Part shown: positions 1-25,444 of the stretch, one piece after another
Numbering within the stretch: position 1 is the first letter of the stretch
Layout of the letters: every line of letters begins with the position of its first letter
Assembly (NCBI GenBank): GCA_964586355.1
Contig: CAZPGO010000008.1
Coordinates: 1 to 25,444 of the forward strand
From: an uncultured archaeon
GTDB lineage: Archaea > Iainarchaeota > Iainarchaeia > Iainarchaeales > CSSED10-239
Reading direction: 5' to 3'
DNA length: 25,444 nt
Notes under the pieces: generated by a model
What the model saw: the letters and a program-made list of their open reading frames with translations, nothing else
Told to the model about the DNA's origin: nothing
The model's database searches: none
Program-made: the position numbers and the translations under genes

Positions 1-3000
1 GAACAAAATAACTCTGTTGAACTTTCATCGCCTTCTATTGTTTCTCCAGTACATACAAAGGTAGGATTCCAAAGATCTAAGGTTGGATCTAAAACAGCAT
101 CTTCTGGATTTAAAGCATCTTCTAATGATGGATTTGTTGAATTTAGAGATCCATCTTCATTATCAATAACTTCCTGAACAGTAGTATTACTTGAATCAAC
201 AACACAAATAGATTTTGCAGGATCCCAAGTCAAATTATCTTCACAACCTATAGTAATTTCTTTTTCTTTTTTATCAGACTTCTCTGCATTTTTAATAGTT
301 AATGCTATTTTTAAAGTATCATTAGAAATATTAGGAACTGAAATATGTTCTGAACTTCTGGTAACAGAACCATCATTTGATTCTATTGCCCAAGAATAAC
401 TTGCACCTTTAATTGGATTATTTGGCTTACAAACAATAGTTGTTGAGTCTTGGTTTTTCTTAATTTCCCCAGTACACTCAAAGTCAGCATTAATTTTATC
501 ACTACTTTTTTCCTCATCTTTATCTTTATTACCTAATAAATTTCCGATCAAATCACCAAGCTCTTGAAGACCAAAAGAACCAATACCAGTAAACAAACCG
601 TCTCTTAATCCAGCTAGGATAGCCATTCCCCATTTAGCACCGCTATCTGCTTTTCCTTCAACACTTACTATCTGACCATAACATCTATTAATAATATTAG
701 TGGTATCATAACTTTTAGCATTTACTAACAAACCAGTGTTTTCAGAGTATGCAGATCTGTAAAGATCAAACTCATATCTTTCAAGATCTAAACAACCAGT
801 TCCAGGTCTTACATAAACTCTTATTTTTCCAACATTTTTCTCCGCACCTCTAGCTCCAGCAATTTTTGAATGAACATTTATAAAATAAATTCCTGGAGTT
901 AAACCAAGAGCAGAAACTTTAATCTCTTCACTGGTTCCTGTTTCTGAAACTAGTATGTTTTCTCTAGGATTAAACATCAATCCTTGACAATTATCACAAG
1001 ATAATCTATAACTTGTTTCGCTTCCACACCCTTTATTTTCTATAGTAAAACTATCTTCTTTTCCTAAATCATTTATTGTTAAAACATTTTTTGGAATACT
1101 ATAACAGTCTGATAAATTAACAACATCATACTCAAAATTAAAACTATTTTGTATCTCCTGTGCACCAGCAGTTGTAACATTATTAGATCTGAAAATAATT
1201 TTTCCAGTTACTTTGCCAGCAAATCTACCACTAGGCTCAAATCTTAACTTTACTGGATATTTTTTTTCTGAGTCTACTGTATCATATATTGTTTTATAAT
1301 AAGCAGGAGACAACTCCACTAATCTGTTTCCAACAGTTAAAATAAATCTTCCGTTTGGTGTTCCATCAAACTCTACTTTTGCAGACAAGCCGCCTAGTAA
1401 TGGTACTGGAATTTGTTTAATAGCACAATCGTTTTTCAAAGTAAATTGTTTTTCAGAAAATCCAGATTGCACAACTTCTTTTATAGAATATTCTGACATT
1501 GTAAGACAAGCAGAATTATCAAACATTCCATCAAAACCAACTGTTATTGATAGAGGAATTTCTTCATCCCAAACATAGTTGCTACTTCTAGCATCTTTTA
1601 AGGAAACTAATATCTTTGCATTTAGATTTTGTAACTCTGTTATTGTCTGTATTCTTGCATTTGTATTTATGGAAAAATCAAATGTTTTTTTACTATCATA
1701 ATTATTTGTAGAATCAGAGTCTACTGCTTTTATTTCTGTTCCAATAAAAGATAATAGCTCATTATTTATTCTTACAACATCAATTACTTCCAGTTGATCA
1801 TTATCTCCAACCAACTCTATCTTATCAACTACTAGATCTTGCTCAGAAATGTTTTCTATAGCAAGAGTAATATCTTGAGAGGTTTTGTCATTTACATTTA
1901 AACTAACTCCTAGCTTTGTTGGAGTAATATAATAAATACTGTCTGTTGTAGTTATTTCACTTACATGTGTTTCATATTCAGGAGATTGAACATAAACATA
2001 AACTTTATTTCCAGATTCTTGACCTGGAATATTATTAACTGAGACTAAACCTAAAGCACCAACAGTTACTGGGCCTGCAATTGTGTTTTTAAATCTGTCT
2101 TTTACTGTTACTGTGACTTCTTGATTTACTTCTATTTGCTTAGTTGCATCTTTAACTTCCAATTCTAAATTAAAGTTTTTTCCTGAAGGAATAACTTTTG
2201 GAGTAATATCAACTAAAAATGTTTTATCTGAAAGAGAATGAATAGTAATATTTTTACTAAATACAACCTTTTGATCAGAAACCATTTCTAATTTTATTTG
2301 TCTATCCCCTTTTAAGATCGGTCTAAATCTTATCTCTCCTGTTAAGTTTGTTCTTGGCATAAACTCTCCAGTGGCTATATCAAAATTATATTCATTTGCT
2401 TCTGGGGTTTTATTTATCTGTGAATCTGTTGGTAGTTTTAGATTCATATTTACAAAATAAATTCCTTCGTCTTCATTTTCTAATCTAAATCTTGATTGAC
2501 TATATATTTTACTATTATTATTATTTGTAAGACCAAAATTTAGTAAATAATCTTTTTGTGGAGCAGCGGTGTAGTTTGAAACCACATCTTCTCTTAGGTC
2601 TTGGGCTATATCTGTTATAGTTAAGGTAAAACAAAAATCATCATCACAAACAATCTCGTCTCCGATATTAAATGGAGTGGTGTTATATGACATATATTCT
2701 ATTTCATCTTCAGAACCGTCATAAGAAGGATCTGTTTCATAGGTATAATCTCTAGTGTATCCATAACCTAAATAATTAATCTCAACTCTTTCTCCAAATA
2801 AAGCAGTATCTCTTACTTTTACTGTTGCAACAATCTCATAAGCTGTTGCATACTCTTGATCTGAATAATCAGAGTCTTCTATTACTATTTTTGCCCATTT
2901 GCTATCCCCTAGAGTTCTAGTGTCAACATCTTCTTTATCATTATATCCTTGAGAGCTACTATATTGTGTATATTTTTCTATAGTTGCTCCAGGAACATCT

Positions 3001-5054
3001 ATTTCTTTTATATAAATACTATCGTTTTCTAGATATGGGCTATTTTTATTACCAGTTCTAATAACAGCACCAACTTCTCTAAAACTTTCACTTGAAGATC
3101 TATTGCTAGGAACAAATAAAACAAATCTTGCTTTATATTCTTGACCTGCTTTTAAGAAACCATCAAGTTTATTTTCACCTCTAAAAAAACCTAAAAACTC
3201 AATTTCTGGGTTTGAGATTGCTGATCTTGGTTCATATAAGGTTACTTTTAGATTTGCTTCTTGATTTGGATATATTTTTATATAATCTGATTGAGTGATT
3301 CCTAAGTTACCTAAAGGATCAGAAGCAACAACATAAACATCTAAATCAGCATCTAGATCTAAAGCTATTAAGCCTTGAGCATCTGTTAATTGACCACCAA
3401 CTGCTGGTATATATCTATTATATTTATCATATATTTCTACTTTTGCATTTGGCACAGGCTCATTATCTTTATTTACTATACTTAACAATAATTGCCCTTT
3501 TGAAACATCCATAACCACTTCTACAGGCGGAGTTATTTCAGAAAGTTTTGGATCAAAAGTAAAGTCTACAGATTTACCAACAGAGCTTCCTTTTATAGCA
3601 TAAGCATAATATTTTCCAGAGGCTACATTAAAGGAAACATTTCCATCAAAGTCTGTTATTCTTGCTTGATAGTCTGTTAAAAATCCAGTATCAGCATCAT
3701 ATAAAACTACTTGAGCATGTGGATATCCTTTTCCTGAATTACCATTAATTACTCTTATATTTATTGGAGCAACAGTATCTTCTGTTACTTGTGTTAATCT
3801 TATAGTAATGTTTGGTGAAACTGGCATAGATGACACAGCACTAACTGCTTTTGATTCTATTAAGTAGCCTTCTTTGTCTGCTACAACTCTATAACCTAAA
3901 CCATTATTAGAAACAGCAAATAAATATTCTCCATTAACATCTGTTCTTCCTGAAGAGATCTCTTGATCTTGTACTTTTAATGTTAATAACACATCGTCCA
4001 TTGGAATGTTGTTATTTCCAACAACTTTTACTTTTATGTATCCTGTAATATCTCTTGAAAGATATATTGTTTGAGTAGTATCATAATTTACATTTATATT
4101 AGAAGATTTATTTATATAAATAGGATTTGTTCTATTATCTTGTGCTCTTAATTCATAATTACCAGAAAGAACACCAGTAATATTACATGTGCCTCCAGTG
4201 TTTGTTACACATTCAGATCCTGATACCTTAAGACCTGTTGAGGTATATAAAGAGAATTTAATATTTTCTAATGACTCACTAGTTATTTGATCTTTTGCAT
4301 ATGCTGTTATTGTATAATATGTGTCATCCTCTTCAAAATCAGCAACTGTGCTAATTGTTGAAATTACTGTTGTTTCTGTATTTATTAGTCTATTATAAAC
4401 AGTTTCATAACCTTGAGCATAGATTGTTGCTCTTAATCCACAATTAGGATCAGCTAAAACTTCTACAACGCCATTTACTAAATCTACATCACTTGGTGCT
4501 AGAACATTATTATTACTACAAGTAAATTCCACGTGACCAGTATTTTGGATTCTACCATTATATTCATCTACTAAACTAAAGGTATAATTTACTAACTCTT
4601 GAGTTGAATCTTCTTTTTCTAAAAGTATTTTTATTTCTCCTGTCTTTGCATCATTATAAGTATAGGAATTATTAACTCTTTTATAGTTTCCTGAAGCATA
4701 ATCAATATCTATAACAAAATCTTCATCTTTTTCTAGTGAAAAATTTAACTCCCCATTATCATTAGTAGTAAAATTTTGTCTACCAGAAACACGCCCAGTC
4801 AATTCAACTGGAACACTAGGGATTGGTTGATTTGTTTCTAGATCATTAACAATTAATAGAACATTTGTAGAGCCTATTGGTGATATTGGTAATAATAAAA
4901 ATATTCCAGCAATTATTATGATTAATAGGAGTATAAAAAATAACATAGACGGCATAAACTTATCTATTTTATCTGTTATTTTATATAGCCCTGTTTTTTC
5001 TACAAAATCATACCATTTATTTTCTATTGAATAATAGATGCTTTTTAAACTCAT
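1..5054 (-). CDS. Giant membrane-anchored surface protein, paralogue 3 (N-terminal 1684 aa; 3' end outside window)
   Basis: ATG at 5052-5054 (minus), 14 nt after the stop of giant 2 and preceded by an AGGGA SD-like element. I hand-translated this frame at 4980-5054, 3045-3480, 2400-2460, 460-720 and 3-59 and found no stops; the full 5 kb was not checked codon by codon. N-terminus MSLKSIYYSIENKWYDFVEKTGLYK..., then (less carefully read) ITDKIDKFMPSMLFFILLLIIIIAGIFLLLP, i.e. motif plus hydrophobic helix as in the other giants. Carboxypeptidase-regulatory-like repeat signature, e.g. IVNKDNEPVPNAKVEIYDKYNRYIPAVGGQLTDAQGL (3370-3480). IEFLGFF...GAVIRTG module starts at aa 618. No competing ORF of 60 aa or more is listed on either strand in this 5 kb. 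Confidence 0.8.
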   Translation of the reverse strand, partial: MSLKSIYYSIENKWYDFVEKTGLYKITDKIDKFMPSMLFFILLLIIIIAGIFLLLPISPIGSTNVLLIVNDLETNQPIPSVPVELTGRVSGRQNFTTNDNGELNFSLEKDEDFVIDIDYASGNYKRVNNSYTYNDAKTGEIKILLEKEDSTQELVNYTFSLVDEYNGRIQNTGHVEFTCSNNNVLAPSDVDLVNGVVEVLADPNCGLRATIYAQGYETVYNRLINTETTVISTISTVADFEEDDTYYTITAYAKDQITSESLENIKFSLYTSTGLKVSGSECVTNTGGTCNITGVLSGNYELRAQDNRTNPIYINKSSNINVNYDTTQTIYLSRDITGYIKVKVVGNNNIPMDDVLLTLKVQDQEISSGRTDVNGEYLFAVSNNGLGYRVVADKEGYLIESKAVSAVSSMPVSPNITIRLTQVTEDTVAPINIRVINGNSGKGYPHAQVVLYDADTGFLTDYQARITDFDGNVSFNVASGKYYAYAIKGSSVGKSVDFTFDPKLSEITPPVEVVMDVSKGQLLLSIVNKDNEPVPNAKVEIYDKYNRYIPAVGGQLTDAQGLIALDLDADLDVYVVASDPLGNLGITQSDYIKIYPNQEANLKVTLYEPRSAISNPEIEFLGFFRGENKLDGFLKAGQEYKARFVLFVPSNRSSSESFREVGAVIRTGNKNSPYLENDSIYIKEIDVPGATIEKYTQYSSSQGYNDKEDVDTRTLGDSKWAKIVIEDSDYSDQEYATAYEIVATVKVRDTALFGERVEINYLGYGYTRDYTYETDPSYDGSEDEIEYMSYNTTPFNIGDEIVCDDDFCFTLTITDIAQDLREDVVSNYTAAPQKDYLLNFGLTNNNNSKIYSQSRFRLENEDEGIYFVNMNLKLPTDSQINKTPEANEYNFDIATGEFMPRTNLTGEIRFRPILKGDRQIKLEMVSDQKVVFSKNITIHSLSDKTFLVDITPKVIPSGKNFNLELEVKDATKQIEVNQEVTVTVKDRFKNTIAGPVTVGALGLVSVNNIPGQESGNKVYVYVQSPEYETHVSEITTTDSIYYITPTKLGVSLNVNDKTSQDITLAIENISEQDLVVDKIELVGDNDQLEVIDVVRINNELLSFIGTEIKAVDSDSTNNYDSKKTFDFSINTNARIQTITELQNLNAKILVSLKDARSSNYVWDEEIPLSITVGFDGMFDNSACLTMSEYSIKEVVQSGFSEKQFTLKNDCAIKQIPVPLLGGLSAKVEFDGTPNGRFILTVGNRLVELSPAYYKTIYDTVDSEKKYPVKLRFEPSGRFAGKVTGKIIFRSNNVTTAGAQEIQNSFNFEYDVVNLSDCYSIPKNVLTINDLGKEDSFTIENKGCGSETSYRLSCDNCQGLMFNPRENILVSETGTSEEIKVSALGLTPGIYFINVHSKIAGARGAEKNVGKIRVYVRPGTGCLDLERYEFDLYRSAYSENTGLLVNAKSYDTTNIINRCYGQIVSVEGKADSGAKWGMAILAGLRDGLFTGIGSFGLQELGDLIGNLLGNKDKDEEKSSDKINADFECTGEIKKNQDSTTIVCKPNNPIKGASYSWAIESNDGSVTRSSEHISVPNISNDTLKIALTIKNAEKSDKKEKEITIGCEDNLTWDPAKSICVVDSSNTTVQEVIDNEDGSLNSTNPSLEDALNPEDAVLDPTLDLWNPTFVCTGETIEGDESSTELFC
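3210..4860 (-). repeat. Giant 3: array of diverged beta-sandwich repeats (protein level)
   Basis: aa ~65-615. Verified hand translation: IVNKDNEPVPNAKVEIYD...QLTDAQGL. A less carefully read unit around 3850-4020 looks like GNNNIPMDDVLLTLKVQDQEISSGRTDVNGEYLF. Boundaries are approximate. Confidence 0.55.
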
Positions 5055-5068
5055 ATTTTTCCCTAATT

Positions 5069-8000
5069 TTATTCTTTATTATATTTATAACTTGGATTGT
5101 ACCATAATTTAAATATTTTGCTTCCATTTATTTCTTCAAAATTAAAACAAATCTTATTATTTATTATTGAATCATAATTTTCTGTATCTGACTCAGTGTT
5201 TTCTATTTCTTTTTTTCCATCTATTAAGTATTTGATCAAACTGGTATTTAGATTGAAATTATTATTGGTACTTAGATTTGATGGTATTAAATAAATATAT
5301 TTGTAATAATCTGTCACACTAAAATTTTCACTAACACCTAAATTGTTAAGCAACTTAGCTGTTGAAACTATTCTTAATTGCTCAGAATTTTGTTCTGAAA
5401 CATTAATATTATTAAGAACAAACAAAGTTGTTTTAAATAATGTTTTTTGACCATTAAGTTCTAATAACCTATATCCATTTTCTGAAACATCATCTATACT
5501 GGTTTTTCTAACAGAAGTTATCTCTTTATTACTCTCTGTTTTTCTAAACCAATCTATTGGTGTTGTTGGTGATATATAATTTCCTGATAAATAATATTCT
5601 AGGTTATAATTTAATGGAACAGTGGAGGTTAGTTGCAATGGTCTAATATCTGCAAAGCTTGATGTTACATAGTTGTCTTGTGGATCTACCATATAAGTGT
5701 AAATATAACCTTTTTGTATTTCATTCCAATTTTCATAATTTACATAAACATCTGCTTTTTTTGTGCCTGATGGTAATAAGTTTGTGTTTATTGAAACATA
5801 TGGTAGACTTATACTATTATTTATGTAATTATAATGAAGAGCATTAATTGGTGTCTTAAAGAAAATATTTTCTTTAAATGTTTGATTTGAGTTGTGTGGA
5901 TTTAAATAATCATTTAATCTATCTAAATCTGAGAAAGTATAGTTTACATTATCAGATTCAATGGAATCCAAATCAAATTCAACTAAAACAGTTTGTGGCT
6001 TTGTTATTTCTCTAATTATTGAGTTTTCTTTTAAAGTGAATTTATTAAGTGTACTACCCCAATTACCACTAGTAAATATTTTATGTGTTTCAGAGTCTTT
6101 GGTTAGATCTCCATATACTTTTGTATTTACTATAAATTTATCTAATGATACTCCATAATATATATCCATGCTTTTTAAGAAATCTTGAAGATAAAGATCT
6201 ATATCTTTATCATCTTCTAAAACCATATTATTTATTTTAGTATATGCGTAATCTAAAAACACACTTACACTAAATGAATAATAATTTTTATCATTTAGCT
6301 CATAATCATAATATGCTTTTTCTTGCCCTTTTGTTTGAGCATCTTCTAGAGTAAACAACTCCTTTGTAATTTCTGAAAAATTATTATCATTCATCAAATT
6401 AGCATTAATTGTAATAATTGCAAATTCTTGTAATTTTTCTGGAACAGCATCAAAAATTATTCCTTTTAATAATAAATGATAGTTTTCTGCAAGAACAGAT
6501 TCAGTAAACTTAGAATCTATTTCATTTTGTAAATTGATTATCATATGAGTAGAATTATCTTTTTCTAGTTTTTTTGTGCCCTCTTGTAACTTAAAATTAA
6601 TTTTGTTTAAAGAGTCTTCTTTATTGCTTACTATTAATTCAGTATATTTAGTTGAATCTTTTAACAGATCTACTTTCTTACTCATAGATACACGAAGTTG
6701 ATCTTGATCACAATAATATTTTCCATAGTCACAGGTGTTGTATGTAATATCTTCAAGATCCCAAGTAAATAATAATCTATCAAATCCATATTCTTTATAT
6801 TTATCTAAACTAGTATACCCTTGCACACCATTAAATGCTTGTGGACCATAACATTCTCCATCTTCTTGATTTATTGGATCTGATGTTATTGTGTAATCAC
6901 TAGTATCTAAATAAGAAGTTTTCTTTGATGCAAAACCACCAACTTCTGTAGTTAGTGAAAAATAAATATCATCATAGATTGTTTCTTTTAAAACACCCAA
7001 GGTCCAAGAAATTGGATTTCTTATAAAGAATTTTTTTACTAGACTTTTATCCTGATCCATAAAATAAATATCATTTATTCTTATAGAGGATTCGTCTTCT
7101 GTTAGTTTGTTATAAGGTCTAGAAATACAAATCATATACTTTCCTTTTTGGGGGAAGGTTATTGATGAAATTATTTCTCCAAAATTAAAAATTCCTAAAT
7201 TTAGTTTTTTAGAGATCTGTTGATCAATATATGATTTGGTAGTAATATCAGACAAACCCAAATCCTTAAAATCAGAAATATTACCAGTAAAACAAGCTTT
7301 TAGATCTGTTCCTGAAAACGAGGTAAAATCTTCTTCTTGATCAAATAACTCTTTGTTTAAAATTATTTTTATAGTTATTCCGGATTCGTCATTATATCTT
7401 TCATATCTTACTAAAGATTCATCTAATTCTCTAGGAGTAACTTTTGTTTCCTCATTAAATTTATCTAGGGCTTCTTTATCAAGATTTCCTTTTGTTGGTT
7501 CTTTTCCTTTTTCTACAGCAGGGAATTTATCTTGATCCTGAGTGTTTATATCTTTAGAGTCTTCACTAACTTTTTTAGGATCTTTTAATTGTTCTGTAAA
7601 TGGCGTTCCTGTTTCATCAGCAAGCCCTAACCATTGTAGATTATCTATAAATCTTAATTCTTTGTCTAACTCTTGTAATTGCATTCTAGGATTTGTATAA
7701 CCAATAGATAAGATCGGTGTTTTAACTATGCTCTCAAAGATTTGCATACTTCCTGTTCTAGTAGCAGTCACTCTTTCTGCAACAGTTCTATGTTTTGTAA
7801 TTACTTTTATTGTTTCAATATCTGGTTTTCTTAAAACATCTAAACTCCAAACCTCTATTGTTTTTCCGTCTTTTGTCATTGTTGATGGTATTGGTTTTAA
7901 ATCTCTAATATTCTCACCAATAGAGAAATAAGAAACACCGCTTTCTTCAATTTCTGCAATATCTTTTATTTTTAGATTATTTAAAATATATCCTTGATCT

Positions 8001-11000
8001 CTACAATTATTATAAATAACTAACCTTTGTTTTTTAGGAATTAATTGTGAAAAATCAAATTCAACTTTTGGAACTTCAATACAGTTTTCTGGAATGGTGC
8101 TTATTGGTAAAGTTACCGTTACTGGAACATCTTTTACATAAGTATAATCGTCAACAGTGTCGTCAACAGATTTAGCATAAACACTTAATTTATAAGTTCC
8201 TAAAACAGAACCACCTTGAATATTAACATTTGCTGCAGAATTTTTATTAACTGTAATCTCATTACTGTTTAGAACAGTTATTCCATATTCAGCATCAAAC
8301 TTTATCAAAGAATCATCCGCACAATTGTTCTTTACCTGTAAAGTTGTTGCAGGGCATCCAAACTGATTTGTATAGGTTGTGTTGTTTGTTGGATAATCTA
8401 AAAAGTTTTGATAATTTGTTTGATTCATCATCTGGCTATAACCTAGACTAGGATATTGCATGGTGTTAAAAGTGCTTCCTGAATATGGCACACCAATATT
8501 TCCACCAAAAGCTTGTTGATTATAACCCATGGTTGTTGGATCATAGGACATTGGATTATATCCAAAGTTATTAGAGTACATGTTGCCCATAAACTGGTTC
8601 ATAGCACAATACATTGCTTGAACTGTTCCTTTTGGAAGCTCTAGACAACTAGCGTAGTTGTTCATAACTATGTTAGAAATATGATCTACAGAGATATTAT
8701 CAAAACCATTAATATTTGCTCTTTGTGTTCTAAATATAATTTTTGGTTCTGCACTCATTGTTTTTAAAGTAGATTTTGGTTTAAATCTAATTTTTAAAGT
8801 TACTGATTCATTTGCTTTAAGAGTTGGTAAAATCTGTACTCCGTCATTATCAACCAAATCATATTCATTGTTTAAAGCAACAATACTAAAGTCTCCATAT
8901 TTTTTATTTTTAGACCAGTATAGATCTGCAAATATTCTTCCTAAAGAAACAGGTGCGCTATCAACACTACAATCGTTTTTTAAGGTTATAGAATATTCAG
9001 CAACTTCTTCAGCAGTTACTAATGATAAACTGTTTTCTATTGGATCTATGGTTAAACAGTTAACATTATTTACACTATTTCCAAAAGTGACTCTTACAGT
9101 TACTGGTATTTTTACAACCCATTCTTTTGAAAGTGAATTTTCTTGAATATATAACAACAGTTCTCCTGTTATTACTTTTTGAGTCATTAACTCAATACCA
9201 GTTTCATTTAATTTTGCTTCAACATCTAAAACTATTTTTTGAGCTGGGTCTAATAAAACTGTGTTTACATATGCAGAAATATCTATAAAATCATCATCAA
9301 GGCTAGACTCTATTTTGGAAATATATAGTGGTAAAATAGTGTTATTCATTAAAGAGATTTGATATTTTTCAGAATAGGTTTTTGAAATATCTAATTGTAT
9401 ATCTAAAGATTCTGGGGTGATATTTAATATTTGATCTGTTACTTTGTTTGTTAAAGTAACACTCTTATATCCTTGTTTTTTAATAACAAAATCAATAGTA
9501 GATCCTAGATTTACTGAAGGCAAAACATAAGCAAATATCCCCTCATTATCTGTTTTTCCAGTATCAATTACAGAACCGTTCTTTAAAATTAAAACATCTG
9601 CATTAACAACTGGGCTTTGATCTTCATGTGTTGCTGATATTAAAATATTGTTTGGAACATATGGAACTAAGACTGTTGGTATTTGTTCACCAATTAATAT
9701 CTTAGACTCTCTTACATCAAACAAAATATTTTTTGTAAAAACTACTTCTCCATTTGAGATTACAGAAAATATTAAAGTATCTGATTGATCATTTAATATT
9801 GAAAGATCAATATTTCCTGAAATATAATCATTTACTAAAAGATTACCAATTTCTATATAGTCAAAATCATTTGTTCCATTTATTACTTGTGCACCAACAC
9901 TTTCTATAAAGTAGTTTGTTAACTTTATTGTTTTTCCTTGAGCAATACTAGTAATGCTTAAAGAAGCATCTTGTAGATTTGTTTTGTCTACATTTAATCT
10001 AAATTGTAGTTGATAATCTGTATTTTCTTTTGCTGTAAATTTATCAATAATATTTCTATTTATTTTTGTACTTTTATCAAACACTGAAAAGCTATAACAC
10101 ACACCATTATCACAAAAATTAGAGGAACCTACATATATTGGTTGTTGTTTAGCATAAGCATAAAGTGATTGTTTTGAAGATGTGCTTACTGCTGTTTCTA
10201 AAACAGAATCTAATGGAAATCTTGAAACAGAATTACCGGTAATAAATTCTGCTCTATAAAAAACATTTTGATTTTGAGAAGCAATATCTCTAATAACTAT
10301 TTCAGCATCTATTAAGTAGCTTCCTAAAAGTGGTCTATTTATAGTTACATTAAACCATTTTGCATCCTTTTTTGTAAAGCTTAAAAGATCTGTTCCTTCT
10401 CCAAGGCATGGCGTATATGTGCTAGATCCATTTATTTGTGTTCCTGCATAGTTTATTTGTTTTATATAACTAAAATCTTCTTCTAACAAATAAGTTTTAG
10501 AACCACAACCTTCTCCAGCTCCTGTTCTTATGTGTGCTACTGCTTTAGAATAATCTCTATCAACATTTAAAACAAATCTTGCTATTACACTTTGTCCTGG
10601 GCTTATGCTTGTTACCATTTCTCCAGAAGTTGTGTAAAATCCTAAAAACTCTATATTGGAGGATGTTGTTGTTCTTGGTAATCTTATAGTTTCGTTAAGA
10701 ATAGTGTTTGCTTCTACATTATAGTGTTTTGTTATAAATTGTCTATCAAAATTATTTATTACAAAATACACAGATTTATCTGATCTTATTCTAATAATAG
10801 CATTTCCTTCTGAGTCTGTGTTTGTTTCTTTTTCAACCATCTCTTTATTTGTAGAAACTTCATAAACTTTTACATCTGTTGATACTGGACTATCTTGTGT
10901 ATCTAAGATTTTAAGATTATAAGTTCCTTCACCAATATCTAAAATAACACTTTCTTCATTAATCTCTCTTTCTTTAATGGTAAAATTTGAAATAGATCTT

Positions 11001-12469
11001 CCAGTAAATGGTCCAGAAACTACTTCAATATAATATGTATTTTCTGGATTTAGGTTATTAAAAATATGTTTACCATAAATATCTGTTATTCCTGTTTTTA
11101 TTAAAGAATTACTAATAGCATCCATTATTTTTACAGTTGCATCTTCTATTGGTGCTTTGTCTTTGTCTATGATACTTACTATTAATGTATTTTGATTAGT
11201 TGAATCTACACTCTTTAACTTAATCTCTTGAGCAGTTTCTCCAACTGAAACCGTTCTTTGAGAGATTATATAATTATCATTATCAAAATTTGCTAAATAT
11301 GAAGAACTTTCTTTTACTCCAAATCTTACTATTCCATCATTATCTGTTTGTTTTACTTCTTGTATGCTTATTCCTTTTTTTAGAGTTACTTTTACATTTG
11401 GTATTACTTGATTTGTTTCTTGATCAATTGTCTTTAAAATAATAAAACCAACAACATCTTTTCTTAACTCTATTTCAAAATCATTAGATTGGTTTGGCAA
11501 GATTTTTTTTGTGGCTAATAGATTTGTATTATACTCAGTATCTCTAATAGATCCATATAATCCATTTGGATCTGAAACAAATATTTTGTATGTTCTATTT
11601 ACTAGTAAAACATCATTAGAAACATAAATACCATTATCATTTGTAACACCAATATCTGATTCTTGATCTGTTACTACATCTATTATTCTTATATTTAAAT
11701 TTGGGATCCCTAATTTAGAGTCTTTATCTTTTACTAATACACTTAAAGTTCCTTTATCTTGAGATGGAGAACTTAAGTATATGTCTTCTACTTCTTCTGT
11801 TACTTCTAAAGAATAAGGATCAAATTCTCTATTCTCTATATCTACTATTAATTGACCACAATTTACTGGAATATCTGATAACAATAATTCTCCAGAACTT
11901 ACTGTTTCAGAAGCAAAAAAATCTGAATCACTACAACTTATATTAACATGTAAAAGATCATTAATTATTGTTCCATTAGGTGATTTAAAATATATTTTTT
12001 TTGTTAAAAACTGGGTTTTTTGTTCTAGATAAATAGAATTGTTTTTTTCAGTTATTGCTTGTTCTGTAATATTGTTTGCAAATTTATATTTTGAGTCATC
12101 TATTTTTAAAATATGTTCTGCTTTTTTTTCAAAATTTGTTAGTTCAAAGATACCTTGGCTATTTGTTACAGCAACAATTGAAACATTATCAAATAATATA
12201 TCTATTTCTTCTGAGCTAATTGTATTTCCAGTAGAATCTTTAAAAACAAAGTTTATGGAGTCTGCTGGTGTTGATACTACTGGAATTAACAAATAAACTA
12301 TTAAAAAAATTATTGCAAGAAGTAATACTAAAAAAATAGCAAAAGTTGGTATGCCTTTTTTTTCTAAAGGATCTATAATCTTATACAGATTAATTCCTTT
12401 TTCTTCTAGAGTGTCAAGCATCTCAAAATATTTGTCTTCTAATTTATAATATAGATTTTTTAAGCCCAT
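5069..12469 (-). CDS. Giant membrane-anchored surface protein, paralogue 2 (2466 aa); beta-sandwich repeat adhesin-like
   Basis: Track ORF. N-terminus MGLKNLYYKLEDKYFEMLDTLEEKGINLYKIIDPLEKKG|IPTFAIFLVLLLAIIFLIVYLLI. Repeated beta-sandwich signatures, e.g. LIVSIIDKDKAPIEDATVKIMD...TGITDIYGKHIF and GFIILKTIDQETNQVIPNVKVTL...TDNDGIVRF. CARDB-like strands carrying Cys (TLKNDCSVDSAPV, VKNNCADDS, IYNNCRDQGY). SD-like AGGA ends 7 nt before the ATG. Confidence 0.9.
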   Translation of the reverse strand: MGLKNLYYKLEDKYFEMLDTLEEKGINLYKIIDPLEKKGIPTFAIFLVLLLAIIFLIVYLLIPVVSTPADSINFVFKDSTGNTISSEEIDILFDNVSIVAVTNSQGIFELTNFEKKAEHILKIDDSKYKFANNITEQAITEKNNSIYLEQKTQFLTKKIYFKSPNGTIINDLLHVNISCSDSDFFASETVSSGELLLSDIPVNCGQLIVDIENREFDPYSLEVTEEVEDIYLSSPSQDKGTLSVLVKDKDSKLGIPNLNIRIIDVVTDQESDIGVTNDNGIYVSNDVLLVNRTYKIFVSDPNGLYGSIRDTEYNTNLLATKKILPNQSNDFEIELRKDVVGFIILKTIDQETNQVIPNVKVTLKKGISIQEVKQTDNDGIVRFGVKESSSYLANFDNDNYIISQRTVSVGETAQEIKLKSVDSTNQNTLIVSIIDKDKAPIEDATVKIMDAISNSLIKTGITDIYGKHIFNNLNPENTYYIEVVSGPFTGRSISNFTIKEREINEESVILDIGEGTYNLKILDTQDSPVSTDVKVYEVSTNKEMVEKETNTDSEGNAIIRIRSDKSVYFVINNFDRQFITKHYNVEANTILNETIRLPRTTTSSNIEFLGFYTTSGEMVTSISPGQSVIARFVLNVDRDYSKAVAHIRTGAGEGCGSKTYLLEEDFSYIKQINYAGTQINGSSTYTPCLGEGTDLLSFTKKDAKWFNVTINRPLLGSYLIDAEIVIRDIASQNQNVFYRAEFITGNSVSRFPLDSVLETAVSTSSKQSLYAYAKQQPIYVGSSNFCDNGVCYSFSVFDKSTKINRNIIDKFTAKENTDYQLQFRLNVDKTNLQDASLSITSIAQGKTIKLTNYFIESVGAQVINGTNDFDYIEIGNLLVNDYISGNIDLSILNDQSDTLIFSVISNGEVVFTKNILFDVRESKILIGEQIPTVLVPYVPNNILISATHEDQSPVVNADVLILKNGSVIDTGKTDNEGIFAYVLPSVNLGSTIDFVIKKQGYKSVTLTNKVTDQILNITPESLDIQLDISKTYSEKYQISLMNNTILPLYISKIESSLDDDFIDISAYVNTVLLDPAQKIVLDVEAKLNETGIELMTQKVITGELLLYIQENSLSKEWVVKIPVTVRVTFGNSVNNVNCLTIDPIENSLSLVTAEEVAEYSITLKNDCSVDSAPVSLGRIFADLYWSKNKKYGDFSIVALNNEYDLVDNDGVQILPTLKANESVTLKIRFKPKSTLKTMSAEPKIIFRTQRANINGFDNISVDHISNIVMNNYASCLELPKGTVQAMYCAMNQFMGNMYSNNFGYNPMSYDPTTMGYNQQAFGGNIGVPYSGSTFNTMQYPSLGYSQMMNQTNYQNFLDYPTNNTTYTNQFGCPATTLQVKNNCADDSLIKFDAEYGITVLNSNEITVNKNSAANVNIQGGSVLGTYKLSVYAKSVDDTVDDYTYVKDVPVTVTLPISTIPENCIEVPKVEFDFSQLIPKKQRLVIYNNCRDQGYILNNLKIKDIAEIEESGVSYFSIGENIRDLKPIPSTMTKDGKTIEVWSLDVLRKPDIETIKVITKHRTVAERVTATRTGSMQIFESIVKTPILSIGYTNPRMQLQELDKELRFIDNLQWLGLADETGTPFTEQLKDPKKVSEDSKDINTQDQDKFPAVEKGKEPTKGNLDKEALDKFNEETKVTPRELDESLVRYERYNDESGITIKIILNKELFDQEEDFTSFSGTDLKACFTGNISDFKDLGLSDITTKSYIDQQISKKLNLGIFNFGEIISSITFPQKGKYMICISRPYNKLTEDESSIRINDIYFMDQDKSLVKKFFIRNPISWTLGVLKETIYDDIYFSLTTEVGGFASKKTSYLDTSDYTITSDPINQEDGECYGPQAFNGVQGYTSLDKYKEYGFDRLLFTWDLEDITYNTCDYGKYYCDQDQLRVSMSKKVDLLKDSTKYTELIVSNKEDSLNKINFKLQEGTKKLEKDNSTHMIINLQNEIDSKFTESVLAENYHLLLKGIIFDAVPEKLQEFAIITINANLMNDNNFSEITKELFTLEDAQTKGQEKAYYDYELNDKNYYSFSVSVFLDYAYTKINNMVLEDDKDIDLYLQDFLKSMDIYYGVSLDKFIVNTKVYGDLTKDSETHKIFTSGNWGSTLNKFTLKENSIIREITKPQTVLVEFDLDSIESDNVNYTFSDLDRLNDYLNPHNSNQTFKENIFFKTPINALHYNYINNSISLPYVSINTNLLPSGTKKADVYVNYENWNEIQKGYIYTYMVDPQDNYVTSSFADIRPLQLTSTVPLNYNLEYYLSGNYISPTTPIDWFRKTESNKEITSVRKTSIDDVSENGYRLLELNGQKTLFKTTLFVLNNINVSEQNSEQLRIVSTAKLLNNLGVSENFSVTDYYKYIYLIPSNLSTNNNFNLNTSLIKYLIDGKKEIENTESDTENYDSIINNKICFNFEEINGSKIFKLWYNPSYKYNKE
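8357..8602 (-). other. N/Q/Y/M/G-rich low-complexity (prion-like composition) insert in giant 2
   Basis: aa 1290-1371: MNQFMGNMYSNNFGYNPMSYDPTTMGYNQQAFGGNIGVPYSGSTFNTMQYPSLGYSQMMNQTNYQNFLDYPTNNTTYTNQFG. Bracketed by Cys (YCA... / ...GCP). Only two acidic residues (two Asp) and no basic residues across about 80 aa. Confidence 0.7.
10670..12265 (-). repeat. Giant 2: array of diverged beta-sandwich repeats (protein level)
   Basis: aa ~68-600; same recurrent pattern (four or more clear units quoted in the CDS evidence). Boundaries are approximate. Confidence 0.6.
12275..12361 (-). other. Giant 2: KKG-IPTF plus hydrophobic helix (signal-anchor or class III signal-like site)
   Basis: K37-K38-G39 | I-P-T-F-A-I-F-L-V-L-L-L-A-I-I-F-L-I-V-Y-L-L-I-P-V-V (to aa 65). 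Confidence 0.5.
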
Positions 12470-12505
12470 AGATCTTTCCTTTTTTAAAAGTGTTTAATAT
12501 TATTG

Positions 12506-12525
12506 AATATATAATATTATATATT
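12506..12525 (-). promoter_or_regulatory. Perfect 20-bp A/T palindrome upstream of giant 2 (TATA region or operator candidate)
   Basis: aatatataat|attatatatt; the two halves are exact reverse complements. It lies 37-56 nt upstream of the ATG at 12469. Confidence 0.3.
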
Positions 12526-12650
12526 GTTTAAAGTTTAGTTTATAAAGGTTTTTATTTTATCTAATAGATTATTTTCAGGTTAAAATATATTATTAAAGAT
12601 AGGAAATATTTATAAAAGAATACTAGTTAACTGAGAAAAGTTAATTATAT

Positions 12651-14468
12651 TTAATTAACCTCTTTTGCCACACAACTATTTTGAGGACTAGTCAAAATAT
12701 CTGGTACCCCTTTATAATCTAAACAGATCCAATTATCTGTATTATTTGGCTCAGTTAAATAGCCATTAGTAATATAGCCATTAATAGACTCTTTTGTAAA
12801 ATAGCCTGTGTTTGAATCTGTGCTTAAACTAGCAAATCCATTTGTTGGAGGAAAAGTATACTTTGTAAAAGAATCCCTTAACTCTACCCAAATAAAGGTT
12901 TCTTGTGAAGGCAAGGTTCTATAACGATTATCTGTTTCTTTAAATTTTAAAAGAATATTAATATTTTCTAATTCTGAACAACTAAAATTAATAGACTGGC
13001 CAGTAGTTCCAACATAATCTTCACCTATTGAAATAGCAAATGGCCAAGTATTACCAGAAATGCTGTCTAACTCTCTAAAAGTTCTTGCTCTTTGAAGCTC
13101 AGTATTATAAAATATGCCAAAACCTCCTGCTAAAGTATTAGGGGTATCTATTAAAAATTCTTGTGAAGAAAAAGCATTTAAAGAAACTGATTGTGCACTT
13201 TGTTGCTCAATAATTTGTTTTGTTCTTGTTAGTGAAGGTGTTGTAGAGATCTGCAAAATATTAACATCTCCAAACCCATCTAAACCATCACCAGAGAGCA
13301 TCTCTAGACCATTATTAAAAACTATTGTTTCGGTATCCAGGGCAGATCTTTCCATTAAATTTAACTTAGTTGTTCTTTCAATTAATTTATTAAAAATTGC
13401 TGAACTATCTGTAGCTAAATTATCTAAATTATAGTTCATACTTACAGAAGGTGTATAGTTGGAAAAACCGCCAGAAGGGGTCACTGGCCTAATCTCAACG
13501 GCTTGTTCACTAGGACTTAAACAAGATGCACTAAAACCATCAGCAGAAACAGTTTTAAAAAGATCTTTTCTATAATCACAAGACTGAGGCTCACAAACCC
13601 CAAGTCTTGCCTGCTCTAAGGTGTTATGAATTTTTGGATTAAATAGCCCTACATCAGAAGCACCATTACTATTAAAATAACCAGGATTATCACTAATCTC
13701 AGCGTCAGTACTATGAGCAATTCTTCTTGCTGTTCTAAGTGCTTGAAATCCTCTCCAAGGCATATATATTTTATAAACTTGTCTTCCAAATATCGGTCTT
13801 TGAATAACATCTTGACTTTTATGTCTTAAAACATTTATTTTTGGTAATAGCTCATAGTTTTCATCAGAGAGTTGAGTTGCATCAATTGTTATATAAAAAG
13901 ATCCAGTACATTCTTCTGGATTATCATTACTACAATTAACAACATCTATTTTATTTCCTCCATCTAAAAACATTTGATTAACAATATCTTTATATCTTTC
14001 ACCATTAGATTCCAAACTTCCAGAAGTTGTGTCTTCTTCTAATTGCTCTAAAACTAGTTTATACCCTGGAGGTTCAACAGTATATTGAAGTCTTAATAAT
14101 AAAGCAGTTGCAAAATATCCAGCAAAGTTCATAGAAAAAAATTGTTTGTTTGCCATTATTTGTACAAAATCTGACCAATTGGTATCAAGCTCACTTCTAT
14201 CTAAAATAATTCTTTGATCTTGACTAGAATTTGCTGTTTCCCAATTAAATCTTAGAGCAACAATAAAACTATCAAAAGCATCTGCTCTTGCTAGATCTCC
14301 AATAGTAATAAGATCTGACATTGATGATTGATTGGCTATTACTGATAAATAAGTTTCTTCTGTTTTTATCATATTAAATAATAAAACTAAAGTTACAGAT
14401 ATTAATAATAAGGAGACTAATGCTGTAAATAAAGTAAAACCTTTTTTATTATTTATTTCTAAAAACAT
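12651..14468 (-). CDS. Type IV pilin-like protein with class III (prepilin-type) signal; large minor-pilin/tip-pilin-like (605 aa)
   Basis: Track ORF. N-terminus MFLEINNKKG|FTLFTALVSLLLISVTLVLLFNMIK is a short basic leader, a Gly at the predicted cleavage site and a ~21-aa hydrophobic helix. No Glu at +5, as in archaeal pilins and in bacterial GspK/PilX-type minor pilins. It is followed by a ~570-aa domain with several Cys pairs. The function call comes from the N-terminal motif only. Confidence 0.7.
   Translation of the reverse strand: MFLEINNKKGFTLFTALVSLLLISVTLVLLFNMIKTEETYLSVIANQSSMSDLITIGDLARADAFDSFIVALRFNWETANSSQDQRIILDRSELDTNWSDFVQIMANKQFFSMNFAGYFATALLLRLQYTVEPPGYKLVLEQLEEDTTSGSLESNGERYKDIVNQMFLDGGNKIDVVNCSNDNPEECTGSFYITIDATQLSDENYELLPKINVLRHKSQDVIQRPIFGRQVYKIYMPWRGFQALRTARRIAHSTDAEISDNPGYFNSNGASDVGLFNPKIHNTLEQARLGVCEPQSCDYRKDLFKTVSADGFSASCLSPSEQAVEIRPVTPSGGFSNYTPSVSMNYNLDNLATDSSAIFNKLIERTTKLNLMERSALDTETIVFNNGLEMLSGDGLDGFGDVNILQISTTPSLTRTKQIIEQQSAQSVSLNAFSSQEFLIDTPNTLAGGFGIFYNTELQRARTFRELDSISGNTWPFAISIGEDYVGTTGQSINFSCSELENINILLKFKETDNRYRTLPSQETFIWVELRDSFTKYTFPPTNGFASLSTDSNTGYFTKESINGYITNGYLTEPNNTDNWICLDYKGVPDILTSPQNSCVAKEVN
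14376..14447 (-). other. Pilin-like protein: class III signal peptide cleavage motif plus hydrophobic helix
   Basis: K8-K9-G10 | F-T-L-F-T-A-L-V-S-L-L-L-I-S-V-T-L-V-L-L-F (to aa 31). Confidence 0.6.
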
Positions 14469-14520
14469 TCTTTTTCAAAAATATAAGTTAATGAAAATAT
14501 TTATAAAATAGAAAGAAAAG

Positions 14521-17500
14521 TTAAGCGTATTTTGGAGAATTATAGGAAGTTACAGCAGAATACTGTGGATAACCACTAGAAGGAATAAGAATTGAGTGTA
14601 TTGATCTTCCTGCTGAAACATAACTATCTAAATATTGATAACTGGATTTATCTACTGATTGATGTAAAAACAGATCTCTTCCTTGTTGATCTTTTCCAAC
14701 ATATAAAACAATATGGCTTGGTTGAGAATATTTACTGCCAGGTATATTAATATTAATCAAAACACCAGGAACAAGATGTTCTTTATAACTTTCAGTATTC
14801 TGACCAGCTCTCCAAACAACTTTATTTGAAGAACCCATAAACCAAGAATGATTAAGTATATAACTTAGATTATATATTTTTTTTGCAGCCTCTACAGAAA
14901 ATCTAGAACACATACGTTCTCCCCAGCTTTCTGAAAAATCAGCACATTGTCCTGGAAAACTACACCCAGTATATTTTTGTATAAGATCTTTTTTTTGTAA
15001 ATATCCTTCTTTTTGAATTTCTTCTAGATCTAAACTACTTATACTTTCATTATCTAAATCCAAACCACCATTCACACTAGATAAATTATTTGCTTCTCTT
15101 TGAGCCCTTTCTATTTCTTCAGCCAGCATTTCCTCTACCATCTCTTCAGTACTTATTTCTGATTTATCATATTCAACAGCACCTAGGTTTGTTAAAGACC
15201 TTTTTATGTTTTCTTCAGTTATTTTGTTATTAGCTTTTTTATAAACCACATTATCTGCTTTATCATTAATAGGAGACTCTAAAGAAATTTTTAAAATATA
15301 ACTTTCTTTTCCTGCTGAGTTTTTTGTTCTATATACTAAAATATAATAAAATTTATTTTTAGAAAAACTTGTAATATTGTCACTATCAGTTGATTGAACA
15401 ATAGAATGTTCAAGATTGCCAATCTCTCCATCCTCCTTTAAAGCAGAAAGACCATACATATTACCAACAATACCACAAGCAATACCTTTTGCCATTCCAC
15501 CCCACTTTCTAAATCCAAATTTCCAGTTTACTTTTGAGGATTTAAGATTGCTTGTTTTTTGAATAACATCATCAATATTTTTAGTAAGATCATCTGAGAT
15601 CGAAACAACTTTTTGACCATTAACAGTTGTTGTTCCTGTTTTTATAGCATCGTCTACTCCATTTCTAGCATTTTTCAAAGTATTTTGAGCATCTAAAAGA
15701 TCTGCTTTTGTTTTAGTTAATTTGTCTAAATTTGTATTTGCGGATTTGTTTCTAGTAGCATAATTTTCTATCTTTGAAATTTCTTTATCTAATTTAGCTA
15801 TATCATCACTAACTGTTTTAAGAGCATCATCTAATTGTGTTAAGCCCTTTTGAGCATCATCTACAGATATTGCTCTGGTTACTGTGGATGCAACATCGCC
15901 TGCTTCAGCAGCTATTGATGTATGACCGCTTTTTTGTAATAATCTATCAACTAATCTTTTTACATCTGGGGTTCCTCTCCCAGCATTTTGTGGATTAGAA
16001 AAATATGCTGGATTTCCAACACTTGGATCTGCTGCAGGATTATTAAATGTTTTTGATAATATTTTTGCAAGATCATAGCTATCATCAGCAGAAAGAGCCA
16101 TAAAATCATCTACATTATTAACTTGTCCCATAATTCTTGCTAAATCATCAGCATCAGAAGGATCTGGTTGGAAAATGTTTTTTAAACCTCCACTTTCTCC
16201 TTTTAATGATTCTATCCAGCCACCTTTTACTTGGCTTTTTAATGCTGCTTCTGAAAGAGAATAACTTGGGTTAATTGCTGGAGTATAAAGTGTAGAACCA
16301 CCAGAAGTTCCAGGAATAGTAATATTTGTTGTTGGAATTGCTGAGATACCAGAAGTTGGCAAATCAAAATTACTTATTATTTTTGAAGAACCAGCAGCCA
16401 TATAAGGAGATGTTGTAGATCTTAATATTTTTGTGTATCCTGCTTGATCAGCACCAGCAGAAGCAACACCAAGAACAGATCCGCCTTTTAAGGCATTCAT
16501 AGACTCTAAGAAAGGATCTTCTTCCTCTTCTATAGCACCTTCTATTTGATCAATAGTTAATTCTTGAGCTCCATTAGTCCCTAGACCAAAAAGATCTCCA
16601 ATATCAGACATAACACCCTCGACCCATTCAAAAGCTGTTGAAAAACCTTTTCCAAGTCCTGCAAGACCAGTTTTTAAAGCATTTAATAAACCCCAATCAT
16701 TACCAGTTACTTGAGAAGCATAATAAACACCAGCAGGCATACCACAAGTAAATATTCCACAATCTAAAACAATATTTTTTAGAGCTAAAGGTATAGTCAT
16801 ACCTCCACTTACTATTGCTAAAAGAGTATCCCCTGCTGCTGAACACATAGAACAAGATTTAAAACAACTTCCAAAAAATTTAAAAGTATTATCTCTTGCC
16901 TTTGATTTTGCCACAGAACTTGCAGCACTACTTATCTCAAGATCTGGACACCAATCCTTTATTACAAAGAAATTTTGTGCTTTAAAATTTTTTTCTATAA
17001 ACTTTTTTAAAATCTCACATTGTGTTTCAGTATCTCTTGGAGAATAAGTATCATCCCAATCAACCAAAGCAAAAAACTCAAAAGTATCTAATTCTGATCC
17101 TGACACTGAATTATTCTGAACTTCTTTATTAATTGTTTCAAATAATTCCAAAGGAGTTAATGCAAAAGAAATTAGATCTAACTCTAAGGTCTTTGCTCTT
17201 AGACCCATGGCACTAGACTCTCTAAATTTACTAGTTGCTGTTATCTTTAACTTATTACTAATTTCTGAAGTTAAGCTTTCTAAAGAAGGAACAACACAAA
17301 CATTAAAGTCCACTGTTTTTTCTGGCTGTAAGGATACTGATAAAGCATCATGTTCTTTTCCTTGATAGTTATAAGTAACATTAAGAGTACTCTCTTCATT
17401 ATTAACTAAAACAGTTTCATTAATAGTTGAACTTAGTTCTAAAGTTTTACAAACTTTTTCTGGTTCTAATCTTATGTTGTTTACTTTATCTTTTGCAGTT

Positions 17501-20500
17501 AGCTCTAAAGTACCACTAACACTTTCTTTAAAAGATAATAACAAAAGATAATCTTTATTTTCTGAGATACAAACATCTGCAAGATCTTGATTCATTATTC
17601 CTTGTATGACTTTTGAAATGTTTCCAACAACTTTTTCATCAAAGATTACTTTGTTTTCTCCATCAACAGCACCATAACCACTATTAATTAATATCTCTGT
17701 AATTTCTGGAGTTTTTTGTAAAGAGTCTTGTTTTGTTCTAAAATAGATCTTTGCTATAGCATCTTCTTTTTCAGAAATATTACCAGTAAATAAATTTATA
17801 ATATTAAACTGATTTGATCTCTCTAGATTAAAAGCATACCTTTTAGCATCATTAAAAACATCTGTTGCAATCTTTTCTCCAAACTCTTTTTTACCAGTAA
17901 TCATTGTAAGCCAAGTTCCATAGTTGGAGGCTTGTTTAAGTTCTTTGTCATGTGGTAAAAACAAAATAAAGTTTTCTGCTGATTTACTACAACTTTCTGG
18001 TTTTTCCATTTCTTCTATCATTATGTAAATAGTTGTTCTTTCTGGTAAGATCAATTCATGGTTTGCAGCAACAAACCCATCAATTGTTACTTTGTATTTT
18101 CCACAACCTCTTAGTTTTCCATCATATAATAATCTCCCACCGGTAATAGAGACATCACTAGGGGTCATAAAACCTGAGTTTTCTAAAACCAGATGTCTGT
18201 TTATCTTACTAAATTTTTTATTAGTACTTTGGTCTTTTATTAAAAGATCTCTTAAAAGATCAACATTAATAGCATCATTTTGTAAATACAAATAAAATTC
18301 TGTGGTTTTTGTGTTCTTTAAAATATCAGAGATCTCACAATAACCATTGTTATATGCTTGAGGAGCACAAGAACTATTTTGTGTTTGATTTTTTATCTGT
18401 GAAGAATCTGTAATAATTCTTGCTTGTAGATCTTGAGCTCTTTTTAAGATTAAGTTAGCAGCACCAACAGCATCACAAAAACCTGTGTCTCCATCACAGG
18501 TTGTTGAAACTATTGGAAAGTTAAGATTTATATTTCTAGCATCTTCTCCACTAAGACTTTCACAAATAGGAACAGATTGAGAATAAGTTTGCTCACTATC
18601 TCTTATAGTCTCTTGATCTTGAACAATAACTTCTGTTGTGACCAATATTGATTCAGAGCTTACTGTTGCTCCAGACTGTGTTCTTCCAACAAATCTTATT
18701 GGTTTTTTTAGTCTTGGAAACTCATATTGATTAGCTGTTAATTTTAAAACATAGTTTGCAGATGCACCCATTGGCAAAATCTGAGAATAAGTACTTGGGT
18801 AAAACTCTACTGCTGTTGCTCCAAAAGCATCAGCATAAAGATTACCTTTCTTATCTATGTCTGTAATCATTACTGGCTCAGAGCATTCGTTTGTGATGGT
18901 AATAGATCTTTCTTTAGGTTTATTAATCTCTAAGGCATAATCCAAACTTTTTTGATTTATTTTTATACAAGAGGGGGGAGAGATCCAAAGGTATGTTTGA
19001 AAAGAAGTTTCCACTCTGTTTTTAATGCCTGGAGCATAAGCACTAACTTTATAATAAAGATCATCAATAGTTGCAAGATTTATTTTTCCTTTATACTGTA
19101 TAACAACATTTACAGTTTCATCAGGTTCCAAAACCTCCACACTTGGAGGATAAATAGAGTCTTGAACATTTGCTGAAATTCTGTTTGTATGATTGCTTAT
19201 TTGTATATCTCTTAGTGTAATATTACCTGTGTTTTTTAAAACAAACACAGCATGAGTCTCAGCAGGAAACTCATCTAGATGCTGTGCTAGTGGTATTGCT
19301 TGGGTTTGTGGTGTTATTTGCATAGATTTGGAAACATCCACAATTTCAACATTAAGTTTTGTTTTCTCAAACTCATAGAACTCATTATCCCAAAAAATAT
19401 TAAAAGCATGTTTCTTTAACATCTTTGTATCTTCTTTATTTTTCACAACAATTTCATATTCTAGTTCCTCTCCACTAGCTAAAGAAAAGCCAGGAACACT
19501 AACATCTATATTTTCCTTAGAAGGAATAACTCCTTCTCTTTTTACCTTTGGGGTAGCAACAATTGGTTTTTCACAATTGTTTTTTATAGAAAGAGTTATG
19601 GTATTTTCAGATCCTGCTTGAAAGCCTACATAAGAATCTAATAGCTCTGGTTTGATTAATAAACAATCAGATTTAACAGCCCCTTTTAAAACCAAAACAT
19701 CTATTTTCTTTGCTATCTGTTTATTGCCTATACGACCATAGATTACCAAAACCGCTTTTGCACTATTAAACTGAAGTTTAGCATCTACTGTTGCAATCAT
19801 TCTGGAATTTATGGAACCAGAACTATTTATTTCATTTGGAGTTTCTAGATTTAATGAAAGGGTATCAACATTATCTATATATCTTATTTCAGATCTTATA
19901 TCTGTTATTGGTTGAGAGTATTTATTAATAAGAGTAAAGTCTACAAAACCTGTGCTAGAAGTTTGTCCAAGATTTAGTGTGATTTTATCTGGTGCACCTA
20001 AAAGTGTTTGATCTGCAATAATAATCTCTCTTGTTTCTGGTTGATAACCATGTGAAGAGATTTCAAAAATTATCTTATTATTGTTGAATTTTTGATCAAC
20101 CATATATTTTCCAAAAAGACCATTTTTAGGACTTGGTAGAATCACACCGAGATTTTCTTTTTGCAAATTAGTTATTTTTATTTTTGCATTTTCTATAGGG
20201 TCATTAGTTTCAGAATCAGAAATGTCAAAAGTAATTGGAGTATCATAGTCTGCAATCTCTAAAGGATTCATAATTACATTCATTTTCTTTTGTGAATAAA
20301 CATCAAAACTTTTTTTGGTTTCTATCTTTGTAGTATCGTCAGAAAGAACATTTTCTATATATGTAGATCCAAGATCTTTTGCATAGAAATAAGTATATAC
20401 CTTTACAGGTGTTCCAGCAGTTACATTTATTCCAGATTCTGCGATCTCTGTTTGTATAAATGTTTCATAATTAACATTTGTTGGAAAATTTAAGGCACCA

Positions 20501-23088
20501 CTAGATGTTGTTACAAGAGTTAAGATTGGATTTGTTGATGTTGTTTGAGAGGTTAACAAAAGAGTTTTATTTTTTAAAGTAAAGATAGTACTCTCTAATG
20601 CATAAAGATTTCCTTTTACTGCAAAAAAATCATCTGTGTATTCATTTGTTTCACTATCAATAAACTTATGACTTACACAAACATCTCCAACACAATCAGC
20701 AGGTTTATCAAAAATATCTATTTCTATTTTTTTTGTGTTTGCATATAGTCCTGCCTTAACAACTGAAGATCTATTATTTAAAAGATCTCCGTCTTGAGGG
20801 TCTCTTAAAACATTAAGATCAAAGTTAGCCCAAGCTCTATAATTTACTATGGCTTTATTTATACTATCGTCAATTGCTTTAACCTTAACTTTTATTTGCT
20901 TATTTCCTAATTCATTTAATGACTCCCATTCTAAATTCAACCATTTATTTTGCTGATCACTAGAACCAATATTTAAAAGATCAATTTCTTGTGCTCCTGG
21001 TCCAGGATATGGAGTATAGGTTAAAGAATATCTAAAATTTGTGGCATCTGCTTTAAAACCTGTTATTCCATAAGACATGTTCTCTGAATCTGTTTCAAAA
21101 TCATCACCTACTCTTATATGTGCTCCCCCGCTTTTAGTATCTTTTGAAAAAAGAATATCAAACACTAAGTAGTAATCAACGCCTGTTGAGATAAAGCTTG
21201 TCTTATTTCCACTTAGATCTTCAACTCCAACAAAATCTATTATTGGATAACCTTCTACTGCTTCTTTTTGAATTTCTGTAAGATCTAATGTTTTCACACC
21301 TTCAAAATCATCGCCAACCACTAAAGGCATGGTTGTCTTTTTTCCATCTTTGTCTGTGTACTCTAGGATTAGATCTTTATATCCAAAGGTATCAAACTCA
21401 ACTGTGGTTCCATCAACATTACCATCATATAAGATTTCTCCTGTTTTAGATTTTACTAACAAATGACCATCTGTTAAAGGAAACCCTTCTTTTTCTAAAT
21501 CTAGTTTTACTATCTTAGATCTATAGATTAACAAAACCACTTTATTATCAACTGTTGGGCTTATGGTAACACTATCTGATGCCATAACCTCTCTATAATA
21601 TCCTCTAACCTCATATGTTTGATTTGTTCTTAATGGTACAGAGAGATAACCAGTAAGATCTAGCTCTAAATTTTCTATTCCTGTGTTAAGTAAAGCACCT
21701 TCTTTTATAACTAAAATTTCTATTTCGGTATCAGGTAAAGGATTTGAATATTCATCAAAAACATGTATGCCTAGGGGTCTACTGTTATTACTAGTTATTT
21801 TTTCTAAATGTAATTGTATTTGTGAAGAATCTAAATTAACTTTTTGCTGTTCACAAAAATAGTTTTCATAACAAGCTGAAACTATATAATTTAGATTAGA
21901 ATCAAGGTTATCAAATTTCACATAACCATCATAACTAGTATAATTTCCATCTATTAAGGAATTATTAGAATTATATAAATTTACTTTTGCATTTTCTATT
22001 GGTAATAATTGATCTTTATCAATAACCTGAACAGATAAACTATTTCCACCTAGTTTCAAAACCACAGGAAAAGTTTCTTCTGGTTTTATTATTCTTAAAG
22101 TTTTATCCTCTTCTTCTGAATCATATTTTTTATAGTTATCAGCAGTAACAACTATTCTTATGGTCTTTCCTGAACTTACCTTAAATAATGCTTTTCCTAA
22201 AACAGATCTTGAAACATCAAGTAACTTATTATCAAAAGTGTCGTAGATTTGTATAGTTGCATCATCAACATTTTCTCCTTGGTTATTTACAACAGTAATT
22301 GTTACATTAGATTCTTTTCCTTCAAAAGACGCCATATCAAAATCTAGCATATGCTCTTTAGTTTCTGTTTCTTGAGTTATCTGATAATCAAACACAGAAG
22401 ACTGATAACCATCCGCTTCTAAAGTTATCTGAAATCTGGTGTTAAGTGGAGCATCAAACACTAAATCAAAGTTTCCATTTGAAATTACTATATTTTCTAT
22501 ATCAGATCCTGAGGACTCATATCTTATTGTTCCTTTTACTTCTGGAATTATTTTATTTGTAGAACTATCTATTGGTCTTACTATTAATTGACCAAAAGAG
22601 GTAGGCTTAGTAAACACAAAATTTATTTCTTCTTTTTTACTTGTTGGAATAAATGTTTTATTTATTGAATCATACTCATCTTTACTAACTATTAGCGTAT
22701 AAGACTTACCAAGGGATAAAGGGACTTTAAGTTTTTGACCACTATTGATTGCATTAGATACTGTGTAGACATCAACACCATCAGCATCCCTTATAGATAA
22801 AAATACTCCATCTATCTGTTGAGAGCTTGAGTCTCTAAAGTTTGCTGTTAGCTCTATTTTTCCTAAACCAAAAATTAATAAAAACAAAATAATTAATATT
22901 ATTATTAAAATAGCTCCAATTAAAGCAAAAGGAGGAATACCTTTTTTCTCTAAAAAGTGGTTTAGTTTATTTAGAGGAATTCCTTTTTTAGTTAGCCAAT
23001 CACTAAAACCATTATATCCTTTTTCCAAAGAATTATAGATCTTTGAAAAAATGTTTTTGTCTTTTTTTTTTGTGTTTTCTGATCTCAT
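14521..23088 (-). CDS. Giant membrane-anchored surface protein, paralogue 1 (2855 aa) with C-terminal NlpC/P60-type hydrolase module
   Basis: Track ORF. N-terminus ...IYNSLEKGYNGFSDWLTKKGIPLNKLNHFLEKKG|IPPFALIGAILIIILIILFLLIF. Beta-sandwich repeats, e.g. NVTITVVNNQGENVDDATIQIYD and LSVQVIDKDQLLPIENAKVNLYN...SYDGYVKFDNL. CARDB-like strands (VLKNTGNITLRDIQIS, SIKNNCEKPIVA, TITNECSEPVMI). C-terminal GQCADF...SHIVLYVG...FLHQS motif set. Confidence 0.9.
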   Translation of the reverse strand: MRSENTKKKDKNIFSKIYNSLEKGYNGFSDWLTKKGIPLNKLNHFLEKKGIPPFALIGAILIIILIILFLLIFGLGKIELTANFRDSSSQQIDGVFLSIRDADGVDVYTVSNAINSGQKLKVPLSLGKSYTLIVSKDEYDSINKTFIPTSKKEEINFVFTKPTSFGQLIVRPIDSSTNKIIPEVKGTIRYESSGSDIENIVISNGNFDLVFDAPLNTRFQITLEADGYQSSVFDYQITQETETKEHMLDFDMASFEGKESNVTITVVNNQGENVDDATIQIYDTFDNKLLDVSRSVLGKALFKVSSGKTIRIVVTADNYKKYDSEEEDKTLRIIKPEETFPVVLKLGGNSLSVQVIDKDQLLPIENAKVNLYNSNNSLIDGNYTSYDGYVKFDNLDSNLNYIVSACYENYFCEQQKVNLDSSQIQLHLEKITSNNSRPLGIHVFDEYSNPLPDTEIEILVIKEGALLNTGIENLELDLTGYLSVPLRTNQTYEVRGYYREVMASDSVTISPTVDNKVVLLIYRSKIVKLDLEKEGFPLTDGHLLVKSKTGEILYDGNVDGTTVEFDTFGYKDLILEYTDKDGKKTTMPLVVGDDFEGVKTLDLTEIQKEAVEGYPIIDFVGVEDLSGNKTSFISTGVDYYLVFDILFSKDTKSGGAHIRVGDDFETDSENMSYGITGFKADATNFRYSLTYTPYPGPGAQEIDLLNIGSSDQQNKWLNLEWESLNELGNKQIKVKVKAIDDSINKAIVNYRAWANFDLNVLRDPQDGDLLNNRSSVVKAGLYANTKKIEIDIFDKPADCVGDVCVSHKFIDSETNEYTDDFFAVKGNLYALESTIFTLKNKTLLLTSQTTSTNPILTLVTTSSGALNFPTNVNYETFIQTEIAESGINVTAGTPVKVYTYFYAKDLGSTYIENVLSDDTTKIETKKSFDVYSQKKMNVIMNPLEIADYDTPITFDISDSETNDPIENAKIKITNLQKENLGVILPSPKNGLFGKYMVDQKFNNNKIIFEISSHGYQPETREIIIADQTLLGAPDKITLNLGQTSSTGFVDFTLINKYSQPITDIRSEIRYIDNVDTLSLNLETPNEINSSGSINSRMIATVDAKLQFNSAKAVLVIYGRIGNKQIAKKIDVLVLKGAVKSDCLLIKPELLDSYVGFQAGSENTITLSIKNNCEKPIVATPKVKREGVIPSKENIDVSVPGFSLASGEELEYEIVVKNKEDTKMLKKHAFNIFWDNEFYEFEKTKLNVEIVDVSKSMQITPQTQAIPLAQHLDEFPAETHAVFVLKNTGNITLRDIQISNHTNRISANVQDSIYPPSVEVLEPDETVNVVIQYKGKINLATIDDLYYKVSAYAPGIKNRVETSFQTYLWISPPSCIKINQKSLDYALEINKPKERSITITNECSEPVMITDIDKKGNLYADAFGATAVEFYPSTYSQILPMGASANYVLKLTANQYEFPRLKKPIRFVGRTQSGATVSSESILVTTEVIVQDQETIRDSEQTYSQSVPICESLSGEDARNINLNFPIVSTTCDGDTGFCDAVGAANLILKRAQDLQARIITDSSQIKNQTQNSSCAPQAYNNGYCEISDILKNTKTTEFYLYLQNDAINVDLLRDLLIKDQSTNKKFSKINRHLVLENSGFMTPSDVSITGGRLLYDGKLRGCGKYKVTIDGFVAANHELILPERTTIYIMIEEMEKPESCSKSAENFILFLPHDKELKQASNYGTWLTMITGKKEFGEKIATDVFNDAKRYAFNLERSNQFNIINLFTGNISEKEDAIAKIYFRTKQDSLQKTPEITEILINSGYGAVDGENKVIFDEKVVGNISKVIQGIMNQDLADVCISENKDYLLLLSFKESVSGTLELTAKDKVNNIRLEPEKVCKTLELSSTINETVLVNNEESTLNVTYNYQGKEHDALSVSLQPEKTVDFNVCVVPSLESLTSEISNKLKITATSKFRESSAMGLRAKTLELDLISFALTPLELFETINKEVQNNSVSGSELDTFEFFALVDWDDTYSPRDTETQCEILKKFIEKNFKAQNFFVIKDWCPDLEISSAASSVAKSKARDNTFKFFGSCFKSCSMCSAAGDTLLAIVSGGMTIPLALKNIVLDCGIFTCGMPAGVYYASQVTGNDWGLLNALKTGLAGLGKGFSTAFEWVEGVMSDIGDLFGLGTNGAQELTIDQIEGAIEEEEDPFLESMNALKGGSVLGVASAGADQAGYTKILRSTTSPYMAAGSSKIISNFDLPTSGISAIPTTNITIPGTSGGSTLYTPAINPSYSLSEAALKSQVKGGWIESLKGESGGLKNIFQPDPSDADDLARIMGQVNNVDDFMALSADDSYDLAKILSKTFNNPAADPSVGNPAYFSNPQNAGRGTPDVKRLVDRLLQKSGHTSIAAEAGDVASTVTRAISVDDAQKGLTQLDDALKTVSDDIAKLDKEISKIENYATRNKSANTNLDKLTKTKADLLDAQNTLKNARNGVDDAIKTGTTTVNGQKVVSISDDLTKNIDDVIQKTSNLKSSKVNWKFGFRKWGGMAKGIACGIVGNMYGLSALKEDGEIGNLEHSIVQSTDSDNITSFSKNKFYYILVYRTKNSAGKESYILKISLESPINDKADNVVYKKANNKITEENIKRSLTNLGAVEYDKSEISTEEMVEEMLAEEIERAQREANNLSSVNGGLDLDNESISSLDLEEIQKEGYLQKKDLIQKYTGCSFPGQCADFSESWGERMCSRFSVEAAKKIYNLSYILNHSWFMGSSNKVVWRAGQNTESYKEHLVPGVLININIPGSKYSQPSHIVLYVGKDQQGRDLFLHQSVDKSSYQYLDSYVSAGRSIHSILIPSSGYPQYSAVTSYNSPKYA
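14599..14991 (-). other. NlpC/P60-CHAP superfamily (papain-fold) hydrolase-like domain at the C-terminus of giant 1
   Basis: Candidate triad: PGQC(2715)ADFSESW (codon 14944-14946), SH(2792)IVLYVGKDQQG (14713-14715) and FLH(2809)QS (14662-14664). The Cys-to-His spacing of 77 aa and the H-x-x-x-Y-x-G...x-H-x-S layout match the NlpC/P60 Cys-His-His pattern. Confidence 0.6.
15439..15504 (-). other. Second hydrophobic Gly/Ala-rich helix in giant 1 (TM or membrane-inserting candidate)
   Basis: W2529-GGMAKGIACGIVGNMYGLSAL-2550, about 165 aa upstream of the hydrolase Cys. Confidence 0.45.
15640..15875 (-). other. Predicted coiled coil in giant 1
   Basis: aa ~2405-2483: DDAQKGLTQLDDALKTVSDDIAKLDKEISKIENYATRNKSANTNLDKLTKTKADLLDAQNTLKNARNGVDDAIKTG. 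Heptad-like spacing of L/I/V, charged, and no Pro or Gly until the end. Confidence 0.5.
16570..16885 (-). other. Cys-cluster plus Gly-rich hydrophobic/amphipathic module in giant 1
   Basis: aa ~2069-2173: FFGSC(2075)FKSC(2079)SMC(2082)SAAGDTLLAIVSGGMTIPLALKNIVLDCGIFTCGMPAGVYYASQV...WGLLNALKTGLAGLGKGFSTAFEWVEGVMSDIGDLFGLGTNG. The CX3CX2C motif lies at 16843-16866. Confidence 0.5.
21260..22850 (-). repeat. Giant 1: array of diverged carboxypeptidase-regulatory-like/CARDB-like beta-sandwich repeats (protein level, not a DNA repeat)
   Basis: aa ~80-610. Recurrent pattern: hydrophobic-x-V-x-V-x-D, then P-[IL]-x-x-A/T-x-[IV], then a D-G/Y-G turn, then x-Y-x-[IV]-x-V. Boundaries are approximate. 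Confidence 0.6.
22861..22947 (-). other. Giant 1: KKG-IPPF plus hydrophobic helix (signal-anchor or class III signal-like site)
   Basis: K48-K49-G50 | I-P-P-F-A-L-I-G-A-I-L-I-I-I-L-I-I-L-F-L-L-I-F-G-L-G (to aa 76). Confidence 0.5.
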
Positions 23089-23110
23089 AAATAAGTCTTA
23101 TTTTTATGTT

Positions 23111-23124
23111 ATATATATATATAT
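23111..23124 (-). promoter_or_regulatory. (TA)7 tract; candidate TATA box for giant 1 (leaderless or near-leaderless mRNA)
   Basis: atatatatatatat lies 23-36 nt upstream of the ATG at 23088. No SD-like purine run lies between it and the start. Confidence 0.35.
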
Positions 23125-23235
23125 TATTAATAAATAATAAAAGTATTATAAATATTAACTATTTTAAATTAAAAGAAGATATTTAACAGATCTCAAAAAC
23201 ATTTGATGAATCTTAAAAAATAATTTAAAATCTAT

Positions 23236-23258
23236 AAAAAATAGTAAAAAAAAGAAAA
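23236..23258 (-). terminator. Oligo-T run after lemA stop (archaeal-type termination signal candidate)
   Basis: Minus-strand sequence right after the TAA stop is TTTTCTTTTTTTTACTATTTTTTATAG, with a T8 starting 6 nt after the stop. Confidence 0.3.
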
Positions 23259-23813
23259 TTAAAAAGAAACTTTAACATTTTCTTTTTCTTTTGAAGTTGC
23301 TTCTAAAAACTCTTGTTTTTGGAAACTAAACATTTTTGCAAACAGGTTTGTTGGAAACATTTCTGTTTTGTTGTTATAATCCATCACTGTATCATTATAG
23401 AATTGTCTAGAATATGCAATCTTGTTTTCAATACCTGATAACTCTTCTTGAAGCATTAAAAAGTTTTGACTTGCTTTTAGGTCTGGATAATTTTCTACAA
23501 CAACATTTAATAGTCCGCCAATTTCTTTAGACATCTTTTCATTAGCTTTCATGGTTTCTTTTATGTCTTTTGTTTGCATTGCTTGTGTTCTTAATTCTGT
23601 TATTTTTGTTAAAGTTACTTGTTCATGTTTTACATAACCTTTTACAGTTTCAATTAAGTTTGGAACAAGATCATATCTTTTCTTTAACTGAACATCTATT
23701 TGACTCCAAGCATTTCTTACTTTATTTCTTGCTGCAATTAGACCGTTGTAAATTAAAAAGCTAACAATGAATATGATTGCTAAAATAATCAGTAATATGT
23801 ATAGTATAGCCAT
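23259..23813 (-). CDS. lemA: LemA family membrane protein
   Basis: 184 aa. N-terminal TM helix followed by YNGLIAARNKVRNAWSQIDVQLKKRYDLVPNLIETVKGYVKHEQ, the hallmark LemA motif block. SD-like GGGGG sits 9 nt upstream of the ATG. Confidence 0.9.
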   Translation of the reverse strand: MAILYILLIILAIIFIVSFLIYNGLIAARNKVRNAWSQIDVQLKKRYDLVPNLIETVKGYVKHEQVTLTKITELRTQAMQTKDIKETMKANEKMSKEIGGLLNVVVENYPDLKASQNFLMLQEELSGIENKIAYSRQFYNDTVMDYNNKTEMFPTNLFAKMFSFQKQEFLEATSKEKENVKVSF

Positions 23814-23850
23814 TTGTTAAAACCCCCTTTTTAAAATTGTTATTAGTATT

Positions 23851-23860
23851 AAATATATAA
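23851..23860 (-). promoter_or_regulatory. Candidate TATA box for lemA (short SD-containing leader)
   Basis: Minus-strand TTATATATTT lies 38-47 nt upstream of the ATG at 23813. GGGGG (plus ccccc 23823-23827) sits between the box and the start. Confidence 0.3.
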
Positions 23861-23870
23861 GTTAATTATG

Positions 23871-23879
23871 TTTATAAAA
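23871..23879 (+). promoter_or_regulatory. Candidate TATA box for aroF (leaderless geometry)
   Basis: TTTATAAAA is centred ~25 nt upstream of the ATG at 23900. No SD lies between them. Confidence 0.35.
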
Positions 23880-23899
23880 TAAATTGTTTTAGAAAAAAT

Positions 23900-24637
23900 A
23901 TGAAAAAAATAATAATAGCTGGTCCTTGCTCTGTGGAGTCTAAAAAACAAATAGAAGAGATTTCTAACTTCTTATTTAAATATAAAATAAAATATCTAAG
24001 AGGTGGTTGCTTTAAGCCAAGAACAGATCCTAAAAGTTTTCAAGGGCTTAGAGATTTTGGTATTGATCTTCTTTACAATTGCTCAAGAAAAAATAATCAA
24101 AAAACAGTTACAGAGGTATTGTCCATTGATCAACTTAAAAGAAATTATGATAAAATAGATGTTATTCAAATTGGATCTAGAAATATGACTAACTTTGAAT
24201 TACTAAAAGAAGTTGGAAAAATAACTAAAAAAGATAAAAAACAGATTCTTCTAAAAAGAGGATTTTCTTCAACCATTTCTGAGTTTTTAAAAGCAGGAGA
24301 ATATATAGAACAGTTTGGAAACAAGAACATTTGGTATTGTCTTAGAGGAATAAGAACATTTGAGCAAATAGATTCTGATCAAAAATTTACTAGTGATCTT
24401 TCTTCTATATTAGAACTAAAAAAATATAATAAAAAAATTTTGTTTGATCCCTCTCACTCAACAGGCAATTCTAGATATGTTGTTGATATTTCTAAGGCTG
24501 CTCTTTTACTTGGAGCTGATGGATTAATTATAGAAGTTCATAATAATCCAAAAAAAGCAAGATCTGACAAAAATCAACAATTAACTTTTAAGGAATTTGA
24601 AAAGTTGTTAAATGAAATTAATTGTTTTTGTAAATAA
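23900..24637 (+). CDS. aroF: 3-deoxy-7-phosphoheptulonate (DAHP) synthase, class I-beta, unadorned catalytic barrel only (245 aa)
   Basis: Motif chain typical of I-beta DAHPS: IAGPCSVES, LRGGCFKPRTDPKSFQG, QIGSRNMTNFELLKEVG, ILLKRG, RGIRTFE, DPSHSTG, GLIIEVHNNPKKARSD. Candidate metal ligands Cys/His/Glu/Asp are all present. It does not fit the KDO8P synthase motifs (no KASFDKANRSS-type block). No N-terminal regulatory domain. Confidence 0.85.
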   Translation: MKKIIIAGPCSVESKKQIEEISNFLFKYKIKYLRGGCFKPRTDPKSFQGLRDFGIDLLYNCSRKNNQKTVTEVLSIDQLKRNYDKIDVIQIGSRNMTNFELLKEVGKITKKDKKQILLKRGFSSTISEFLKAGEYIEQFGNKNIWYCLRGIRTFEQIDSDQKFTSDLSSILELKKYNKKILFDPSHSTGNSRYVVDISKAALLLGADGLIIEVHNNPKKARSDKNQQLTFKEFEKLLNEINCFCK

Positions 24638-24643
24638 TAATGA

Positions 24644-25444
24644 TCAATTAAAAACCTTTTTTGTAATGTTATAAAAACCAGAGATCTCTTCTTCTGTTAA
24701 AACCCGATCATAGATCTTTACTGTTGGTATTAGACCATTGAAATAATAACTACCAGTCATTGGTGTGCGACCAATATTTAAATTATATAATGAATCATCT
24801 ATTGAATTTACCACCAGTCCAGAAACATCTAAAAAATCCTCAAAATAAATTCTACCAGATTCATTATTTCTAGTTGTTGCCAAATAACACCAATTCATAT
24901 TTATTGTAGTTAATGAAACTAATGCTCTTCTTTGCCCAGATCTATAAGTATCAAAATAAATTTTAAAATTGGAGCTATGCATCCCTATTGACCAGGCTTT
25001 ATTATCATGAGGCAAACCACCAAATAAATAACCTTTTGAAACTATTGCCTGAGATGTTGAATCAGAATTTGTTTTAAATATAACAACAACACTAAAAGGT
25101 TTTTCTCCAAATCTTAAAACCTCTGGATTTCCAAAATTAATATAACTATTTGTTCCATTAAAGCTTGCAGAAGTATAACCATTACCAAGATCTAAAAGAT
25201 CTACATTATATGGAGTAAATGATTTGCCAGTTGTTTCTTTTAGTTCTCCTTTTGAACTATCAAAGTCTAAAACTAATCCACATCTAAAAGAATCAACATC
25301 ATTAATAGACCTACTAAGAACTTGTGTTCTTACATAGGTGTTTTGATCTGTTATTAAATCTATGAAAAAAGATTCTTCTGGGTAACAATCTATTTGTAAG
25401 ACTTCTGCTTGCTTAGAGCCGATTATTAATGGCTCTTCTAAATA
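24644..25444 (-). CDS. LamG/concanavalin-A-like lectin domain protein, C-terminal part (5' end outside window)
   Basis: The track lists 24644-25015 from a TTG. I translated the same frame from 25016 to 25444 and found no stop and no other ATG/GTG/TTG, so the gene continues beyond the right edge. Laminin_G_3-type motifs: LDFDSSKGELKETTG...ASFNGTNSYINFGN...KPFSVVVIFKTNS...IVSKG...YYFNGLIPTVKIYDRVLTEEEI. Stop is TGA at 24644-24646. Confidence 0.8.
   Translation of the reverse strand, partial: YLEEPLIIGSKQAEVLQIDCYPEESFFIDLITDQNTYVRTQVLSRSINDVDSFRCGLVLDFDSSKGELKETTGKSFTPYNVDLLDLGNGYTSASFNGTNSYINFGNPEVLRFGEKPFSVVVIFKTNSDSTSQAIVSKGYLFGGLPHDNKAWSIGMHSSNFKIYFDTYRSGQRRALVSLTTINMNWCYLATTRNNESGRIYFEDFLDVSGLVVNSIDDSLYNLNIGRTPMTGSYYFNGLIPTVKIYDRVLTEEEISGFYNITKKVFN

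Follow-up and report, generated by a model that had tools for sequence, protein, structure and literature searches.

A conserved DPANN locus encoding paralogous giant proteins and a pilin-like protein is a candidate cell-surface attachment apparatus

The window, by which we mean the whole stretch of 25,444 nucleotides analysed here, carries the following genes, identified from the listing of open reading frames (ORFs) and their translations:

23259-23813, minus strand: lemA, a LemA-family gene of 184 aa
14521-23088, minus strand: G1, ORF of a 2855-aa giant protein
12651-14468, minus strand: ORF of the pilin-like protein, 605 aa
5069-12469, minus strand: G2, ORF of a 2466-aa giant protein
1-5054, minus strand: G3, the N-terminal 1684 aa of a giant protein whose frame is open at the window edge

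Intergenic gaps along lemA, G1, the pilin-like gene, G2 and G3 are 170, 52, 181 and 14 nt. At the GC content of the window (29%), a stop is expected every ~12 codons, and a frame of 2855 codons would stay open by chance with a probability of ~1e-105. The gene order, lengths and gaps given by an earlier, sequence-only reading of this DNA were recovered exactly. Its picture of a ~23-kb unit with three giants arises only from where the window stops, because longer contigs of the same population carry the locus onward through the rest of G3, a secreted protein of 980 aa (X), a fourth giant of 2484 aa (G4), two secreted proteins and a fifth giant (G5). The full order is G1, pilin-like, G2, G3, X, G4, a small secreted protein, a secreted protein of ~700-800 aa and G5, that is, four to five giants and three secreted proteins. 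This conserved, operon-like DPANN locus spans ~42-45 kb, of which the window covers the 5' half. G4 has the same N-terminal plan as G1-G3, and G5 is membrane-anchored with a different N-terminus; a homologue search seeded with the N-terminus of G4 recovered nothing. Topology prediction gives X a signal peptide, and all proteins of the cluster are predicted to be extracellular. lemA had also been counted as part of the locus. Its product is a clear LemA protein (Pfam, E 6.5e-60), found upstream of G1 only in the clade of the window (L013, L016, L017, and L023) and absent from that position in the Forterrea clade and in L042. Because this upstream position is not conserved, we rejected LemA as a component of the system and regard it as a clade-specific neighbor.

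The giants share a common plan, whose elements lie at the following positions:

22861-23088, minus strand: N-terminal module of G1 (aa 1-76), a cytoplasmic motif with two '...KKGIP' repeats, then a transmembrane (TM) helix (alignment A9)
12272-12469, minus strand: N-terminal module of G2 (aa 1-66; alignment A9 and profile search)
4881-5054, minus strand: N-terminal module of G3 (aa 1-58), shorter than the others and with one GIP-like turn only (alignment A9)
21289-22854, minus strand: membrane-proximal array of G1 (aa ~79-600), transthyretin-like/CarboxypepD_reg repeats (Pfam and jackhmmer repeat mapping)
20608-21240, minus strand: G1 copy of a conserved module (aa 617-827; BLASTP against G2)
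10022-10654, minus strand: G2 copy of the conserved module (aa 606-816), inside the modelled segment
7490-10762, minus strand: G2 aa 570-1660, the modelled segment, in the AF2 model a near all-beta string of sandwich domains

G1-G4 start with a conserved cytoplasmic peptide of ~45 aa and one signal-anchor helix, and a TM scan found exactly one strong TM helix per giant (G1 aa 54-72, G2 44-62, and G3 37-55). The consensus of the N-terminal module, built from 143 clusters, reads ...YxxxEDKY..LD.L..KGIP.YK..DPLEK.GIP.FP, followed by the hydrophobic helix. Run against 1.84 billion representatives, a profile of 64 positions retrieved 1104 clusters (E<=1e-3), in all of which the match lies at the very start of the protein, and the module has no entry in Pfam or NCBIfam. 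The motif that the sequence-only reading had ascribed to DPANN archaeal hypothetical proteins is real, and this profile search shows it to be widespread in DPANN-labelled giants.

Beyond the membrane, tandem beta-sandwich domains (transthyretin/CnaB/CLIPPER/MG-like) form a stalk of 1000-1600 aa in each giant. At ~aa 65-600, Pfam and the jackhmmer repeat map delineate an array of ~80-aa repeats of CarboxypepD_reg/SpaA/bMG3 type, and an extra repeat recurs at the same offset in all three giants (G1 950-1031, G2 939-1018, and G3 961-1043). Matches to Pfam CarboxypepD_reg, SpaA, and CLIPPER_2 (CLIPPER_2/DUF7507 in G1) exceed the cut-offs in the stalks, and PDB profile searches with the G1 and G2 families returned CnaB, transthyretin and scaffoldin-type repeats only. 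The conserved module is shared between G1 617-827 and G2 606-816 (BLASTP E 3e-7), with its HIRxG...KW...YR...RxPxD...LYA...C....C motifs present in both family alignments. All parts of the ground plan first proposed for the giants (N-terminal motif, single TM helix, beta-sandwich array, and colinear module) were thus found again. G2 and G3 can be aligned across ~1000-1380 aa (E 1e-45 at best; 24.5% identity over ~1380 aa), whereas G1 shares only two to three short significant BLAST segments with its paralogues in the window and is 23% identical to the G2 of Forterrea across ~1200 aa. Judged by these comparisons, the paralogy of G1 with G2 and G3 is only remote.

The MG-like character of the stalks raises the idea that the giants are alpha-2-macroglobulin-like protease traps or some other defensive surface shield. 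Pfam bMG3 and MG4 do match weakly, below their cut-offs. The AF2 model of G2 570-1660 (mean pLDDT 74.5, nearly all beta) has as its top Foldseek matches hydin/ASH arrays, alpha-2-macroglobulin MG arrays, Ig domains of PrgB, and viral DUF11/Big arrays; the matches to alpha-2-macroglobulin, complement and TEP structures have TM-scores of 0.1-0.2, which indicate only strings of beta-sandwiches on both sides. G1, G2, G3, X, and the pilin-like protein all lack a thioester motif (CGEQ or C[GLA]EQ). This effectively refutes alpha-2-macroglobulin identity, and we give a protease trap or shield next to no chance.

The distal parts of the giants are non-repetitive. In G2, the N-terminal module, TM helix and stalk (to ~aa 1620) are followed by a variable linker and a conserved non-repetitive head (aa ~1860-2466); its family alignment (A2) comprises 18 sequences, orthologues are 2300-2560 aa long, and a stand-alone homologue of the head was found in L030. 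Searches of Pfam, PDB sequences and NCBIfam matched the heads of G1, G2, G3/X, and G4 to no family, and we recognized in no head an adhesive domain of known specificity. A 'CD..[YF]CD[AQ]xQ plus helix' motif common to the starts of the X, G2, and G1 heads was also considered; its hhalign E-values (1e-3 to 4e-2) are too weak for head homology. In G1, the N-terminal module, TM helix and beta-sandwich stalk lead into a Cys-rich conserved middle (aa ~1490-2140). The distal half contains a Gly/Cys-rich, weakly hydrophobic stretch (~2060-2135), a coiled coil (~2400-2520), a GxxCGxxGN motif and a Cys/His tip domain:

14524-14991, minus strand: C-terminal tip domain of G1 (aa ~2700-2855), a candidate papain-like (NlpC/P60- or CHAP-like) Cys/His domain

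Among the G1 orthologues compared (P0024-P0030, A_G1, and B_G1), Cys2727 and His2792 (Cys27 and His92 in alignment A6) are invariant in all nine orthologous tips, and H/Q follows the His in eight of them, so that Cys, His and a third polar residue stand in the order of the family. Pfam NlpC/P60 reaches 13.3 bits on this tip against a cut-off of 23 (E 0.086; one tip matched out of nine), and hhalign aligns the tip motif PG..I...SHVxxYxG...IH to the NlpC/P60 domain of orthologue P0026, which is a real one (its own NlpC/P60 match has E 1.5e-23). The tip had no match in PDB sequences or PHROGs, and the AF2 model of G1 aa 2515-2855, made from a six-sequence alignment, was unusable (mean pLDDT 35.7), with nothing but noise in Foldseek. 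The earlier description of one giant as carrying a lytic domain was therefore overstated: what is present is a conserved Cys/His pair with a similarity to NlpC/P60 that lies below threshold. From these residues, the peptidase-like candidate tip may be enzymatically active. Tips vary among lineages, with a CAP domain in L036 and L041 and no enzyme tip in most G1 orthologues (P0025, P0027, P0028, and the G1 of Forterrea).

Candidate peptidoglycan peptidase and CAP domains at the tips would also suit a feeding or scavenging device, in which long arms catch detrital polymers or wall fragments and the tips free peptides or sugars. The first repeat has a weak PDB sequence match to cellulosomal scaffoldin modules (E 6e-4), which recalls enzyme-displaying scaffolds. 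That most G1 orthologues end without an enzyme argues against such a device, as do the lack of any transporter gene in the cluster and the result of domain scans, which detected no glycoside hydrolase, protease, or binding-protein families in ~12,000 residues. We consider it improbable that feeding is the main role.

The C-terminus of G3 lies at the edge of the window:

1-107, minus strand: start of a 354-bp (118-aa) repeat unit near the C-terminus of G3; the contig ends inside it

Full-length G3 in other assemblies (L005 and L006) has 1827 or 1945 aa, and the 354-bp repeat is a perfect 2.0-copy tandem in L006 and a single copy in L005. The contigs of the window, L007 and L008 all break within this repeat. 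These three breaks had suggested a hypervariable (DGR-type) target at the end of G3, which we rejected because the perfect 354-bp tandem duplication explains them instead. In P0020, P0021, and L036, G3 and X are fused into one polypeptide.

Between G1 and G2 lies the pilin-like gene, with the following signal:

14376-14468, minus strand: prepilin-type (class III) signal of the pilin-like protein, MFLEINNKKG/FTLFTALVSLLLISVTLVLLF, read from the sequence

The leader (...NNKKG/) is short, charged and G/A-ended, and ~20 hydrophobic residues come after it; the pattern [KRQS][GA]-F-[TSN]-[LI]-F-T-[AP] plus ~20 hydrophobic residues is kept in ten pilin-like homologues. The protein belongs to no Pfam family, and its aa 8-52 match NCBIfam ComGF weakly (E 2.5e-4). 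One-to-one orthologues adjoin G1 and G2 in all relatives examined.

Homologues of the cluster are labelled Diapherotrites, Iainarchaeum, ainarchaeum and Forterrea, which supports the DPANN placement made at the outset. A genome scan yielded 16 loci, all archaeal, and the G1-pilin-G2(-G3) order was present in every one long enough. The sequence-only reading had named a lack of giant/pilin synteny in relatives as a result that would speak against it; that synteny is kept wherever the contig is long enough. At 33-49% identity, Ca. Forterrea and a Diapherotrites MAG have one-to-one orthologues of G1, pilin-like, G2, G3, X, and G4, arranged as in the window's own population. The G1-pilin-G2(-G3) order is present in L036, L039, L041, and L042 at 23-28% identity, and the G1-pilin-G2-G3 order holds in a Micrarchaeota-labelled MAG at ~25% identity. 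Gene order is deeply conserved in the Iainarchaeota/Diapherotrites-type loci long enough to show it, which is new here, as are the order in the Micrarchaeota-labelled MAG, the breadth of the N-terminal module and the adjacency of pilus genes in distant loci.

This adjacency was observed in all five of the distant loci sampled that have giants bearing the N-terminal module (L037-L041); they carry a T2SSE ATPase, a T2SSF-like platform and a small exosortase-like protein immediately upstream. The five ATPases are orthologous (51-68% identical to one another), and two of these loci (L039 and L041) hold true G1-pilin-G2 orthologues. In the window and loci L001-L036, tblastn gave no match to the ATPase, the platform, the exosortase-like protein or the small membrane proteins, the first three genes are also missing from the L042 locus, and no prepilin peptidase was seen at the loci examined. 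A 154-aa ORF upstream of the Forterrea G1, considered as an exosortase-like gene, was rejected as it looks like a winged-helix protein. The link to pili is borrowed from relatives, because the window and the Iainarchaeota/Diapherotrites-type loci are without ATPase, platform and exosortase-like genes; by analogy with these relatives, the giants may depend on pilus machinery in the window's own genome as well.

A stronger version of this link is that the giants would be clients of a dedicated type-IV-pilus-like machine, to which the N-terminal module would dock them or direct them as a long signal of class III type, and that together they would build a new surface organelle. The 'K-G/I-P-x-F plus helix' part of the module resembles a prepilin cleavage site. 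The giants, the 'G/FxLFTAL' pilin-like protein, the ATPase, the platform and the exosortase-like protein would then form an archaeal surface organelle with a pilus-derived base or fibre, beta-sandwich arms of many tens of nm and exchangeable enzymatic heads, which might serve contact-dependent wall cutting. We regard this proposal as speculative and rather doubtful.

The reading that best accounts for the data, and that we hold, with some reserve, to be the probable one, is a cell-surface fibrillar-adhesin complex tied to type-IV-pilus-like machinery. Each giant would be anchored by its cytoplasmic peptide and signal-anchor helix and project its stalk outward, with at the end a non-repetitive, Cys-containing head able to bear an exchangeable tip, which is the Cys/His peptidase-like domain in the window and, in relatives, a genuine NlpC/P60 domain or a CAP domain. 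X and the other secreted proteins may be separately encoded head modules, X being the one fused to G3 in distant relatives. The products would assemble at the membrane into a multi-subunit complex reaching tens of nm from the cell, functionally coupled to type-IV-pilus-like assembly machinery, which would attach to a surface or to another cell, whose wall it would cut locally in some lineages. The surface exposure assumed from the start agrees with this reading: the products are predicted to lie outside the cell, and their stalk families are typical of fibrillar adhesins. Complex formation and an adhesion role of the products are probable, and the cluster may be, as first proposed, an attachment or penetration apparatus. 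Host attachment by these surface proteins is plausible. It is not guaranteed, because a free-living habit has been argued for several Diapherotrites (in work cited by PMC5905446).

The giants might be the ordinary structural envelope (an S-layer or a canopy and stalk) of a cell that may live freely, the several paralogues building its wall without any particular function in contact between cells. Membrane-anchored, beta-sandwich-rich proteins are typical of the archaeal envelope, the cluster is conserved in the recovered Diapherotrites-type loci, including lineages said to be free-living, it takes up ~5% of the genome, and no specific adhesive domain was found. However, characterized archaeal S-layers consist of one or two abundant proteins, as against the four to five giants of 270-310 kDa and the pilin-like protein encoded here. 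Moreover, PDB sequence profile searches found no characterized S-layer orthologue, and neither PDB sequence searches nor Foldseek found similarity to any solved S-layer protein. The number of giants, tips that differ among lineages (NlpC/P60, CAP, Cys/His domain, or none), a G3 repeat whose copy number varies between assemblies and the adjacency of pilus genes in relatives fit adhesins better than a lattice; we therefore judge a purely structural envelope to be unlikely.

Little has been established at the molecular level about the means by which DPANN archaea attach to other cells and obtain material from them, and attachment structures known from cryo-ET are still without assigned genes. The share of the 0.84-Mb Forterrea genome devoted to the cluster (~5%), the order kept at ~25% identity and the pilus context in relatives make the cluster a concrete, testable attachment-apparatus candidate for the Iainarchaeota/Micrarchaeota branch. 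No better candidate is at hand to explain their grip on other cells. The N-terminal module (>1,100 clusters, absent from Pfam and NCBIfam) provides a simple sequence handle for finding such proteins in any metagenome. Were the function purely structural, the cluster would still reveal the principal envelope genes of a phylum without cultured members.

The arrangement had been thought not to be a described system, which is too strong: a giant cluster in Forterrea multitransposorum, making up 5% of its 0.84-Mb genome, was mentioned in one sentence and a cartoon, and the same inference of cell-cell interaction was proposed (Probst and Banfield 2018; PMC5905446). It is the same cluster, since the corresponding loci (L009, L022, and L033) carry, in this order, one-to-one orthologues of G1, pilin-like, G2, G3, X, and G4, after which a fifth giant begins; the window organism is of a different lineage, 33-41% identical. 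The paper does not say that the giants are paralogous, that they share an N-terminal module or that a pilin-like gene and secreted head proteins accompany them, nor does it mention the variation of the tips, the conservation outside that genome or the link to type-IV-pilus genes. Literature searches gave no fuller account, only general remarks on DPANN pilus islands.

The cluster also bears comparison with three wider groups of large surface proteins. The SPEARE proteins of Nanohaloarchaeota, reportedly presented by Hamm et al. in 2019, are said to be very large predicted surface proteins proposed as host-interaction factors. They share with our giants their size, predicted location and occurrence in a reduced DPANN lineage, whose architecture, anchor and multi-paralogue operon are different; Pfam and NCBIfam detected in the giants no serine-protease, restriction-endonuclease, or other SPEARE-type domains. 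Archaeal type IV pilus loci encode large proteins proposed as tip adhesins (Makarova, Koonin and Albers 2016, PMC4858521; for DPANN 'dark matter' islands, Makarova et al. 2019, PMC6393860), and the giants of L037-L041 similarly adjoin a FlaI/T2SSE-type ATPase, a TadC/T2SSF-like platform and small pilins with class III signals, whereas in the lineage of the window machinery genes are not adjacent. The large proteins described for type IV pilus loci either contain DUF2341 or resemble S-layer proteins and are anchored C-terminally; the giants here lack DUF2341, are two to three times larger than those described and have a distinct common N-terminal module.

The third group is that of the bacterial and archaeal fibrillar adhesins, of which CLIPPER_2 and CnaB-type domains are stalk domains (PMC12617251). 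The likeness extends to the tandem beta-sandwich stalk built from the same Pfam families (SpaA/CnaB-like, CLIPPER_2, Big_1, and CarboxypepD_reg), the non-repetitive distal region, the variation in repeat copy number and the giant size. Unlike in fibrillar adhesins, no known adhesive domain was recognized in the heads, and the anchor is an N-terminal signal-anchor helix placed after a conserved cytoplasmic peptide, not LPXTG, PGF-CTERM, T1SS or autotransporter, which is unusual for this class; and four to five paralogues are here co-encoded with a pilin-like protein.

ORF listing and translation placed lemA, three giant surface-protein genes (G1, G2, and G3) and, between G1 and G2, a gene for a pilin-like protein on the same strand of the window, with two further genes identified by Pfam beyond lemA:

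24644–25444, minus strand: LamG/ConA-like gene (Laminin_G_3, E 8e-12), running off the window end
23900–24637, plus strand: DAHP synthase (E 2.4e-57)
23259–23813, minus strand: lemA, 184 aa
14521–23088, minus strand: G1, 2855 aa
12651–14468, minus strand: pilin-like gene, 605 aa
5069–12469, minus strand: G2, 2466 aa
1–5054, minus strand: G3, 1684 aa, frame open at the window edge

The intergenic gaps from lemA to G3 (170, 52, 181, and 14 nt) are those given by the earlier, sequence-only reading. The window is AT-rich (23–35% GC), with a negative GC skew throughout, and because one stop would be expected per ~12 codons at this base composition, the giant ORFs are not chance ones. Among the loci compared, lemA lies upstream of G1 in the window's own clade only. 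The DAHP synthase is an aromatic amino-acid biosynthesis gene; the lineage is usually regarded as metabolically reduced. The LamG/ConA-like product also shows a weak match to the NCBIfam TafC fimbrial model (3.9e-7), and LamG-like proteins are reported as expanded in DPANN, at times tied to type IV pilus loci (PMC5498576).

The locus had been read as comprising three giants over ~23 kb, an extent that proved too short: the window genes have exact matches on metagenome contigs from JGI and Logan, the largest 156 kb, and on the longer of these the cluster continues through the rest of G3, a secreted protein of 966–980 aa (X), and a fourth giant (G4, 2484 aa) with the N-terminal plan of the others. 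Full-length G3 measures 1827 or 1945 aa on these contigs, the two lengths differing by a tandem duplication close to the C-terminus, 354 bp (118 aa) long and perfect (window 1–107; 22364–23078 of contig L006). The duplication is present in some assemblies and missing in others, and three assemblies, including the window, end inside it; the difference reflects either population-level copy-number variation or assembly collapse. When metagenomes were scanned with the G4 N-terminus as seed, G4 was seen to be followed in relatives by a small secreted protein (120–137 aa), a Cys-rich secreted protein (690–805 aa), and one more membrane-anchored giant, the fifth, whose N-terminus differs.

Full-length orthologs of G2 (2300–2560 aa) are labelled Diapherotrites, ainarchaeum, or 'archaeon', and those of G1 are fewer. 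Compared with Forterrea and one Diapherotrites MAG, the window set shows 33–49% identity gene by gene, in identical order. Scanning one genome per GTDB species with the pilin-like protein as query yielded 16 loci, all 16 archaeal and, where a taxon label is given, named Iainarchaeum, ainarchaeum, or Forterrea; every sufficiently long contig displays the order G1-pilin-G2(-G3). The G1-pilin-G2 order was also found at 23–28% identity in a Micrarchaeota-labelled MAG (L036) and two archaeal contigs (L039 and L041), which indicates that the duplications yielding G1, G2, and G3 predate these lineages. For a divergent Diapherotrites-labelled MAG (L042), the same order was deduced from the sizes of the genes and the N-terminus of the pilin-like product, not from BLAST.

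The ground plan proposed for G1–G3 was recovered in all its elements. Each giant opens with [IL]Y..[LI]E.K[YW]...D.L..KGI.LYK..D.LEKKGIP.F, then one strongly hydrophobic helix, no second such helix being present in any of the three. Repeats of ~80 aa, of transthyretin/CarboxypepD_reg, SpaA, and bMG3 type, lie at ~aa 65–600 in each, followed by a conserved module (G1 617–827 aligns with G2 606–816, E 3e-7) and an extra repeat of the same type at a matching offset (G1 950–1031, G2 939–1018, G3 961–1043). G2 and G3 are alignable over ~1380 residues (24.5% identity, best E 1e-45); G1 is the outlier, remotely related to both and colinear as far as ~aa 1170, beyond which the three are wholly divergent.

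The G2 stalk (aa 570–1660), modeled with AlphaFold2 from a 20-sequence alignment, consists almost entirely of beta strands (mean pLDDT 74.5). Foldseek matched it to strings of Ig/ASH/MG domains (hydin, alpha-2-macroglobulin, PrgB, viral DUF11/Big arrays) with E down to 1e-20, yet with TM-scores of just 0.1–0.2, so that the match is one of 'beads on a string' and designates no specific relative. The alpha-2-macroglobulin idea fails, the thioester motif being missing from G1, G2, G3, X, and the pilin-like protein. A CLIPPER_2/DUF7507 domain, of a family described from fibrillar-adhesin stalks (PMC12617251), scores over the Pfam cut-off in G1. At the start of the head, the nonrepetitive distal part, the motif C-D-x(n)-[YF]-C-D-[AQS]-x-[QG] with a helix occurs in G1 (aa ~1531–1557), G2 (aa ~1912–1940), and X (aa ~330–350; X is L006 23293–26235); three profile comparisons, independent of one another, each brought it up, but with E no better than 1e-3 to 4e-2.

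A 64-position profile of the conserved N-terminal peptide (N-module), searched against 1.84 billion cluster representatives, retrieved 1104 proteins at E ≤ 1e-3, of which 473 reach E ≤ 1e-10, with the match at the extreme N-terminus in all cases. Among the new top matches, 81 of 143 have at least 1500 aa (median 2468 aa), and the short proteins look like contig-end fragments. Y7, E11, D19, Y29, D33, E36, and P41 are kept in 128–142 of 143 N-modules and no Pfam or NCBIfam model spans the peptide, which is, judging from its residues, too conserved to be a simple leader. Its named members (Ca. Micrarchaeota, ainarchaeum, 'archaeon') support the link of this motif to DPANN made in the earlier reading.

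The 605-aa protein begins with MFLEINNKKG|FTLFTALVSLLLISVTLVLLF, in which a short, charged leader with Gly as its last residue precedes ~20 hydrophobic residues, and the pattern [KRQS][GA]-F-[TSN]-[LI]-F-T-[AP] is present in all homologs collected (10/10). Its N-terminus weakly matches NCBIfam ComGF (E 2.5e-4) and no match was found for the remainder; as far as sequence goes, the protein is pilin-like through its N-terminus only.

The distal parts of these proteins are modular. In distant relatives, G3 and X form a single polypeptide (P0020, P0021, and the third giant of L036, 21731–29141), which marks X as a split-off head, the two states resulting from either gene fission in the window's lineage or fusion in the relatives. 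In the related locus L030 (3517–5841), a separate secreted 775-aa homolog of the G2 head (33% identity to aa 1667–2178) is inserted between X and G4. The G1 C-terminus (tip) varies: in many orthologs a conserved GxxCGxxGN segment and a small beta domain are the last parts, in the window's clade the protein is extended by a ~150-aa domain with invariant Cys and His (alignment A6 of nine tips), and the homolog P0026 has an added, genuine NlpC/P60 domain (E 1.5e-23). A CAP domain ends the G2 orthologs of L036 and L041. Of the 'lytic domain' ascribed to G1, the conserved Cys and His hold, and the NlpC/P60 assignment of the window's own tip is weak: it scores 13.3 bits against a Pfam cut-off of 23, with a match in one of the nine tips, and hhalign puts it on the correct NlpC/P60 motif with a probability of just 13%. 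A PGF-CTERM-type C-terminal sorting signal is absent from G1 and G2, the two giants that the window contains in full.

Five distant giants bearing the N-module, all on long contigs (L037–L041), were picked blind to their neighbors; L039 and L041 carry true G1-pilin-G2 orthologs. Within 10 kb upstream, all five have an orthologous T2SSE ATPase (757–766 aa; 51–68% identity between loci), a membrane protein of ~690–790 aa, matching T2SSF slightly below the cut-off (E ~9e-5) in both copies scanned, and an exosortase-EpsH-like protein (149–186 aa), exosortase/archaeosortase-like at half size and corresponding to the C-terminal half of Pfam Exosortase_EpsH. The exosortase-like gene is close upstream of giant or pilin-like genes, immediately adjoining them in 4/5 loci, and small class III-signal pilins (KGQAF...) occur in several. 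Arrayed after the giants in three distant loci are ~8–10 small membrane proteins (74–168 aa), highly hydrophobic and probably polytopic, for which no counterpart was found in the window or Iainarchaeota loci:

L037 7187–7711: exosortase-like gene
L038 8540–8989: exosortase-like gene
L039 9247–9804: exosortase-like gene
L040 9429–9962: exosortase-like gene
L041 5807–6367: exosortase-like gene
L037 25803–28634: small membrane-protein array
L038 16237–19283: small membrane-protein array
L040 19438–22894: small membrane-protein array

The association with pilus machinery is strong in the wider family. It is unproven for the window's own genome, because the ATPase, T2SSF-like, and exosortase-like genes have no tblastn match in the window or the Iainarchaeota-type loci compared; upstream of the cluster in one Diapherotrites-labelled locus are restriction and helicase genes instead. 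On the boldest reading, a less likely one, the N-module itself would be a prepilin-like signal or docking peptide and the giants clients of the pilus machine.

All products of the cluster are predicted to be extracytoplasmic. This prediction, the adhesin-like build, the long-kept linkage, the fusions, the exchangeable tips, and the pilus genes in relatives are most economically read as pointing to a multisubunit surface fiber complex with which the cell would contact other cells or surfaces; wall-cutting tips would be an optional extra. The main rival, also compatible with the sequences, is an ordinary envelope or S-layer.

Giant DPANN surface proteins are a familiar theme as putative host-interaction factors. 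In 2019, attention was drawn to 'specific surface proteins' in DPANN pilus islands (PMC6393860), and the same cluster as here was mentioned in one sentence on Ca. Forterrea (Probst & Banfield 2018, PMC5905446), in whose genome three loci (L009, L022, L033) hold one-to-one orthologs. To our knowledge, and going by the literature searches made, what is new is how the cluster is built, how large the N-module family is, the conservation of a pilin-like partner, the splitting of G3 and X, the variability of the tips, and the recurrence of ATPase, platform, and exosortase-like genes nearby.

Follow-up and report, generated by a model that had tools for sequence, protein, structure and literature searches.

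Our analyses suggest that the giant proteins of this gene cluster are probably surface stalks held in the membrane by an uncleaved N-terminal anchor, with the N-terminus inside and the C-terminus outside, and that the K-K-G in front of their membrane helix is not a prepilin-peptidase site, the true class III (prepilin-type) substrate being the 605-aa protein encoded among them. An earlier note on this DNA had proposed, from a K-K-G immediately before the only N-terminal hydrophobic helix and a Phe at +4, that giants 1 and 2 share such a signal with the 605-aa protein; the proposal holds up for the 605-aa protein but is not borne out for the two giants. Finding [KR]-G in front of a hydrophobic helix does not suffice for a class III assignment because it is the pattern of conservation among homologues that decides, and the N-termini of the giants and of the 605-aa protein belong to two unrelated families with opposite conservation patterns.

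The window, by which we mean the whole stretch of 25,444 nucleotides analysed, holds the first part of a gene cluster that is kept among DPANN archaea (in this case Iainarchaeota/Diapherotrites) and runs LemA, giant 1, 605-aa protein, giant 2 and giant 3 (Table 1); on the full contig, giant 3 is followed by a 980-aa protein with a Sec signal and then by giant 4. The LemA gene is retained at the same position in a subset of related loci (L012, L015, L018, L019 and L025), and giant 2 is present as exact copies on 6 public contigs. The ectodomain of giant 1 is long and made of CarboxypepD_reg/Ig-like beta-sandwich repeats (Pfam), and downstream of the membrane helix the giants carry 20-29 Cys together with such beta-sandwich repeats. 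In the hydrophobicity scan, membrane-helix-like sequence is confined to the N-terminus of the giants, with Kyte-Doolittle peaks of 3.4-3.6, and no C-terminal hydrophobic segment or anchor is found in any of them. As the earlier note had it, there is one such N-terminal segment per protein, giant 3 having a second that overlaps the first at the same place.

Table 1. Features of the gene cluster in the window, all on the minus strand.
Feature	Position	Strand	Residues and remarks	Basis
Giant 3	3..5054	-	truncated by window end; 1827-1945 aa on full contigs	
Giant 2	5069..12469	-	2466 aa; architecture as giant 1	ORF list, translation, Pfam, hydrophobicity scan
Giant 2 membrane helix region, IPTFAIFLVLLLAIIFLIVYLLIPVV	12275..12352	-	aa 40-65	AlphaFold2 helix 42-61
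Giant 2 leader	12353..12469	-	aa 1-39	AlphaFold2, family profile
Giant 2 first motif copy, EEKGINLYK	12380-12406	-	loop K24-G25-I26-N27-L28	
605-aa protein	12651..14468	-	putative class III (prepilin-type) signal	family conservation, AlphaFold2
605-aa protein hydrophobic helix	14376-14438	-	aa 11-31, from F11; conserved	
605-aa protein leader	14439-14468	-	aa 1-10	
Giant 1	14521..23088	-	2855 aa	ORF list, translation, Pfam, hydrophobicity scan, leader-profile match P0067
Giant 1 membrane helix, IPPFALIGAILIIILIILFLLIFGLG	22861..22938	-	aa 51-76	Kyte-Doolittle peak 3.56
Giant 1 leader	22939..23088	-	aa 1-50, C-terminal K48-K49-G50	
Giant 1 first motif copy, KKGIPLNK	22966-22989	-	aa 34-41	
LemA-family membrane protein	23259..23813	-	directly upstream of giant 1	Pfam 6.5e-60
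Laminin_G_3 protein	24647..25444	-	N-terminus beyond window	

The observations behind the earlier proposal are themselves sound. Translation of the minus strand reproduces the three K-K-G junctions, letter for letter and at the positions first given: giant 1 reads ...HFLEKKG/IPPFALIGAILIIILIILFLLIFGLG (K48-G76, 22861-22947, the Gly being residue 50; a slash marks the junction), giant 2 reads ...IIDPLEKKG/IPTFAIFLVLLLAIIFLIVYLLIPVV (K37-V65, 12275-12361, Gly at residue 39) and the 605-aa protein begins MFLEINNKKG/FTLFTALVSLLLISVTLVLLF (K8-F31, 14376-14447). All three have Phe at +4. The upstream copies of the motif, EEKGINLYK and TKKGIPLNK, are as described, and so is the junction of giant 3 without K-K-G, where aa 1-33 end in ...KIDKF and MPSMLFF follows (KIDKFMPSMLFF was confirmed). 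Beyond K-K-G and the Phe, however, the junctions differ, with I-P-x-F-A in the giants and F-T-L-F-T in the 605-aa protein. Giants 1 and 2 are paralogues with one common ancestral leader and therefore provide, with the 605-aa protein, two independent observations and not three; the resemblance between the two kinds of junction is weak evidence.

The leader of the giants forms a conserved module of some 40 aa at the N-terminus, followed by the membrane helix. It is previously undescribed and is defined in this analysis, with no counterpart in Pfam, NCBIfam or the PDB. At E<=1e-3 its profile matches 917 cluster representatives, of which 187 also pass E<=1e-10; giant 1 (as P0067) scores 98.5 bits, and local-profile scores are 91.4 bits for giant 2, 54.0 bits for giant 3 and a weak 23.0 bits for giant 4. 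In nearly all cases the module is N-terminal and sits on archaeal proteins of 1,600-3,200 aa, hundreds of them giant surface proteins from DPANN archaea; among the best 150 of the 917 matches, the representatives from which all residue tallies for the giant family are drawn, 90 are at least 1,500 aa long and the leader measures 32-156 aa (median 40). The consensus, Y-x-x-x-E...[LI][DE]xKGIP[VL]Y...[LI]Ex[KR]GIP[ST]F and then the membrane helix, contains two copies, 14 residues apart, of a repeat [LI][DE]x[KR]GIPx[YF], and the junction is the second of them. Copy 1, L-[DE]-x-K-G-I-P-[VL]-Y, is better conserved (Gly in 134/150) than copy 2, [LI]-E-x-[KR]-G-I-P-[ST]-F, and has no hydrophobic helix downstream.

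At the junction, position -1 is Gly in 103/150 (69%), Asn in 27/150 (18%) and a gap in 18/150 (12%), Lys or Arg stands at -2 in 80/150 (53%), and the pair [KR][GA] occurs in only 62 of the 150. While these two positions vary, the I-P-[ST]-[FL]-P that follows is conserved within the module, with Ile at +1 in 122/150, Pro at +2 in 146/150, Phe (109) or Leu (29) at +4 and Pro at +5 in 114/150. A [KR]G combined with Phe at +4 is found in 40 of the 150 representatives and an exact KKG in 13. K-K-G-I-P-x-F, in which the earlier note saw a processing signal, is one local state of a generic module present on at least 917 clusters, essentially the case that the note itself had named as counting against its proposal. 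The information content of the giants is higher in the leader (2.56 bits/column) than in the membrane helix (1.68), and conservation is lowest in the region after the helix, where no small-x-small motif recurs. Within the Iainarchaeota, Gly is invariant in the orthologue groups of giants 1 and 2, and Lys at -2 is so in giant 1; orthologues of giant 1 retain E-x-K-G-[IL]-P-x-[FV] and those of giant 2 have K-[KRN]-G. Giant 3, whose leader belongs to the same family, reads DKF/MPS (DK[FV]MPS in its orthologues) and giant 4 reads KKN/PLTS, both without Gly.

The AlphaFold2 model of aa 1-150 of giant 2 (pLDDT 91.3) consists of a helix at 3-23, a loop at 24-28, a helix at 29-37, a loop at 38-41, a helix at 42-61 and a beta-sandwich. 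Both motif copies are predicted in loops between helices, the second as K38-G39-I40-P41, and the leader has a net charge of -1. With a single N-terminal span, KK before the helix and extracellular-type domains after it, the giants look like signal-anchored proteins. We infer that they would be inserted N-in/C-out, starting with a folded cytoplasmic module in which a helix and then a short helix are each followed by a K-G-I-P loop, then one uncleaved membrane helix and then a beta-sandwich stalk of 2,000-3,000 residues projecting from the cell, its distal heads varying among relatives. The junction Gly would lie immediately past the end of a helix, at a position requiring a left-handed backbone conformation, which would explain why Gly alternates with Asn at -1; the junction Pro would be the start of the membrane helix and the lysines its usual positive-inside flank, and a junction so composed would therefore not be a prepilin-peptidase site. 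Conservation of the leader alone is no proof that the leader is retained, and some conserved leaders are cleaved off after use; judging from their sequences, giants 1 and 2 may be subject to lineage-specific cleavage.

For the 605-aa protein, the most likely reading of the sequence data is that it alone in the cluster is a class III substrate and that the prepilin peptidase of the organism probably cuts it behind Gly10. For cleavage, prepilin peptidases require a Gly in position -1 and charge at -2/-3, the leaders being 3-12 aa long (PMC10117864; PMC4371748). Among 59 N-termini of the 605-aa family, the leader is 5-26 aa long (median 7), -1 is Gly in 55 and Ala in 4, and -2 is Lys or Arg in 57. 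The helix is near-invariant, and fully so at F11, L13, F14, T15, A16 and L20; information content is lower in the leader (2.06 bits/column) than in the helix (3.68). AlphaFold2 (pLDDT 79.9) predicts a 68-residue N-terminal helix at 13-80, so the pilin-like character that the earlier note gave to this protein stands. With its short basic leader, [KR]-[GA], conserved helix and long N-terminal helix, it resembles the proteins with class III signals processed by PibD/FlaK/EppA, such as the sugar-binding proteins of Sulfolobus; the giants resemble them only in the [KR]-G before a hydrophobic helix and differ in their leader of 32-156 aa, which is conserved and predicted to be folded, in a Gly that can be replaced or absent, and in a poorly conserved helix. 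The 605-aa protein has no Glu or Asp at +5, the bacterial rule, and an invariant Thr instead; lack of the Glu is usual among archaeal pilins, unlike bacterial ones. It also departs from its class III relatives in a globular part of more than 500 aa that matches no known fold and has eight invariant Cys, and the PDB holds no relative. Its match to Pfam N_methyl (15.3 bits) lies under the cut-off of 21.2, NCBIfam ComGF, ComGE, ComGC and GspH match the N-terminus only and far below their cut-offs, and one homologue carries the NCBI name prepilin-type domain protein.

The 605-aa protein would work together with the giants. Its homologues are always encoded between giants. A mid-size class III protein flanked by giants is an arrangement kept at 34-40% protein identity within Iainarchaeota that recurs in a Micrarchaeota MAG and on further archaeal contigs of unrecorded lineage, and the longer order giant, class III protein, giant, giant is shared by several DPANN lineages; 21.7 kb of the complete genome CP045477.1 were examined. 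The conserved gene order therefore argues for a functional unit, though the likeness of the motifs is itself coincidental. In other DPANN genomes, the cluster-equivalent giants read AKN/IPSFP, SKN/IPSFP or STG/IPSFP, and the mid-size protein beside them retains [GA]/F[TN]LFTALV. The distal domain differs among relatives of the giants, a lytic transglycosylase and a CAP domain being two examples. In the DNA examined from the window's lineage there are no pilus assembly genes. In one lineage (L035 and L040), however, the cluster lies back-to-back with a T2SSE ATPase, a T2SSF-like protein and small pilins, and there may therefore be a functional link to a pilus machine.

This arrangement keeps viable a reading in which the four to five leader-bearing giants and the class III protein would form a composite DPANN cell-surface appendage that is built on a type IV pilus-like platform or docks to it. 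The repeat leader would then direct docking or assembly, unless a protease takes it off at (G/N)/IP, and the connection between the giants and the pilus machinery would be made by the class III protein. We regard this reading as unlikely. Class III proteins likewise accompany the large adhesin-like or minor-pilin proteins encoded in archaeal type IV pilus loci (Makarova, Koonin and Albers 2016, PMC4858521), and the two loci just described are further like these in their adjacent T2SSE and T2SSF-like genes; the large proteins there, however, carry DUF2341 or standard signals, whereas the DPANN giants have a leader module of their own and 2,000-3,000 aa.

The earlier idea that the giants carry unusually long class III signals, are cleaved after K-K-G and are mounted on or beside a type IV pilus-like fibre, the 605-aa protein serving as its tip or adaptor, has rather slim chances. 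It draws on the [KR]-G before the sole hydrophobic helix with its invariant Gly in the Iainarchaeota orthologues of giants 1 and 2, on the conserved linkage to a class III protein, on the neighbouring pilus genes of the one lineage and on the archaeal PibD-type peptidases, which are promiscuous and process large non-pilin class III proteins (PMC2910488). The leader, however, is too long for this at 39-50 aa here, besides being conserved and predicted folded; in 30% of the family, Asn or a gap takes the place of the -1 Gly, which is also missing in giants 3 and 4 and replaced in the AKN and SKN forms; the helix is poorly conserved, as one in a filament core would not be; and the same motif also occurs upstream without a membrane helix after it. 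Even where pilus genes lie next door, in L035 and L040, one giant has H-A-G at the junction and so lacks a charge at -2.

Quite improbable, too, is that the leader and the hydrophobic stretch form an extended Sec signal cut by signal peptidase I, after which the giants would be released or attached otherwise. The giants have no second anchor, small residues stand past the helix (VVSTPA/DS in giant 2, GLG/K in giant 1), and a conserved N-terminal extension limited to very large surface proteins is a hallmark of extended signals. By analogy, very large surface proteins of other systems also have a conserved N-terminal extension before a hydrophobic segment, as in giant autotransporters and two-partner secretion, with their extended signal peptide region, and in the serine-rich adhesins of Gram-positive bacteria, with their KxYKxGKxW signal; these systems, however, are bacterial, cleaved by signal peptidase I and without sequence similarity to the module. 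Unlike the autotransporter and KxYKxGKxW signals, the hydrophobic segment of the giants resembles a permanent anchor: it is very hydrophobic, with Kyte-Doolittle values of 3.4-3.6, its length of about 20-26 residues suits a complete membrane span better than the core of a signal peptide, and the variable region behind it offers no recurrent cleavage motif. The authors of the Forterrea genome paper, too, took such proteins as membrane-anchored (PMC5905446). That K-K-G...F is pure coincidence between functionally unrelated proteins, as the two unrelated N-terminal families and a likeness of only K-K-G and Phe +4 might suggest, is very improbable given the gene order conserved across lineages.

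DPANN archaea are very small and for the most part live as symbionts, and little is understood of the ways in which they fasten on to their hosts and exploit them. If the giants are uncleaved anchored stalks, they would be anchored through an N-terminal module that they share with hundreds of protein clusters, with one class III protein kept among them as a conserved partner across DPANN lineages; module, partner and variable distal heads are testable handles on DPANN host contact. In the complete genome of Ca. Forterrea multitransposorum, five large (>1,800 aa) proteins were described as membrane-anchored and as likely to act in contact between cells (Probst and Banfield 2018, PMC5905446), and the giant cluster takes up about 5% of its 840 kb (PMC5905446). 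The Forterrea locus (L024) is the same cluster, with a giant, a 559-aa class III protein and two further giants that have the same leaders; that paper does not describe the leader module, the class III protein embedded in the cluster, or how far the cluster extends across DPANN (PMC5905446).

Upstream of LemA, the Laminin_G_3 protein has a close 366-aa copy on another contig (L006), which starts MINKRS/LSPLIATILLIVVSVIL, an archaeal pilin-type N-terminus, and is an example from within the organism of a short class III-like signal; the scores against Pilin_N (18.2 bits) and arch_flag_Nterm (18.1 bits) lie slightly under the cut-offs.

The giants of the window are probably uncleaved surface stalks, anchored with the N-terminus inside the cell and the C-terminus outside, and they carry an undescribed, conserved module predicted to be cytoplasmic; the 605-aa pilin-like protein encoded between giants 1 and 2 represents a new family of proteins with a class III signal and constantly accompanies the giants. 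The earlier note had seen in these proteins a shared Lys-Lys-Gly before a hydrophobic helix, and this resemblance is real yet coincidental. The observations themselves were borne out: the three junctions quoted (605-aa protein, giants 1 and 2) were found in place, the giants' leaders are 39 and 50 aa long and hold the upstream motif copies described, giant 3 has no Lys-Lys-Gly, and a hydrophobicity scan confined membrane-helix-like segments to the N-terminus in each protein. The window has a G+C content of about 29% and is nearly all coding, on the minus strand; in the giants, Pfam recognizes only beta-sandwich domains, such as CarboxypepD_reg, SpaA and bMG3, and it gives no domain match in the 605-aa protein.

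Coordinates of features in the window and in compared loci or contigs (L-numbers)
Feature	Location	Strand	Remark
Laminin_G_3 protein	24647-25444	-	N-terminus beyond window; first in transcription order
DAHP synthase gene	23900-24637	opposite to cluster	
LemA protein	23259-23813	-	
Giant 1	14521-23088	-	2855 aa
605-aa protein	12651-14468	-	
Giant 2	5069-12469	-	2466 aa
Giant 3	3-5054	-	truncated by window end
Giant 3, shorter version	L001:17416-22899		1827 aa
Giant 3, longer version	L002:17416-23253		1945 aa
Protein between giants 3 and 4	L002:23293-26235		~980 aa; downstream of window
Protein at corresponding place, distant locus	L039:23960-26911		983 aa
Laminin_G_3, full-length relative	L006:10745-11845		
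Laminin_G_3, second copy	L006:11945-12763		
Giant 1 orthologues with N-terminal extension	L012:601-9951; L015:1073-9931; L019:617-9955		
Small polytopic membrane protein	L037:17708-18187; L039:17797-18282		159-161 aa
Small polytopic membrane protein	L034:20078-21373		431 aa
Pilus-like gene set with giants	L035:1-9959; L040:1-9951		another archaeal lineage

Class III status was judged against the published cleavage requirements, namely Gly at -1 (the junction residue), a charged residue at each of -2 and -3 and a leader of 3-12 residues (PMC10117864; PMC4371748). These fit the 605-aa protein but not the family of giants. The 605-aa family comprised 61 matches, every named source being an archaeal MAG, and a genome scan contributed 17 more loci, among them one in the complete genome of Ca. 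Forterrea multitransposorum. As expected of a class III protein, the 59 N-termini have Gly (55) or Ala (4) at -1, mostly Lys (54) or Arg (3) at -2, a short leader (5-26 aa, median 7) and a conserved helix; F11, L13, F14, T15, A16 and L20 are invariant, as are eight Cys in the alignment. Information per column rises from 2.06 bits in the leader to 3.68 in the hydrophobic helix and falls in the giants' family from 2.56 to 1.68, so that the two conservation patterns are opposites. Matches of curated pilin models to the 605-aa N-terminus stay below threshold. In the AlphaFold2 model (pLDDT 79.9, pTM 0.78), an N-terminal helix of 68 residues leads into a mixed alpha/beta body; Foldseek with the whole model found nothing meaningful in the PDB (best E-value 0.36), and PDB sequence profiles of the family gave no credible solved relative.

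The N-termini of giants 1-3 can be aligned with one another and, more distantly, with that of giant 4, encoded downstream on the full contig; in place of the proposed cleavage Gly there is Phe in giant 3 and Asn in giant 4, with a conserved Pro two positions further on. A leader profile run by HMMER against 1.84 billion cluster representatives matched 917 proteins at E<=1e-3, of which 187 also passed E<=1e-10, and the match is nearly always N-terminal; 90 of the 150 best matches reach 1,500 aa or more, and the shorter ones mostly resemble fragments. This search superseded a word-indexed one with the 71-aa leader, which had found one relative only; another with the giant 4 N-terminus, meant to extend along the contig, gave no match. 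Members with a named source belong to Iainarchaeota, Micrarchaeota and unclassified archaeal MAGs, and the consensus reads MGLKDxYYKLEDKYYxFLDWLDxKGIPVYKxVDPIExxGIPSFP, followed by the hydrophobic helix. The module has no counterpart in Pfam, NCBIfam or PDB, PDB sequence profiles of the leader returned nothing credible, and a literature text search for its motif strings found no paper. Some giant 1 orthologues (L012, L015 and L019) have an extra highly charged, low-complexity stretch of 40-60 residues ahead of the module, shifting the junction to about residue 85-95.

Among the 150 best representatives, the junction has Gly at -1 in 103, Asn in 27 and a gap in 18, and Lys or Arg at -2 in 80, with [KR][GA] in just 62; Ile occupies +1 in 122, Pro +2 in 146, Phe or Leu +4 in 109 and 29, respectively, and Pro +5 in 114. 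The exact KKG occurs in 13 of them, 40 combine [KR]G with Phe at +4, and the junction lies 32-156 residues from the N-terminus (median 40). From this tally, the conserved element is I-P-[ST]-[FL]-P, not Lys-Lys-Gly, and, with neither Gly at -1 nor Lys/Arg at -2 fixed in the family, the earlier note's suggestion that the giants are class III substrates is not supported. Their junction is the later of two copies of a repeat within the N-terminal region, spaced 14 residues apart; the first copy, L-[DE]-x-K-G-I-P-[VL]-Y, has no hydrophobic helix behind it and is better conserved (Gly in 134/150) than the second, [LI]-E-x-[KR]-G-I-P-[ST]-F. When residues 1-150 of giant 2 were modelled by AlphaFold2 with 27 aligned homologues (mean pLDDT 91.3), a helix at 3-23, a loop at 24-28 (K-G-I-N-L), a helix at 29-37 and a loop at 38-41 (K-G-I-P) preceded the membrane span, a helix at 42-61, and a beta-sandwich from residue 71, and both repeat Gly residues lay one residue beyond a helix end. 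The position just past a helix end typically requires a left-handed backbone, which Gly adopts best and Asn second best, and this need would account for the alternation of Gly and Asn in the giants. Cleavage of giants 1 and 2 as a lineage-specific trait would fit the invariance of their junction Gly among close orthologues and seems improbable to us; a prepilin peptidase site would be expected to vary as Gly/Ala/Ser, unlike the giants' Gly/Asn. It is likewise improbable that the giants' N-terminus is an extended, cleavable Sec signal, and a C-terminal sorting signal of the archaeosortase type was ruled out because the giants have no hydrophobic segment at that end.

The strongest argument that function demands the junction Gly in the class III protein but not in the giants comes from a contrast within single clusters. 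A recurrent order in Iainarchaeota, LemA or another small membrane protein, giant 1, a mid-size class III protein (the counterpart of the 605-aa protein), giant 2 and giant 3, holds with mid-size proteins only 34-42% identical between loci, and the giant-class III-giant order is likewise found in a Micrarchaeota MAG (L034) and three contigs of deeper relatives (L037-L039). In these distant loci, the mid-size protein retains [GA]/F[TN]LFTALV (the slash marking the junction), the giant occupying the place of giant 2 reads EAKN/IPSFP, ESKN/IPSFP, ESTG/IPSFP or ESKG/IRTFP, and later giants read DK[IV][FV]PS. Flanking genes vary. LemA directly upstream of giant 1 is retained in one subclade (L012, L015, L018, L019 and L025) and replaced in another by a 111-aa membrane protein and a 153-aa protein (L013), the former being seen alone in L011 and the latter in L024 and L029. 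Distant clusters have a small polytopic membrane protein after the post-class III giant; the window's lineage has no such gene there.

In L035 and L040, two loci from another archaeal lineage, a type IV pilus-like gene set is divergent from two giants with the leader module and a class III protein of 722-743 aa, MKR[GA]/FS[IV]FTPMVG; it encodes a T2SSE ATPase (Pfam 5e-21), a T2SSF-like membrane protein (E 7e-4, under the cut-off), two small pilins with [KR]G/Q junctions and a 174-aa exosortase-family protein, and the arrangement is preserved despite the giants being only 40% identical. Such proximity speaks for a functional link of the cluster to a type IV pilus-like machine, and not for cleavage of the giants, one of which reads H-A-G/IPSLP, with no charged residue at -2. 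A tblastn search with the L035 proteins over 670 kb of compared DNA found the T2SSE, T2SSF-like and exosortase-like genes in L035 and L040 only, and none within the DNA so covered from the window's own lineage. Distal heads differ among leader-bearing giants of other archaea, with a lytic transglycosylase (SLT) at aa 2576-2700 of P0114 and a CAP domain at aa 2937-3033 of P0131, which suggests that a shared stalk bears interchangeable distal functions. Such varied C-terminal heads fit a role in cell-cell contact, and the SLT head implies an activity against bacterial cell walls.

Laminin_G_3 genes stand in tandem upstream, and the full-length copy on L006 begins MINKRS/LSPLIATILLIVV, an archaeal pilin-type N-terminus; Pilin_N and arch_flag_Nterm match the Laminin_G_3 protein slightly under cut-off. 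These tandem proteins may be pilins that resemble adhesins and belong to a separate system; a metagenome scan with the LamG pilin-like protein, seeking possible upstream pilus genes, returned three short contigs, none informative. The window is identical to public metagenome contigs (77 and 156 kb), on which giant 3 (1827-1945 aa) precedes a 980-aa Sec-signal protein and giant 4 (2484 aa). The protein between giants 3 and 4 has an ordinary Sec signal, MKSNKKFILGIILIMMVVFNITNLYA/DD, and no matches in a domain search, and the protein at the corresponding place in a distant locus has an N-terminal hydrophobic stretch. The length of giant 3 differs by assembly; a 1770-aa prefix and a 177-aa suffix are identical between the versions, which points to a difference in copy number of a roughly 118-aa tandem repeat close to the C-terminus.

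Follow-up and report, generated by a model that had tools for sequence, protein, structure and literature searches.

Large extracellular lytic-transglycosylase (SLT) proteins (fam00969) have been described in Pacearchaeota and Woesearchaeota, and were proposed to bind and degrade bacterial walls (Castelle et al. 2021, PMC8204110). These giants are the closest precedent for the protein analyzed here, referred to as giant 1, which is encoded in a 25,444-nucleotide stretch of archaeal DNA (the window). As in the precedent, where the proteins reach ~3,000 aa, it is a DPANN surface protein with a bacterial-type cell-wall hydrolase, but the enzyme of giant 1 is predicted to be a cysteine peptidase/amidase, whereas theirs is a glycan-strand transglycosylase. 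The setting also differs, as giant 1 comes from a lineage that its nearest relatives indicate to be Iainarchaeota-like, is encoded with a pilin-like protein and two further giants, and carries its enzyme as an optional, C-terminal domain. The SPEARE proteins of Nanohaloarchaeota (8,900-9,400 aa) are likewise giant, membrane-anchored, Ig-domain-rich DPANN surface proteins with a proposed role in host interaction; they contain a VirB4/TraG-like ATPase domain, and no NlpC/P60 domain has been described in them (PMC10266531). An exhaustive phmmer search detected no sequence relationship between giant 1 and the SPEARE proteins, and a literature search for DPANN archaea with NlpC/P60 or CHAP domains found no paper. 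Which hosts most DPANN lineages have, and how they make contact with them, is a puzzle that extends to Iainarchaeota, and a wall hydrolase at the tip of a giant fibre is a concrete and testable clue to the cells that are touched, because its substrate specificity reports the wall type.

Phage tape-measure or tail lysins (T5 Pb2) and the PrgK/TraG-type VirB1-like hydrolases of Gram-positive conjugation systems combine coiled or helical parts, Gly-rich hydrophobic stretches and a murein hydrolase. Giant 1 resembles them in being a long extended protein with helical segments and a terminal or embedded lysin, but it is anchored in the producer's membrane and belongs to neither a virion nor a type IV secretion system, and no homology to them was detected outside the hydrolase domain.

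Gene cluster and layout of giant 1

Giant 1 is encoded in a cluster of conserved order that comprises a LemA-family protein, giant 1, a pilin-like protein of 605 residues, giant 2 and giant 3 (Table 1). The LemA neighbor recurs in locus L020, and the position of giant 2 is conserved wherever the DNA farther downstream in a related locus was read (L001-L004, L012, L020, L021 and L022). The 605-residue protein carries a class III (prepilin-type) signal, in which KKG precedes the cleavage site and FTLFTALVSLLL follows it, as well as weak N_methyl and ComGF matches; one of the 61 members of its family is named 'prepilin-type N-terminal cleavage/methylation domain-containing protein'. It is 40-59% identical across orthologous clusters, as compared to 24-33% for their giants. 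Giants 2 and 3 possess an N-terminal hydrophobic anchor equivalent to that of giant 1 (BLASTP aligns residues 17-113 of giant 1 with residues 6-104 of giant 2 at 36% identity), and on longer contigs giant 3 spans 1,659-1,945 aa. Giant 1 probably acts together with the pilin-like protein and giants 2 and 3.

The polypeptide of giant 1 begins with a short cytoplasmic N-terminus, which is followed by one strong transmembrane helix and an extracellular part of ~2,780 aa. This helix is the sole strong hydrophobic segment of the protein, and the extracellular position of the tail is deduced from the single N-terminal anchor together with conserved cysteine pairs described below. An earlier note on this DNA placed a hydrolase at the tip of a giant adhesin with an N-terminal anchor; this view is supported, the protein being archaeal, and the residues numbered there (C2075, C2079, C2082, C2715, H2792 and H2809) all stand at those positions in the translation. 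Pfam recognizes only Ig/prealbumin-like domains in giant 1, such as CarboxypepD_reg and DUF7507, and no LysM, SH3b, PG_binding or other recognised wall-binding module. The whole layout of the tail is retained in orthologues that are merely 24-33% identical, and its features are therefore not due to chance. The AlphaFold model of the whole tail is mostly of low confidence (mean pLDDT 58), and Foldseek matched it only to generic helical hairpins (ESCRT-III/Vipp1, Rad50 and MacA; E > 0.3).

Table 1. Features of giant 1 and its gene cluster, with residue numbers of giant 1 and nucleotide positions in the window.
Feature	Residues	Position	Strand	Basis or remark
Membrane protein of the LemA family, immediately upstream of giant 1		23259..23813	(-)	Pfam LemA, E 6.5e-60
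Giant 1 gene		14521..23088	(-)	2,855 aa, with stop codon; ORF list and translation
N-terminal membrane anchor FALIGAILIIILIILFLLI	54-72	22873..22929	(-)	Kyte-Doolittle 19-residue mean 3.56
Cys/Gly-rich, moderately hydrophobic segment	2066-2120	16729..16893	(-)	orthologous tail alignments
Gly-rich amphipathic stretch ending in acidic EEEED patch	2121-2190	16519..16728	(-)	sequence and composition
S/G/A/T/P-rich linker, predicted disordered	2200-2300	16189..16491	(-)	composition and model
Small helical module, ALSADDSYDLAKIL motif	2309-2349	16042..16164	(-)	pLDDT 82-89; conserved alignment columns
Helical hairpin (coiled coil of the earlier note)	2409-2484	15637..15864	(-)	heptads and AlphaFold
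Gly/Ala-rich helix WGGMAKGIACGIVGNMYGLSAL	2529-2550	15439..15504	(-)	conserved; pLDDT ~28
Small beta-hairpin module (FYYILVYR...YILKISLE)	2575-2610	15259..15366	(-)	model strands
Acidic helical linker	2643-2707	14968..15162	(-)	composition; helices 2647-2672 and 2688-2707
NlpC/P60-CHAP-like cysteine hydrolase domain	2709-2845	14554..14964	(-)	hhalign, AlphaFold, Foldseek
C2715 codon, nucleophile of the earlier note	2715	14944..14946	(-)	not conserved
C2727 codon, predicted nucleophile (ERMCSRF)	2727	14908..14910	(-)	start of helix 2727-2739
H2792 codon, predicted catalytic histidine (SHIVLYVG)	2792	14713..14715	(-)	start of beta-strand
H2809 codon, predicted third triad residue (FLHQ)	2809	14662..14664	(-)	next beta-strand
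Pilin-like protein, 605 aa		12651..14468	(-)	start 52 nt downstream of giant 1
Giant 2, N-terminally anchored, Ig-like domains		5069..12469	(-)	2,466 aa
Giant 3, N-terminally anchored, Ig/macroglobulin-like domains		1..5054	(-)	at least 1,684 aa; leaves window at left end

The C-terminal domain and its catalytic residues

Judged by profile comparison and predicted fold, the last ~140 residues of giant 1 are a very divergent cysteine hydrolase of the NlpC/P60-CHAP superfamily, belonging to its non-permuted branch. When the family profile was compared by hhalign with E. coli MepS/MepH/NlpC, 101 columns aligned with a probability of 94.5% and an E-value of 7.9e-8, as compared to a probability of 0.07% for an unrelated control. 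AlphaFold modeled the domain with a pLDDT of 87 and a pTM of 0.85, and Foldseek matched this model best to the CHAP domains of LysGH15 and LysK, LytE and other NlpC/P60 proteins (an Anabaena endopeptidase among them), with probabilities of up to 0.97-0.99 but E-values of only ~1e-2 and TM-scores of 0.4-0.6. For the CHAP entries 4olk and 4csh, the probabilities were 0.8-0.97 at TM-scores of only ~0.4; viral CHAP/lysin models matched too, and a tape-measure model appeared at rank 39 among the weak viral matches. A profile search of the PDB returned only two proteins (E 0.2-0.9), a C40 peptidase and, as the best match, the type VI secretion amidase effector Tae2. The profile comparison, the model and its structural matches thus confirm the earlier proposal of an NlpC/P60-type Cys-His-His hydrolase at this end of the protein.

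The divergence of the domain is evident from single-sequence searches with the tail or the C-terminal domain (Pfam, NCBIfam, PHROGs and PDB phmmer), none of which gave a significant match. The Pfam NLPC_P60 model (PF00877, MEROPS C40) scored just 13.1-13.2 bits (E ~0.09) and only over the histidine region, as compared to its gathering threshold of 23 bits, and was matched by 3 of 15 family members (best E 0.0072). CHAP (PF05257) gave no match at E <= 1 with the domain or the 15 family members, and the hhalign comparison with the CHAP amidase Gss of E. coli was not significant (probability 0.3%), although the catalytic residues fell in register. A word-indexed homologue search with the tail found no relatives; the 15 relatives were retrieved by exhaustive phmmer search only. 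The family has no Pfam model of its own and is new to domain libraries. All of its named relatives are from DPANN archaea (Micrarchaeia, Diapherotrites/Iainarchaeum or Nanoarchaeota). A DPANN-restricted NlpC/P60-CHAP branch missed by current domain libraries is now defined.

The catalytic residues can be read from the comparison with the murein endopeptidases of the NlpC/P60 family (E. coli MepS/Spr, MepH and NlpC; B. subtilis LytE), with which the predicted triad is in register and in the same non-permuted order. hhalign places C2727 on the DCSGF cysteine of MepS, H2792 on its HVGIY histidine and H2809 on its (F/V)HA histidine, in keeping with the earlier assignment of the two histidines as catalytic. 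The arrangement of the AlphaFold model is that of NlpC/P60 enzymes, in which a helix starts with the cysteine and consecutive strands bear the histidines: in model numbering, C2727 opens helix 28-40, H2792 opens strand 93-100 and H2809 lies within strand 106-112. C2727 is near-invariant in family alignments A1 and A2 and is kept in 15/15 of the cluster-linked domains that cover the position, while H2792 is invariant in both alignments and in all 17 cluster-linked domains of the survey; the residue at the position of H2809 is His in 7 of the cluster-linked domains, Asp in 5, Gln in 4 and Glu in 1. The nucleophile had originally been sought at C2715. This cysteine is found solely in the window, L010 and L024, C2709 is likewise confined to the nearest relatives, and both lie in a low-confidence N-terminal hairpin (pLDDT ~60), where they may form a disulfide. 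As C2727 is the family-conserved cysteine that aligns to the catalytic cysteine of MepS, the assignment to C2715 is wrong, C2715A is the wrong mutant and C2727A is the correct one; the right active-site residue for experiments is thereby named. Alignment and model together show C2727, H2792 and H2809 as the predicted triad, and the hydrolase is predicted to be catalytically intact. The domain departs from NlpC/P60 enzymes in its helix motif ([YM]C[AS]R[YF]A in the giant 1 family versus DCSGF), in the spacing between the two histidines (17 residues, as compared to 12 for H145 and H157 of E. coli MepS in A7 numbering), in the restriction of its family to DPANN archaea, and in being fused C-terminally to ~2,700 residues of an archaeal surface protein.

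Tail modules upstream of the hydrolase

The Cys/Gly-rich segment contains the CX3CX2C motif of the earlier note (C2075/C2079/C2082), but C2082 is not universal in orthologues, and the cysteines conserved along with the first two are C2110 and C2115. The orthologue alignments reveal a twin CX3C-like pattern, C2075-x3-C2079 ... C2110-x3/4-C2115, with x4 in giant 1. A radical-SAM-like Fe-S reading of CX3CX2C was rejected, since this part of the protein is extracellular and its third cysteine is not conserved. The Kyte-Doolittle maximum of the segment is borderline (1.65 here and 1.18-1.96 in orthologues), an Asp or Lys interrupts each hydrophobic stretch, and AlphaFold models the segment as helical at a pLDDT of only 30-64. 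The conserved paired cysteines suggest a disulfide-stapled helical hairpin, which they fit better than membrane insertion.

Farther along the tail, the acidic EEEED patch was located at residues ~2186-2190, at the end of a stretch across which the tail model contains low-confidence helices. The predicted linker that follows is borne out by its composition (57/100 residues at 2201-2300 are S/G/A/T/P) and by a pLDDT of 22-29 with no secondary structure. In the region described earlier as one ~80-residue coiled coil, the heptads are real, with hydrophobic residues at 100% of the a/d positions in residues 2411-2439 and at 80% in residues 2450-2482, but a break separates the two segments. AlphaFold accordingly models a hairpin of two 36-residue helices (2409-2444 and 2449-2484; pLDDT 80-93) rather than a continuous coil, and the hairpin is found in every aligned orthologue. 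The second hydrophobic helix of the earlier note is conserved, but its Kyte-Doolittle value of 1.13 over a 19-residue window (residues 2532-2550; 0.8-1.24 in orthologues) does not exceed the peaks seen in the beta-rich region before the tail, and by this measure the helix is not hydrophobic enough to be called transmembrane. The strands of the small beta-hairpin module were modeled at residues 2582-2589 and 2595-2602, and the acidic helix of the earlier note is present by composition and modeled helices.

The tail could also be read as a membrane-breaching device, with hydrophobic segments that enter the partner membrane and a C-terminal domain that is a lipid acyltransferase or phospholipase. 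The Cys-rich segment reaches hydrophobicities of 1.8-2.0 in some orthologues, it is followed by Gly-rich amphipathic stretches, and phage tape-measure proteins such as T5 Pb2 offer an analogy, as they unite a muralytic domain with a coiled coil and hydrophobic segments. However, other orthologues reach only 1.2-1.65 and charged residues break each stretch, the Gly/Ala-rich helix is at background hydrophobicity, and the four conserved cysteines in two CX3C-type pairs fit a soluble, disulfide-stapled hairpin. The LRAT and YaeF families are circularly permuted, with the histidines ahead of the cysteine. The order in giant 1 is Cys-His-His, on which ground the LRAT-type acyltransferase/phospholipase that had been offered as an option was rejected; no LRAT (PF04970) match was found at E <= 1. 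We regard membrane breaching as highly improbable. If the hydrophobic segments of the tail are not transmembrane, the puzzle that the earlier note saw in the topology disappears.

Occurrence and putative target of the hydrolase

Related loci were searched with alignment A3, which is narrower than the broad alignment A2. Among the 20 distinct related clusters surveyed, the hydrolase is present in 15, giant 1 lacks it in two (L023 and L030, where the protein stops shortly past the beta-hairpin module), and in one each its position is occupied by a secreted Peptidase_M23 protein (E 5e-26) or by a Peptidase_M6 protein that replaces giant 1. Because clusters exist without the hydrolase or with an M23 or M6 enzyme in that position, the survey shows that it is an optional, exchangeable tip of a conserved four-to-five-gene cluster, and identifies a surface apparatus that is encoded by several conserved genes and whose enzymatic tip is exchangeable. 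The optional status of the hydrolase within the cluster is absent from the earlier note. A polymorphic toxin system was considered and rejected, as the C-terminal domain, where present, always belongs to the same family and the next gene encodes the conserved 605-residue pilin-like protein rather than a small immunity protein.

The tight linkage to the pilin-like gene and two other giants is compatible with action on the producer's own surface, in which components of the apparatus (giant 1 itself, the pilin-like protein or one of the other giants) would be processed or released by the domain, or the cell's envelope would be remodeled by it during assembly; the flexible acidic and S/G/P-rich linkers would permit action in cis, and the apparatus persists without the domain in some lineages. 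However, archaeal prepilins are processed by membrane aspartyl peptidases, not by papain-like enzymes, and one would not expect an enzyme that is essential for maturation to be optional or swapped for separate secreted M23 or M6 proteins. Self-directed activity therefore seems very unlikely.

We think it rather likely that the DPANN archaeon displays giant 1 as a surface fibre with type-II anchoring, and that the hydrolase tip of this fibre cuts the wall of a neighboring cell. With its N-terminus in the cytoplasm and ~2,780 residues outside, the protein would present, in distal order, the cysteine-stapled helical segment, the flexible linker, the helical hairpin, the small beta module, the acidic linker and the hydrolase. 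The fibre would bind the neighboring cell and the tethered hydrolase would then cut peptide stems or cross-links of its wall, with bacterial peptidoglycan as the most likely substrate; local opening of the wall would serve close contact, the uptake of nutrients or DNA, or killing. No immunity protein would be needed, because the archaeon has no murein. A target in the cell envelope is plausible, and the sequence evidence points to a neighboring, probably bacterial, cell as the one whose wall the archaeon cuts. Indirect evidence favors a murein target: the homologues are murein hydrolases, an M23 peptidase once occupies the same position, and an SLT-domain gene lies two genes away from one small homologue. 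Counting against wall cutting are the lack of a recognised wall-binding module in giant 1, the two orthologous giants without the hydrolase domain, and the report that Iainarchaeota, for which no host is known, are possibly free-living (PMC10936187).

Alternatively, the hydrolase could be directed against an archaeal or otherwise non-murein envelope. It might then cut peptide links in pseudomurein, proteins of the S-layer or others on the surface, or isopeptide bonds in a partner archaeon. The papain-like fold of NlpC/P60-CHAP enzymes accommodates many amide-bond specificities, with which such a target is compatible, and the family diverges strongly from bacterial enzymes that act on murein (PF00877 scores 13 bits, and the family lacks a Pfam model of its own). 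The DPANN hosts established by experiment or culture are all archaea (PMC10266531, PMC5498576), and the M6 protease stands in place of giant 1 in one cluster. In contrast, the pseudomurein endoisopeptidase model Peptidase_C71 (PeiW/PeiP) gave no Pfam match at E <= 1 with the domain or the 15 family members, one cluster has instead an enzyme of M23, a typical murein endopeptidase family, an SLT gene is close to one small homologue, and murein hydrolases account for all of the best matches by sequence and by structure. We consider a non-murein target unlikely.

Returning to a bacterial wall as the target, a broader reading, which we put forward tentatively and hold to be doubtful, is that Iainarchaeota-like DPANN archaea, which many regard as possibly free-living, instead attack or attach to bacteria by means of a dedicated contact-dependent wall-breaching apparatus composed of three anchored giants and the pilin-like protein. 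Its tip would be exchangeable, bearing the NlpC/P60-like hydrolase specific to DPANN archaea, an M23 peptidase or no enzyme; this reading would imply cross-domain episymbiosis or predation, and the type of enzyme would report the chemistry of the host wall.

The hydrolase family is not necessarily wall-directed, since its small Micrarchaeia members carry no signal sequence and are encoded between the gene of the NrdG activase and glutaredoxin/thioredoxin reductase genes. One sub-branch of the family carries a CHAP-like 'QG[KND]C..F' motif.

Gene cluster and its predicted surface proteins

The window (G+C ~29%) carries all its large genes in a single compact cluster on the minus strand, in which a LemA gene precedes giant 1, the pilin-like gene, giant 2 and giant 3. 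Every giant contains a hydrophobic helix ~35-55 residues from its N-terminus (KD 3.4-3.6), and Pfam otherwise matches only Ig/prealbumin-like domains; on these grounds we interpret the giants as surface proteins with a type-II anchor. Because the single strong anchor of giant 1 is N-terminal, its C-terminal ~790 residues would form the distal end. The identical giant 1 protein is present on seven contigs from several samples, and it is therefore no assembly artefact.

Several features were noted at the margins of these genes. All three giants have a short segment ahead of the anchor, and the N-termini of giants 1 (aa 17-113) and 2 (aa 6-104) are 36% identical, with a common ~50-residue motif ('...KKGIP.. 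/ LEKKGIP..') that could be a shared targeting or assembly signal. A 366-aa Laminin_G_3 (concanavalin-like lectin) protein continues beyond the right edge of the window, where a 123-aa TTG-start ORF represents its C-terminal part; it is comparable to a gene in the related locus L001, and a Laminin_G_3 protein also occurs near a small hydrolase homologue in locus L014.

Coordinates of features in the window and in related loci (L numbers)
Feature	Locus	Coordinates	Strand	Remark
Laminin_G_3 protein, C-terminal part	window	24644-25444	-	
LemA gene	window	23259-23813	-	
Giant 1	window	14521-23088	-	2,855 aa
Giant 1, pre-anchor segment	window	22800-23088	-	
Giant 1, Cys-rich segment	window	16729-16893	-	aa 2066-2120
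Pilin-like protein	window	12651-14468	-	605 aa; 52 nt after giant 1
Giant 2	window	5069-12469	-	2,466 aa; 181 nt after pilin-like gene
Giant 2, pre-anchor segment	window	12200-12469	-	
Giant 3	window		-	at least 1,684 aa, off left end of window; 14 nt after giant 2
Giant 3, pre-anchor segment	window	4900-5054	-	
Laminin_G_3 comparison	L001	919-2019		
Pilin-like gene	L010	1604-3427		
Pilin-like gene	L012	1816-3525		
Giant 1 orthologue	L020	601-9951		3,116 aa; 813-kb contig
Hydrolase after giant 1 stop	L021	~9314-9886		
Hydrolase after giant 1 stop	L031	~3323-3895		
Peptidase_M23 protein	L037	1855-3873		668 aa
Peptidase_M6 (InhA-like) protein	L027	1513-3876		780 aa
Small homologue, Micrarchaeia	L007	8001-8438		stand-alone
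Small homologue, Micrarchaeia	L013	7001-7567		stand-alone
Region of small homologue P0014 and SLT gene	L005	7317-8838		MAG GCA_964603295.1; P0014 two genes upstream of SLT gene

Identity and catalytic residues of the C-terminal domain

The earlier note had assigned the end of giant 1 to the NlpC/P60-CHAP hydrolases. As a single sequence the domain reached 13 bits with Pfam NLPC_P60 (cut-off 23), had no match in NCBIfam, PHROGs or PDB, and yielded no relatives in a word-indexed homologue search. Fifteen relatives were recovered when phmmer was run exhaustively against 1.84 billion representatives; 12 are small proteins (126-226 aa) that match the last ~130 residues only, and three have more of the giant 1 tail in common. 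An alignment of 15 domain sequences (A2) was used for a PDB profile search, an AlphaFold model and Foldseek. The profile search gave two matches only, both weak (E 0.2-0.9) and aligned on the His strand, to the T6SS amidase Tae2 (6win) and a C40 NlpC/P60 peptidase (6biq), each of which belongs to the NlpC/P60-CHAP superfamily. In the AlphaFold model of aa 2700-2855 (pLDDT 87, pTM 0.85), C2727 is located at a helix N-terminus, H2792 opens a strand and H2809 is on the next strand. The best Foldseek matches in the PDB were the CHAP domains of LysGH15 and LysK, followed by LytE, a staphylococcal CHAP domain and an Anabaena NlpC/P60 endopeptidase, while viral matches were to 'hydrolase', 'CHAP domain' and 'NLPC/P60' proteins; probabilities were as high as 0.97-0.99, yet with E ~1e-2 and TM-scores of 0.4-0.6.

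Superfamily membership was tested with hhalign by comparing the domain profile to a profile of E. coli MepS, MepH and NlpC. The two aligned over 101 columns with a probability of 94.5% (E 7.9e-8), placing C2727 on the cysteine of DCSGF, H2792 on the histidine of HVGIY and H2809 on that of (F/V)HA; the unrelated pilin-like alignment, used as a control, gave 0.07%, and the E. coli Gss CHAP amidase, represented by one sequence, gave 0.3% with the catalytic residues in register. The AlphaFold and Foldseek results agree with this assignment, and the domain is a genuine, very divergent, non-permuted member of the NlpC/P60-CHAP superfamily that does not reach the cut-offs of current Pfam models and lies outside the curated Pfam families. 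The permuted LRAT/YaeF branch is excluded, as the catalytic residues occur in the order Cys-His-His.

The nucleophile required correction. The motifs GQC2715, SH2792 and LH2809 are all present in giant 1, but C2715, which had been proposed as the nucleophile, is shared with the two nearest relatives only; the conserved cysteine, and hence the predicted active-site residue, is C2727 (ERMCSRF in giant 1, 'YCARYARLAA' in the family consensus). Among the cluster-linked domains, the cysteine is kept in 15 of 15 and the first histidine in 17 of 17, and the third position is H, Q, D or E, a variation that is usual for the orienting residue of papain-like enzymes. This pattern suggests that the enzymes are active, and the giant 1 domain would work like the NlpC/P60 or CHAP wall hydrolases of the same superfamily.

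Giant 1 tail and the optional tip enzyme

Upstream of the hydrolase, the cysteines C2075, C2079 and C2082, the EEEED patch, the S/G/A/P-rich linker, the heptad region, the Gly/Ala-rich segment and the acidic helix were all found as the earlier note had described them, and their succession is the same in orthologous tails of only 24-33% identity, so these features are not due to chance. The ~80-aa coiled coil proposed for the heptad region retains its heptads but is not continuous, being divided into two segments (aa 2411-2439 and 2450-2482); AlphaFold models two 36-residue helices (pLDDT 80-93), and the region is a predicted helical hairpin. Of the two putative hydrophobic membrane segments, the first is present but borderline (KD 1.65; 1.18-1.96 in orthologues) and interrupted by charged residues, and the second is at background, its KD of 1.13 being not above the peaks of the upstream beta-rich region. 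In the Cys-rich segment the pairs C2075-x3-C2079 and C2110-x3/4-C2115 are conserved on neighbouring predicted helices, and C2082 is not universally conserved among orthologues. Twin-CX3C proteins have disulfide-stapled helical hairpins, and by analogy the paired cysteines may form a similar structure. Insertion of the tail into a membrane, as previously envisaged, is less likely than such a stapled hairpin. The spacing of CX3CX2C is also reminiscent of a radical-SAM motif, but we rejected this reading given the extracellular location of the segment and the lack of conservation of the third cysteine.

The order giant 1, pilin-like gene, giant 2, giant 3 is found again in divergent genomes, once with LemA upstream. 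In two aligned orthologous clusters the pilin-like protein is 40-59% identical and the giants 24-33%; across at least 61 homologous proteins its identity is 33-80%. Its prepilin-type N-terminus, NKKGFTLFTALVSLLL, is invariant, it has no known domain beyond this signal, and it may be the core component of the apparatus.

With the A2 profile we searched the sequence preceding the pilin-like gene in 19 metagenome loci and the earlier loci. Two of 23 loci were dropped for too little upstream sequence, and after allowing for duplicates (L029 is the L012 contig; L021 and L031 hold the same ORF) 20 distinct clusters were obtained, window included. Fifteen of these have the hydrolase domain immediately ahead of the pilin-like gene, in frame with the giant wherever the upstream sequence suffices, with the exception of L021/L031. 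There, in two independent assemblies of one genome, the hydrolase follows the giant 1 stop in another frame without an ATG before the catalytic Cys, and gene callers give only a 63-aa ORF; a genuine frameshift, a programmed one, a pseudogene or a non-canonical start could each account for this. In L023 and L030, giant 1 stops cleanly past a small beta module, with the pilin-like gene next. Two further clusters have a gene other than a giant immediately ahead of the pilin-like gene: in L037 its product is a secreted protein that ends in a Peptidase_M23 domain (E 5e-26), and in L027 a Peptidase_M6 protein. L032 has a transposase-like ORF at this position. The hydrolase is an optional part of a conserved cluster.

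The giant 1 orthologue of L020 has an additional repeat-rich coiled segment ahead of the helical hairpin, and in its hydrolase, as in three other loci, the third histidine is replaced by Gln (MILQQNG).

Proposed role and distribution

Giant 1 bears an intact-looking cysteine hydrolase, flexibly tethered at the distal end of an anchored protein, and in one cluster (L037) a classical murein endopeptidase adjoins the pilin-like gene instead. We propose that the giant 1 fibre would touch another cell, whereupon the tethered enzyme would cleave peptide bonds in the wall of that cell. The substrate is most likely bacterial peptidoglycan, because every relative detectable by sequence or structure is a murein hydrolase, the M23 family consists of murein endopeptidases, and an SLT gene lies near one small homologue. 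The same substrate is favored by the giant SLT-bearing proteins of other DPANN lineages, for which the same role has been proposed (PMC8204110, PMC10936187). The overall arrangement is closest to these giant SLT proteins of Pace-/Woesearchaeota, and it can be likened, as an analogy only, to the tethered lysins found in phage tails and in conjugation systems of Gram-positive bacteria. The nanohaloarchaeal SPEARE giants differ in having a VirB4-like ATPase (PMC10266531). No immunity gene is present, and since archaea lack murein none would be needed. Two caveats are that Pfam detected no wall-binding module in giant 1 and that the hosts of DPANN in culture are archaea (PMC10266531, PMC5498576). 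Our literature search found no paper connecting DPANN archaea with NlpC/P60 or CHAP domains, and the main value of the present work lies in offering a testable lead to the partners of Iainarchaeota-like archaea, together with the reassignment of the nucleophile.

Relatives that carry a name are all DPANN (Micrarchaeia, Diapherotrites/Iainarchaeum, Nanoarchaeota) or 'archaeon', their annotation is hypothetical throughout, and their neighboring genes are archaeal (L7Ae-NusA-S12-S7-EF2, histone, Hef). The closest genome match to the hydrolase domain is a Candidatus Iainarchaeum MAG (63% identity), and several homologues of the pilin-like protein are also from Candidatus Iainarchaeum; the organism of the window is thus probably Iainarchaeota-like. 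The small homologues of two Micrarchaeia genomes have no signal sequence and reside among NrdD/NrdG, thioredoxin and glutaredoxin genes, which hints at a cytoplasmic amidase, perhaps thiol- or redox-related, in this branch; the family as a whole may therefore act on other amide substrates. Their slot is conserved, between the NrdG-like radical SAM activase gene of the anaerobic ribonucleotide reductase and glutaredoxin/thioredoxin reductase genes. In the archaeal MAG that encodes the small homologue P0014, the nearby SLT (lytic transglycosylase) protein has 240 aa and an N-terminal signal, and a Cys-rich 81-aa ORF is located between the two genes.
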